A DNA stretch of 63,500 nt, filler included, from Folioceros fuciformis (Eukaryota), in assembly GCA_049999805.1 (NCBI GenBank). It is 3 parts of 3 records of this genome, joined end to end, with 100 filler letters (N's around TTAATTAATTAA, not from the genome) between each part and the next. Parts side by side here need not be neighbours in the genome. Positions count along the whole stretch, not along the records: positions 1 to 17,763 come from JBNGIO010003126.1; positions 17,864 to 32,036 come from JBNGIO010003127.1; positions 32,137 to 63,500 come from JBNGIO010003130.1. The stretch is one strand, 5' to 3'. The position numbers were made by a program, and so were the translations under genes. Numbering within the stretch: position 1 is the stretch's first letter; every line of letters begins with the position of its first letter. The notes under the pieces were generated by a model. The model was not told the DNA's origin. It did not search any database and worked only from the letters and a program-made list of their open reading frames with translations. Below are positions 1 through 63,500 of this stretch, in pieces.

Positions 1-849
1 GAACTCCTGGCTTAGGGCGCTGAGCTGGTTGAGACTAAACCAAGGTTTTGATTTCCCTTGCCACTAGGGGAACGTGGAGGATCCCAAGACTGCCAAGATT
101 CGTGTGGCCGGATCCGCAATGGCTGACCACCTTGCATGCTGGCTAAGGTGAGGTTGCAGGGCCGTGAGCCAAGGAGGCTACCCAGCCCTAGGCCTCGCCT
201 CTGCCTTGAAGGTTGCAAGAGGGAAGGCTGTTGTGTTCCAAATTCCAAGAGAGAAGGGTTGAGTTGCAGATTTTGGAAGTGGAAGTGTTGAAGTGAGGAG
301 TTGAGCTGAAGTTAGGGGCTGGAGGGTGAAGTGAAGTGCTGAAGTGAAGGACTGAAATGCTAGGGTGAAGTGCTGAAGTGGTGGAATGAAGTGTTGAAGC
401 TGGAGTGAGAAGCTAGCTGAAGTTGAGGTTCTCGTTTAACTGCAGAGGTGGCTAGCACTAGGTGCTGAGAGTTGGAGGCCAGACTTGGGGCTGGAGCCTC
501 CTCTCAGCACTGAAGTGATTGATACTTGGAGCTGGAAACAAGGGTTGAAGACAATGCTGGAGTTCTCATTTTGTTGAGGCTGGGGTTGGTGTTGTGGTAG
601 GAGCCAAAGACAGGACCAAGAATTTTGACCTATTGCTATAGCACTTGGTATATGCTGATAGATAGGGTGAGATTAGGGAGATGGAGGTAACCTTGACATT
701 AGTTCACTCCCTTGGGAGCAAATCGTAAGACTGCAACGATAATAAGGGGAAGTGTGGCCTCTTGGTGGTTCTTGGGTGTGCAAGAAATCACTCCACATGA
801 GGGTTGCCTAGTAGATCCATAAGTTGGAGGAGTCTTTTTTTAGTTTCAT

Positions 850-1400
850 CATGATGTAACCCATACCTGCTAGTGTTTTGCTCTAATCGAATGTGCACGT
901 TTCCTCGCGAAAAAAGAATCTAGTAGATATAAGTCTTACACACACCAAGTTTTTAGCAAGTAAAGGCATCTTGTAAGGTATGCTATAGCCACAAAGTCCT
1001 TGCATCATTCAAAGAAAATTGGACAGTTTCAACACCCTTAATGGGGATTCTTGTTTGTCTTCTAATAAAACTACTGGTTTGTGACAAGCTAAAACTTGTT
1101 TATATGTAACAATTTGCTTTTGAGATGAGCATATGCGATTCAATGCTCTACTATCTAGAAACTATGAATGTGAATCAATAGCAAATGAGTTAAGACATGC
1201 CACAAACAACTCCATCATCAAGGCTCTTATGGTATGTACTTCAGAATGCTTTGAAATTCCTCTTGCTGCCTCATTTGACTTAATCTTCCTAAATTCTTTT
1301 GTCTGATGCCTTGGCTGCTTGTAGTAATTATAGTTGTGGGGCTTCTTCCCCTCCTAAGAAAGACTTCTTCACCTTGTTAAGAACTAGGTCTCTAGTTTGT
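850..1400 (-). mobile_element. Highly degenerate Ty1/copia gag-protease remnant
   Basis: Hand translation of the minus strand gives a decayed zinc knuckle (YNYYKQPRHQTKEFRK, cf. CNYCKQPGHWTKECRK, ~1285-1335). It is followed by a copia protease-like stretch (FLDSRALNRIC...IPIKGVETV...LLAKNLVCV, ~930-1160) with stops and frameshifts. Boundaries are approximate. Confidence 0.6.
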
Positions 1401-2624
1401 TTGTAAATTGGTAAGTTGCCTTCTAGCCCCTTGTGGTAAGGACAAAGATAGCACATTCAAGTCCCTTTTCCTGGCGGGACTTTGTTTGCAATGTGGCATC
1501 CTCTCTCAAGCTCTAAATTCTTAATATTCAACTACTGCTTGGTTACAATGCTACCGCTTTCGTTAGCAAACAAATATGACCGTTTTTAGTTTCAGTTCAT
1601 GTACTACTTGTTCTTGTTTCTTTTTTTTTGTTCTCTCAGTTTCACCTTGCTTAATTCCAAGGATGCAGTATTCTCATCAAGATTCAAAACTTCCTCCATG
1701 TGGTCCAGTGCATGACTCATGGTGTTGCAAACTCATGTCCACCTGTCTCCACCACCTTCCAACAAAACTCCATTTTGTTCCACATATCCCCAAGTAGAGC
1801 GGAAGATGTGGGGAATGAACTTTGGAGTCCACATACTCTGTTTGTGAAATTGACTCAAACATTTTGGATAGAGATTTCTTTCGTCCATAGTGGGTCTGCC
1901 TTTACAAAGACGTTGTGGTTTGTGTCACAATCTTGATACAAGCTGTAGGACCGCGTGCGTAAAAGCATTTGCAATCGCTTAAAAGTGAAATAGAAAAAAC
2001 TTTAAGAAGCATGAATGAATTGGATGTGTTCGTTTCATAGTACAAGATATGTCTTGTCAAACGATGTCTTTCTTACAGAGGCATTGTGTCTTCTTGCAAA
2101 AGGCAGTATGTATCAAGTCTCATGGTGAACTACTTTCACACACAACGAGCTCATGGGCAGTAGCTTGTTGGAACATGAGTATCGATCAATCATCGACCAT
2201 CAGCCCTTGAATAGGTTGTACGACAAACACAGCTCTTCTAGGAAAGAGGGCGAGGTGGGCTCTCATTCTGCTATATAATCTATGCGCCAAGCTCTTTCAA
2301 ACATGCTTTTACTGACCTCTTTTTACAGGAAATGTAATTGCGCCTCAGTCGTACCCAGAGTGGGTTCTCAGTAAACTGGATACTCAACTTCACTTAAGTT
2401 CGTCGTCATGTGGTCACATCCCCTCCACGGGACGCTTTAATTGAGGACGCAAATTTCGTGACAAAACGAAGGCAGAGGACCCTCTCAGATTAGTGATCTC
2501 CCACCTGTCCGTTACATACTGCCACCGTGCAGCTCCTGTTTTCGTTGTGAAAGGATTTAGAGCAATGCTTTGTTCACCGCCAAGTCACCATCGATGTTGA
2601 AAACAGGAGGCAAATCTGAACCTT

Positions 2625-5600
2625 TTATCTAAAAGCACCCATGTCAGAAGCCAACAGCTGTTCAAGCGCCATGTTGACCCGATCCTGGATGTCAGCAGCA
2701 TACACAAGCTTAGGAGGAACAATTAGCTACACAAATTACAAAGAAGCAAGAAGCACCTAGCAAGACTAGAAGACACTACTCCCGTACTTTGCAACAGGGG
2801 ATGTGTATTAACCTGCACATCAAAGCATGGGTCATGCATCATCATTCGCAACTGCAGCTCTACGCCAGCATCCTGAAGCCTCATGACATAGTTCCCAATA
2901 TTTGAGGTGCCCGGAAATGTGAGATTTATTACGCACCAAAGGGCCACGATCCGCAAGTTTGGATTGCTCATGTCTTGCAGATAATTCATGAGAATTGATG
3001 AACCACTGTTACAATTGCTGGTCAGGATATCGAGAACTGCCTCCTTATTGTCCGCATTGCCCGCAGCCAAGTTACTAAGCACATAAAGTGCCTGCCAGAA
3101 AGCAACAGACGTTTGCAGCAAAACAAGCTAGCAACCAAGCAAACACTTGTGACAATTTGACGTAAAAAAGCACGACATGCCCTACTAGTAACCTGCAAAC
3201 AGATCTCAGGTCGCCCAGTGAGACACAGGTGCCTTTTCACCGCTAATAGGAGGGGGCCATCATGAGCGAAAAAATGCTCGGAATACCCTGTCACTCCACA
3301 AACCAGGTTGCGAACAAGAGCCATGGCATGTTCCTGAACTGCCTCACTTGAATCTGCAGAAGAGATGTAATGTGCAGCTTGAGAAAGGAACAAATTCAAG
3401 ACCAGCCAAGAATCATCCTTCGAAGGAGCACTGGCAACTTCGTAGAAAGCATATCACAGTGAGGCAAAGATAGCTGCAGAAAAGTGCAGTTAGCACTTGC
3501 AACCTTGGCAAGAGCATCAAACTGTAGAGACCCTGAGTGGAGCACAAGCAACTCGCACAACATGCAGTCTGATCAAGTAGTCAGAGACAACAAGGTAGCA
3601 GAGAATACCACAAAGTAGATTGCTCAACGTGTGTACAGAAAGCTCCACCAAGAGAATATCTTTCACTGCTGCTTCTGCCAAATAAGACACGTTCTGAAGA
3701 GCCCACACAGCATCACACCTGGTGCATGAATCGTCTGATTGCGCCAACTGAACAAGTTGACTGATACCACTGCTGTCAACTACTGCAGCTTTCTGTGGTG
3801 CGAAGTCAAGGACTATGTTGCCTAAAGCTGTCAATGCCATGGCCTGCAAATCAGTTCCCCTCCATTAGCAAAGATCAAACCTTGAGGTTCAAAAACCACA
3901 TTTACTCAATAGCAATCCAACATAGTGGAGTGTTCGCACCTGGACTGTTGGCGAAGGATCTCTCAACAACCCAAAAAAGCTACCCACCAGATTCTCGCCT
4001 GTCAAGCCAGTACGAAGGTTCTGCAATTGGCAGAGAATCCAGTAACTAGACACTTCGCAGTCAAGACGAGATTGATTGCATACTGCACAAACTTTTTACA
4101 AGCGACAAGCATAATATACAACTTGCTCTTGTAACCTTGACGGATCGTGAGAGATTCCTCACACACACACAGGCTGCAGCTCGGACTTTCGGACACGCGT
4201 GTCCCAGCGAGGCAATGACCGTGGTGGTGGCCTGAAGCAAACAAAGTCCACCCACTTCAGCTACTAAGCAAGCAAAATTTGTTCAAGCCATTTGATCTCA
4301 GCACATTTGCATGAACTGGCTGCAAACTTAGCAGCAACATCCCCTGTCACTCTCAGGGAGTTTCCAGCAATCTCCTGGCTTAAATATACCAAAGTACTTA
4401 ACCAAGAAAAACCAACATGCACAGTAGTGAGAAGAGCTCCTCATTATTCGACCATAGCTTTAACTCAACAATCACATGGAATTTGCAAAAAAGCACGAAG
4501 GAGCACAGGAAGGTAGATATCAATGGTTGAACATAGCTACCCAGCATGTTGACTAACTTGCTGGTCCTTACCATTCCCCCAACAATAGAGTGTAATCTGT
4601 CCTAAAAATTCTTTTCAATTAGATTTAATACAAAGGACGTGTGCTTTACCTGCATCTCCATCAGCTGTCTTCTGCTATCTTCGATCCCTGAGCACAATTC
4701 TGCCAAGGCTCGCAGGAGACCTTCCAACTGGGTGGAAGACATTTCTCCTCTGACGACAGCCACAGCAAGCTTCTCAATAGCGTTCATACAAAATGCCGCA
4801 TTCTGAAGCTCCTGGCTACCCTGTATCAAGTCCGCTAGTATAGTAGGAGCCTCCTCTCCAACCGGGTTCGGCTCATCTAACAACTTCACGAGGGTTGCAA
4901 CCATGATGATTTTCAAGTCCCAATCCTCATTTGGGTTAGCCGTCTGTCTGGTGTTTGCCAGACACTTGCATGCCAACAACCTTGTCCGAGGGGACTTGTC
5001 CCTAACGAGTAGACTCAAAATCTTATACGCTCTGCCACCATCCATAGAAACTAACATTCGTGATAGCTGCTTGTTACCCCTAACCAGAGCAGCTAATGCA
5101 TCCAGACCTGCCTCCTGTTTCTTGACAGACCCATCAAGAAGGCGGACCAGTCTTTCCAGGCCGCCTGCATTTGCAAGAACTCTTTGATGCTCAGAAGTTT
5201 CACAACATCTGGCAAGAACACAAGCAGCAACTTCTGAGACACAATCATTTCTTTTATCAAGGAGCTGAAGAATAAACTCCAAACGGCTTTCGTTAATCAG
5301 GTCGCTTTTTGGGGCATAAGTGGATCGAAAAATCATCTTCAACGTACGAGCCCCAGCCTCCACCACCTGATCAATCAGTACATATAATTTCACTGTCAAT
5401 GATACAGCTCAAGTGAACTGCCACAGCCAAAAACTGAATAAAGCTAATCACCAAACAAAAGACGCAACAAAATTGGACACAATACAAGCATAACTGTCAA
5501 TGGAAGGAGTGGGTTCCAAGTGGAAGGAAAGTCTTATGCAATAGGAAATGAAAACATGGAGATCATGAAAAATCCTGCACCTTGGTATCTTCGTTGGAGA

Positions 5601-5904
5601 GCATCCTCAAAAGGTGTGGAAGAACGCCGCTTTCAACAACCGCTTTCGAGCCAGCATCAATTCCACAGGCAAAACTACCCACAGCCGCGGCTGATTGCAC
5701 TAATAAAGGGATTTCTGTAACACTGGCCAAGATCTCCACAACCCTAGGCACCGCTCCAAGTTTGATGTAAGACAACTTTTTGGATTTATTTCCTATAATT
5801 TGGTTCTTCACCTCGCGCAATGCTTTCAGTCTGGCATCAGTATCTTGTGAACTTAGGATCTCCACCAGATCTTCCGGACGCGCGAATGCCGCTGTGACGG
5901 GCAT
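2625..5904 (-). CDS. ARMC8: Armadillo repeat-containing protein 8 (ARMC8/GID5-like subunit of the CTLH/GID E3 ligase), ~8 coding exons
   Basis: N-terminus MPVTAAFARPEDLV...LKALREVKNQIIGNKSKKLSYIKLGAVP is typical of plant ARMC8. ARM repeats continue through GT-AG exons at about 5904-5581, 5366-4650, 4231-4136, 4020-3940, 3843-3609, 3356-3193, 3092-2813 and 2684-2625 (DRVNMALEQLLASDMGAFR-stop). Confidence 0.92.
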
Positions 5905-7358
5905 CTCAACGACCGTTCTCATGTTCAATATCACAAACTCTATGGTAAACATTCATGGTGCAACATGACAGGACAACAACGTGCCTCTGGTCAATCTCAG
6001 CTAGCTCTCAAAAGCCGATGAACGGTATACTAAGATTGTACTTCATTCAACCTGCCTACAAGACCCTTACCCTATCGACTTGTAGTTAGAGCTGCTTTCC
6101 ATGTGGCCAAATATTTACAAATATACTAAATCCGGTTGGTGGGAGAGTTATTCCACTTACGTTTCGGCCCTTCTCTCGAGACCCTTCTCCCATGAGACGG
6201 CAAAATTTTCTGCCTTCAGAGGCTATTGACAGTCCCAAAAACAGGCAAAGACTATCATCTTGTGAGCACGTACTTGAGATTGGGAGATGGCTGCCCAACT
6301 GGTTTTCTTTCTCCTCTCCTTTTTCTTCTTCCCATGGAATTTTTATTTTCCTTCTTTCTTTCTTTCTCTTCTCCTTTTTCTTCTTCCCATGGAGTTTTCC
6401 CTATGTGGAGAGAGGGACCCCAAGAGACTCTACGACTGCCAGCCTGAAATCGGCGTAGCAAACGGTGTGGACAGAGACGTGAGGGGAGAGGGGGAGCGAA
6501 AGAGGGCGGTGTAGGAGCCACCACGTCAAGCTAAAGACAAAGATCTGGCCTTGAATATTTTCAAACAGTCCTCAAAATGAAGTAACCATTATGCTGATAG
6601 AGGGAAGAGACGTACCCAAGTTGATTTTGCCTTCCAGAAACCGCAGGCAACATCTCGATATTTTCCTTTTGCCATCAAAGCCACCGCCAAATACTTCAAT
6701 GCATATCTAAGGAGGAAAATGTAAATAAGGGGGAGGAACTTGTGAATGAAGTGCTAGGGTAGGAAAGGTGGCCAAAACATGAAGTAAATAGAATAGGGTC
6801 TGAAGTCTCTATTTAGTCCTACAAGGGGCTTTTATTGTCACATTGAGAGAGGAGGGAAGATGCAAAAGAGGTTATGGGAATTCTCATTCATTCCAACTTA
6901 TTGCCTTGAGCCATCGACCTCGACTTAGAGTTATGGAAGACTTCATTGCCATGCACTCATCAAGACAACCGATCATGCTCATGGGGATGGATTCAAGATC
7001 GATAGTGGGTAAGTGTGGTCACTACATAGGGAACTCTGAAGATCTTGGAGTTTTCCAACCATAGGAAGCAAGCACTATGTGGTGCAAAAGAGAAGATGAC
7101 ATCTACAACTATTAGGTGAAATGAAAAATCATCTAATTAATTTTAGAAAAACAAGATGGAAAACTCATCTACCCTTAGAGAGGGAGATAAATCATGATAG
7201 AAATACTAGGGGCTAGCCCTCTAAAACGTAATGACTACCAATAGCACCTAAAATATCATGGTTCGAGAGGAGAAAGGGTCTACCTGCAAATGGAGTTGCT
7301 GATGTTGTCTCTCTTATCAACGTTGTCGTCCTACATGTGGAATTAGCCAATGCTCGTT

Positions 7359-7574
7359 TAGTGGAAATTTAGGGCACGTTTCGTCTAGCCCTAAATTATA
7401 TTATTATACAACTAGCTACTTAGGGCACGGTTGAGTTACTAGTCACTAGTCGTAACCCGTCATAGACGGTCACCACCCATAGATAAGCGGTGAGACAGTT
7501 CGTCACATAAACCTTTTAAACATTCTGCCTCCGGCGCTATAATTTAATCTTACACAATCCTTGTAAATTCTCTA
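7359..7574 (+). repeat. 5' LTR of element A (216 bp)
   Basis: Direct repeat of 13215-13431; about 9 substitutions and 1 indel by hand alignment. Contains a short hairpin TTTAGGGC...GCCCTAAA. Confidence 0.95.
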
Positions 7575-8617
7575 TGGTATCAAAGCTCGCATCTTCAAGC
7601 TCCGTAGGAGTGAGCATGTCAGAATGTTGAATAACGAATAGGCTATTTGCAAAGTAGGCATGCTGCCTTGTGGAGAGGATGGTTAGCACGTATTGCTTTT
7701 TTCTGACACAAAAACTTACAATGTCCAGTGGTATGGTGAGAAGTGTCAAAACACCTCAGCCTACAAATGCGTGCCTACAATAACAGAAAATTGCACAACT
7801 TAGAGTTATGTCTCTCATGCATGGAAACAACATGGCCTAGATGTCAAAATCACAGAAGACGTAGAAATGACTCCCAATTTAGGCCTCACCCTGAATGGAG
7901 GGTTTCTCAGTTTCAAACTGAATCGTCTCTGTCTCTGCTTGTGTTCCAGTTAGGTCAAAAAAAGATCATGATCCTCGGCATAATAATACAGGGCCAAGGG
8001 GATTCATTACAGCCCAAGCTCGATCAATAATCCTGGAAAATTCTGCTAGTAAAGTAGAGAGTCAAGTCTGTCTCATTCATGAGATTATATGCACTCAGAA
8101 TACCACCAAAAGGAGTGTTCAACCAACCTCCTACAGAATTCACATCGTGTCCTCTTTGTGGGATAAATTTGTCTACAATAAGAGATGACATGGCTAGTAG
8201 CATCGAAATGGAGATGCTCAGGCTCTAAGCCTCATGTGGCCTAGTTCCCCTGGTCGTATGTTGCAGGAGAGACTTGAGAGAGAGGCACAATTGGTTGAAT
8301 ACTTGTGAGGTCTAAGTGCAAAAACCTCACATGCAATCAATGAACAAGAAAATGAAAATGTGTCAGAAAGTGCAAACTCGCCTCTTCCTGACTATGATAA
8401 TATAGTGAACAAGGCTATTGATCCTGAAAGCTCAACCACCCAGTACACCACACCTGGGTTTACCTTCCACCCTGGAATTATCTTTGATCCAAGCCTGACC
8501 ACGCAGACCAACATTCCTGCAATTAGGATGTTCTGGTGGTGGAGGTGGCGGAGGTGCTAGTGGTGGTGGCAGAGCAGGAGGTGGCGGTGAGGAGGGTTTC
8601 CTCAAAACCAGCCACCA

Positions 8618-11600
8618 TTGAACCCACCTCATTATAATCCTACAGTCCAACACTATGTAGGGACGTCATATTTTAAGGAGAAGGATAGGTTCAATGGGTC
8701 AGACTTTGACATATGGGTAATGAGGATGAAGGGGTCACTTAAGAGCAAAGAGTTATGGAGAATTGTAGATCCGAATCAATTAGTACCAGCAGTTGGAGTT
8801 GCCACATGAGCAAAATGGGACCGGTTAAACGACCTGGCCCTGAATCTGTTAGTCACGGGTCTCACAACAAATATGCTGAGGCATGCTCAAGGATACACCT
8901 TAGCCAAAGAAGTATGGGGAGAGCTCACAATGCTCTACTCAAGTGACAACATGATGTCATTGGTTACTGCCTCCTCGCAGTTCAGAAACTTGAAGATGCA
9001 AGAAGGGGAGTCAGTTGAACATCACATTGCTACCTTCAGATCTTTAAGAGCAAAACTTTCTTGAGCAAGCGAAGAGCTTACATAAATTCTTGCCTGCGCT
9101 GCGCTGTTGCAGTCCCTTCCTGGGAGTTACAGGTCTTTCATTTCGACCTAGAATGCAGTCCTCAGATCCGCTCAAACTGCAGCAAGGATGTATGGAGGAC
9201 AAGTTCAAATAAGCTTCAATGAGATGGTGGGAGCTTTGCTCCAAGAGGAGGCAAGCCGAACCATACTGAAGACTCATCGTCCATAGGTTCTATATACCGA
9301 ACGTGGAAAGGGACCTAGACGGTACCCCACAAAACAACCGTGGAGCAAACCACAGCAACAAGCTACAATGTCAAAACCAAAGAAGGGCAAAAAGGCTGTG
9401 GGTAATTGTCATTGGTGTGGCATCCCAGGTCATTGGGAACGGGACTGCAAAAGGAAACTAAGTGGAGATCCCCGTCGCTCACCTGCAAGGGAAACACATG
9501 TGGTCAGAGGGACCACACCTTCTATTCTTAGAGTATGCCTCACAACCTTCACTTTAAATGAGAAATCGTGGTATCTTGATTCAGGGTTAACTGCCCACAT
9601 CTGCCACAACAGGCATATGTTTAGTACCTACACCAAAGCTGTAACAAAAGAGGTCGTTCTCCTTGGAAATGATTCACCCTGTACAATAGATGGCAGCGGA
9701 TCAGTTGTGATGCCAACTGGAAAAGGTAGGAGAATGATCTTGTTACAGGTGTACCACATACGTGCTATTCGGAAATACGTGGTATTGGTTATAAGGTTAA
9801 TGTGGCAGGAAAATTTCCAACTGGAATTTACAAACCAAAGCTGTCTCATCAAGGATCAAGCCACCAACTATGTGGTTGCCTCTGCAGAAGTGTGCACCAA
9901 TGATCTGTATATGCTCAGTAGCGTGAGTGAAGTTGAAACACAAGTACATGCTACAAGCACTCAATAGTCTAGAAATGATGCAGCAGCCCTATGGCATTCC
10001 AGACTCGGCCACCCAAATAAGAAGAGACTAGATGCGATGCTCCAAGACAACATGTATCAAGATGGCCTGCCCAAAACTCTGTTGGAAGCTGAACTTCCCC
10101 TATGTGAAGCCTATATTCATGGGAAGCAACATGATGCACCCTATACTCGGTTAGACGTGAGAGCATCTGAGGTATTAGCATTGGTGCATACAGATATATG
10201 TGGGCCCATTTCTGTAGCATCTTTCTCAGGGGCTAAGTTCTTTATCACCTTCCTAGATGACAAGTCCAGGCTGTGCTATACATATATAATTAAACATAAA
10301 GGTGATGCATTTAATATATTCAAGGAATATCTTATGCTAGTAGAAAGACAAACGGGCAAGACTCTAAAGACTCTTAGGTCAGACAATGGGGGTGAGTTTA
10401 CCTCTAATGCATTTCATAAGTTTTGCAAAGAGGCAGATATTGCTAGACAGCTGTCAATAGCATATGGGCACTCCTAGAATTCAGATGCAGAGCAAACGAA
10501 TAGGCGTATGTAGGAAATGGTGCAAAGTATGCTATGGCAAGCTGGTCTACCACTCAAATATTGGGCGGAAGCTATCATGGCAGTAACCTACATTCAAAAC
10601 AGGTTGCCTACCAAGTCTCTGGAGCACCAAACTCCATACGAAGTGTTCACGGGATGGAAGCCACCAATCAGCTATCTTCGAATCTTTGGCTCGCCTACCT
10701 ATGCCCTAGTGCCAAAGGAGAAAAGACTAAAGTTAGAATTTAAGGCTCGCAGGTATATTTTTATACCGAAGGAATTAAGGCCTATAAGCTATTTGATCCA
10801 GATACAAGAGCAGTGGTGTATGCTAGGTCGGTTACCTTTGACGAAGCAAGGCTGCTGCAAGGACCAGTGGGAGTTTACAAAAATTTGCCAAAACCACTGA
10901 AGGAGATTTTGGGGGATGAAGACACACATAACTTCTGGACCACCACTGAGAGTGTGTCTAGCCAAGACCTGCATTTGCAGCCACCATCACTCTTTGATCA
11001 TTCTGAGCATAGCAGTATAGACAAGGAAATCCAGGCATTGGATGATGCAGTCCAAGAGTCTAAAGGAGATGAGATCAAGGAAGGAGGAATAGAAGACGTG
11101 CAGGCTGCTGATCTAAATTCCTTTTCCGAGCTTGTGCAAATGCCGGAGGAACCTAGGTATCTGACCAGAGGTGAGAGATCTAGGAGGCCTCCGGATAGAC
11201 TCGTTCAGGATGACTTTAGAACTTCATCCAGGTCCAGGTCACAAGCAAGGCGGACAAGCGCGCCTGTACCAACACCTGCTCCAAGTGCTCCTATCGCAGA
11301 AAAGGAGGAATGTCAGGATGTGTCCATAGACACTACACTGAACACGGAGACACATAATGTAGATCTGGAACAGGATGACTCATCAATGTCATTAACCTTC
11401 ATGGCATAGGTAATGGCAGCAGATGGTCCTATGGACCCAGAGCCTCAAAGCCTTCAAGAAGCTATGCAAGGGCCAGAAAAAGCAAATTGGGAATAGGCAG
11501 TAAAATCTGAGAATGAGTCATTGCTGCAAAATAAGACTTGGGTTCTTTGTGATCTACCAAAAGGAAGGAGTCCAATATCTTGTAAATGGGTGTTCAAAAG

Positions 11601-13000
11601 GAAGATGGCAACAGACAGAATTGTGGGCAAGTACAAAGCAAGGTTGGTTGCCAGGGGTTTCAGCCAAGTCCTTGGACTAGACTTTCATGAAACCTTTGCA
11701 CCTGTGGCAAAATTCCAGACATTGCGCACCATCTTCACCCTGACAATACAACTCGATTGGGAGTTGCACATGATGGACGTGAAGACTACATTTCTTCATG
11801 GAAAGCTTGAGGAGGAAATCGTCATGCTTCAGCCACCAGGCTATGTTGAAAAAGGGAAAGAACACAAGGTTTGCAGGTTAGTAAAGACCATTTATGGACT
11901 TAAACAAAGTCCCTGTGCATGGAACACACGAATTCATGACTTCCTTGTTAATTAGAAGTTTTTGAGGAGCATTTTAGATGTGAGTCTTTACACTAAACAA
12001 GAAGGCATGGAGTACATCTACATAGTCATATACGTAGATGATCTGTTTATTGCTGCAAGTAGCACTCAAGCATTAGAACAACACTTAAACGAGAATTCAA
12101 AATGTCAGATCTCGGTGTCCTCGAATATTGTCTAGGTTTTCATGTAGAAAGAAACAAACAGAAGAGAACACTTTCCATACATCAGAGGAAGTATGTAAAT
12201 GACTGTCTGAGGAAGTTCGGACTCAAGGATGCGAAGTCATCCTCGACACCACTTCCGACAGGCACAAAATTGTGCAAGGCAATGTCATCAATGACAGATG
12301 TAGAAAAGCACGAGATGTCAGGAACTCCATACAGGAATGCGGTTGGGACCATTATCTATTTGAGCAATGTGAGTAGACTAGACGTGTCGTACGCAGTGAG
12401 CAACGTGTCCCAATTTTTGGAAATCTCGGCAAGGAACACTGGACTGCTGTCAAATGGATCTTCCGATATCTTAAGGGGATAGTCGGGTATGGAATTATGT
12501 ACAATGGCAACTCAACACAGAACCATAAGCTGCAGTTAGAAGCATATGGAGATGCAGACTATGCAGGAGACCACGACAGCAGAAAGTCTGTCTCAAGACA
12601 TGTGCTTACCTTGGCAGATGGCCCAGTGAGCTAGGGTAGCCGGAAGCAACCTACCGTTATATTGTCGACCAATGAATCTGAATATAGGGTTTTGACGATG
12701 GCAGCCAAGGACATCATATGGCAGCGAGCAATTCTTAAAGAACTCAATCAGACACAGACAGAAGCCACTCGCCTGAACTGTGAGTCAAGGAGCAATCGCC
12801 CTTGCTCAAAATCCGGTATTTCACAGTCGAACCAAGCATGTCGCTATAGAATATCACTTCAACAAATTGTCTTAGAATACGTTCCTACACATAATAATCT
12901 TGCAGATATTTTGACAAAACCTTTGCCCAAAGATCTGCACAATAGACATCTGGCTAGGCTAAACATCCTAGATGTGGAAAGTATGCATAGGAAGACTTAG
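8618..13000 (+). pseudogene. gag-pol of element A with multiple stops and frameshifts
   Basis: gag KDRFNGSDFDIWVMRMK; zinc knuckle CHWCGIPGHWERDC; protease WYLDSG; integrase LVHTDICGP and LRSDNGGEF; RT CKWVFK...KARLVARGFSQ, YGLKQS, YVDD; RNase H ADILTK. Confidence 0.95.
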
Positions 13001-13214
13001 CCAAAAGGGTTGAAGTAGAAGCGCAGTCGCATATCTACATGAAAAAGGCACTTTCCTTGCTTGAAGGCTGTACAAGATAGAACACTGGAAAGCTATGGAC
13101 TTCATCAACAAAAGAAGCAGTCAAAGGATCAACGAAGTGAAGCCGCCGTCCACAAACACCGGAATTAAAATCAATGACCTAACTCAATGCCGCGACGTAG
13201 CTGTTGAGTGGGAG

Positions 13215-13431
13215 TAGTGGAAATTTAGGGCACGTTTTGTCTAGCCCTAAATTATATTATTATACAACTAGCTACTTAGGGCACGATTGAGTTACTAGTC
13301 ATTAGTCATGACTCGTCATAGACGGTCACGACCCATAGATAAGCGGTGTGACAGTTCGTCACATAAAACTTTTAAACATTCTGCCTCCGGCGCTATAATT
13401 TTAATCTTACACAATCCTTGTAAATTCTCTA
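13215..13431 (+). repeat. 3' LTR of element A (217 bp)
   Basis: Direct repeat of 7359-7574, preceded by the polypurine tract. Confidence 0.95.
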
Positions 13432-16400
13432 TTGTTGTGGAGCAATGGAAACCCTTTGCCAAAAAAAAGTTGCAATACACGAAAGAGGAAGACCAAGACC
13501 ATTTTCCTATTATGAACCGCCTTCACGCAAGACTTAAAAAACTTGGAAAATGCTGTGCATATGGCCCTATGGGTCTCAATGGCAAGGGGGATAGAGGTGT
13601 AACCAGCCTGTAGAGAGATGTACTTGTGAACCTTTATTGATATGCTCCCCTTCGCCCCCCCAACCGAGGGAGTCGAGGACAACATGCTTGTAGACCGCGA
13701 CGTGTGTGGCGTCAGTTACAACCACATCAACAATAGAAACTTGTTCTTCCTAGATGAGGTAAAGGTCAACTCGAAGAGAAACACCATTACGTAGAGTGTA
13801 TGGGCATTCCTTGAAGGGCAGAAAGCCAGCCTTCCTGGCCAACGAAAACATGACATTTCGCGCGGCATCACGCGCAACAATGTGTTGACCCCCAACTAGG
13901 CAACAAACAAAATGAGTACCAAAGTTGTTTAGTGGCGCCCCGCAACTACAAGAGGAGAGAGCAGGCCAAAGGTTGGACCAAACCAGGGCAAAACTGCATC
14001 ACAATAAAGAATGTTAGTGTGATTCAGAAAGCCTGAATGCTAGGTTGAGCCAAGAGCCTGCACCCTTTCCTTAGTACGAACGAAGCCGCGCACGAACAAG
14101 CTTGGGGATAGAAGAATTTTGAAATGAAATGTACATTGAAATATATGAGAAGATTACTCTATGAAGCATATCATCGATGCTTCCTTGCATTATTGTGATC
14201 AAAGGAAAAATTATTAGAATATCAAATGAGAGAAAATCTCCAATAACAATTAACATGGAATGCAAAGTGGTAACTCTAATTCTTGTATGAAATAAAGAAT
14301 GTGGAAGAGAAAAAGTTGGAATAAAAGAAAAAAAAGTTGTACTCTATATTTATGTAGTGTTGTACTTATTTTCTATCCAAGTATGGGGAAGTTCCTTAAA
14401 CTTGCTTCAGGTGAATATGCAAACTTTATTGCAGTTTAGAGAAGGTGAATATTTTATTTAAAAGAGATGGGGAAATCCCATCTACCCCAATAAGAGGAAA
14501 AGACCCATATAGGGTCAAGAACCAAGAGAGAGCTAGTCCTATCGTGAAAGCAGCAGCTAAGGCCTTTCGACCACTTGACAAATGCAGGTTTCCTTAATCT
14601 TTGAAAGACTACTTGGTAGGATCGGGTAAGGTAAAGTGCTAGGCGTCCTCGACGTTTGGGGTTCCAACATGCTAGTCAACAATATAAACGGAAGGAAGCT
14701 AGACTTCACTAGGGGTTAGGCCATCAGACGCGGGTACCCCCAACGCTCGTGTGTCGCTCCGTCCTTAGCCCTTAGCCCCTATGTCGAAAGTTCCTACTAT
14801 AAGAGGGGCTAGAGCATGCGTAATGAGAACTTATCGGCACATGCAACGGCAGGATTCCAACCCAAGACCCTTTGGCACCATTGTACAAACCTACACAAGT
14901 GAGAATGTAGGATGTAATGCAAAGGGAGAGTACTATGGGAAGCAATTTGAAACCAAGGCTATAGATGAAGGCTAGAGCATTGGAAGATGGAGGAAGCATC
15001 TTTACGAAACTTGTCGATCACGATCCGGGGGGGTGCAATAAGTGGAGGGCAAAGCATGAAGACCACAACATGTCTAGCAACTATGTCAAGGGCTAGTGGG
15101 AGGAAACGAAGGGTGAGTGAAGGCCACGGGAGGATGGACTTGCCCAAGTTTATTTGTTTTGCAGGGCAGTTGGCTTTTCGAAACCTCCATGATTTTCAGC
15201 GCTAGGCTGCTAAACCTAACATCCAACTCCACTGGGTTTACAAGCGTCAGTGAGCTTACTCCAAATTTTGCCCTAGTTGAGGAGTGTTACTGGTAGCTGT
15301 AGCTTATCAGCAAGTTAGCCTAAGCATGATCTTGCAAGATCGTGCTTAGGCTCACTTGCTGTTAGCACACCTCATACTTCACAGGTGCCTTCTCACATTG
15401 CATTTGGCAATTGCAATAAGATGCCACCCTGGATTGGGGAACAATGATGTTCTAGGCCTATAGCCATTAGCGCAACAAGCTCCTAAAGACTAAACTTGCC
15501 AATTTTGACAAGGCATGCCATAGTTACCTCATCACCTACTTGGTGCACCTCTGGTCAACTTACGGCCTACTCACGTGGGACGAGTTCATTGAATCTACAC
15601 AAGCCTTTGAACTTGTGTACTTGGGAGGACTTGAACAAGGAACATAGCGATGAGGCTCGACAGCCAGCTCTGAAAAGAGGAGGAAGGAATCCTAGCACCT
15701 ACGACATTGTGCTAGTGCGTTGTCCAGTGCCTACAACTGTTCGAAGGAAGTTACATTCATGCTCCCTTATTATTGTTACTATTGGGCACAAATCCGATTA
15801 TGAGCCATGTTAGATGGTCCACCGGGTGGCTTTGCCAGGACCACCATTTCATGCATGTTGATGGGGTTATCGGATCCAAGAACTAGAACACGTCAAGAAC
15901 TCAACTAAAAGAAAAGTGAATGAAAGAACAAAAATATTGGTTCGACGATGGGTTGGTCGGCTAACGAAGTTGGACTCCATTTATTTGGCATCTACACTTG
16001 TTCATTTCTTCATGTGAAGAGAAAACTTTTTATATCCCAATCCCGTACAACATTCTATCCTATGCGATGAGATACAAATGCGTTAAAGCATTTGTTCTCA
16101 TAGACTCTCATGAGCATTTGATCTTTGTAGATTCTCCTCTCAAGTCAATTAGACCACAATGTAGGTGGTTAGACTAGCATTTGTACACAATTGAGATTTC
16201 ATACTGAATGAGATTTTGATAATTTTCAAAATAATTGAATCATCAATATCATAAGGTCAAAGCATCATAGGCTTTAATCTCATGATACATTGGGGAGCTC
16301 GAGCATGCAAGTTACTAGTGAAAATAGTAATTAATTGATTGAGTGGAAAAGGAAATCCTTGTATACAAATTGTCTATTAAATTAATTATCAAGTAGTTAG

Positions 16401-17042
16401 TTGTTGATTAAATAACCTAAAATGCTGATATATTCTTAACACATCCTTGAAGATGTGTGATCAAACCTTAAAAATATACATGGGAAGTATTGTTCTCCTT
16501 AGTCCGCCTCCAATTTAGGTTGCTAGGATTACTAGAAGCCTTCATCAAACTAGGTACATCAACGCATCAAAAGTCGACTTTGCGTGCACCAACCATTTCA
16601 ACCCAAGTGCCAAATATTGAGCTCCATCTAAGGGGGGGAGGGCTTGGTAATCTTATACCCACTACCCTAGCATTCGTGGAACCTTGCTTGATTAGCTCAT
16701 GCATCTATTGTTTCCAGATTAGTTCATACTAGAAAACATTATCACCCTTAACCCAATAAGGAATATGTGATGTATACAAGTAAGCACTAGATGAAGTTGC
16801 ATCATTGTTCTTGATAAGACTCTTAGAGATGAGTAGTGTGTATAAATTCATGTAAAGGGGTTTATCAAGTCAAAAGAAGTTTAATGGAAATTTCAATAGT
16901 TTCTTACCATTCATGACATTTCAGCGTTATTCTATACGTTTTTGTAGTGTCTCAACGAATCATTCCCATTTGCTTTGAGAGAGAAATTTTACTCTTATAG
17001 GTATGTCATTAGTTGGAAGCACTACATATGGTGTAAACACTA

Positions 17043-17168
17043 ATTATTATTTGGGATGAACGGATAGTATTTTTAATTTATAATAATTTTAATATATTAT
17101 AATATTATTATTTGGGATGAACAGATCTAGTATTTTCAATTTATAAAAATTTTAATTTTAATATGTTA
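17043..17168. repeat. Imperfect ~60-bp AT-rich tandem duplication
   Basis: ATTATTATTTGGGATGAAC(G/A)GAT..TAGTATTTT.AATTTATAA.AATTTTAAT occurs twice in tandem. Confidence 0.7.
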
Positions 17169-17559
17169 TGTTTTTGATAGAAAGTTATGTTTCATGAAAT
17201 TTAGGGTAGCATTTATTGTATACCGTACTATTGCATGCCAATTTCTAGTGATATTGTTAAACACCTACCATTGTAGGTTATTGATTCATATGAATGTTCC
17301 TTTTTTTTTTAATTTTCTAAAAATATGATTTTTTACAAGTGCATAAACAATATAAAAAACATTCATATCTTAAATACCTCTACAACAAAGCTAATTCATA
17401 GGTTAATAACTATAATTATAAAGTTTGACCATTTTTCCTCTTTCAACATTCGGAAGGCTTTAGACTAATATGCCAATGACAAAAGTACATACTAGGAGTC
17501 TACTAATGCATGCAAGTGCCTATTTGGAGGCGAGTTGGTCATGCAAATGCATGTCAAGA

Positions 17560-17763
17560 GCCCACTAGTGTGACAGCATACTAGATAGTGCCCACTTGTG
17601 TGGCAGCATACTAGATAGTGCCCACTAGTGTGGCAGCATATTAGATAGTGCCCACTAGTGTGGCAACATACTAGATAGTGCCCACTAGTGTGGCAGCATA
17701 CTAGATAGTGCCCACTAGTGTGGCAGCATACTAGATAGTGCCCACTAGTGTGGCAGCATACTA
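17560..17763. repeat. 30-bp tandem minisatellite (GCCCACTAGTGTGGCAGCATACTAGATAGT), ~7 copies, running into the gap
   Basis: Near-identical contiguous units without spacers. Confidence 0.95.
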
Positions 17764-17863
17764 NNNNNNNNNNNNNNNNNNNNNNNNNNNNNNNNNNNNN
17801 NNNNNNNTTAATTAATTAANNNNNNNNNNNNNNNNNNNNNNNNNNNNNNNNNNNNNNNNNNNN
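17764..17863. other. Assembly gap (100 bp) with artificial TTAATTAATTAA linker
   Basis: N44-TTAATTAATTAA-N44, identical in structure to 32037-32136. Confidence 0.97.
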
Positions 17864-17987
17864 GTAGGTAGGTTCCCTGCCCCTTCTCTCGTAGGTAGGT
17901 TCCCTGCCCCTTCTCTCGTAGGTAGGTTCCCTGCCCCTTCTCTCGTAGGTAGGTTCCCTGCCCCTTCTCTCGTAGGTAGGTTCCCTA
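17864..17987. repeat. 27-bp tandem repeat (GTAGGTAGGTTCCCTGCCCCTTCTCTC), ~4.5 copies
   Basis: Perfect units; the minus strand reads (GNLPTREGA)n. Confidence 0.95.
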
Positions 17988-18579
17988 CGGGAGTAGGTCC
18001 CCCTTGTCGCGTGCTCTTCTTAGCCAAGGGGAGCTCCTCAGGTTCTCATTACGAGCTCTCTAGGTTCATACTATTGTCCTCTTGAAAGTGCGTTGGTAGG
18101 GGTATTGACTCTAAGGCCTCGCGGTCATCATCATGTGGCCCAAGATACCTTCACCTTGCAAATGCTGCCAGTTTCTTGTGATGAGCGAGAAGACGTTAGT
18201 GTAGGTGGAGGTTGTGATTTTGTTGAGCTAGATCCATGGTATCCATGTCAACAACACAATCCCGACCCTCGCATCTACTCTTGTAGATATCCCGTTCAAC
18301 CTCCATCGCCCCTACCTTCAACTGTAGGTCAAGGTTTTGTAGATGAGATGCATGAAGCTTGATCATCCACCCTGTCACATAGGCATAGTCAGTACGAAAC
18401 CTACGAGCTCGAACCACCAGCATCCTGTGAATCTTGGCTAGGTGCTCAGCTACTTATCATGCTTTTTCCTGCCGAAGGTCTTCTAATTGGATGACCAATC
18501 GTTCCCTCTCCACTCGCTCTTGCTGCCTTGCTTCAAGGTGTTGCTAGAGTTCCTGGTTTGCTTTAGCACTATGTGTCTC
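17864..18579 (-). pseudogene. Decayed coiled-coil-like ORF of probable retroelement origin, interrupted by element B
   Basis: One minus frame reads ...HLEARQQERVERERLVIQLEDLRQEKA..HLQNLDLQLKVGAMEVERDIYK...LAKKSTRQGGPTPV(GNLPTREGA)n with scattered stops. No recognisable domain. Confidence 0.45.
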
Positions 18580-20785
18580 TGTTAAACCCCATGGGTTATT
18601 ATAACCACAGCCACTAGTTACATATTTACCTAGATTAGGGTTAGATGTATATTGCAGGGTTATTCATAGTAACACTTAGGGTTTAGTATTTACGGTCAAC
18701 TCATTGTGAACATTTTGTTATTATCATCATTATTATTGATTGTCAAGTTTATTTTTTCTCTACTAGTTTTGACATGGTATCAGAGCCCCAAGGTTTTAAT
18801 ATGTGATTTTGATCTAACATTGTCAATGCTAGTAGTGCGAGGGCTGATTGGGCACAAAATCCAGTAACCATAAATTTATGGCACATGGTTCATGTGCCCA
18901 ATATACCTTCTTTACCTGTATTACAATTGTCAGTTAACATTCATTATGGAAAAGGAAAAAAAAATTATTGCCATTTTTCTGGTTATTTAATTTCCGCTGC
19001 ACTCTTAGAGAGATATATAGAAAATATCTACGGTGCAAAATGCCTCGTAGGTACAGAAATGGGGAGCCAGGCATGAGAAGTTTCTTCAACTTCATCACTA
19101 ATAGGTATATCAGGGAAAGGGATCGCCAGTGGCACTCAACCCAAATTCCCACAAATCCCTCAGTGACAACAACTTCAGAAGTCCAGGCTTCCACGTGTCA
19201 CAAGCCCCCAACCCGTCCAGGCTATCCTAACACAAAGGCTAGATTCAAGATATCACAACAGGAGAGAAGGAACTCACAAAACCCACAAGAGAATCAAGAG
19301 CAACCATTTAGGCACAGGGACCATGCAGTGGAAGCAACTAGAACTGCTCTAGAACAACTCTGGCATGCCTGTCTCGGTCATGCTAACAAGGATAAGTTGG
19401 TTAAGATGTCCAACCTGGAATGTTTCTGGGAACCCCTTCCCAAGTATTTCAAAGACCTTCCCCTTTGTGATGCATGCATAGTAGCCAAGCAAAAAGAGTT
19501 ACCTTTTTCTGCTACGTTGGCTCAAAGGTCTTTTGCTATACTTGACCTAATACATGCAGACATATCTGGGAAGATACATGTCCAATCCTTAGGAGGTTCC
19601 CTCTACTACCTCACACTCACTAACGATTTAGTCGGTATTCTTGGACATACCCACTCAAGAGAAAATCAAACACTTTTCTACTATTCAAAGAGTGGGTCAC
19701 AATGATTCAAAGACAAATTGGGACTCACCTTTGCTGCTTAAGATCTGATAATAGCACAGAGTTTGTGAATGGTGCTTTTGATGAGTTCTTGCAGCTCAGG
19801 GTACGATCCGCCAACTCAGTATTCCGTATACTCAACAACAAAATGGGGTAGCAGAACGACGCAACCAAACTCTGCTTAGTATGACCCAGAGTATGCTGGC
19901 TTGGTCAAGCCTTAGCAAAGCCTGCTTGGCAGAGGCAATCATCACTGCCACTTACATCCTCAACCGGCTACTCACTTCTGCAGTTCTTGACCAAACTCCC
20001 TTTGAGATGATATGGAAACACAAACCTAGTTTGCCTCACCTTCGAGTGTTTGGATCACCTGCCTATGCTTACATTCATGAAGAACAACGCAGGAAGCTTG
20101 AGGATAGGGCTAGACCTCTTATGTTTGTGGGTTATGGTGAGGAGACCAAAGCTTATAAACTCTATGACCCTCACTTCAGGTCTTCCATATTTGCTCATGT
20201 AGAGGAAAAAAACTTTCAGGACTCCCATTTTGAAGAGCAGAATGAACAGGTAGTGTTTTTTTGGGCGAAGATGCGAGTGAATTGGCATAGTATGGAAATA
20301 ATATTTGGGTATTTATACCCAAGTCTCCTTGGCCCTTGGTGTTTTGATAGGATGGAGTGACATGACTGGGGAGAAGTGTGCGCAAGAGTGTCCTTGGCCC
20401 TTGGTGGTTCGAGGGTACTTAGGTGTCTATATATGCACCCCTCCCCCTCGGGGAAATAAGAAATGGGAAGTGGGGGTAGGAGCTTAGGAAGTGCGGACTT
20501 AGGCAAAAAGAACGGGGTGTTGAACTGGGCGACGGTAGCTGGTCGGGCGACCGTCGTGGAAGGGGAACCGGCGGTAGCCCAACCGGCGGCATAAAACCCT
20601 AGAGAGAGACAGGGAGAACTTGGGCAGTAATCGGGTCAGGAGCGTCCGTGAGAATGAGAGTAACCGCGGGCGCGACGACGGTCAAGAGCGGAACAGGCAC
20701 TAGGTGGCGGCGCGGAGTAGGGTGACAGGCGACCGCAGGTGCAGGAGGGCAACGGTGTTCGGGGCGTGGAAGGAGATCAAGCAGG

Positions 20786-22833
20786 ATGAGGTCTCGACCA
20801 GAGTTGTTGCCAGGAGTACTGGTGCTGGAGCAGGAGGAGGGAGAACCGCCTGTCCCGAAGATCGATGTGCTCCTGTGGCCCAACATGGAGCACTGGAGGA
20901 CCAAAGCCGGAGGGCTGGTCGAAGAACTAGGCCTCGGGTTCATGAACCAGAGGTGGAATTATGCAGCACCACTGCTGGTCAGGGAGTGCGCCCTGAAGAT
21001 GAGGAAGCCCATCTGAGAGGAGGGAATCCATGGCAGACCCCAGGAATGCAATATGGAGCTGGTAAGACAGGTGTATGGCCGCGATTAACAGGAAGAGGGG
21101 GGATTGGTGCTAGAGTCCTTGAAGAAGCGTGGTGGCACAGCAAACGCCGAGGTGCTGTTCAAACCTGGCACCAAGAAGGAAGCGAATGGCTGGCTGATCC
21201 GTGATATGGCCAACCCCCAGCTGATGGGTTTGGCCAGGTGGTTCCTGTGCTTCCTGCAGGTTTGTAAGCAGGATTATCTGTCTCATCAGATGCTCCTGTT
21301 TGTGCATGAAGTCGTAAAAGGGAGCAAGGTGGATTGGGGGAAAATCCTGTATGCCAGGATGGACGAGGAGAGGCAAAATCTGACTTTGGCCCCAACCTTC
21401 GATGATCTCCCCCTTCCTAGTTCACATCTACTGCTATGCTAATCTTGTGTCTGAACTGGAGGTCATGGTCTCATTGCATATGTGGAGACCATGAAAGGGA
21501 GGTGAAGTGAAAGGCCACTGATCCAGTGGGAGCCAACTCCAACAGCTGGGAGTCGGGTGGTGCGGACAGTTCGGAGGAGGAGACTTCCACCATGCAGAAG
21601 AGGAAGGCTGGGGTAGGGAAGAAGACTCGCCAAGAAGAGGAGGGCCAGCCGCCAGATTGCCAGAGGAGGAAGTGGATCAGCACCACAGGAGGCAGCCCTA
21701 GAGCAGGCTGGGCAGGAGCAGGGGCTACTCAGGAACCTACAGCTAAGGCGCCAGCAGACCAAGAGCCGGCGGAGCAGGAGCCGGGCGAAGAGGAACCAGG
21801 CGCTCCCCAGGAGCAGATGCCGGAGATGGAAGTGGTCCCTTCTGAGGTGAAGGGTGGATTAGGGCACGTTCTTGAGCAGGAAGTCTTTCCAGAATGGGAG
21901 GATGTTTTTAGAAAAATTCCTCAGGAAGATAGGCTGCAGATAGAGGAGCTCGAAAAGTTACGAGCACTGTTGAGAAGGCGGATAACCCAGAGGGGAATGG
22001 CTCCGGTGGGGTCGCAGGAGGTGAATTTGCCAGAACTAACCTCAGCCATGGTGCAAGCACAAACGGACGTGTTGGACCAGGTGGCCAGGGCATTGACCTG
22101 GCTAAGCAGGCAGGCGGAGAAGGAGGCCGAGGCCCGAAGTAGGGCGGCAGAGGCAAGAGGAAAGGAGTCCAAAGCCTGGAGACAGCTGGCGGGGTCTGAA
22201 ACAGCATGATGGCTCTTGGAAGAAGAGTAGTGGGTCCTGAGCGAGGGCAAGGCACAAGCAGAAGAAGAGGCATGCTAGGCCAAGGCAGAGATCCAGGCGC
22301 TGAAGGAGCAACAACAGTCGTTCCTAGCTCAGGTGAGGGAAGCCCATGAGACTAATTTGGAAATACAGCGGGAAGTGGCTAAGGCTCAGGAGCAGGAGCA
22401 GGAGATGGCTGCGATGGAGCAAATCCAAGAGCTGGCCGACAAGTACAAACATGCTCAGGACGAGACCAGGGAGCGAGTAAAGGGAAAGGGTAAGGCTGGG
22501 CGTAGTAGCCAGATGGCGGCACCGGTAGCCAAAGGGGCTACCGGTAGTCGAGCAACAATTTCGGTAGCTGAAGCGGCTACTAGTAGTCTTGCGACACCTG
22601 AGGTAGCCGAAGGGGCTACCAGTAAAGGAGGGATGACGCCGGTAGCCGAGGCCACAACCCCGGTAGCAGAAGAAGTGATGACGAAGGCGCCTGACCCAGG
22701 CGTTCCAGGAGGGCGACTCGCACCAGGCGGACCAAGCCGGAAGCAACAGTATCTAAAGGGATGGAGGACACTCAGGTACCCCAGGAGAACAGGGGACATG
22801 CCGCCCGAAGTAGCCCAAGGGAGGAAGGGGTAA
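20786..22833 (+). pseudogene. ORF1 of the 4.8-kb insert: helical N-terminal domain, low-complexity linker and long coiled coil
   Basis: ORFs 20786-21016, 21104-21442, 21526-22209 and 22333-22833 join through in-frame stops (several CAG>TAG or CGA>TGA type) and one frameshift. Contains the motif GSKVDWGKILYARM, E/Q/A-rich heptads and PVAxGAT repeats. Confidence 0.7.
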
Positions 22834-23213
22834 GCACCTCCCTTATGATAGAGGGTCAGATTATGCTGCAGTATGAGGAGGAGGCCTCTTATGTGCCGGG
22901 CCTCAATGTGGAAGGGGTCCGAGTTCGGAAGCTGTTTTTGTATGTACGTATGGGCACAAGAGGGACGCGGGGCTACGGCCTGCAACTGAGGACTTGCAAG
23001 GGCATCTACTACTACCGCTGGCGGGTATGGGGGTTGCCTCATTGCTATTCCGAGGCAGTCCTGGAGGAACTGACGGAGGAGGAGGCGCAGTAGTGGGTTG
23101 AGCGGGAGCCTGTCCCCATACTCAGCAATCGGCGATGGAGGAAGGAGAGGCATTCCCTGCGACGGGACCCACCTATGCCGCCACCAGCAAGGGCCCACGA
23201 GCAGCAGGAGTGA
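22761..23213 (+). pseudogene. ORF2 of the 4.8-kb insert (~150 aa, one internal stop), unknown protein
   Basis: ORF 22761-23093 continues in frame past a TAG to TGA at 23211-23213. The core looks beta-rich (VRVRKLFLYVRMG...YGLQLRTCKGIYYYRWRVW). Confidence 0.45.
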
Positions 23214-24280
23214 AGTAGAATTCCTGTGGGAGGACCTACCTGACCAATAGCGGGGTAGGAGGGCCAGAGGAGGACCAATAGGGGGAAGGTCGCGACAACT
23301 AGGAGGGAGGCACCGACCTAGGGTAATTGCAGTCTAGACTAGTTTCCTTTTAGATTGTTTTGCTTGGACCTAAGCTGCTTAGAATTTAAGAGCGCTGTCT
23401 GACCCCTAACAGACTTTATGGCGGAAAGACCGCCACTACCGTGTACAAGATGCCAGCTTGGGGCCTCGGGAAAATTAGCGAGAAACCAGCCCGACATTCC
23501 GACCTTGCAGAAGCCTAGCGATGGCCGTTACTGGACGGGAGGTCTAGGCAATCGAGCGCACATAGTGTTCTGAGGGTGTGGGCGCAAGTGGTGGATGCTC
23601 TGTAACCACGAACTAGGAACGAATCGGGAGGAGAGACCTCGCCAAGTGGGAGACGAGTTACGCAGCTATTCCTGTGACGGTTACGTGGGGTGGTGAGGAG
23701 ACCGGAGGTCGAATCCACAAGTTCGGAGTGGAAGTGGATACCCCTTTCCTTAGCCTTCGATGACCTACCATTCCTTCAATTTCAGAGAGAAGGGGAGGCC
23801 CTGGACGGGCGAGTTGGAGAGGAACGCCGAGAGTCGCGAGTGGATTGAGAAACGGGAGTGTGTGAGTGAGAGCGCTGAGGAACGCGCATTGATAAAGTAA
23901 GAAGGCGGTGCTGGTGACTGCTGTTGTGGGAGTTGTGAGTGTGACGATGGTAGAAGGAAAAAGATGTGTTCCTAAATGACTGTAGCGACTGTATGTGAGC
24001 TTGTGGTATGACAAAGCCGAGCTGGGGATCGTAAAACCGGGACGGTGAGTGCGTACACAGCGGAGATGGGGTCACGGCTGATCTGTGAACGAATGGAGTA
24101 AGAGGGAGTCGGAAGCAAGACGTGACTATGCGCTGATGGGATGCTGTGAAGTGAAGAAGTGGTATGTATGTGTGCGTTAGACCAAAACGCAGGGACGCGT
24201 GAGTGACTGTGGGAAGCCTAGCCTGAGATTGTGAGTAGAATGTGGTAGTGGGTAAGAGTGCGCTGACTGATTAAGCCACC

Positions 24281-24304
24281 GTGTGTGTGTGTGTGTGTGT
24301 GTGT
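24281..24304. repeat. (GT)n microsatellite inside the 4.8-kb insert
   Basis: Run of ~12 GT units. Confidence 0.9.
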
Positions 24305-27300
24305 ATGCGTGGGTGTGTCGTCGGGCGCAGCAAAGCATAAGGGTTCCTGAGGAACCTAGGAAGAGCTAGGGGCGGACACTAGTAGAGCGCTGGTAGGTGC
24401 GAGTGTGTATGAGTTATGTGCCCTCGAGTCCTGGGAGGGGTAGTGAGTAGATGGGAAAGGGGGAGTCGTGTGAGAGGAGTAGTCGCGAGTAAGAGAGAGA
24501 GAGGATCGAGGTGTGTCACCTCCGTCAGGAGGCATAAGCCGGAAAAATAAGTCGTTGGGTAAATTAGAGAGAGAGAGAGTGGGTAGAGAGAGATAAGAGA
24601 GAGAAAGAGAGAGAGTGGGACCCACCAAGGTAGCCAGTTGGGTGACCCTGGTGGAAGGGCAACGGAAGTGGCTGTGCTTAGCGGTAGTCGCGGGGGCGAC
24701 GGGGTAGCCGAGGGACGGTAGCTGGGGTGGCTCGCTACCCGATAGTCGAGTAGACTGTCAGTTAGTCTAGGGCTGAGGTAGTTGAGGGGTAACGGTGGTA
24801 GCCGAACCAAGAGGGGGCCAAGGAACCGATAGGCGAGTGGTGGACGAAGAAGCCTGGCCTTGGGTAGTAACTGACTTTGTTAGAAAAACCCATGTTATTT
24901 AACACAACTCATTCCCTTGGGATCGAATCCCAGGTGCTATAACGATATAGAGGGTTTGCGTGGACCTCGTTGCACCTCCGGGTGCAATATTTTCCCCCAC
25001 AGCTCACAGTGTCACATTTAAGGGATTGCAGGTTCCTGCTTCCATAGCTACCTCTTCCTCAGCGTCTTCTCCTCTGGACCCTAATGATTTTGATGATTTC
25101 CCCTCTGAATATCCTCAAGATGCTGCATATGAACCCCCTCCTACTCTTCACTTTGATCAACCAGCTGGCGGTTCAGGGGTGGAAATGCAGCTCAATCACC
25201 AAGATCAGTGGCAACAAATACATATTTGCCTGCACAACTTGTCCCTGTGCCTCCACAAGCAACACAATAGTTATCTACAGCACCTGGACAGTCTACACTA
25301 GAGGAGGACAAGGACCAGGATGATGATCCTGCAATTTCTATACCTGATGTTGATGTGGCGGACTTTCCAATAGCTGAGGAACATGAGCACGAGGATAGCA
25401 CACATGCAGACACACTGTCTATACCATTTGAAACTGAAGACACTACCATGCACTTGACGAGCCAGAAACTGTTAAGCAACTAGCTGTTGAATTTGAACCT
25501 ATTGTTGAAGAGCGCAAGTACCCCAGCAGATCTCGTCCAAGGGAAAATTGGAACACAAGACCTGATGAACCTGAGGACTTCAAGATTCCTCTATCTGCTC
25601 GACTTTGTGAAGCTCTCTCCACCAGCACCATCCACCCAGCAGAACCTCGCACATATCAGGAGGCAATAATTGGTTAGGATAAACATCATTGGATTCCTTC
25701 AATTCAAGATGAATATAACTAAGTGACTAAGAATGGAATTTCGGAGCTCTGTCCTTTACCTGCTGGGAGGAGGACGGTTAGCTGCAAGTGGGTATTTAAA
25801 CACAAGCTGAATGCTCAAGGAGAAATAGCACGATACAAGTCACGTTTGGTTGCTTGGGGTTTCTCCCAAGTTGCAGGTGTAGACTTCAACGAGACGTTGA
25901 GCCTTGTTGTCAAGACACAGTCAATCAAAGTGATGTTAGCTCTAGTACCTGCCTGAGATTGGGATCTTGAACAAATGGATGTTTCAACTGCCTTCTTGTA
26001 CGGAGAGCTTGAAGAAGACATATACATGGATCAGCCTGAGGGTTTCGTGGATCCTGAACGTCTAGATTGGGTTTGCAGGCTCAAGAAAACTCTATACGGC
26101 TTGAAGCAAAGTGCTCGTGAATGGTACAAGTGTATAGACAAGTACCTCAAGTTGATAGGCTTCATCCAAAATCCAGCTGATGCCAACGTATACATATATT
26201 CCAAGGGAGGTTACTTGGTCATCCTAGCACTTTACATTGATGATGCTATACGAGCATCCAACAACAGAAAGCTGCTGGATTGGGTGAAGGTATGTTGCAC
26301 AAGCAGTACGACATGAAAGACATTGGACAACTTACCTTTATCCTTGGCGTTCAGCTGCTGAGAGATAGACCCAAGAGAACACTTGTCCTGCACCATACCA
26401 AGGACATTGAGGAAACTCTTCGACATTTCAACCTGCAGGATGCTAAGCCTATAAGCACACCAGGAAGTGTTGGGGTTAAACTCTCTACTCAATAGAGTCC
26501 ACAAGACGACTATGAACGTGTAGCTATGAGGCAGATTCCTTACCGGCACATTGTGGATTGTCTCAACTACATTAGCTGCTGGACAAGGCCGGACATCGAG
26601 CACTCCGTTAGTGCAGTTTCTCAATACCTTGAGAATCTAGGCCCTGAACACTGGATGGCAGTTAAAAGAACCCTCCGATACCTTAAAGGCGCATCTACCT
26701 TTGGACTATGCTTCCAGGGCACTAACAATGCCATCACTCTTGAGGGATACGCAAATGCTGACTAGGCTACAGACCTAGATCAATGCAAGAGCATCTCTGC
26801 GTATTGCTTCATGCTATCTGGTGCAGCTGTTAACTGGAGTTCGAAGAAATAAGCATCCATAGCCCTTTCATCCATGGAGGTCGAATTTAAAGCTTTTACG
26901 GACTCAGCCAAGGAGGCTGAATGGGAGCGCACTTTTCCAGCTGGCTTGGGTTTTCCGCAGTCAATTCCTACAACCATCTTCTGTGACAACATGTCTACTA
27001 TCGCTTTGGTTGGGAATCCTCGTTTTCATGAGCACACCAAACACATAGAAATTCACCATCACTATGTCAGACATTCCGTGGAGCAGAAGGTGATCAAAAT
27101 CCAGCACATATCAACGGAGCTGAATACAAATGACGTGCTTATTGTTAGAGTAGGTTAAATACATTAACTTACTTACAGGTTTAGGGCTAGACAGTTGGAA
27201 ACCCTAACCATCGCCATGTCTTGGTGACGTGACCGAGAACGCTGAACAACAACTTTTCTTTTTCTCACGCCGTGACACCTGTCTGATCTGTCTCATGGTA

Positions 27301-27552
27301 TCAGAGCACGAGTGATCCGCGATGTGCGCCATCTTTTCTGGTGCACGATTATGTTAATTTTAGGCGTCGCCAATCAGGCTAGCGACGCCACCACGATCCC
27401 TGGCTTTAATACCTTCTACCTATTTTAATCGGTCTATTTTCTAAACTTTTTGCACGTGATTTCTTTGTTGCAAAGAGCAGATCTGTAGGCACAGATGCAC
27501 GAAGGCGCCTTGCCTGCAGCATGCATATACACGAGGCTGTTAGATTCTTCAG

Positions 27553-27792
27553 ATGCCAAACTTTAGAAAACAACAGCGATTAGCGAGAAGGGCACAACGT
27601 CATCACATGCTCACGGAGTGGCTAGCAGCTAGGGACAGAGCTTATAGGCTTACCTTGGGAGACACGTGGTGGCAACAAATTTGGGTGCGTATCTGCAACA
27701 TCTTGGAACTAATGGCTACCAACATTCTGCAAGGCTACCCCAGCCTTGACGGTTATGACTGGAACCATCTCAATGTTACAGACCTCCTCTGA
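27553..27792 (+). CDS. Arg-rich upstream ORF of element C (79 aa), between PBS and gag
   Basis: Open ATG-to-TGA frame MPNFRKQQRLARRAQR...; positional equivalents exist in elements A, B and D. Confidence 0.45.
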   Translation: MPNFRKQQRLARRAQRHHMLTEWLAARDRAYRLTLGDTWWQQIWVRICNILELMATNILQGYPSLDGYDWNHLNVTDLL

Positions 27793-28558
27793 CAAGTTGC
27801 TGCCCCCAAGAATTGCTTATCCTCTGTCTTGCTTCAAATCTATGTATGCGCCTCTGCATCGCAACAAATGTTCCACTTGAACACAATAGAATCAGATACC
27901 TTGACGGCATAATGCTATAAGTTGCATCATATTCAGTCATGGCCCAGCAGCAAATGAACAACCCATCTTTGCACTTTAATTCAACCATACCTAAAGAGGA
28001 CAAATTCGATTGTACTAATTTCCATGTTTGGAAATTTTGCATGATTGAATTGTTTAAGTCCAGAAAGCTCTAGGCTCATGTCCATGGCACAGGGAGTCCA
28101 CTAGTCCCTACTCCAAAGCCACCTGCATCAGAACTAGATGATGTGGCAAAATGGGAAGAAAATGATGAGTTGGCCAGAACGATGCTTCATTTCAGCGTCA
28201 AGAGTACACACATCAATGTATTCCAAGGCACATAAGAACTTGCATCAGATTGGTGGAAACAAGTGCTAATGGTCTATGACTCTAGAGATCTGATGCTGCA
28301 AACTTACGTGCTTCGCCAATTCACTGGCCTCAAGATGTCTGATGGAGAGCCAATTGATAAACATGTGCTAGAATTTCAAAACTGAAGGGGTAAGATGCTC
28401 TCCGCTGGTTTTGACTTGGAGGAAGATATCATGGCCGTCTTCTTTCTAACCACGCTTCCTGAATCATGGTCAAGTGTGGTACACGCCCTCCAAGATGTTC
28501 CTATACTCACATTGAACAGAGTTATTGCTGCCATGCTTAGTGATGAGTCTAGGAGAAG

Positions 28559-30583
28559 ATTTATTTTATTTTTTCCGCGAAGAAAACATCTGATTATTCG
28601 CAGTTTAGGCTACACCAACGGCATATCAATTGCGTCCACAATTGAATACCTTAGCCTGGACTCAAAATCTAAGCTGTAGAAGCGAGCAAAGCTGAACTGC
28701 CCTATGATCAAGAGCCACCCACCCCTTATGAGACTTATCTGCCCCACGGGTAGGAGTACTCCCATTGGTCATTGACCCGTAGGAAGCCTGCAAGTATCCA
28801 CTCTCTCCGCCTAAACTTAGAGTGAGTGGACGTTTGAATACTTTCCGTGACCACAAGTACCTGCTCCCAGATGCGCCATAGCAAAGCTTTCCTAGCGACC
28901 GGCTCACTCCCACCATATACCATTGCTGTCCAGTTTTGCCACAAGGAAAACAGTGATAGGGACCAAACCACTCCCCACCATTGGAATTTGAGAAGTGGCC
29001 CCCCTACCTATCTGTCCAGCCCAAATAAGGCATCTTGCTCAGTAACCAAGCTGGCTCTCTCTAGGAGAAGTCTCTGTAGCCACCTACCGACTTCGTTCCC
29101 AATACCCTGCGCATACTCGCAATGAAAGAAAATATGTTGGCTTTTATGCGGAGCGCCAACGTTGCATAGCCTGCAGCATTCCTCCCCCGTGGCCACCAAT
29201 AGCCCGTCCCATCGGTCTGCGTTAGGCAAGCAAGCTTGGAAAAAACACCAGATGGTAACCCTCACCTTAGGGGGGATCCCTAGGGTCGACCACAAGAGTT
29301 TGATAGTTGCCTTTTGCCGACGCTGGGAGAGCTGCAACCTAGGAGCCAGTCGACTTCGCCGAGGACCTTTTTGCGCTCGCACCAATCGGAGGTACACGGT
29401 TGCCGACGAAAAATTGAAGAGTGACTTCAAAGTGGCTTGCTTAATTCCTGCACTCCCAGGCCACATATATAGGTCGGAGCGTATCACTAACTCCCAATTC
29501 TCCTTCAAGCGAAACCAACATCTTACAGGACGCTGTTGCATGACCTGTTTCCGGTTGCCTTGCTCTTCCTGGGTAAGCCAAAAACTGGATCGTCTAGCCC
29601 TGTACAATATGGTAATCCCTCTGAGGGTGACTCCACCCATCGCGCCTTCAGCTCTACCTTTTTCCTCTAGCAGCCCTTCTGTGTTCAGCATCCTATAAGA
29701 TAGGGTTCCTTCCTCATCTATCCTTGATGTCACTAGCACCGCTCTGTCAAAATCTGGGAGGGGCTCGTCCTGCTCCTGGTCGGAGCCACCTGCTCTATTG
29801 TCCATGGGGTAAGCTCCCCACATATTGATGCCAACCTGAGCTTCCTATAGCAGTGCTAGCTTCACATCCTCGGCCATCCCTTCCTGGAGCCAAGCAAGCA
29901 TAAGTCTCACGTGTCGAATAGGGATCCCAAACTCTTCCCGCGTCTCCTCCGCTGATTTCCAACCAGCCTCTCTATAGTTCCACAGGTGTCCGAGCTGCAC
30001 AATGCCGCTTCTACTAGTGGAACCAAAGATTTGAGACCGGTTCACTCGGGAAAGGAAATTCTGAGACCACAGCCCCTTAAAACCTTGGAGAGGGAGCCCC
30101 AGCACATCGTCCCTATTCCTAGGCTTGGCATAGATAAGAAAGGTTTTCACCTCCAGGAAACTGCGCCAGATTGAAGCAAAAAGAGGGGAGCAGTTCCTGG
30201 TATCTAACAGGGGCCTATTCTCCAGGAGGTTGTCCATAGACCTCCGCCCCCGGGCGACCGCTTGAGAAAGCTGCAAGTGTTGGGTTAACCAGCTTTTCCA
30301 AGGGTATCCTGTTGGTCCAGCTGCCTTCAGCACCCATTGCGCATGTAGTCCAGGAGAAGAATTGCAAGCACATCTATTTCTAGCAGCCGTACAGACCAAG
30401 CGTTGTACATGAATTGACCTATAAGAGGTCGAGGGCAAGGCCATCCTTTTGTCAGAGGACGAGGAGGACGTGGAGGTCGAGGAGCATTCCGACCCCAACA
30501 GTTTGGTAGCACCAGGCCAAAGCCTCCATGCGGGTTCTATGGCTTGCAAAACCATACATAGGAAGTATGTCGAAAACCACTGT
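28559..30583 (-). mobile_element. 5'-truncated L1-type LINE (3' part of ORF2) inserted in the gag of element C
   Basis: T-rich tail on the + strand at 28560-28574. zf-RVT-like motif LW...IPPKVRVTIW...CRLC...HIFFHC in ORF 29008-29823. Probable TSD TAGGAGAA at 28550-28557 and 30584-30591. Confidence 0.85.
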
Positions 30584-32036
30584 TAGGAGAAAGTGGCCCA
30601 TCTTTTGGCCAATTAGCTGTTACGATGAACAAATACAGCAGAGCATTCCTTACCCAAGTTGTGAAGACTCCACAAGCGTTTTCTGATGACACTAAATTAC
30701 AGTACTCTTGTAATGTGGTCTCATGCTATGCCAACCAGCCAACACATGCTTGGTACATCGACAATGGTGCCTCACAACACATGACTCCTCACTTGGCCTA
30801 CTTTACAGAAATGAGGAGCTCCACACCAGCAGAGTACATGTGCTTAGGAGACGATACCAAGCACCACATTGAAGGTCAAGGGACCATTAGACTTGACCTT
30901 ATGCCATCTCATCACATGGAGATACTTGATGTGTTATATGTCCCGGGACTTACTAAGAATCTGGTCTCGGTGAGGAAAATCGATGAGTATGGATGCTATA
31001 TATGCTTTGGCGGAGGCAAATGTGTTGTAGAGTCGAGTGTAGGGACTCTACTTGCCACTAGACATCTGCAAAATGACGATCTGTATCACCTCGATCTGCA
31101 AATAGCAAAGGCCAATGTCGTTCAGTCATCATCCAAGTTTGCATAGCCATCTCAAACATATTTATGGCACCTCCGCCTTGGCCATACTAAGTATCGGAAG
31201 CTAGTCCATATGTACAAACACAACATGGTGGACGGGCTCACCTTAGATAAGCTTGATGAGTTGGAGTATGCAAGTCGTGTGTGCTTGGTAAACATAAACG
31301 AACTCCCTTTCCTACAGATGTCTCTACCAGGGCCACAGAGGCACTTGGATTAGTCCACAGCAATATGTGTGGGCCTATGCCCAAATCTCTTGGCGGGAAG
31401 GAATATTTTCTTACCTTTATTGACGACTCCACTCAATTTTGTGTAGTCTATGTCCTCCGCCACAAGTTTGACATGTATTCATGCTTCCTAGAGTATAAAG
31501 CTTGGGCTGAATTACAAACTGGTTCCAAACTCAAGATGCTTCGCACCGACAATGGTGGTGAGTTTCTCTCTGGAGAGTTCAATGCCTTCTGTACACAACA
31601 AGGCATTGTCAGACAGCTTACAAATGCATACACACCCCAACAAAATGGGGTAGCTAAACACAAAAATGCTGACCAGGAGACGTAAGCTTCGAGCATGCTT
31701 CAAAATGCAACCCTGCCAAGAACCTATTGGGCAAAGGCTGTGGCCTATGTCACTTATATTCAGAACCGCATTGCTCATAGTAGTGTTCCAGAGAAAACTC
31801 CATACAAGCTCTAGACGTGAAGGAGACCAAGTGTAGCTCATATGCGAGCTTTCGGCTCCATAGTGTACGTTTGTAAGAAGTTCGAACCTAAGTCGAATGA
31901 ATGCATTTTTGTGGGCTTCACCGAAGGCATTAAGGGCTACAAGCTGCTGAATCGACAAACACAGAAGACGACACACTCAAGAGACATGATGTTCGTCGAA
32001 GGAGTTGAGCCAAACCTCACAGTGGGAGACGTAGCC

Positions 32037-32136
32037 NNNNNNNNNNNNNNNNNNNNNNNNNNNNNNNNNNNNNNNNNNNNTTAATTAATTAANNNNNNNN
32101 NNNNNNNNNNNNNNNNNNNNNNNNNNNNNNNNNNNN
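32037..32136. other. Assembly gap (100 bp) with artificial TTAATTAATTAA linker
   Basis: N44-TTAATTAATTAA-N44. Confidence 0.97.
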
Positions 32137-33945
32137 AGTCTACTTTGTTCTTCCTGGAAGAGGGCCCCTATCACCTCGTCTAAGGTGATAGTTACTTGTC
32201 TCCCAGCAGCACCAGCAGCCATAGCCTGTCTGAGGGGAACATTGTGTGCAGATACGAAATTCTGGTAACTGGGTGGCAGGCTAGTGAGCAATTGAGCTAT
32301 CACATCCACCTCATCCATAACAGTACCAAGAGAAGCAAGTTGGGCTCGAAGGTGTCTAAGTTTGCTGGTATGAGCAAGAACTTTGTCCCCTTCTCGCATT
32401 TTCAGTCCATAAAACTCCATGCGTAAGGCACAAAGAGTAAGGACATTATTAACCTTATATTGTTTTTCCAATTGTGACCAGATCTCACTGGCCTTGGTAA
32501 GAAATTCAATTTGAGGAATAAGATCTTCAGTCAAGCCAGAGGGCAATAGCTATGCTGTTAGCATGGGCCCATTTATCCTTGTCTCCTTGAAGAGCAGTGG
32601 AAGATGGTTCAGGAAGAGAACCATCCACAATGCTCCAAACTCCTCTAGCCAGCAGCGTGGATTTCATCCGCACTCTCCACACCTCGTATTTGTGACCAGT
32701 AAACCTGTCCTTTTCTTTTAATTCAGATGTAAAGATAGGGGTATATGATGCAGAAGATGATGGTGGTGGATTGACTGTAGCCATGGTTGTAGGTTGGCCT
32801 ACGTTCCAGATAGTTTGGATGAAATCCACCGATTCGTTGATCCTGAGGTTAGAGAGTGATTCGGCTAAATCATCTAGCCAGTCGTCCATACATGGTTGAC
32901 TAACGAAATGATTTATTTATGCAGGGATAAAGGAAAGGGCACTAATAAAGGTCATAAAAAAAAAAAAGGCATGCTCACGGCGAAACGACAGCCTGAATAG
33001 GTATTTTCCATAAAAACCCTAAATTAAAATGCCCTTTCGCATAAACACCGGTTCACGCGAGAAACCCTAACGGTTTACTTCCGATTTTTCAGGAATGGGC
33101 AGCAGGGTGGGGAGGAACAATTCCATTGCTGGCTGTGCCATGAAAAATGGCACCCACTGTGAGTCCAGAATGATTGAGGCGCTGAAATTCTTGAACAAGA
33201 AGATGCAAGCGCCCACTAATTTGCGAAATTTTGGCAAAGATTTGATCAATCCTAGTAAGGATTCTCCGAGTCTGAAGTTTATCATCAACACCTTGCATAT
33301 GAATTACATAGGCCAGTTGGTCACATAAATTTCCAATGTGTCGGTCTAAGAAATCACGGTCAGACTCTATACCAATGCCAAAATTATGAAAATTCAGATC
33401 AGCAGTAGTCTGCCGTGATTCAAATACACTAGATTGATTTGCTTCCCTTGTCTGTAAAGGTCTAGGACGACCACGCCTACGGGAAGGCATTCTAATGTAG
33501 ATCACAAGCAAGACAATACTTCATCTGTTAAAGATAAAAGATCTGATGCATGATCAGTAAATTAATTTTTCGTTTCGTTGTATAGAAACTTCATTTCTTC
33601 TTCCTGCTTGGCAGCGGAAGCACTAAAAAAAAAAAAAAAAACCGACATCAATCCATAATTTAGAGGCTAGGATTGATTACAATCAGAATCAACCGAGAGA
33701 TCAGTATAAGTGGCTTGGCCATAAGAATTAATAGCCATAGCCATTTTTTTATTTTATAGCTCTGATACCATGTTAAAAATGGAAGAGCAGGAAAAAGAGA
33801 ATAAAGTTAAAATATGATAATTAAAAATGAGGCTCAAAAGTGTTTTAAATACAATAAGTGATGGCATTTCACTAAACGGTATCCCCTATAATAAACTAGG
33901 TTAAATAATAGCGAGTTAATGTTTATTCAGCCATTATTCCCAACA
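32137..33945 (-). mobile_element. 5' part of Ty1/copia element D (LTR, PBS, upstream ORF, gag), cut by the gap
   Basis: Minus-strand LTR TGTTGGGAAT...TTTTAACA at 33945-33771; PBS at 33770-33759. gag at 32889-32137 (KEKDRFTGHKYEVWRVRMK...LLTSLPPSY...GALFQEE) with one frameshift near 32535. Confidence 0.9.
33089..33490 (-). CDS. Arg-rich upstream ORF of element D (133 aa), between PBS and gag
   Basis: Intact frame MPSRRRGRPRPLQ..., with an amphipathic or coiled-coil-like C-terminal half (ILTRIDQIFAKISQISGRLHLLVQEFQRL). Confidence 0.55.
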   Translation of the reverse strand: MPSRRRGRPRPLQTREANQSSVFESRQTTADLNFHNFGIGIESDRDFLDRHIGNLCDQLAYVIHMQGVDDKLQTRRILTRIDQIFAKISQISGRLHLLVQEFQRLNHSGLTVGAIFHGTASNGIVPPHPAAHS

Positions 33946-34665
33946 AAAATGGCTCTATTAAGCTGGCTGGTGGAGCTGATGTCGCTGCTGCCCTCACTGT
34001 TGAGGACATCATTGACGCACTCTATCAGGAGGAACACACCCGTACCCTTTCCGATGCTACTCCTAAGAACAAAGCCGAGAGAGTGTTAGTTGTAAATTCT
34101 CGCCTTTTTAAAGGCAAGGCAAAATTCAAGGGAGAAAATACCTACCTAGAGGTTCTGGTCAGCGAATTGATTCCGCCAGCTCCTTTATTAAAAGACCAGG
34201 TTCGTGCAATTGGTGCGGCACCCTTGGCCATTGGGCAAGAGAATGCCGTAAAAAGAAGGCAGGTGAGCCACAACGACAATCGAGAGCAACCGCTGCAACA
34301 GTCAAGGAGAAAAATTCTGAAGAATCAAAGGCGCTAGTAAAGATCCTCACTGCCTGCCTTTCCAGTTCGACTAATGACTACAGCAGCTGGTACCTGGATT
34401 CCAGTGCCATGACCCACATCTAAAGGACATGGAGTTGGTTACTACCCTTAAGCTTGGTCATGGCCATGACAACGTGTTGCTCGGAGATGAACAAAGCACA
34501 ACCAGCTTGCGCATAGAAGGTAGAGGTATTTGCGTCCTTAGGCTGCATGATTGTACGGATCTTAAATTAGATGATATGCTGTATGTACCAGAAATGACTA
34601 AAAATTTCATGTCCATGAGTCAGCTACTATGTTTACGTACCTTTTGTATGCGTGTTGATTCTAAT
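33946..34665 (+). mobile_element. Ty1/copia element E fragment (gag C-terminus and protease); apparent host of element D
   Basis: LTVEDIIDALYQEE; zinc knuckle CNWCGTLGHWAREC at ~34205-34246; WYLDSSA and DMLYVPEMTKNF. Confidence 0.85.
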
Positions 34666-37600
34666 ACTACTCCTCCTCACTTGGCACCACCTGTTTCACC
34701 TTCTCTAGTAGCCTAATGGTTTTATGTAGCTCTTGAATGAGGCTTTGCTTGCCAGCCTCTCCTTTCCAGCAGATCTGTAGAAAGACACGTTTTTGTTCTG
34801 GAGAAGGACCCACAGCGCGGGTCCTTCTCCGTAACAAAAACCCCCATTTGTCCCTGAACGAGCGCCAAAAGTGTTCAATCCTCGGCACTTAACACCCATA
34901 CTCCTCCACCACCAGATTATGGCATAGCATGCCCACGAGTTCCACCTTAGCAAGTTATTTCTTCAATGAAACCTCATCCCTTTTCTCTATGCACCCTATG
35001 TTTACCTCTTCATCCTCACATGATTGTGAATGGATGGGCCCCTGATGAAGTTGTTGTCATTCTTTCAAGGTCTCGTTCTCACGAAGTCTGTCTCTACTAG
35101 GTCTCACGAAGTCTTTCTCTACTAGGTTATGCTCCACTGCAAAGTTGGATTGGAGTTGCTGTGGATGCTCAAATTTCTCTACTACCCCCTTTGTACGCAT
35201 CAAAAATTGTTTTGGCTCTCTTTTTATGAGCCAAAACTACTATGTTATATAGTGTGTGGCACCATCTAGGATTACATGCACCTTCATATGAAACATATAC
35301 ATCTTATCATACGCTGCAACAAAATGTATGGTCAACACTCATTACAAGTAGTCATAGCAATCAGTAGAAGTCATGTTCTCCAGGCACCTAAGTCCATCAA
35401 TTCTCCATTCTCCCCTCAGCTGTGCACACAGCAAGCACTTGCAATCCATGTGCCACATGCACATCAGCATTTAGTTTGCGTACTGCACCCGTTGGATGCG
35501 AAGCCTAGCTCTCATTGTCAAAGCATTTGGTTGCAATAACCGAAACGCAGCCGCAATTTTCCACCTTGCCAAGTTGTACCCCACGTCTCATAACGACGCT
35601 CTGTCTACACGAACCCCCCATATCACACCTTGCTTGGCTATTACCACATGTTGCACTATGATCAACGCCACTTCCTCCATTGTCTAGTTCTACCCCGCAT
35701 ATGCACCAATCCACCCTTGACAAGTTGCTAGCCATCGCCTCAATGTTCACTCTGCAGAGCCGACAGCCTGTAACAGCCCTAGCTTCGTTCAAAGTGAACG
35801 TCTTGTCCCTCGGATTCTTGTCCTTGCTGTGCTAGTGAAAGCCGCCAAGCATTCAATGGAGATAGCTAAGTTCAACCGCACACTAATATTGTGGCTAATG
35901 TGTGCCTATAGTCTCTGACTTAATTCTTATTGCCATGTCTAAAATCCATAGTATGGAACCCCCATGCACCCCTAGCTGCCCGCCTCCTCGCTTGCACACT
36001 TGTTAGGCATCGCTTGCCTCGAAGCAAATGTTAAGGCACATGCGGAACCCGAGGCGACGCCCGAAACCGTTGGTGCAATAGCAGCTGGTAAGTGGGTTTG
36101 GGACAAGGGATGGAGACTGGGGAAGGCCGAGCATGGAGAGGACAAGCAATTCCAACGGTGAAGGTACTTGTACAATGCCGGAAGTTAATTAGCCAGAAGT
36201 TGGGAAGGAGTGTTTGCAAGGAGGAGGAGTGCAAAACATTGGAGGCAAAATTGGAGGCGATTGAGAGGAGAATGAAGCAACACTTGGGGGAAGATGTGGG
36301 AGTAGCGAGGTCACCAACTGCTCGTGGTGGACGGTAGGATACCCTATCTAAAGTGGATGCGGGCCAGAGCCCTGAAGCAAGGAAGCAACCAAGCAGGCGG
36401 GCACAAAGGGAAATAAAATACTCGGAGAATGCTTCCTCAAAGGAGGAGGTAATGTCGAGCAGGGGCTGCGATAAGGGGTAGGAAAGCAGTAGGCATCTGA
36501 TGTAGTAAGCGGCTAAGAAGGGAGACGACATGTACTTGAGTGTCGGAGGGACGGAAATGGCAAACACCGTGCGTTTGCGGGTGCTTCTTTGTGTGTGAGT
36601 GGCGAGATTTGCCAGTGTGCAGGCTTGGGCAATCCACCGTTCGACAAGGGGAAGCATTTGCATAAGCAGATCAAACCGTGGGGCTTCCTTCCAGATGCCT
36701 TTCTAGCCCGTGTCTCTCTCCATGCTCCCTGATATGTGCGCCTCACACCTAACAGTCCCGAACAAACATCCTAAGCAGGGCCCCTTGACAAAGCCGTAAT
36801 GCATAAGGAGGTGGACGCGCGACAGGGGTGAGGCACTGCCCCCTCCATCATGATCTGCCTTTCATAGAGGTGGGTGGTGCAAAGCCGTAAGGCAGGAGGA
36901 GGTGGAGGCATAAGCAAGGGTGAGGCATCGGCCCCTCCATCCCAATTTGCCTTCCGGTGAGGGGGTCGTGCATAGGCACAAGGAGCTAAAGGAATCACAC
37001 TCTTCAAATAAAATGGACAGCCATCATAGCATGGGTGTGTGGAGTGCTTTCGCTCAAAGAAGGGAAAACAAGATTCATATGCTTGCGAGAATGCTCTAGT
37101 ATTTTGGTGCCAGTGCAGATGTCCTCGTTGGTGAGGAGGGTAATTTCCGTGCAGGCACCAAAGCAGTCATTCGTTACGATTTTTATGCTGCAAACGAGGG
37201 CACACAATCTCTGTTAGCTTTGGCACGCCATAATTTCCCTCCATTCTCATGAACCTTCACAACATAAGTGAAGTCCCTTGCTCTAGATGCCTTGACCACT
37301 TCGGAGATGACCTAAAACACGACCAAGATTAGCACAACTACTAGTAGGCACAGTGAACCGGGGATGTCGATGGAGACAATAAGGATGGAGAATTTTGGAA
37401 CAGTACTCCACCTCCTTTGTCTATATTGTGTGCATTTGGTAGTACCACCTTCTGCTCCACTGTTGTTGGAAACTTGTTTGAGCACATTTTCACCACATCC
37501 AAGCACAAGACACAAACTCAAAGCCTGAGATCCTCCAAGCTGAATTGAGAGCAATGTTTGGACTTCACATCATTTTGAAAGCTCTTAGGGGATACTAGGA

Positions 37601-38379
37601 GACACGATTTTCTTTTCCAGCACATAATTTTAATTAAGATTATGGAAATGAAAAAGTTGTTTACGGCTAGGCAGGTGCAATGGACATGAAGCGTGATACA
37701 GGACTGTGCTGTGACTGCTCAAGAAGGAACTAATGAAACCGACGGAACGGACGTACAGGAGCGCAATGATTTGGGGGTGGTGCCCACTAAGTCGGCTTCT
37801 CCGGGCGCCACGTTGCCTCTATACCACATATAGGCCCCTAAAACTTCAGAGGATGGACGCCTCTGAATGGGAAATGTCTGCCCAAAGCGCTGGCATCGGT
37901 GGGCCTTCTGCCGAATTAAGGTAAAGTGAGTATATCGGGAGAGGCTTATTTTTAGCCCTGGGGCCGATAACACATCAACGGTTTGCTAGTCGGACAACGA
38001 GCCCTTTCACCACCGATGCACAGCTTTGGCAGCAACTTCTCCGGCAGCGTCTGCTTTTGGCACGGCAGCCAGGCAGACTCACCGCGCCTTCTGACACACG
38101 TCGCAGCTTGTCCTGGAGTACGCCGTGTCTGAAATTACTCGCTTTGATTCTTCCTCGCCTTTAGCTCGCTCAGCCTTGGATTATCGGCACCCCGGTTGAA
38201 TTCCAGGTCGGGCTGTTTCTGCGGTAATGGAATGTCGTTCAGCGGGGAGCAGATGTTGCGGCATTGTGCGGTGTGGGGAATGGCCGCCTCCAGTGCTGTG
38301 GTAGTCGCGGCGGGCATGGGATGGTGCATTACTATGTGACGCTACTGGCAGGAGACTGTGTGATTCAGCGCTCTTGAGG

Positions 38380-40178
38380 ATGGACGGTCCGGTTGTGGCA
38401 CCTTTGCCAGCCTCAGGTATGGAGTTTGGAGGTTAGGCGCGGTGTGTGTGAGAGGAATGCTGCGGCGCGAGCTCGCGTCTCAGTGCTCCGGTTTGGTCAC
38501 GGTCGCTCTGTGTGTAGATAAGGCTGGGAAGTCTTCGACCTTGAGTTTTGGAGCGATTTTTACTATTTGTGTGGTAGTTTTCGTGACTACGAAGGTCAGC
38601 CTTGGGGTGTTACTCTACTGGAAGTGGACGAGAACTAGGAACGTATGCGAGGTGAAGGTTTCTGGTGAGGATACTTTTTGAATGCAGGTTTCTTGGAGCA
38701 CTGTTTGCAGGAGGAAGGGAATCAGCTCAATTTTTTTTTTCTTTTTTCTGTTGTGTTTACCCGCGCGCGCAGGAGGCAAGCTGGTCATGTTTCAAAGCTC
38801 TGGCAAGCCGTCCCCGTCGTCCAAAGCTATGCTGAAGAAGACGGAGAGTTTAAGTAACAAAGATATAATAGGAAGCGGAGGTTACGGCACGGTCTACAAA
38901 CTGGTGCTTGATGATCATTCTGCGTTCGCAGTCAAGAAGCTGTCTAGGGGAGGGATTGATCATGAGCGGGGATTCGAGAGGGAATTGGAGACTCTGAGTG
39001 ACATTAAGCATCGGAATCTCGTCACGCTGCGAGGCTACTACAGCGCGCCTCAAGTTAATCTTTTGGTGTATGACTTGATGACCAATGGCAGCCTGGATAC
39101 GCATCTCCATGGTACGCGGACATTGTAGTAGCTCCTGCACCACTAGGCTCCTGCTCTTTGCTCGGTTGTTTGTCTCACACCTGCCGAACATCAGGTTAGC
39201 AGACTGGCTGCTACCACACCCTAGACTAACGGTGCTCATGTGGACCCCCATTCTTTGAATTGCAGACCGACCAGAGAATGAAGACCCTCTGGATTGGCCT
39301 ACCAGATTGAATATTGCGATAGGAAGTGCTCGTGGTATCGCTTACCTACATCATGACTGCATCCCGCATATCATACATCGGGATATCAAGTCTAGTAACA
39401 TATTGCTGGATGAGGACATGGAGCCGCATGTTGCTGATTTTGGCTTGGCGAAGCTAATGAACCCTCGCCGGACTCACGTTACCACAGTTGTTGCAGGCAC
39501 TTTTGGCTACCTGGCTCCTGGCAAGTACTTCCCTAGCAGTTCATGTATATATCATGGTGACTGGAAGAGCTTGTGAGAGTTAACGGTCTGCTGTTGCCCA
39601 TCGTGCAGAGTACATTGACACCGGGAAAGCAACTGAGAAAGGCGATGTTTTCAGCTACGGGGTACTGCTTCTAGAGCTTCTCACTGGCAGAAGACCAACC
39701 GACGAATTGTTCGTAGAGACCGGCCTGAGTCTTGTGCAATGGGTATGCGTCTGCTGTTTTGTGTTTGAAAGTCGAAACAGTAGATACCATATTTTCCAGC
39801 CCGGGGCTAAGACATTCGGTTTTGTTGCCTTTCCTCCTGCAGGCACGAGATTCTTTGGCTAGAGAGCAGATCACAGACTGTTTTGATGAGGAAATCTTGG
39901 CCTCAGTCTCAGAAGAGGAGCTGACTGAGGCAGCGAGAATTGCTTGCCAATGTCTCAGCCCAAATGCCAAGCTCCGTCCAACCATGGTGGAGGTAGTGAA
40001 AATGCTGGAGGGGTTGCAAGCCAGGTACGATGACAACTACATATATACAGAGTCAGTGACCGTGAGTCCTGTTCGGAGCTTCCGAGGATCTGGCACGGAT
40101 CTCAAGCTGGGAAACGGTGAAGGAAAGCTCAAAAGTAGTCAACTCTCGGGTTCTTTTGAACTGGACGTCGAGAATTGA
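38380..40178 (+). CDS. Receptor-like Ser/Thr kinase with short ectodomain and a TM helix, At1g78530-like, ~6 exons
   Basis: TM segment [22 protein letters not shown], then [59 protein letters not shown] and RPTM. Exons at about 38380-38416, 38518-38664, 38773-39111, 39266-39520, 39609-39742 and 39843-40178. The start codon is inferred. Confidence 0.9.
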
Positions 40179-41727
40179 AGATCTGTGATTATATTGTAAC
40201 ATTCATGTACTATAGTGGTTTCATATAGGGAGTGGGTTGTCGCCGGTGAACCATTCTTTGCCGTGGCCCTGCTCTGCATGCAGCTTGCAGGTTGTTGTCA
40301 GATATCTATCAGTTCATCATTCCATAGTCACGCATCAGTCCACCTTCAATTCAACTGGGCTTCCATATCTCAGGCTAAATCAAATTGAGTAAGTTAATTT
40401 TTTACTGAAGAGAAACGGAGATGAGTTCTCAAGTCGCACCCTTTCCTTCTTTTCCATAATTGAATACGATGCCCACTCGTTAAAGGGTTTTGAATATTCT
40501 CTTTCAAGTCTTTAGGTTTGTTAGTTATAGTCCAACTCATCATTGTGTCTACTAGATGACTAGAAAGGATATAGGTCACCGTCCCCGTCGCGGTGGCCGC
40601 GGCGACCGATGTGCAAGGTGCTGCGTGCCGATGTCCAATGCCTACTGCTTGGACAAGGTGGACACCAAGAGATCAATCCGACGTAGGTCCGAGTAGATCG
40701 AGCGATGTATCTGGGAGCAAACGCGTCTGCAGCTGCGGCAGTGTATCCACGGCTTTGAAGCATGTTGTAGCTCTTGGAATAACGATGGCCGCTGCCTCCG
40801 CCTCCGGGTCTGCGATGAAACCTTAGGATTGCTGCAGGCCTCCTTTTCTGCAGCCGTTTACATACGCGGCCAAGCATCGATCGGTCAGATCGCAGCTGCG
40901 ATTAGCTGGTGGACGACCTCCACCAAAGAATGCATACTCACGACGACGTAAACCAGCACACGCAGCCCCGGGCCCGCTCAACTATGCAGGAATCGCTGCA
41001 ATCGGCAGCTCGGAAACGAGAAAGGAAGTGTACCTCCAAAGACACCACCTCGGACGTCAAGATACATATTCAAGCAAATTTCTACGGCCAATCCACCACA
41101 GGGCGGGCACCGCCACGGCGAACAAATGTAAAGGCAACAAAATTTGGGGGATTGTGCTGAAGTTGGTGAAGGCGCACAAGACCTACTGCAGTTTTGTGAT
41201 TTTGCATCTGCTGCTCGGGATGTCGACCCTGATTGTGGAGCCGACTGATGAAGATGAGGAAGAGCAATTATTTTTCGTAGAAAATGAGAAAAAACAACTA
41301 CTTCTCGGATAGCATGTCAAAGTGGGGAAGCTTCTTGCAGATGGCATTTCCATGATCCAGTTTCGGGTTAAACAGTCTGTCATACGATTTGCACTTGTCT
41401 ACTCTAGTTGAGAATCCAGCTTCTAGATGCAGTGTTTGGAAACGTGGTGGTGCTCGGGGTCCCCTTCAAGGCAGGTTCCCGAAATCCAAAGTGGAAGCAA
41501 ATTTTTGAGAAAGCACGATACATCCACCGCATAGCACACCTCTGAGGCCAATACGAGGCTTGCACCTGCTGTGCAATTGGTTTTATTGTCTTTCCTCCTG
41601 AAGGCACAGGACATTCTTTGGCGACGGGGAGGCTCCCTGCCGAAGAAATCTTGACCAATGAGCAGCTAGCTGATTGTTATTATTCTCACCGCCGACCCTT
41701 GCAACTGCAACAACCAGCTGCGAATCG

Positions 41728-44700
41728 ATGCACACGGTGCCCTTCCCTTACAACAATCTCTCTCTGTTCGAGCCTGTCCATTATCGCAGGGCTGGCCTAA
41801 GTGGCAATCGCAGACATGTGAAAGCTGCGCAGACAGCTAGTAGTGGCCTGTCCGCAAATCTGCCGAACAAGAGCTCGTCCAGGCTTGGCGAGGAGCCCTT
41901 CAATTTCCAGAATATGTGCGTTCTCTTCTGCTTTCGAAGCCTGAAGACTAGGACTAGAGCCCGGGTAGATTTTTGTGAGATTATGTGGGATGTGATAACA
42001 TTCCAGGCAGGCATGGGTGGTTTGGGTAGTGACTAGTGTTCACATTCTTTGGCAGCTTCCATGAACTGCATCCCATGCATGAGTTAAGTTGATCCCGGTA
42101 GCATCTAGTCACTTGTTCTTCTTTGCCCTGCATTCAGCCTTGTTTGAACCTGGGGGATCCGAGTTGATATGTATGTACCTACATACTTTGACCTCGGAAA
42201 TGGGGAAGCTTCTTTCCCACGTTCAACAATTATTGAAGAAATAACGGAATAATAAAAGAGTTCAAGGATCACGTGCTTCCTTGACTTGGCAAGGCTTCCA
42301 GGCCAGTCCATGGCATTTGGTGGCTGTTTCCATCGTAAGCGCAATGCTCGCAACTGACTGGCATCGCATTGCAGAAGGCTCACAGCTGCCCCTTCCTCTC
42401 CGCTTTTCGTTGCCCATCTTGTATGCACAAGCTGTGCCATCTTTCGGGTAGATGTTTGACTCACACATACGATTTCAGCTCGTGGATTTGTTCAAATTGC
42501 AGTTCGTCGTCTTGGCAGCTGCAAGCTGAGTGGGATTGGATCGTTTTTGCTTCACTGAGTGGGTTTGCAGCATCTGGAATGAAAGTGTCCTCTAAAATTT
42601 GCACCTTAGTTATCCAACGTTGTGCTGTGCAGGCGTCGGTTTCATGTGCAGTTCTTCAAATGCAGCCCTTTTGCTGAAAAACGGAGAACATGGGTTGCAG
42701 CGTTGTCTGCCGGTGGCACAGAGGACGGGGGTATGCATTGAGAGAATTCCGAATTTCACTATAAGCGTCCAGCCGGGTGTATGTGGTGTTGCAGTCTCAC
42801 TGGTTGCTGGATGCACAGCAGATGGCATTTCCGGAAAGTCTCCACACGGTGAGCGTCTTGGAGGTTGGAGCAAGGTCGGGAAACTGTACCGGAAATGGAG
42901 GAAAGCACGGCAGGGACTGATGCACCAGAATGGCAAGGATGTGGGAAAAATGGAGGATGCTTTCATGGCTGGAGAATCCGAATCTGAGCAACAGTACTGG
43001 GTGAAGTGTCCTGACAGTTCTGTGTTCTTAATGGTGCGTTCTGTTTCCGCAGTCAGCTACTTGAGCTTCACTTCGATTACAGTTTACTGATTACGGAGAT
43101 AGCTCTAGCTCGGCTACATTCCCTGTGCTTTGCTGACCGCTTCGAACGAACAGGGGATGTTGGCTGGTGCATGCGTGATGTATATTGGCCCTCTTGTGGC
43201 CACGATAATGAGATCCGTTACTCTGCACCATTATGCCACATCGTCGTTATTCACTTCTTTGAGGGGTGTTTTGGTTCATCATCAGCAAAGACCACTTATG
43301 TTGCTTGCATGTATTGCTGCGTCTCTCCCTGCAAAACCTCGGTCTCTTGCCCTTGATGTCACACCACCAGATGTGGTGCACATGTCATGGAGTTTTGGGC
43401 ACCTGTCGTACATGCTGGATGTCTTGATGGAGAGACAACCAGTAGCGTAAGCCCTACTGCTTCCTGTCTATGTTGGTTTTTTATGACTGGAGAAAGCTTA
43501 ACATGTAGCATGAGATTGATTTGACACTGTTCCTTCGGCGCCTGATTGCAGCTATGTGCTATTTCAAATGATGGCATGTGTTTTTCTGATAACAGTCGGT
43601 GGACTGCTGTTTTCGTACTTTAGGTATGTTGTATGCTTAGCTGCGATGTATCTTTCATTTGCTCAGAGATCCTTGCAGGAAGAACTCTGAAGTGCATGAA
43701 GGAATTCCCTCCGTTTCTTTTTTGTGGCTATTTCGACCTTAGTTTCGCTGCCCTCCAACCATTTCCTAGCTGAGGGGTCTAATGGTATTAATTTATGGTA
43801 TCCTCAGGATCAGGAAGCAGACACTTGGTGATGCTATGTGGGATGCGTGGGCATGTGTGTGCTCATCCGGAACACATCTCAAGGTAGGCAGCTGACTTGG
43901 TTCTATTGTCTTCTGATTTCCAGTTTGTGCGACCGAATTCCCTCACAAATCTATTTGATGACTCCAGGAGAAGACCCGTCCAGAGCGCACGATCGGCCTC
44001 ATGCTAGCTCTTGGAGGGCTGCTCTTCTACTCTTTACTGACTAGCACACTGACTGCACAATTCAAGGTGGGTTAAAAGCCCTCTGTCTGTGGTGTCCTGG
44101 TCAGTAATGCAGGCTCAGGAGCTGTTGGGATGATTCTCCAGAGCCGAATGGAGTGGCTTCGGGAGGGGGCCCATTCCCAAGTCATGGAGAGTGGACATAT
44201 CGTAGTGTGCGGAGCAAATACTCACCTTACAACAATTCTGAAGCAACTAAACAAGTCCCAAGAGTTTGCCATCGAAGACGGAACTGCAACCAGCAGGCAA
44301 GCTTTATTGAGTACATTACGAGCCTCGTAAGCTGATGATAACCATGACAACGTGTCTCGTGACACTGTCTAATACACCACGGCTCTTCGTGGGATCACTT
44401 TACAGGAAACAGACAGTTTTGATCCTCTCAGAACGACCAAGGAAGGATGTGGAGAGGCTTGTTGCAAATGTCGCGAGAGAATGTAACCAGATCCATGTTT
44501 TGACCCGGAGGTACTCAGCACAGATTCAACTACATTGGGATATAATTGTATGGTAACCGCCATGCATGGACACGTCTCAGCAAGTTCAACTAAGCTAGCT
44601 TTGTTCTTGCAGTGGCAGCCTTAGCAGTAAAGGCTCGTTTCAAAAAGTTGCAGTGGATAAGGCTAAGTCTATTATTCTGCTTGCAAACAAGGACGACAAG

Positions 44701-47607
44701 TATGTCATTTCGCTTACTGGATACTTGTTTTGATCCCCGACTATCAGTTTGGCCGGTCTTCAAGCTAGTACCCACCCCCAATAGATCATGTGCTCGCACT
44801 TCCTGTTTTCAATGAAATGAGCTTGGCGTACAGATACGAATCAGATGCTGATGCAGTCCTCTCAGTGCTAGCTCTACAGCCTCTACTTGAAGGTTCCACA
44901 GGACAGGTCGTTGCTGAGGTGGGGTATCATTACGTATGAAGAGTTTCGGCTGATCTTTCTCGTGTCAATATCACATGTGGTAATGCTTTTTTTATTATTT
45001 CCGATTCCAGGTGTCCAGGGCCAGCACTGCGGAGCTCTTAAAGTCCCTCTGTAGTTTGAATGTAAGCCCAGTGCAGGATCTTTCTTCGAAGCTTTTTGTT
45101 CAGTGCTCAAGACAACGAGGGCTAGTGGATGTCTACCGCCAACTTCTTGATCAGAGCAGTATACCGCCAACTCTTGCTGACTTTCAGTTCCTGTCATGTC
45201 GAGAAGAAGCTTGTTTAGCACTGCAGTTGTTTACGGTATTGGCAAGATTTTCTGACTCTCGCTGCCTCCTAACGGTGTCAACTGTCAACAGAGCAAACTA
45301 TCAACCTGCGCAGCTACCCTCAATTGACTGGCATTCCATTTGTAGAGCTATGGCAAGGATTTCCAGAGGTTACTTGTCTTCCCCATCACATTTTCTTTTG
45401 TGTGCATGGAACCATAGTTGAGTACAAGCTGTTCGACTGACCGCACTTGTAAATTTTAGGCTGTGGTATGTGGCCTAGTACGGGCTGGGAAGGTGAATTT
45501 CCATCCAGAGGACGACGAGTTTCTTCAAGACAAAGACAAGGTCAGAATGAGAGGCCTGCAAGTCCCTAATTGAACTGTTTTTACGGGCTCTGTCAGATGA
45601 TCTACCCAATATGCGCATGTAGCTCCTTGTAATTGCCCCAAGGAATAGTCAGAGGGAACCTCCAGAAGCACTAGTGAATAAAGCAGAACAGTGTCGACTG
45701 GAAAGTACGACCCCTGATTTGACTCGAAGAGCCAGAGCTGTCAATATTCGAGTTTCATGGCCATCACCAGTTCAGAGGGCTGCCAAAGCACCTTCTAAGG
45801 TGAGGTTTGCTTCACAAGGTATCCTAGAATTTTGTGATGTCTGCCTTCTCTGTGTTACTGAGGTTGCCAAAATTTCTTTCTCAACAAAAGGATATTTTGA
45901 ATCTTACCAGTGTCAGGACTGTTCACTGTCCTTTGTAAAGGAGGGCCTTGCATTGTTGTATGGTGTCGGTCAGAGTCAAAGTATTCAGAGTCGGCTGTAC
46001 TTACTTTGCAGACAGCTGAATGGACTGCGGATAGGAAGGAACGGATAGTGATGCTGGGATGGCGTCCAGGTGTTGGTGAGATGATGCTGGAGTACGATGA
46101 CTACGTTGGACATGGCAGTGAACTGGTATGGATGGATAACGTCCTTGCTGTTGGTATGCCTTGTCGCAGAGGTGCTGCAATTTTTTCTTTGAAGAGTAAC
46201 AGGACTGGGAGGACGTCCATTGCCTGTAGGTTATATTAGCAGAAGCTTCTCTTGAAGAGCGAACTCGGGATATGCATCGTAAAATCTCCAAGCCGTTACA
46301 AAATGTGCATGTCACGCATAAGGTATGCTGCCAAACGTTCCTTATCTTCCATTCTAGGAGAAGGCCACGGTCACGCATCGACTGTGGAGGAGGACATCTA
46401 ACTTTGAAGGGCCCGATTGTGCAGGTGGGGAACCCTATGAGTGAAGCCGATCTGAGAGAAGCAATACTCGATGCCTCGGCATCGACACACAACACTGAGA
46501 CGGTTCCTCTCTCTGTTGTCGTCATCGCTGACACAAGCTGGCATGTTGGAGGTATGACCGATGTAAAGCTGTATGGCGGTCTTTCCTGTGAGTTCGTGTC
46601 CATGTTTAACCTCTGGAGACGTGCTTTGTTGTTTCTACGCAGATACTTCCAAACCAGACAAACAATCGGTTTTCGCTCTGCTTATGGCTGAATCTGTGTG
46701 TAAGCGACACAATGTGAAGGTGATAACAACAGAAACCTCCGATTGTTGTATGGCAAAGACAATCAAGTTTAGGATTGATTTTCTCGAGTTCGTAAACAAT
46801 GTGGATGAAGCTCACATGGCGGATTACCTCAGGTTGCAAGCCTTGTCGCCGAGCTGGTGGATACGAACCTGGGAAAGCAGGTGCCTAAGCGAGTTTGCTC
46901 CACTGTTTCCCTTAGGTACCTGGTGTCTCGTAACAATCTGCATTTTGCTTGCTACAGGTCGTAAAAAGTCACAATTCGCTAACCTACATTGGCACAACTG
47001 AACTGATGGGACTCGTGACGGCCCAAGGTGAGTGGAATGTCCTGCTCTTCCTGAACTACACCTAAGCTCGGAAGTATACTCACTTTGCATATTTGTGACC
47101 TGAAGTTTTGGAGCAGAGCGAGCTCAACTCTGTCTGGACCGAGCTGCTAAATTCGTGGGGAAACGAGATCTATGTGAAGGTAAGGCGCTCAAAGCCGATG
47201 TCAGCAGTGGGGCGAGCGAACTTTGCACACAATGCTGTACCTGAGTCCATTATTTATTCACTTGTTTGGATAGGACATTGAACTCTATCAGAGGGGTGAG
47301 GAGTCTTCCTCATTCCTCGACCTTTCCAAGAAGGCTTTAGCACGAGAGGAAGTAGCCATCGGATACCGGCAGGACGGCAAGATCGTGAGTGCAGCTTACA
47401 GACTTGCTCCATCTTACTTTTTCCTTTTGCGGAAATCCGTGTTTACTTCTCTACGCCAACGACGACACCATTTCTACAAACCATCCTTTTGTGCAGGTCC
47501 TAAACCCGGCACAGAAGACCCAGCCGTTGGGACTCAGGTCAGGAGATTCGCTTGTTGTCATCTGCGAGTTCGAGTTCGAGTTTGAGTCCAAATTAGGGCG
47601 AGGCTGA
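41728..47607 (+). CDS. PEC: CASTOR/POLLUX-like putative ion channel (POLLUX-like 2 / plastid envelope channel PEC type), many short exons; 5' end uncertain
   Basis: Spliced motifs [29 protein letters not shown]...[78 protein letters not shown] and DSLVVICE; stop at 47605-47607. Confidently coding from ~42700; the upstream exons and start are tentative. Confidence 0.88.
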
Positions 47608-48581
47608 ACCTGCCCTTGAGACCATTTGTTCCCTGTACGTACATATGTACCTACCGAAACTCCCAGTACAGACTGACCACTGTGCCACTCGTGGCCACTA
47701 GGACCTGAAAGGTACGTTTGTTTCTGTCTGTCCTCTTGTGTGAGATCGAAAGCTGTAAGAAATTGTTCTCTCATGAGTCTAGTCTAGAGAGTGTCTCTGC
47801 CATGTGGCCATGAGAAGGTGGAGCCGTGACAAGCCAGGCTTTTAAGCCGGAGGCGTGTTACGACAGGCTTGTTGGTGAGAGAAGATGTGGTGCACACCAG
47901 TTGGGCAGCTGCCAGCGGCCCCGACCTCACACAACGCATATGCGCCGTTCTTCTCTGGAATATCGGCCTTTGCATTTGCCAGCCGTTCATGGACATGCTC
48001 GTTTTGAGCAGCTCTCCTCTAGCGCTATTAATGCGGTCGATGACCGGGTGCAGTGTATTGCATACACTGTGTCTCCTGCTAAAAGTGTTTAGGGTTTGGC
48101 AAGGAATGATGCCAGGACATGCCGTTTTAAAGTTGTGCTTACCGTAAGGTAGCGCGTATCGGGGAGGAATAAGCGGCGAATCTGCCAGCATCTCTATGTC
48201 TGTACGTGAACATGGGCAGCTATGGCCTACATATTTGCTGTTCCACAGCTGCCAGCTTGCGAGCTTTGCCGGCGCGGGCGCAGGCGCCGGCATTTGCTCG
48301 GGCTTGGGTGCTTCGGGCCGAGCGATCGTCTTTACGCGCGTGCTGGAAGCGAGGATCGGAGTGTTCCGGGAGCGATTGCTGGTCAGCTCAGTGATCTGTC
48401 CTGTCCTGGAATGTCCGAATATGAGGCATCAAAAGAAGAAGAGAAGAAGAGCCCCAGCGCCGCGCATTTTCCCGTCTGTGTATCGGAGCAAATCATGCTG
48501 GCGGAATTGAAGCTGCGCTGATGGGGGATCTGGCTTGTTTGGCACAAGGTTGACTCTGTGAAGGAAGCGAGATCGGTCACA

Positions 48582-51500
48582 ATGGATGTGGAGGAGCTGG
48601 GAGGGCGGAGGAAGCGAGCGGATCTCAGTAAGCGTTTCCAGAATCAGCGACCTTTCAGCCTTCCGTGGCGAAGGCGGGGGGAGCAGCAAGGAATTATTGC
48701 GGAGACGGCCGATTCTGTTGTCCAGCAGCAGGGGTTTCATTTACAGCTCCATGGAACGCTGAGTGGAAATGGAGGCAGCAGGAAACGACATTACCGGCTG
48801 CAGTGCATCGGGAGGACAAGGGAGAATGTGCGAAGCTCACAAATGGAAAATATTGTGGAGTTGATGCAGAAGCTCCTCAGAGGAGAGCAGTGTCGGCCGT
48901 ATGCTGTGGCAGAATGTAATTGCAGGGATTGTTTCGCTTTGGAGTGGGATTGCAAAGATGGCAGAGTTGCTGGCGGATTTGTGATGGACCGCCCGTCGGT
49001 TGTTGCTGATGTAGATGGTGATATTGTTTGTGACGAAGGGCGTGCAATCTCTTGTATCACGAGAGTTTGTCATCCCAGAAGTATGTATAGTTCTTGTGAA
49101 ATGGAGGAGCAGCACGTGTTGGATATGGATTGTCGTAGGTGTCTTTTTTTGACATACGTGGGGGCTGCGGGGTTGAGACTAGTGCGGCCCAGTGCGTATT
49201 GGCCGGTGTTTGAACTGCTTTTGGTCTCTTTGATGCCTGTACATCCTCACAGGCATACGCGCAGGACAATTCCCAAGTGGAGACTCTGGTCACATGTGGC
49301 TCTGAAGATTGGTGTGGCCGTCTCCACTCGGTTTTGCTGTCCGCTCTTAGGGCCTTTTCTCACAGCTCATGCCTTATTGTCGTTGAGAGACTTGAGAGTG
49401 AATCACAATTGTAGGGTGTTGCCGGAGGGCCACACGAGGTCTAAAGATGGACCCGGGCAGCTGTGCAGTGCAGCCCTTGATTACTCAGCACTCAATAGCA
49501 AAGGAGTAACAGAATGGCAGGCACTTGAGGTACCTTGCGGAGATGCGGGAGCTCTTTTCAAAGCAAGTGCTAACGATGACAGATGTCCGCTCAAACGCAC
49601 CCCAGCGATTTCAGCAATTGAAGTCGAATACACCCAGAATCCAGAAGAGAGAAAGTCGGCGTTGCTTTCTCTTGGTCCTCATAGGTCCCAGATTGATCAG
49701 GAAGGTCAGCAACAAGCTGACTCTCGGATGAGCGGGGGGCAAGGGCTGTATCCGCAGGTTCCCGATGAGTCGCCGGTGGGAGATGTACAGCCAGCATGTA
49801 TTTTACCTCCTGCTATCAAGACTTTCAGGGTGGCTGTTCAGAATGTAGGTTGTGGTGACGTCTTTGTAGCGAACTCCACCCCTAGAATAGATGATTCAGT
49901 TGAAAGTCCTACTGCTGAGGTATTTTTCGATGCACTCACGTGCGCTGATTGTGCTCTCATGGAGAACCATGAAGAGAACCTGTTCAAGGATCGATTTGTA
50001 GGACAAGAGGTATCAAAGTTCGGGGAAACGGAAGAAAACTCTTTCCAGAACTTCCCGCCTATGGACGAGACAGTGGACCACTGTATGAGTGAGCGAATAG
50101 AGGGTAGGCCATGCTCCTTACAGTCAAATCCATCTGCTTGTGCTATGCCAAGTGCAGGTGGCGTCGATATCATGGTTCCGCCATTCCCAGTTGATCGTCT
50201 TTCAGGGATGCCGGACATTACGTCTGAGGCAGGAGAACCGATGAGTCGATCAGAGGTGGACTGCACTGGTGTTGGCATAGTGCCTATTAAATCCTGCGGA
50301 GGGCAGAGTTACAGCCGTACTCAACTTGCTACAATGATGCAACTTCCGGAGTCAGGTTCGTGGTCGGATGACAGGCCCAGTGACTCTCCAAGTACAGCTA
50401 TATTCTGTGATGAGGATGGGAGTGATGATTTCAGCTATGACGCATTGAAAAGTCTTAAGGCCTCTGGAAAGTTGCAAGACCCTGGTAGACCTTTTGAGCG
50501 TTTGGATCATGGCCCGTCAAGGTTTGTTACAGGCAATCCAGAATCGATGATGGAGCGTGACAATGTCGAATTAGCAGATGATGCTGATCTCTTGGTGGGA
50601 AACTCGAAGTACTTGTCTGACAAGTTGTATGTCAAAACCAAAACCATTGGGGCACAACACCTCAATAGAGAGTATGGTATATCTAGAAGGAGAGCCTCCT
50701 GTGCATCCTTGCCAGTGTCAAGCATGAATAGCGTTGATGTCCTGATCGCAGATGGAACTGGGGACAAAAGGTGGGCAGATAATACTAGTTCTGTTCTCTA
50801 TCAACCTCAGCAACCTGGACGAGACACCGAATCGCTGACTAGTTCCAGCTCCAGCTCATCATTGGGTTTTACAGACAGGTAAACCCCTGCTTGACTTGAA
50901 AATGAGGCCAGTTAGAGATTTTGGCAATGTCTACTGCAATAAGCGTTGTCTGTATAGTTCCGCTTTACAAGGGTTGAGGTGATTCGGTGGAATTGCCATT
51001 CTGATGGCGCAAACTCACAGCTTGCTAACAATCACGCTCGGCATCTTGCAGTGAGGATGAGATGCTCAATCTGTCAACCACAGTATTGACCCAACAAGCC
51101 CCAGCAGTTCCAGGTCCAGCGCCACCAGGGAAAAGTGAGGAGGAAGTATGGACAAGCACAGGTGGGAGTGAACAGACGGCCCATGTACTAGATGATCAAG
51201 GCCTGCCCATTGCTGCTGAGCATACTTCTGTTGAGAACTTCGATGTGCCAAGTCGCATATCAAAGGAGGGTGTAGGAGCAGCACAAATCGCTGATGACAT
51301 GTTGCATGAGCGACTTGGAGAAGGGAGTGTGGCCTATTCACACGGCAGTCACCCCTTGTGTGTGGCCATAAGAAGTGTAAGTTGCTTCCGAACAGTGGTA
51401 TGCAATTTCCTCATCTTCTGCAAGCTTTAACATCGTCAAGGTCCATTGCACAGAGGCGTCATACTCATGGTGACCAGAATTACTGGAGCGTATCTGATCT

Positions 51501-52653
51501 TGCAGCTACTCCTTGGTGCGACTTGGTCTTCTGGCACGGGCATTGCAAGAAAGGCAAACCTACACTGTATGTTCTTTTGGGAAAGGCTGTGTGTACCTTA
51601 TCTTCGACATTGCTAGGCTCACTCGTGACTGTAATCGGTGAGAGGGGCTGATTCGCTTTCCACCTGTTGTTGATCTCTTGTGATCTGATCTTGATGTTAT
51701 ATCATGTTTTCGTCATGTATGCTGCTTACCATAATGAATACTACGTATGTGTGATGTTGAAACTGGATTGGTTGCAGTATCCAACATGGAACTGGCAGAG
51801 CTGAACCTATTCAATGGGTCAGTTGAACAAATGAATCTGGTCATAGATCTGTCAGGACTTGGTTTGCTCCGAATGCCCCCTATGGACATTCTCCAGCGGC
51901 TTGGAACGCTTCTCAACCGAGACTATGCAGGTTGTTTGCCCTCTGTGGAGTACATCAGTATAAGTTGTTGTGTATCATGTGTTAGGAGCGCGGTAGTGAT
52001 GATGAGGATCTATGGATAATTGTATCTGTCGTTCCTATCTGAAAGCTCAGTATTTCTTTCCTCTGCAGGCCGCGGAGGTGCAGTTTACGTGCTGAATGCT
52101 CCTGTCATGCTGTCACTAGTTGTGTCTGCCATTAGGGGGATGATCTTGCGGCCTTCCTACAACAAGGGAGCGATGATTGAAAAGGGTTTTCTCGGTAAGT
52201 TGAGTAGCTCTTAGCATTGCTTTTATAATTTTCACAAGTCATCCTGCTGTTTACTTCACTGGACTAAGGGTTTCATTTCGCTGCGGGCTTGCAGAGAGCA
52301 AAGAGTCGATCTCTGTAATCGGAAGACGGTATTTACAGGTCCTTCAGGTAGTAAATCTGCCTCAAGCAGAGTACATAGAAGTATCTTTCTGCTGTGCTGT
52401 CAAACGGGCATCAGTTCTTCTCTGTCGTGCTATCGCCTCGCATCAGTGGGTTTTTGTTGAGCTGTGAAGCAGCCATTGAGGGGTTTCGGTTGTGCCGTTA
52501 ATTAGACTAATTTCATGGGCGGTGGCATTTCTGCAGAAACACTTCGAAATGGACATGATACACCCACAGTTTGGAGGACAATGCATCTGCTCAAAGCCTG
52601 CGAATCACTGCAGTGTGGGATACGATTTTCTGGCACGACGAGAGACAGATTGA
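48582..52653 (+). CDS. CRAL-TRIO/SEC14-domain protein with a very long N-terminal region
   Basis: A 2.3-kb first exon (48582-50878) splices in frame to 51052. C-terminal exons give WCDLVFWHGHCKKGKPTLYV, MNLVIDLSGLG, LNRDYAGRGGAVYVLNAP and IHPQFGGQCIC; stop at 52651-52653. Confidence 0.8.
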
Positions 52654-53294
52654 ATCCTTGCAAGCCGCAACAGAATTGGAGTACTCTATACTACGTTCAG
52701 TTTGTTTTTGCGGGACGAGGGGCAGTTCCATCCGTTCCCCACATTTTTGAAGCAGGCATGTTGCTCATTGCTTCACGGCGACCTGGGTAGAATAAGCTTG
52801 AGAGAAACATTTGCAGACAACAAAATAATTTGCCGACAATCCGCGTAACTGCTGCACGATGGGAACTTGTCTTTCACAATGTCCACAATATTCACACTTT
52901 ATAAAAGTGCCTAATACATGTGTATGTGTACGTATCCAGGTGATAACTAAAGACGGCACAAGGTGAGCTCAGAAGCATGCTTCATGAAAAGAAGTGCTGG
53001 CACGTGACGAGGCGATTCTTTGTTACACACACTCAGATCCACCCAATCCCTTGAACAAGAAAGCCCATGTTTTAACTGTATCCCCGCTAACAAATCAAAA
53101 TTTTGAGAGGTGATCAGTCCGTCTCCATGATCATGAAACTCGAACGTCACCGTCTCTCCAAGACACACAAGAATCTTTAAGGGGTGCAAGGATAACGGTG
53201 GAACTAAATCATTAGTTCAGGCACAGCAACGGCTCGTCACTCTCCAATTCTCTCCCAATTCCCAAACAAAGTGGGTATTAGTACAAAACCAGCG

Positions 53295-54898
53295 TCACTG
53301 ACCAGTAATTTTCTTCTTCGCCTCTTCTACCTTTGAAAACAATTCTTCCCTGCCAGCACGACACAAGTGCGTGGGCTTACAATAGATATAACCCATCTTC
53401 AAAACATAAAAGCGCAACACAAAAAACTCTGGGATTACCTGTCGGGCTTGAAAAGCAAGTATCTGTACACAAACCACTGGAGACAAGACACCGAAAAATA
53501 AGATGCTGACAAGTGCCTGTGACCGTCAAATGGAGTGCCAGCAGACAAGCGAGGGACAGTTCGGGACATGACGACAGGTGAAATTTACATACCCCCGAGA
53601 AAAGGATGCCAACCAACTCAAAAAAATCCGGGATGATCGGCAATTTGTCAATAGCCTGCACCCAAAATAAGCATCGTGAGACATCCAGCACCCAGTGGCC
53701 GTGGAGAACTGACCGTCTGACGGGAAGCACGAGAGGACAGACGGGAAGAACGCATTTCGTGACACCAGATATTGACATTGACAGTGGCACAACGGCCCAC
53801 CCATCCTACTCCGTTCACAACCATAACACAAGGACTTCTAGGGTAAGGAAATGAAATTGAGAGAGTTTTCATAATGGCTTCACCGAGTAGATCCAACCGA
53901 CCCGTGAGACATTCGAAGAAAGGAACAAGCAGATAAAACGAGAAGCTGTTGTAGAATTCTTACACCAATCAGACCAGTCGAGGCCCACAGGACCAGCAAT
54001 GCCGCGAACCCTAGCCCACCAATAGCGAGCTTGTCGTCAACCTTGTCCCACTGCCATCCACAGGGGATATATCACAATGGCTATAAACAGAGGTCGGTTA
54101 ACGTGTCAAATTGCGAGTTGAGAAAGACACTTACCGCTTCCTGAACACCTTTTAGAGAATTTAGAATGCTCTGGACTGGTTCACTCTCACCCTCCGAGCT
54201 AGCCATTGCCACAATTCTATAAGACCTTCTTGGCCCTGCGAGCACAACAGAGCAGCATGCGGATCATTACATCGACGATCCGCACGAACATGAAGAGCCC
54301 TACTCCTTCCCTCCGAGCATTCTCAACTGCAGATTTTGCCGAAACACATTTCACGTCACTCTCTACAATGGATTTCTATCTCTGCGCCGCGACACACAAT
54401 CGCATTCCCCAGAACAGGAGAATACTCGAAGACACCCCAGGGCAGTATCACTGCCACAAATTCAACGCGTCATTCACTACAGACCTAACCCGAAAATTCC
54501 ACATTACCGACCAAATTTTTCAGGTCTGCACTCCACATATCACAGCTGCCCTGAAGTGCCTGCTCTTGAACTGTTTCCTAAGATCTGCGTGTGCACAGTC
54601 GACGCTTCTTGCTGTTCCCTCACCGAATTCCCTCCACCCACCCAAACTGAAACAAGAAATCCCAAATCTTGCCTGTAGATGCCATCCTCTCCTTCCAGCA
54701 CAGATTACCTCGTCCAAAGGCGAGCATATTCGCCGACCTGGCCGAGCGGGCTTGCAGAGCGCAGGAGCCGGAACGGAGTGAAAGTCCGCCTGCCGACGAG
54801 AGCCGGCTGCTGCTCCTGCGGGAAGACCGGTCAGGAAGTAGAGACAGGCCGCCTCCGGCATGGACGGCCGGTAGCACAGACGCAGATGTCGAAGCCAT
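53295..54898 (-). CDS. CURT1: CURVATURE THYLAKOID 1 family protein (CURT1B/C-like), chloroplast, 6 exons
   Basis: Ser/Ala/Arg-rich transit peptide from ATG 54898, then VQEA|WDKVDDKLAIGGLGFAALLVLWAS...|AIDKLPIIPDFFELVGILFSG|WFVYRYLLFKPDR|EELFSKVEEAKKKITGQ-stop. Confidence 0.93.
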
Positions 54899-56028
54899 GA
54901 AGCAAGAAGGCAGGGCAGGGCGAATCGCCAATGCGCTGCTTCAAGAAGGCTGCAATTGAGCCAAGATCCCGGGTGCAAGGCGCAGGCACCCAATGCGGGA
55001 ACTGCCCGACAGGCCCTGGCCCTTGCCCTGCTCAACAAGCTGAAGGCAGAGAGCGACACGACTGCTGCTGAGAGAGGCAACTGATGCTGAGAGGGGCAAG
55101 GCCGCCACCGAACGTGAGGGAAGCGTGTGGCGAGGGACTCGAGTAAGGTAGCGAAGGTAACCAGGGAGCAAGCAACATGCGAGCGATAGGATAACTCGGT
55201 GATAACCCGGAAGTCCCTGGGTTCCGATCCGAGGTGGCCGGACCTGTTCCCAGGTGGCGGGCACTCCCGTGAGGCGGTCACGACACCCCGTAACGCCACT
55301 TGTTTTTCCCTACATCTTCCGAGGTGGCGAGCCTGAGAGGTGAGAGGACTGAAGTGCGCACACCGAACCAATAGGCAACGGTGGCCCCCTATCTCCATCT
55401 CTATCGTGGAGAACGGACAAATGGGCACCCATTTTCCTGATTCATTAATCAACACATACTTGCCACTTCTTCAAACCCCTGTCGTCCCTCCGAAGGGGGG
55501 AATGCAGCATCTTCCCTGATCCAGAAGAGGTAGACCACACAGGACACGCGGTGGTGACACACCACACTATCTACTGCCGAATCGAGCTTTCAACCGGAAG
55601 CTCGGCAGCCGTGAAATGAAGCACCTCAGTATTATTTTGACCCTGACACATTTTCCCAGCTGTGACAAGACGTTGGTTTGTCAGATACCAAAAACGTAGC
55701 ACATCGAGGTTGTTGTGGCCAAGAATGAACCAGAAGTGATCACTGCTGCTGCAACTATCCATGAAACCGAATAAACCGTGGCTGATTCGACACGAGCAGG
55801 TGGAAGAACATAAGGCGAACCCTCAGATCCTCACAAGCCTTCACAACAAATTCAATTAGGCGAATGATAAGACTCATTCACACATAACGAACAGGAATGA
55901 AACTTCAATGTCAGAGCAGAAAGACCAACAGAAGACATGCTATCCAACAATTTCACATCTCTGCCGCATTCTTGTGCTCAGACAAAGGCATACCTAATCT
56001 GTGGACATCTTCGGGCAGAACCATAGGC

Positions 56029-56451
56029 TCACGAGGCCTGTCGGTAACCCCGAAGCTCCTCCATCTTCCGAACTCTCTTTAGGAACAACTCATACTCGCA
56101 CTTCTCATATACGTGTCTCTGATCTTCACACTTCCAGGGCAGATAATACGTCTCCCTCCGACATTTGTTCAAAGGGATAAGCAGATGCGCACAAGCATCC
56201 CGGTATGGAAGTGGCACTAAGTTCTCTATCATCTCTTCCCTCGTGGCCACCTGGCCGTCGCTCTTGCCATGGCCGGCACTCTTCCCGTGCCCCACAATTT
56301 TGCCGTTTCCTTTCTGTCTGCTAGTCTTGTGCTCGGCCACCTCAGCAAACTTCCCAGGAGGAGCGGCATCCACCTCAACACGAGGCGCGGCAGCTACCTC
56401 AGTGTGAGGAGCGACAACGTCCTCACAAACGCAATCATCATCGACTGCCAT
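56029..56451 (-). CDS. NDUFB7: NADH:ubiquinone oxidoreductase subunit B18/NDUFB7, single coding exon
   Basis: ATREEM...VPLPYRDACAHLLIPLNKCRRETYYLPWKCEDQRHVYEKCEYELF, the twin CX9C motif. A splice acceptor lies just upstream of the ATG (5'UTR intron). Confidence 0.93.
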   Translation of the reverse strand: MAVDDDCVCEDVVAPHTEVAAAPRVEVDAAPPGKFAEVAEHKTSRQKGNGKIVGHGKSAGHGKSDGQVATREEMIENLVPLPYRDACAHLLIPLNKCRRETYYLPWKCEDQRHVYEKCEYELFLKRVRKMEELRGYRQAS

Positions 56452-56599
56452 CACGCCCTGCGAAAATCTTACACCAAACATACATCAAAATTCAAAAGAC
56501 CGAGCACAATACCGTCAGCGCAAGTTGAGCACCAAAAGAGCCAAGCTACGATCCGAAGCAGACCTCCACTGCTCCACCTATTGCCTTAACCCCGATCTA

Positions 56600-57056
56600 C
56601 TTCAGCGATACACCCCAGATTTCAGCACAGAGCTGTAAAGCAAACCAAATCCTAGGACTTCCTTGTCCATCCAACCACATTCCTGCCCTGCATCCGAACG
56701 GAAACCTGAACCCTACCTCCACCACACAGGAATTCACGCACAGCAACAGCACACCCAGCAGAACGAAGCCAGAAATCCTGCGCAGGACAGACATAACGGA
56801 CGCCATTGAAAACCAACCTAACACCTCGCATCCGCGAAGCTCCCCGTCTGGCAGGTTGATTGTCGTACGATTGTTCACTGGGAAGAAGCAAGATCACTGG
56901 CAGCTCCACAACCCTTGCACACTAACCATTACAAATGTGCCAATCCCGGGCTGGGGCTAGTTCATGGTCCCATTGCGACCGGTCCACCTAACATCCTATT
57001 TAGACAGGTTCGGGACTGGTCAAAAGCACAGGAGCAAAGTGACACCCGAAGTGAGA
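56600..57056. promoter_or_regulatory. Probable bidirectional promoter between NDUFB7 and agmatine deiminase
   Basis: Head-to-head start codons only ~600 bp apart, part of which is the NDUFB7 5'UTR intron. Confidence 0.5.
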
Positions 57057-59104
<2,048 letters not shown>

Positions 59105-59410
59105 TTTTGGGAACTCGTAACACCCAAAAGTATGTGAATAGCTCAGATGTTCAACCTTTGAGTTTACTCAACTGAAAACATCTTGTAGAATTCGAGATGA
59201 TTACAAACTGAGATAGTCCTGCCATGAAGGCACAGTGTAGTCGTTAGTTCCTCAACGGTGTTTCGTTCTCCTCTACTGAGCTGTGTCCTTTGGAGTTTCG
59301 TTCTTCTCTCCTGAGCTGTGTACTTCGAGAGTCTCCACCAGCCTTGTCATTGTACGTGTAGCTTGCAGAGGCCCTTGGACAAAAGAAAACATAATACACT
59401 CCACGTCATG

Positions 59411-60910
59411 TCAATTCGCAGGCATCTCAGGGGAAAGTTCGATGTCAGAGAAATGCTCGGCTTCAGGGGCAATCTCGGTCTGCGAGGGAGGCCCGGTCTC
59501 GGTCTCATGGGCAGGCTCGATCTCGGTCTCAGGCGCAATCTCGGTCTGTGAGGGAGGCTCGGTCTCGGCCTCAGGGGCAGGCTCGATCTCAGTCTCAGGG
59601 GCAATCTCGGTCTGTGAGGGAGGCTCGGTCTCGGTTTCAGGAGCAGGCTCAATCTCGGTCTCAGGGGCAGGCTCGGTCTCGGTCTCAGGGGCAGGCTCGG
59701 TCTCGGTTTCAGGAGCAGGCTCAATCTCGGTCTCAGGGGCAGGCTCGATCCCGGTCTCAGGGGCAATCTGGGTCTCAGGGGCAATCTCGGTCCGTGAGGG
59801 AGGCTCGGTCTCGGTTTTAGGGGCAGGCTCAATCTTTGTCTCAGGGGCAGACTCGATTTTGGTCTCAGCGGCAGGGTCGGTCTTCGTCTCAAGGGAAGGC
59901 TCGGGCTCAGTCTCAGGTGATCGCCCGGAATCAGTCTCAGGGGAAGGCTCGGGCTCAGTCTCAGGTGATGGCTCGGGCTCAGTCTCAGGTGATGGCTCGG
60001 GCTCAGTCTCAGGTGATGACTCGTGCTCAGTCTCAGGGGACGGCTCGGGCTCAGTATCAGGTGATGGCCCGGAATCAGTCTCAGGGGAATGCTCGGGCTC
60101 AGTCTCAGGTGATGGCTCGGGCTCAGTCTCAGGGGAAGGCTCGGGCTCAGTCTCAGGGGAAGGCTTGGGCTCAGTCTCAGGTGATGGCTCGGGCTCAGTC
60201 TCAGGGGAAGGCTCGGGCTCAGTCTTAAGGGAAGGCTCGGGCTCAGTCTCAGGGGCAGGCTCGGTATCAGTCTCATGGGAAAGCTCCGCCTCAGTCTCCG
60301 GGAGAGGCTCCACCTCAGTCTCAGGGGGAAGCTCAGCCTCAGTCGCAGGAGCAGGCTCGGGCTCAGTCTCAGGGGCAGGCTCGATATCAGTCTCATGGGG
60401 AAGATCCGCCTCAGTCTCCGGGAGAAGCTCCTCTTCAGTCTTAGGGGGAAGCTCCGCCTCAGGCTCAGGGAGAAGCTCCGTCTCTGGGGCAGGCTCGGTA
60501 TCAGTCTCATTGGGACGCTCCGCCTCAGTCTCCGGGAAAATCTTCACCTCAGTCTTAGGGGGAAGCTCCGCCTCAATCTCAGGGAGAAGCTCCCTCTCAG
60601 GGGCAGGCTCGGTACCAATCTCATGGGGAAGCTCCACGTCAGTCTCAAGGGCAGGCTCGATCCTTCCCCTGGTGCAAGGACTCGCGCACTCCATGCACCT
60701 ACCGGGGCAACCAGCTGCCTGGGAACAATCCTCAAGATCTGTAACATTGTCGGCGGAAAGCAGTTGACAACCATTCCAATTCGGGTCCCAATTTTCCGAA
60801 TTCTTCGCATCCTGCGGTACCTCAGCCATTGGTAACCACAGAACACTGGAGACACAATTCAAGAAGAACAATGCTGCTTCCTGCACAAAGCGAGCCGCAT
60901 TCAATGCCAT
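59411..60910 (-). CDS. Glu/Pro/Thr-rich repeat protein (499 aa) with a hydrophobic, Cys-containing N-terminus; function unknown
   Basis: Uninterrupted ORF: hydrophobic start, 6-Cys cluster, then ~400 aa of EPEPSPET / EIEPAPET repeats. All unit lengths are multiples of 3. Confidence 0.7.
59465..60662. repeat. Coding minisatellite built on a 24-bp unit (+ strand GGCTCGGGCTCAGTCTCAGGGGAA-like) with 18-bp variants and higher-order blocks
   Basis: Roughly 50 diverged units arranged in three sub-arrays. Confidence 0.9.
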
Positions 60911-61929
60911 GTCAGATTCCCGCCTCCGTCAAACACATTATTCAAGAAGTCCTTGCAAACGAGCTCAGCTGTTCCACACTTGCTGGTAAAAATTCTGTCT
61001 ACGCGAAGTCCTAAGCGTAGATCCGTGGCGCGTTTCTAAACAATTTAGGCTGCACATGCCGGGACCTGATCTCATGATTGTGCGAAGAGAGTAGACCATC
61101 GAACACACTAGCGGTATAACAAATGCCAACGAAGCTGCCAAGTTATGGCCAAGACTGCTAGCAAGATTCCTAAACACAGTGCTTCAAGTGATCCTAACAT
61201 GGCACACGATTGTGAAAGCAACAGAGAACAATCAGCACACTCTCACCTAGCTCTCGGTTCACACCCGAGAGACGCTCACCTGTGTATAGAGGAGGAGGAC
61301 AACAAAGGATGCAAGGCGCAGACTAATCTTGAAGCTAAGCGCAGCTGATTCTGAACGCAACTTCAAACCGGACGTCCCTTGATTCAGACAGACCAGCTGG
61401 TCAGATGTTGGGAACTGAGAGGGAAGCGAAACAACAGCCCGCCGTAGTGGAACCTTACGTCCTCTTGGCTGTATATTATATTGGGCTTGCACTACATCGA
61501 ACCTGTTTATTTAGATGATTACATGTAAGTTATAAATAATTGTTTGATTTCAAATTTAAACTAAGAGTATTAATTAATAGGATGATAAATATATATATGT
61601 TATATATAATTTTATTTAAAATAAAATAATGCTACCATAGTTGATATATCCATTAGGCAACTTCTGCCTAATGAATTATTTTGTTTTAGGGTAGTCCATT
61701 AGGCAACCTTAAAATAATTTACATAATTAAACATATTTAAAAATATATAATTTTATAATTAGGTACATTCTTGAATAAGTAGTACTACCTACTTATCTCC
61801 TTCTTGATGAAGGCTCTACATCTGAATCAAACACCATCTACACCTAAATAGGTAGGTAGTTCTTTTATGATTCTCAACTTGGATTAGGAAGGTGCTACAA
61901 TGGCACTTGTCTAGCAGACCTTTCTTAAG

Positions 61930-62160
61930 TTTACAAAAATCAATGATGAGGAGAAACAGTTGGAATTGGAAAAGAGGAGCTTGATGTTCCAAGAGGAGGT
62001 GGCAAGGACGGTCCCAAAAGCATTAGTTGTGAAGCCTCCTCTAGGGAGGCCAAGAAAGACAACAACCCAAGAGAACATCTCATGAACTTTGAATTAGGTG
62101 AAAGTCCATATATGAAGTTATCAAGAGGTACCTTAAATGATTGGTTCCCATTATCTGGTG
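61930..62160 (+). pseudogene. Possible DNA-transposon ORF remnant with an AT-hook-like motif
   Basis: Frame reads EEKQLELEKR...KPPLGRPRK...RGTLNDWFP inside AT-rich DNA; no catalytic motif seen. Confidence 0.3.
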
Positions 62161-62875
62161 AGTTGAAGCCTCATGCTAATCGAGCTATTGCACGTAAGAT
62201 AGGATTTGCTGGTAATCTTCACCACCTAGCTAAGTTAGAGGATTACCCAGATTTGCCTCCAAGTTGCTGTTGGAGCAGCCTAGAGACGCCGTCGGCCTGC
62301 AAGTAGGCCCGAGCTGTCCACCCACATGTAGGTTGCAGCTTGGCGCTGCACCTTGTGAGCTGCAGCTTACGAGCTCTGCAAGCTGCAGCGCTCCACCTTG
62401 CAGTTGCAGCGAGCCTGCCTCCCGCCATGCCAAGCTTGTGGAGGACCGGAGCAGCCACAACATGTACACCAGTGAACGCGTCTACAAGGAAAGCCGTGCC
62501 CACAAGCAAGCCGCACCCACAACGCGTTACGTGCTTGCAAACAAACGTTATCCATCCATTTCGGCAGAGTTCTATATGAAGGTCTCTAAATTTAGGCATA
62601 GCCAAAAAATACGCATGTTTTTTGGCCAGCATAAAACATAATTATTTATCGCCGAATGGATATATCAACGACCGCTATCAATAATGGAGTCCAACATAAA
62701 AAAATAATTATTTTCTGCCAAATAAATATATCAACCACGGATATCAATAATGGAATTCTCTTTTTGAATCTTTTCCAATCTATGCAAGTCTCAATCATTC
62801 TCAACAGTACATCCTCAAGACATATAGTTATCTATTCCATAAAATTTCAGTTTCTTTCACTTTACAAGAGCGCTA

Positions 62876-63500
<625 letters not shown>

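Follow-up and report, generated by a model that had tools for sequence, protein, structure and literature searches.

The stretch of Folioceros fuciformis DNA analysed here (63,500 nucleotides, filler included; hereafter the window) raises the question of whether some Ty1/copia retrotransposons carry a separate gene between the PBS and gag. A sequence-only reading of the window had described four divergent copia elements with an Arg-rich ORF at a near-fixed distance downstream of the PBS, and had proposed a lineage-wide accessory gene. We examined the four elements (A to D), their leaders and the predicted products of the leader ORFs.

The four elements and their leader ORFs

The PBS motif TGGTATCAGAGC, a 12-mer which we take to match tRNA-iMet, occurred four times in the window with at most one mismatch, at 7575 (+), 18775 (+), 27296 (+) and 33770 (-). 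The expected number was 0.45, and none of 100 shuffles gave four matches. In element A the PBS lay about 30 nt past the mapped LTR repeat, and the domains followed in the order Retrotran_gag_2, Pol_BBD, gag_pre-integrs, rve, SH3_retrovirus and RVT_2. Element C contained gag, Pol_BBD, gag_pre-integrs and rve; an insertion breaks it up, and it runs to the assembly gap (32037-32136) that also cuts element D, in which gag was the sole domain. Element B had INT (19325-20129) followed by RT (25678-26280), and its gag and protease were absent. No second LTR was found in B, C or D, which are all truncated or interrupted, and all four copies are damaged. By domain order and PBS, the four are Ty1/copia elements; the 3' end of tRNA-Met primes most elements of this superfamily (PMC6317226). 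When the integrases were placed in a tree alongside 77 copia sequences from metagenomes, A, B and C were on long branches in one group (SH-aLRT 84), with A and B paired at 84 under a long-branch warning, and the tree gave no resolved clade of A, B and C.

The leaders were unusually long, with about 550 to 1020 nt between the PBS and the gag or pol homology. In each element the longest leader ORF began 192-280 nt past the PBS and had an Arg/Lys-rich N-terminus (Table 1). Three of these ORFs opened with Met-Pro, at +265 in B (19040 minus 18775), +257 in C (27553 minus 27296) and +280 in D (33770 minus 33490). These distances reproduced those given by the sequence-only reading, and its translations of B (MPRRYRNGEP), C (MPNFRKQQRLARRAQR, 79 aa) and D (MPSRRRGRPRP, 133 aa) were confirmed. 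For element A it had pointed to an ATG at 7832 and assumed that one base had to be repaired to open an Arg-rich ORF. The ATG was indeed at +257, but it lies in another frame, where it gives M-A-stop, whereas PRCQNHRRRR is in frame with the ATGs at 7767 and 7821. Since this Arg-rich stretch (residues 25-33 of the leader ORF) is already inside an intact 87-codon ORF, no frameshift is needed. The first 20 residues contained 6 R/K in D, 6 in C and 4 in B, and 7 and 9 in P0006 and P0007, respectively, the two database homologues of the C protein.

Table 1. Coordinates of the LTR, PBS, leader ORFs and gag of the four elements in the window
Feature	Position	Strand	Remarks
Element A 5' LTR (part detected as repeat)	7359..7545	+	3' copy 13215-13401, 95% identical
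Element A PBS TGGTATCAAAGC, 1 mismatch	7575..7586	+	motif search
Element A leader ORF, 87 codons, intact	7767..8030	+	in-frame second ATG 7821; RCQNHRRRR from 7836
Element A gag homology (Retrotran_gag_2)	8597..9376	+	several stops
Element B PBS	18775..18786	+	motif search
Element B leader ORF, N-terminal part (MPRRYRNGEP...)	19040..19324	+	frame open into integrase 19325-19705
Element C PBS	27296..27307	+	motif search
Element C ORF1, 79 codons + stop, begins MPNFRKQQRLARRAQR	27553..27792	+	two 79-aa database homologues P0006, P0007
Element C gag from ATG (MAQQQMNN...)	27939..28565	+	3 in-frame stops
Element D gag, ATG at 32889 (MDDWLDD...), to assembly gap	32137..32889	-	one stop, one frameshift
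Element D ORF1, 133 codons + stop (MPSRRRGRPRP...)	33089..33490	-	predicted disordered basic N-terminus, then two helices
Element D PBS	33759..33770	-	motif search

Chance, background elements and the relation to gag

The leader ORFs could have arisen by chance in decaying leaders, without common origin or function. In 5000 dinucleotide shuffles per leader, the longest leader ORF reached at least 69 aa in 12-26%, which is compatible with chance, as is the lack of relatives of D ORF1, for which two very large protein searches returned none. Position and basic N-terminus together are much rarer. ORFs of 60 aa or more that started at +190 to +285 and had, within their first 35 residues, a 12-aa window with at least four R/K appeared in about 1% of the shuffles of each leader (A 1.2%, B 1.5%, C 1.1% and D 0.8%); all four leaders had one. 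Met-Pro ORFs of 60 aa or more at +250 to +285 appeared in about 0.1% (0.08-0.26%) of the shuffles, and three of the four leaders had one. As the definitions used in the shuffles were set after the data had been seen, which itself speaks for chance, the joint probability is indicative only.

The background set consisted of 42 distinct, unrelated PBS-bearing copia elements, out of 80 metagenome loci. None of these 42 elements on metagenome contigs had a separate basic leader ORF, and none had a Met-Pro leader ORF; one contained an ORF of the basic kind, but this overlaps gag starting at +52. In 40 of the 42 there was an ORF of 250 aa or more, which began at a median of +93.5 and in 29 of these elements no later than +260, and the background Gag opened directly with the conserved gag N-terminus. 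The basic leader ORF is not generic to copia. Given the shuffles, the background set and the two full-length homologues of C ORF1, a chance origin, already disfavoured, appears highly improbable.

Another explanation is that the ORF is an N-terminal part of Gag, either an upstream exon spliced to gag or a contiguous extension split off by decay. The leader ORFs of A, C and D are in the sense orientation and each closes before gag, as the sequence-only reading had stated for C and D. The stop codons at 27790-27792 in C and 33089-33091 in D are followed, after 146 nt and 199 nt, by distinct gag ATGs (27939 and 32889, respectively) in another frame. The gap exceeds 500 nt in A, where no clear gag ATG was identified near the gag homology at 8597..9376. 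In B the MPRR... frame continues into pol, as expected for an extension of Gag, but it reaches 221 codons because it runs into the integrase where gag and protease are missing. An AG lies directly 5' of the ORF1 ATG in both C and D, and in a DNA contig of run X2 positions 33492-33589, just 5' of the D ATG, are missing; on the strand of the element this segment reads GT..AG, which could mean a spliceable leader. However, a single contig contains this joint, with no more than 26 letters on the shorter side, and the joint is upstream of ORF1 rather than between ORF1 and gag. Each of the three C-family proteins stops at codon 80, and the background Gag starts without any preceding extension. We therefore regard an origin from Gag as very unlikely. 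Positions, frames and shuffles together identify the leader ORF as a real feature common to the four elements and apart from gag, as had been claimed.

Conservation and predicted architecture of the products

P0006 and P0007 were 63% and 65% identical to C ORF1, respectively, and 75% identical to each other. The three proteins are each exactly 79 aa, align without gaps, start with MP and stop at codon 80. Of their 79 columns, 45 are invariant, including RLARR.QR and LELMATN.LQGYP.LDGYD, and residues 5, 6, 9, 12, 13 and 16 are R/K in all three. The clustering of the invariant columns was marginal (p=0.058). When the C ORF was drifted neutrally to 64.5% identity, the start, the open frame and the codon-80 stop survived together in 3.9% of 3000 runs, in a simulation with substitutions only and no indels. 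P0006 and P0007 are known as called database ORFs alone, and a database of called ORFs excludes broken copies at that length, so that ascertainment bias inflates the neutral-drift argument. The C family, with its three gapless versions of the same start and length, behaves as a conserved protein-coding gene, and to this extent the proposal of an accessory gene was borne out.

The ORFs of A, B, C and D had no significant mutual similarity by BLASTP or Smith-Waterman, and homology across all four is thus not established. A gapless Met-anchored alignment of B with the C family gave p=0.004, the sole such cross-family pair, and hhalign paired B residues 23-34 with C-family residues 23-34. Residues 79-92 of D aligned to C residues 38-51 with E=0.047. 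Weak similarity between families is present in these alignments. The 79-aa C peptide has two homologues and the 133-aa D peptide has none, and the depth of the D leader is approximately that of a single copy.

Both peptides were predicted to be helical. For the C family, the predicted structure had a mean pLDDT of 80, with helices at residues 2-35 and 37-60. In the prediction for D, residues 1-40 were disordered and basic, followed by helices at 41-65 and 71-108, with pLDDT of 66-82 in these helical blocks. The C and D products are thus predicted to be alike in having a basic N-terminus and an alpha-helical hairpin. The AT-hook DNA-binding motif is an Arg-Gly-Arg-Pro core with basic flanks; RGRP occurs at residues 6-9 of D ORF1 and is absent from A, B and C, and a Pfam search gave no AT-hook match. 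By eye only, residues 44-53 of C have a hydrophobic pattern resembling an export signal.

The function could also reside in the RNA, with a functionless peptide: a regulatory upstream ORF or cis RNA element, such as a purine-rich motif, at a fixed distance from the PBS would control gag translation (by re-initiation or shunting) or packaging. Such a role would suit peptides that are unrelated between families, Arg codons that make the start region purine-rich, and leaders that are long, ATG-rich and structured. Each leader has 4 to 8 ATGs upstream of ORF1, so cap-dependent scanning to ORF1 would be inefficient, and shuffled sequence gave less stable folds than the leader RNAs of C (z=-2.1) and D (z=-4.8). 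In plant pararetroviruses such as CaMV, the sORFs of the leader are very short, with peptides that are not known to be conserved. The 5' leader of these viruses is structured (PMC12786077). The copia leaders are alike in being long and structured with many AUGs before the main ORF; unlike those of CaMV, they encode peptides of 79-133 aa, conserved in one family. A purely regulatory ORF is also at odds with the retention of the entire 79-aa C-family peptide, strongest in the C-terminal half, together with the position of its stop, and with the helical hairpin predicted for both C and D. Moreover, nucleotide alignment of the four leaders gave nothing alignable and no common motif past the PBS. 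We consider this explanation unlikely.

A candidate accessory gene and its counterparts

The reading that we favour, and hold to be reasonably probable, is a fast-evolving 5' accessory gene (ORF1) that encodes a small basic protein in the copia leader, kept within a family and diverging between families. Its product of 79-133 aa would carry an arginine-rich motif at the N-terminus, with an alpha-helical hairpin after it. The first ~250 nt past the PBS are probably set aside for RNA functions in cis, for instance priming, dimerisation or packaging, which would explain the near-fixed distance at which ORF1 starts. The arginine-rich helix may serve as a nuclear-localisation and/or RNA-binding motif, and the protein may be an element-encoded cofactor that acts on the structured leader of the element's RNA, in export, in packaging or in deciding whether this RNA is translated or packaged. 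The stable folds of the C and D leaders also count in favour of this reading. As the most likely function of ORF1 we infer nuclear and/or RNA binding.

Ogre, a Ty3/gypsy element, has a large separate ORF1 upstream of gag. It is similar to the ORF1 described here in being separate and 5' of gag, and differs in its size and superfamily; the two are set side by side by description only. Ty3/gypsy chromoviruses of the Tekay type (for example sunflower Tekay 13-2 and rice RIRE3/Retrosat-2) also carry additional 5' ORFs (PMC11728184). As described in the available text of that source, these are alike in their sense orientation, their position between the 5' LTR and gag, a basic nuclear-localisation-type motif, a few well-predicted alpha helices, disorder, and conservation within families (here in the C family) with no amino-acid similarity between families or species (PMC11728184). 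They differ in superfamily and in their much larger proteins, which are ~400 aa in sunflower (PMC11728184), and domain and protein searches found no sequence relation between ORF1 and the Tekay 5' ORF proteins.

Extra ORFs of Ty1/copia (eORFs), chiefly the SIRE eORF-3'F, were surveyed by Neumann et al. 2019 (PMC6317226). According to its available text, these additional copia ORFs are likewise highly heterogeneous from element to element and without known domains, but the SIRE eORF sits 3' of pol (PMC6317226). The survey counted ORFs from 250 codons upwards (PMC6317226), a threshold that leaves no room for ORFs of 79-133 codons; the closed leader ORFs in the window (79, 87 and 133 codons) are below it. 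The sequence-only reading did not recognise the ORF as described, and the available text of the literature searched likewise yielded no account of a short ORF lying between PBS and gag in copia elements. Within that scope, extra genes 5' of gag are known in gypsy-type elements, and what would be new here is a copia-type one.

A bolder proposal, which we think quite unlikely, is that some plant Ty1/copia elements are 'complex', with a Rev/Rex-like arginine-rich adaptor encoded upstream of gag, maybe from a leader-spliced message, that binds the structured leader RNA of the element itself and governs its nuclear export or packaging. HIV Rev and HTLV Rex are small arginine-rich-motif regulators of complex retroviruses. 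The CERV protein of Cer1 is needed to bring genomic RNA out of the nucleus (cited in PMC12786077). In the structural models, the ORF1 product would resemble such regulators in its small size, in being encoded by the element, and in having a helical hairpin and, near its N-terminus, an arginine-rich helix, and by analogy a long structured leader RNA that needs unspliced nuclear exit would be a plausible setting. Unlike Rev and Rex, ORF1 lies 5' of gag, not 3', and is known from sequence and predicted structure alone; no sequence or fold match of its product to Rev/Rex-type regulators was found.

Copia is usually regarded as having a gag-pol-only body, and the 250-codon cut-off of surveys conceals small genes. 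A conserved basic protein encoded in the leader, as in the accessory gene that we favour, would give the copia life cycle an element-encoded trans factor, which could work in RNA export, packaging, translation control or silencing evasion. The parallel with the Tekay 5' ORFs would point to the two superfamilies having convergently gained cofactors that are nuclear, basic and helical. The outcome is a defined family of 79-aa proteins, which has invariant residues and is open to bench testing.

A separate ORF at a near-constant position in the leaders of four divergent copia elements

The window consists of plant-like DNA rich in repeats. The 12-mer TGGTATCAGAGC, which we take to be the usual copia primer-binding site (PBS) for initiator tRNA-Met, was found at four sites with at most one mismatch, against an expectation of 0.45, and none of 100 shuffles reached this count. 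Pfam scans in three reading frames, in which stops were replaced by X, confirmed that every one of the four sites heads a Ty1/copia element (A to D; see the table). No further copia element was detected in the window by tblastn with the gag, protease-integrase and reverse transcriptase (RT) of A. Elements C and D are incomplete copies. They converge on the second N gap, which parts them, and therefore their junction is not assembled. In a tree of the integrases of A, B and C with those of 77 of 80 metagenome loci (three were dropped as short or duplicate matches), A, B and C sat on long branches within one unresolved group.

Features of the window
Feature	Position	Strand	Description
A, LTRs	7359-7545 and 13215-13401	+	95% identical
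A, PBS	7575	+	
A, ORF1	7767-8030	+	87 codons, intact
A, domains		+	gag, Pol_BBD, gag_pre-integrs, rve, RVT_2, in copia order (Pfam)
B, PBS	18775	+	
B, ORF1	19040 on	+	221 codons
B, domains	integrase homology from 19325; RT 25678-26280	+	without gag, without protease
B, GC-rich segment	about 20300-25600		54-57% GC, strong positive GC skew
C, PBS	27296	+	
C, ORF1	27553-27792	+	79 aa
C, domains	up to N gap	+	gag, insertion, protease and integrase (Pfam)
C, zf-RVT domain	29103-29325	-	between gag and protease
D, PBS	33770	-	
D, ORF1	33490-33089	-	133 aa
D, domains	up to the same N gap as C	-	leader and gag only (Pfam)
D, segment skipped by one contig	33492-33589	-	98 nt
TTAGGGTTT	18676-18684	+	
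TTAGGGTTT	27199-27207	-	
TTAGGGTTT	33014-33022	-	
TTAGGGTTT	33062-33070	-	
TTAGGGTTT	48089-48097	+	
N gaps	17764-17863 and 32037-32136		alike: 44 N, 12 bases, 44 N
Tandem array	17527-17763		30-nt unit, 92-94% identical, reaching the first N gap
LTR-bounded element	57097-63369		300-nt terminal repeats, 95% identical, 5973 nt apart
Repeat array within it	about 59400-60600		long array of 24-nt (some 18-nt) repeats

The zf-RVT domain in C, a zinc-binding region of non-LTR reverse transcriptases, marks a nested LINE-like fragment. The GC-rich segment of about 5 kb between integrase and RT in B probably represents a nested insertion, in which Pfam detected no domain (5.5 kb, three forward frames). 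The LTR-bounded element near the end of the window showed no gag, integrase or RT homology to element A by tblastn.

Each of the four leaders contains, downstream of the PBS and, where gag is present, upstream of it, a separate ORF (ORF1) at a near-fixed place, and in all four elements it is the longest ORF of the leader. The sequence-only reading had reported these ORFs as Arg-rich, and its observation was confirmed, with corrections for A, for B and for the completeness of C and D. We obtained exactly the PBS-to-ATG distances that it gave: B has +265, C +257 and D +280, and in A the ATG at 7832 lies at +257. The translations it quoted match ours as well. In A, it had proposed a one-base repair downstream of the ATG at 7832, which itself reads Met-Ala-stop. 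This repair is unneeded, as the Arg-rich stretch already lies within the intact ORF and shares the reading frame of the ATGs at 7767 and 7821. The ORF of B owes its length to the loss of gag and protease, after which the frame continues into integrase. Among the first 15 residues, four to six are Arg or Lys in B, C and D, and five in A when counted from the Met at 7821. Alignment of the four leaders as DNA gave no match beyond the PBS.

Chance expectation and ordinary copia elements

Chance was assessed with 5000 dinucleotide-preserving shuffles of each leader. A basic ORF, defined as at least 60 aa, starting at +190 to +285 and with at least four Arg or Lys in a 12-residue window of the first 35 residues, appeared in 1.2%, 1.5%, 1.1% and 0.8% of the shuffles of A, B, C and D, respectively, and is present in all four leaders; a Met-Pro ORF of 60 aa or longer at +250 to +285 appeared in 0.08-0.26% of shuffles and is present in three of the four; these criteria were chosen after the data had been seen, and therefore the product of the shuffle figures overstates the case. 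Even allowing for this, a chance origin is unlikely, and we give very little weight to the four being chance ORFs.

As a background, we used 80 metagenome contigs encoding copia integrases 38-47% identical to that of A. From these came 42 distinct elements that carry this PBS followed by 1.5 kb or more of sequence. In 40 of the 42 there is an ORF of 250 aa or longer, which starts at a median of +93.5 and, in 29 of these 40, no later than +260. None of the 42 had a Met-Pro leader ORF. A basic ORF as defined for the shuffles occurred only at locus L039, where it overlaps a gag starting at +52. ORF1 is thus absent from these ordinary copia elements, and since they differ in this way, a long leader with an ORF is not a general copia trait. 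L028, L048, L075, L005, L027 and L070, the loci that neighbour A, B and C in the integrase tree, had no ORF1-like ORF either. At L075, with its PBS at 602, the polyprotein ORF begins 2146 nt past the PBS; this leader, too, is very long.

Conservation and predicted architecture of ORF1

Two database proteins are homologous to ORF1 of C. P0006 is 63% identical to it (E=2e-25), and P0007, recovered by a profile search, shares 65% identity with C and 75% with P0006. The contigs that encode these two proteins measure 5515 and 3009 nt. All three have 79 residues, begin with Met-Pro and align without gaps, and 45 of the 79 columns are invariant. The invariant residues include an N-terminal basic block (R5, K6, R9, L10, A11, R12, R13, Q15 and R16), followed by W23-L24, A26-R27-D28, Y31, W40-Q41-Q42 and W44, and the stretch from L51 to D69 is nearly invariant; the clustering of invariant columns is marginal (p=0.058). 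When the C ORF was allowed to drift neutrally to 64.5% amino-acid identity (about 50 substitutions in 240 nt, substitutions only), 3.9% of 3000 runs kept all three of start codon, uninterrupted frame and codon-80 stop, a figure that indels would lower and that has to be read against a database of called ORFs only, in which broken copies could not appear at such length. Judged from these sequences, ORF1 is conserved as a 79-aa protein in one family.

This conservation bears on two other explanations. If ORF1 were a regulatory upstream ORF or an RNA element acting independently of the peptide, the conservation over the full length in family C would be hard to account for, and we consider this reading unlikely. 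That ORF1 is an upstream part of Gag is quite improbable, since the stop at codon 80 is conserved and since ORF1 lies in a different frame from gag in C and D, with a spacer of 146 nt in C and 199 nt in D between its stop and the gag ATG.

Pairwise comparison of the four ORFs (BLASTP, Smith-Waterman) gave no significant similarity, and Pfam gave only sub-threshold noise on them, apart from the integrase part of B. A word-indexed search of 5.8 billion proteins returned no relative of D ORF1. Its sole HMMER match among 1.84 billion representatives, P0005, a 2110-aa protein with internal repeats, was judged spurious (eight weak stretches, 22% identity). The ESM Atlas gave no usable match with D ORF1 or with P0006. 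No relative was found with the ORF1 profile among viral contigs and prokaryote genome contigs, with the integrase profile among viral contigs, or among the 323 pattern matches of the gag motif in metagenome contigs.

AlphaFold2, run on the three-sequence alignment of the C family, predicted a helical hairpin with confidence (mean pLDDT 80), with helices at residues 2-35 and 37-60, the basic block being on the first predicted helix. For D ORF1, predicted alone, residues 1-40 are basic and disordered and are followed by two long helices at 41-65 and 71-108 (block pLDDT 66-82). In these models C and D, the best-preserved ORFs, share a predicted design, with an alpha-helical hairpin behind an Arg-rich N-terminus. 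Weak signals were also seen between families: B aligned without gaps to the C family from the common Met scored above 99.6% of shuffles (p=0.004), hhalign paired residues 23-34 of B with 23-34 of the C family, and residues 79-92 of D matched residues 38-51 of C (E=0.047). No cross-family signal was seen for A. Foldseek of the C-family model against the PDB gave nothing below E=4, and PDB sequence searches gave only noise (designer repeat proteins and a designed binder).

The leader, known systems and a possible role

Four to eight ATGs lie between the PBS and ORF1 in each leader, with additional ones between ORF1 and gag, and therefore simple cap scanning would reach neither ORF1 nor gag efficiently. 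The leader RNAs of C and D fold more stably than their shuffles, with z=-2.1 for C (matched by one of 20) and z=-4.8 for D (by none of 20), and in both elements an AG directly precedes the ORF1 ATG. The plant telomere-like 9-mer TTAGGGTTT, which resembles the 'telobox' cis-element, occurs five times in the window against 0.5 expected, a count reached in none of 100 shuffles. Four of the five sites are inside copia elements: B and C each have one some 90-100 nt before the PBS (in reverse orientation in C), and D has two, between ORF1 and gag.

Contigs of four coded sequencing runs were aligned to D. In run X2, a single DNA contig (depth 7.6), whose shorter side has 26 letters, skipped a segment that a neighbouring contig (depth 7.2) kept. 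On the element strand this segment is AT-rich, has GT..AG bounds and stops a single base short of the ORF1 ATG. Without it, this ATG would lie at +176, in frame with ORF1. The skip is a weak and unexplained hint of a leader intron, of an intron-less copy or of an allele lacking the segment. The depth over the leader and ORF1 of D was about 12, which equals that of the unique flanks and therefore indicates a leader without close paralogues, and that over the gag core was 180-430. No diverged copies of the leader or ORF1 of D (at least 80% identity) were present among the aligned contigs. Run X4, the one possible RNA run, matched only 34199-34257, outside ORF1. Over 32137-34600, the differences in run X3 were nearly all C>T (148) or G>A (141), the pattern expected of bisulfite-converted DNA, and its variants are therefore uninformative on sequence variation.

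Neumann et al. (2019, PMC6317226) survey extra ORFs of plant LTR retrotransposons with a minimum of 250 codons, and describe copia elements as structurally uniform except for the SIRE ORF, their characteristic extra ORF located 3' of pol, and the PBS type, which in most of them is the tRNA-Met 3' end. In the available text of the review by Vicient and Casacuberta (2020, PMC7264820), 3' ORFs are treated, and upstream ones enter only via a citation of Steinbauerova et al. (2011). Among openly accessible main texts, our literature searches brought up no account of a short copia ORF lying between the PBS and gag. The nearest counterpart that we found is the 5' aORF of the Tekay chromoviruses (PMC11728184). 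In sunflower it is kept in 500 of 523 family members, contains a motif for nuclear localisation, three alpha 'coils' and long disordered stretches, and does not resemble the grass 5' aORFs in amino-acid sequence. We regard ORF1 as a variant of such 5' additional ORFs. PMC12786077 describes plant retrotransposon RNA export as unstudied and cites the CERV protein of Cer1 as an element-encoded export factor.

The sequence-only reading had proposed a lineage-wide accessory gene, possibly a nucleic-acid-binding or nuclear regulator. The accessory-gene reading is partly supported: strongly for family C and statistically for the set, but as yet not for the function or the lineage-wide spread. We place any particular activity of the protein well below the accessory-gene reading itself. 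As a possible mechanism, the first ~250 nt past the PBS would be reserved for cis-acting RNA functions, and ORF1 would start just beyond them because that stretch stays free. The Arg-rich helix may be a nuclear-targeting and/or RNA-binding motif, through which the protein might act on the element's own leader RNA. On the whole, we lean towards ORF1 being a real, fast-evolving accessory gene of these copia elements.

Follow-up and report, generated by a model that had tools for sequence, protein, structure and literature searches.

Coding sequence borne by LTRs is familiar from animal retroviruses, in which sag of MMTV (in U3) and nef of HIV (overlapping U3) occur twice, once at each end of the provirus. 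In plants, the large non-coding LTR derivatives of Triticeae (LARDs) have LTRs of 4-5 kb and solo LTRs are abundant; the Cassandra TRIMs carry a 5S RNA gene inside the LTR, i.e., an independently transcribed gene in a plant LTR. To our knowledge, extra ORFs of unknown function are widespread among plant gypsy elements. According to passages of the literature devoted to these elements, the non-chromovirus Ty3/gypsy group combines LTRs of up to ~5 kb with extra ORFs and repeat-rich non-coding stretches (PMC6317226), and domains of the Transposase_32 or Athila ORF-1 type are characteristic of the extra ORFs found in Athila, Retand and Ogre (PMC6317226; PMC11728184; PMC11963269). The sunflower Athila is described there with a 3' aORF that has a Transposase_32 domain (PMC11728184), and Retand with a POL-3'LTR region of 2.9-6.6 kb that holds antisense ORFs with Smc-like and Transposase_28 domains (PMC11963269). 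In the same passages, the extra ORFs of these plant elements lie in the internal region (PMC6317226; PMC11728184; PMC11963269).

Here, we describe an insertion that appears to depart from this arrangement, located in a window (the whole stretch of DNA that was analysed, 63,500 nucleotides from Folioceros fuciformis, assembly GCA_049999805.1) along which all positions are counted. The insertion is discrete, measures 4,804 bp (20198-25001), has TG...CA ends and interrupts a resident Ty1/copia element (18775-26765, + strand) that was recognized by its PBS, integrase and reverse transcriptase matches. The copia PBS (TGGTATCAGAGC, + strand, sequence match) is found at 18775-18786, the integrase-coding part 5' of the insert at 18938-20197 (+ strand, domain matches) and the reverse transcriptase from ~25723 onwards (+ strand, RVT_2 matches), with domain E-values of 2.1e-08 for gag_pre-integrs, 1.9e-21 for SH3_retrovirus, and 7.5e-18 and 3.7e-28 for RVT_2. 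The SH3-like domain of the copia integrase is split by the insert, and its SH3_retrovirus match breaks off at position 56 of the 73-position profile.

The left flank (up to 20197) ends in ...TTTGCTCA, the last 5 nt of which, GCTCA (20193-20197), recur directly behind the insert (25002-25006); because the flanking 6-mers differ, the duplication (TSD) is exactly 5 bp long. The insert itself starts at 20198 with TGTAGAGGAAAA and finishes at 25001 with ...TTTTCCCCCACA, and its first 12 nt (the 5' TIR, 20198-20209, + strand) agree with the reverse complement of its last 12 nt (24990-25001) at 10 of 12 positions, both ends conforming to TGTNR. Related copia contigs from the organism's own reads join 20194 to 25010 with 6 letters in between (one contig in each of the read sets X1 and X2), which is the length expected of an unoccupied site. 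Two more read-contig joints bypass the insert (20194->25085 and 20194->25101), and the 3' junction is spanned by an 825-nt contig (24895-25719) with zero differences. These paralogous empty sites confirm a precise insertion; the ends and the duplication agree with an initial annotation, made from the sequence alone, which had reported a perfect GCTCA duplication and TG...CA ends with a 10/12 inverted match.

The interior was searched for the hallmarks of a complete element. Within the window, blastn of the insert returned only the self-hit (i.e., the family is present there in one copy), and gypsy pol was not found. Inside the insert there were no direct repeats longer than 35 nt and no inverted pairs, and the 16-17-nt termini had no other match at up to 3 mismatches, in line with the earlier observation that neither end has a second copy. 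The best inverted local alignment between the first and the last 800 nt scored 24 (shuffle maximum 31), giving no sign of a longer inverted repeat. The initial annotation had likewise found no gag, pol or transposase motif, and the 9 ORFs of the insert had no Pfam match of this kind and none to an rve/DDE domain, although a non-autonomous copy could be without transposase. The reported lack of a PBS was also upheld: the sole PBS-like site in the insert (23597-23608, - strand) has 2 mismatches, such matches are at chance level in the window (7 found vs 5.8 expected), and no PBS adjoining a CA was found inside the insert. Neither AATAAA nor a PPT-LTR junction, an LTR pair or gag-pol was found in it.

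These searches bear directly on whether the insert could be what is left of a complete non-autonomous element (LARD/TRIM-like, i.e., LTR-PBS-ORF-PPT-LTR) with LTRs made unrecognizable by deletion or decay, which we consider highly improbable. A weak direct similarity of 125 nt (20450-20578 vs 24557-24672, with a 35-nt core that is 80% alike) and an (AG)25 tract with TG directly behind it (24616), which has a passing likeness to a PPT/LTR junction, could be taken as its traces; the similarity, however, is not significant by shuffles (scores of 35 vs a shuffle maximum of 32, and 25.5 vs 28), nor is it collinear with the termini, which do not recur inside the insert, and there is no PBS next to a CA. 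Furthermore, the gene described below is still readable, so that LTRs of the same age should be ~85-90% alike and easily found. The defining LARD/TRIM structure, two direct LTRs around a PBS/PPT interior, was not encountered in the insert, and the self-comparison that had been advised for two diverged LTRs flanking the ORFs yielded no internal pair.

The 5' non-coding part holds several promoter-like motifs. The TATA-like sequence previously placed at ~20590 is present as CATAAAACCCTA (20590-20601), but it contains the telo-box-like AAACCCTA (20594-20601, + strand) and would read better as a telo-box than as a TATA box; AAACCCTA occurs once in the insert and 3 + 3 times (both strands) elsewhere in the window, a frequency not above chance. 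Better TATA-like candidates would be CTATATATGC and TATAAATA. The former (20426-20435, + strand), the insert's only TATATA, is situated 350 nt upstream of the gene's first ATG and may act as its TATA box. The latter, within GGGTATAAATACCC (20299-20312, - strand; sequence and repeat search), is found ~105 nt from the 20198 end and, on that strand, downstream of two ACCAAGGGCCAAGGA motifs, and is a putative promoter element of the - strand. The repeat search also recovered a 26-nt motif (AGTSTCCTTGGCCCTTGGTG..) that is present twice within 20322-20412 (20322-20347 and 20387-20412), its copies being 88% alike and spaced 65 nt.

Translation of the + strand revealed a decayed gene that extends over three frames (20786-23213). 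Frame 1 covers 20786-21412 (stops at 21014 and 21086), frame 2 covers 21411-21494 and frame 3 covers 21511-22833 (stops at 22207, 22228 and 22276), whereas the last piece is back in frame 2 (22695-23213, with a stop at 23091 and its end at 23211). The reading frame is interrupted by at least 6 premature stops and changes at least 3 times; the gene is dead in the present copy. The ~2.4 kb of decayed coding sequence noted earlier is real; its division into ORF1 and ORF2, on the other hand, gives way to what is probably better read as one decayed gene, since the liverwort homologues hold the domain, the acidic linker and the coiled coil in a single protein.

The coding content is corroborated by the conserved N-terminal domain (20858-21361, + strand), which has genuine homologues in a liverwort protein family: 7 protein matches were obtained (best E 1.1e-08), and a profile of 13 relatives matches the insert collinearly at 20726-21013 (E 8.2e-07) and 21089-21439 (E 1.1e-11). 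The clear relatives are liverwort proteins only and form an unnamed multi-copy family (Riccia, Marchantia), annotated as hypothetical genes and without a Pfam domain; the Riccia members are spread over several chromosomes. PF20167 (Transposase_32) gave a collinear match in one of the 14 family members scanned (E 0.27, 11.6 bits vs a 45-bit cut-off), the others having none, and no match above the gathering score was found for Transposase_32 (PF20167), ATHILA ORF-1 (PF03078), PMD (PF10536) or Transposase_28 (PF04195). For a Riccia relative, the Atlas showed a feature score of 0.89 and, against a Transposase_32 cluster, TM values of 0.67/0.60 (200 residues), rated 'under the bar'; our own structure models (pLDDT 49 and 54) were too poor for a fold search. 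The N-terminal domain seems to resemble Transposase_32 / Athila ORF-1 weakly.

An acidic/proline-rich linker and an E/K/Q/A-rich coiled-coil-like stretch follow (21511-22500, + strand; translation, by inspection). The profile match over this stretch is not significant (E 0.21-0.75), and for the Riccia relative P0002 a helix of ~115 residues is modelled with confidence at the place matching the coiled-coil-like part. Further downstream, but still inside the gene, lies a 39-nt tandem repeat (22523-22624, + strand, 2.6 copies, each unit with CGGTAGC), the copy number of which is not constant within the family (joints such as 22552->22513). The C-terminal coding piece (22695-23213, + strand; translation) completes the gene, and homologues of its last 170 codons were not detected. 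Beyond it, the 1.8 kb of GT/GA-rich non-coding DNA mentioned by the initial annotation was recovered (composition, repeats) as a purine/G-rich tail of ~1.8 kb (23214-25001, + strand) that contains (GT)19 (24281-24318, + strand), (AG)25 (24566-24615, + strand) and a cluster of GGTAGY motifs (24629-24863, + strand). This motif occurs 18 times vs ~4 expected and forms clusters upstream of, inside and downstream of the gene. The 3' terminal segment (24873-25001, + strand) comprises the hairpins GGGATCGAATCCC and TTGCACCTCCGGGTGCAA and the 3' TIR (24990-25001).

The reads show that the insert is a member of a diverged and well-represented family: 2344 contig pieces were found in X1, 2106 in X2 and 1042 in X3, with more than 2,000 of them in one read set at 80-100% identity. 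Depth in X1 (that of read contigs, not copy number) reached 880-1600 and 4417 over the coding parts and 643 and 2000 at the termini; the coding parts' representation, matching that of the termini, weakly suggests that the gene is family-wide and not a one-off capture. The deepest stretch (22830-23056, depth 4417) lies within the C-terminal coding piece, and the 3' terminal segment (24873-25001) has a depth of 2000 vs 15-74 in the preceding 900 bp. Such a very uneven depth along the insert (15 to 4417, X1) could mean a mosaic of modules common to other families.

The same data speak to the proposal that the insert is a solo LTR, the coding region of which derives from a host gene or from part of another element, having been captured by or nested in the LTR of one sub-lineage and passively carried along. 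We judge this unlikely, even if plant LTR elements are documented to capture genes (PMC7264820), the Riccia and Marchantia relatives are annotated as ordinary (hypothetical) genes, and, besides the uneven depth, a few contigs diverge near 23348. Captured genes typically exist in one or few copies (PMC7264820), whereas here the coding parts are represented in the reads at least as well as the ends; the coding region is bounded by no TSD or terminal structure and is skipped by none of the 15 joints listed (of 96), and the multi-copy state of the Riccia relatives on several chromosomes fits a mobile-element origin. Composition argues in the same direction: on the + strand the insert has 55.7% GC and 61.5% purines (vs 46.9% and 51.0% elsewhere in the window), and the purine excess is equal in its 5' non-coding part (62.4%), gene (61.5%) and tail (61.3%), compared with 51% outside. 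Given this uniformity, the insert looks like one evolutionary entity and not like the product of a recent secondary insertion.

TG..CA ends, a 5-bp TSD and a lack of internal repeats, i.e., the solo-LTR footprint that the initial annotation had recognized, were all found. As there is no LTR pair, terminus repeat, gag/pol or convincing PBS, only a single LTR is left among the standard retroelement products that have such ends. We infer, with about an even chance of being right, that the insert is the solo LTR of a giant-LTR gypsy-type element with an accessory-gene cassette inside the LTR. An LTR retrotransposon would have entered the integrase-coding region of the resident copia, its integrase making the 5-bp GCTCA duplication, and recombination between the two LTRs would have removed the interior, leaving one LTR. 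The initial annotation had likened the 3' end to Athila/Tat-type U5 ends; independently of this, the protein domain points to the Athila/Tat/Ogre group, and the size of the insert fits the giant LTRs of the non-chromovirus Ty3/gypsy group; the parent was most likely a member of the latter (Ogre/Tat/Athila-like). The cassette would comprise promoter-like repeats, a TATA box, a gene of ~800 codons and the 1.8-kb tail, and in the predicted product a Transposase_32/Athila-ORF1-like domain would be followed by an acidic linker and a coiled coil. A shift of an LTR-edge priming site (PPT or PBS) may have moved the accessory region into the LTR, with the consequence that the gene would be present twice in each new copy and once in each solo LTR. 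If it behaves like related extra-ORF proteins, the product might assist the element in the nucleus by binding nucleic acids or chromatin.

Some features sit uneasily with a solo LTR: the promoter-ORF-tail layout looks like a self-contained gene and seems to allow no clean U3-R-U5 mapping, AATAAA is missing, and the presence of TATA-like boxes on both strands makes the LTR orientation ambiguous. The self-contained appearance would also suit a stand-alone, non-autonomous 4.8-kb unit (Ginger-like, with a 5-bp TSD), of which only the short TGTRGRGGAAAA ends are recognized by an integrase/transposase supplied in trans. The ends do form a 12-nt inverted repeat with both sides fitting TGTNR, the only relatives of the gene are liverwort proteins, and a full-length element (two such LTRs around PBS-gag-pol-PPT) was not seen within the window; moreover, LTR-like TG..CA ends are known from integrase-related DNA transposons, which, in the passages on GingerRoot (PMC6839031), are confined among plants to bryophytes and lycophytes. 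Set against this are the TSD of 5 bp (6, rarely 7-8, bp in GingerRoot, 6 in Ginger2 and 4 in Ginger1) and the 12-nt inverted match (TIRs of 100-150 bp in GingerRoot), as given in the same passages (PMC6839031), together with the absence of a DDE/rve domain from the insert ORFs. A diverged family with thousands of contig pieces is more typical of copy-and-paste, and TG..CA with a 5-bp TSD is the standard LTR-retrotransposon signature. We thus regard the stand-alone unit as improbable. Identity with GingerRoot was rejected on both TSD and TIR length, and identity with Ginger1 or Ginger2 on TSD length and the lack of an rve/DDE match in the 9 ORFs (PMC6839031, in the parts dealing with these features). 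Both alternatives offered by the initial annotation, a gene-bearing giant LTR and an integrase-mobilised unit, are tenable, the second being weakened by the Ginger TSD and TIR lengths.

If the insert is indeed a gene-bearing solo LTR, it places inside an LTR an accessory gene of a kind so far reported only in element interiors, and phrase searches of the literature returned no report of a plant LTR holding a whole protein gene. This would affect both the counting and the expression of such genes, as each solo LTR would amount to a gene copy under a promoter of its own, and would provide a natural experiment on the role of the protein, expressed from solo LTRs without gag-pol. More tentatively, and with the chances leaning against it, a plant LTR may have absorbed an accessory-gene cassette such that solo LTRs stay potentially autonomous transcription units, supplying a helper or anti-silencing factor after their interiors are lost, with the GGTAGY motifs as candidate protein-binding sites. 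The unnamed liverwort family (Riccia, Marchantia) would be tied to the Transposase_32 / Athila ORF-1 transposon proteins, and the sequence hints that giant-LTR, extra-ORF gypsy-type elements may occur outside seed plants. Should the insert instead move alone with a 5-bp TSD, it would represent a new kind of integrase-dependent element.

In comparison with the known systems, the resemblance to MMTV sag and HIV nef is an analogy of layout only, with no homology, as these belong to animal retroviruses and are sense ORFs of 0.6-1 kb. LARDs differ from the insert in their non-coding LTRs, and Cassandra in that its gene is a small pol III RNA gene and does not encode a protein. With GingerRoot, Ginger1 and Ginger2 the insert shares TG..CA-type termini, a size within their 3.9-12.9 kb range and the carriage of gene fragments (GingerRoot being described from bryophytes and lycophytes), and is set apart by its 5-bp TSD, 12-nt TIR and lack of a DDE domain, as far as the relevant passages of PMC6839031 go. 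It has in common with the solo LTRs of giant-LTR gypsy elements (Ogre/Tat/Athila) the TG..CA ends, the 5-bp TSD, a size near the ~5 kb maximum, tandem repeats, extended non-coding DNA and insertion into other retrotransposons, insofar as these are covered by passages of PMC6317226. Unlike such elements (with internal extra ORFs), it is known here without parent element, PBS/PPT or pol and holds a whole ~2.4-kb gene in a single LTR-like unit. Although this gene does not lie between two LTRs, has a sub-threshold Pfam match and has clear relatives without a Pfam domain, it may be likened to the aORF/eORF of Athila, Retand and Ogre, as these are partially portrayed in the cited works, in that an uncharacterised 'plant transposon' domain is combined with a coiled-coil/Smc-like part beside repeat-rich non-coding DNA, possibly under a promoter of its own.

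The insertion is genuine, and so are its boundaries. The target-site duplication (TSD) noted in the initial annotation is perfect, as GCTCA occurs at both 20193-20197 and 25002-25006 and spans exactly 5 bp, and the TG...CA ends described there do carry a 10/12 inverted match (first 12 nt against the reverse-complemented last 12 nt). The left flank terminates in ...TTTGCTCA, the insert starts with TGTAGAGGAAAAAAAC at 20198 and ends in ...CAATATTTTCCCCCACA at 25001, and the right flank restarts with GCTCACAG. Since these flanks are two halves of a single copia gene and a canonical LTR-end/PBS junction (CA directly followed by TGGTATCAGAGC, 18773/18775) lies upstream, the insert sits inside a copia element. 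A retroelement integrase SH3-like domain (PF25597, E = 1.9e-21) is encoded by the ORF that ends at 20197, and is broken off at profile position 56 of 73; a GAG-pre-integrase zinc-finger region (2.1e-08) is found upstream in the host, and Ty1/copia reverse transcriptase (RVT_2, 7.5e-18 and 3.7e-28) 3' of the insert. In contigs of related copia copies, built from public reads of the same organism (runs X1-X3, one sample), a joint of empty-site length runs from 20194 to 25010 with 6 letters between; at least two further contig joints also bypass the insert, and its 3' junction is crossed by one contig with zero differences.

The surroundings hold further retroelements. An exact initiator-tRNA PBS at 27296 stands right behind ...GTCTCA, hence another LTR element begins ~2.3 kb past the insert, truncating or abutting the copia host. 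A further exact initiator-tRNA PBS is present at 33759-33770 (- strand). Additional copia pieces occupy 30562-34713, and part of a LINE (zf-RVT) occupies 29011-29844 (- strand). A fairly complete Ty1/copia element (7359-13435) has LTRs of ~220 bp that are 95% alike, a PBS with one mismatch at 7575 and the pol domain order Pol_BBD, integrase, SH3-like, RVT_2. Towards the end of the window, a pair of direct repeats (56889-57527 and 62865-63500; ~640 bp, 91% alike, ~6 kb apart, reaching the window end) encloses a PAD_porph-like fragment and a ~1.2-kb tandem array (59398-60660; dozens of copies with 24- and 18-nt periods, 60-86% alike), with no gag-pol match in between; the pair could be the two LTRs of a non-autonomous element, or else have arisen by segmental duplication. 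As the array lies inside a 495-codon open frame (59280-60764; sole Pfam match weak, to the phage gp5 trimerisation repeat), it encodes a repetitive 8- or 6-residue motif. Another unbroken frame of 786 codons (48522-50879, + strand) lies within G-rich sequence and has no Pfam match. Exon-like pieces of ordinary plant genes (armadillo-repeat protein, protein kinase, Castor/Pollux-type channel, CAAD-domain protein and NDUFB7) occur among the transposons at 2726-5952 (-), 38682-39125, 44984-45418, 53380-53805 (-) and 56032-56484 (-). A 30-nt tandem repeat (17527-17863, 7 copies) runs into 44-N runs at 17764-17807 and 17820-17863; these, and a second pair at 32037-32080 and 32093-32136, were read as assembly gaps or masked stretches in repeats.

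Within the insert, a search tolerating up to 3 mismatches retrieved no repeat of either terminus, in agreement with the earlier statement that no second copy of either end was found, and a blastn comparison of the insert with the complete window returned the insert itself only. The longest direct repeat reported by the repeat finder measures 51 nt (belonging to a 39-nt coding tandem repeat), with no inverted pairs. Local alignment of the first and last 800 nt gave a best direct score of 35 (shuffles: mean 23, maximum 32) and a best inverted score of 24 (shuffle maximum 31). A candidate pair of hidden LTRs (20450-20578 and 24557-24672), to which the direct match grew under looser scoring (125 nt, score 25.5), was rejected as not significant (shuffles: mean 17, maximum 28). 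On each side of this pair a purine tract leads into GGTAGC...GGTGGAAGGGSAAC; the core of the match is 35 nt long and 80% alike, and the two sides flank the gene, one upstream and the other downstream. The absence of gag, pol or transposase motifs was likewise borne out, as 0 of 9 insert ORFs matched gag, pol, integrase or transposase families, and so was that of a PBS: the sole internal look-alike (23597-23608, - strand) has 2 mismatches, stands at chance level and follows CG instead of CA. Neither tRNA genes nor Rfam families were recovered in or near the insert, and the tRNA-T-arm resemblance of GGGATCGAATCCC came down to a mere hairpin. A decayed element with two LTRs, which we consider very improbable, is thus contradicted by the lack of a second terminus, of a significant internal repeat and of a PBS after CA; because the repeat, terminus, pol and PBS searches were all negative, we do not regard the unit as a two-LTR element, however decayed.

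Recombination between LTRs leaves TG..CA ends, a 5-bp TSD and no internal repeat. As the unit combines precisely these traits, exclusion and signature together make a solo LTR its likeliest identity, a key interpretation to which we attach about even confidence. Nested solo LTRs are ordinary; the unusual feature, a gene within a solo-LTR-like unit, is real. The initial annotation had also considered a unit mobilised by an integrase. Both ends of the insert fit TGTNR, and the published account of GingerRoot elements (PMC6839031) confines them, in plants, to bryophytes and lycophytes. The same account requires a 6-bp TSD and 100-150-bp TIRs for GingerRoot, a 6-bp TSD for Ginger2 and a 4-bp one for Ginger1, against exactly 5 bp and 12 nt here, and we deem it unlikely that the unit stands alone and is moved by an integrase-like transposase.

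The gene is a single decayed frame, running from an ATG at 20786 to a stop at 23211-23213, that requires three reading frames and carries at least 6 premature stops. An exhaustive HMMER search with its first 239 codons (stops as X) retrieved 7 proteins at E <= 0.001 among 1.84 billion representatives (best 1.1e-08, 27-38% identity). The six that were looked up comprise four hypothetical proteins of Riccia sorocarpa, one of Marchantia polymorpha and one from a read assembly; a profile search gained only six more Riccia paralogues, and the relatives it found have no Pfam domain on record. A profile built from 13 relatives, leaving out the sequence of the window itself, was compared with all 190 six-frame pieces of 20000-25200 and matched only two, collinear and both on the + strand: 20726-21013 (profile 127-170, E = 8.2e-07) and 21089-21439 (profile 201-295, E = 1.1e-11). 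Past ~21410 a further family motif, FLVH..N.L.E.E, follows in a different frame, therefore the break there is a frameshift rather than an intron. Full-length relatives (573-682 aa) are made up of the domain, a linker that is acidic and rich in serine, and a long helix (modelled in a relative at pLDDT ~90 across ~115 residues), and the parts of the window's gene follow the same order. For its last 170 codons no relative was detected by metagenome scan (C-terminal piece: 591 pattern stretches matched, 0 confirmed), by word-index search at near lengths (0 matches among 154 candidates) or in the Atlas, where only scores <0.9 to unrelated small proteins appeared. The metagenome scan with the family alignment (222 matched), the viral contig scan (10 matched) and the word-index protein search with query P0001 at near lengths (803 candidates) yielded 0 confirmed cases, 0 confirmed cases and 0 matches, respectively. 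The protein family has no name yet and is so far confined to liverworts.

Reads were used to appraise how the coding parts are represented relative to the ends. On a 6.8-kb stretch (window 19198-26001), at an 80% identity threshold, we placed 2344 contig pieces from X1, 2106 from X2 and 1042 from X3; in X1, 179 pieces had >=99% identity and 1097 had <90%, and the copia host flanks accounted for a minor share of contig depth. Family copies differ by small indels and by a variable number of the 39-nt repeat. Depth in X1, which does not equal copy number and serves solely for comparing coding parts with ends, was very uneven along the unit, reaching 4417 at 22830-23056, about 2000 in the terminal 130 bp, 880-1600 in the N-terminal domain and 15-74 at 23965-24872. 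The coding parts are represented at least as well as the ends, and none of the 15 joints listed bypasses the coding region. On the + strand, purines make up 62.4, 61.5 and 61.3% of the unit's three parts (51% outside), and such uniform richness argues against the gene being a recent insertion of foreign origin. Both the good representation of coding parts and the uniform skew speak against a solo LTR that passively captured a gene, which we hold to be improbable. X4, a run guessed to be RNA, contributed 12 pieces, including a diverged 3'-end copy that continues into unrelated sequence; a TGGTATC located 12 nt past its CA does not fit a tRNA 3' end. Along 19198-26001, X3 (a DNA run of the same sample) showed far more C>T differences (435) than G>A (189) or T>C (85), the pattern given by bisulfite- or enzyme-converted libraries, and could serve for reading the methylation of the insert.

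Within the solo-LTR reading, the orientation of the unit can be argued both ways. The - strand presents two ACCAAGGGCCAAGGA motifs and then a perfect TATAAATA ~105 nt from the 20198 end, an arrangement that, as predicted from motifs, is the textbook U3-TATA-R-U5 layout; in this orientation the gene would be antisense. The + strand holds CTATATATGC 350 nt ahead of the gene's ATG, and the uniform purine richness favours it as the transcribed one. GGTAGY, a possible binding motif, is found 18 times on the insert's + strand (expected 4.0 +/- 1.9; 200 dinucleotide shuffles gave at most 10), its density elsewhere in the window being 0.36 per kb. CGGTAGC is found 7 times, compared with 2 occurrences in the remaining 58.7 kb. 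The GGTAGY sites range from 20249 to 24863 and cluster upstream of the gene (20534-20573), in the 39-nt repeats (22524-22662) and in the tail (24629-24863). The novelty in the solo-LTR reading would be an accessory-gene cassette inside the LTR. We infer that a shift of the priming site defining the LTR edge would offer a simple route for its entry: were an upstream polypurine tract to take over plus-strand priming, the stretch between that tract and the old edge would turn into U3 and be copied to both ends.

No significant Pfam match was obtained for the N-terminal domain. At a lenient threshold, the window's protein (and it alone) matched PF20167 (Transposase_32, described as 'putative plant transposon protein'), with 11.6 bits (cut-off 45) and E = 0.27, collinearly across 113 of 177 profile positions. 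The ESM Atlas feature neighbours of a Riccia relative (0.89) fall in clusters with PF03078 (ATHILA ORF-1) and PF20167, and its nearest Atlas structure belongs to a Transposase_32 cluster (TM 0.67/0.60 over 200 residues), both under the bar. These agreeing leads toward Transposase_32/ATHILA ORF-1 are concordant, not proof. One source labels one Riccia relative an 'aminotransferase-like plant mobile domain' protein, a label that the domain scan did not reproduce. The structure model of the window's domain (mean pLDDT 49.3) was too poor for fold comparison, that of the Riccia relative (pLDDT 54.3) was confident in the coiled coil only, and a profile search against PDB sequences returned nothing beyond noise from low-complexity or coiled-coil sequence (Cdc45, Smc3; E >= 0.03).

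The size of the unit, its repeats and its type of gene point to the Ogre/Tat/Athila-like group. A literature search, which covered subscription journals thinly, found ORFs within LTRs in retroviral cases only and no plant LTR with a complete protein gene. A sunflower Athila has an extra 3' ORF that bears Transposase_32 and is 'related to ORF1 of Athila' (PMC11728184), and Retand elements have antisense ORFs in which Transposase_28 and coiled coils of Smc-like type occur, within a POL-3'LTR region of 2.9-6.6 kb that also holds tandem repeats (PMC11963269). If the - strand orientation holds, the gene would share its antisense direction with Retand, Grande and RIRE2. The extra ORFs of Athila and Retand are, in these papers (PMC11728184, PMC11963269; likewise PMC7264820), all internal, whereas the gene described here lies inside a single LTR-like unit.
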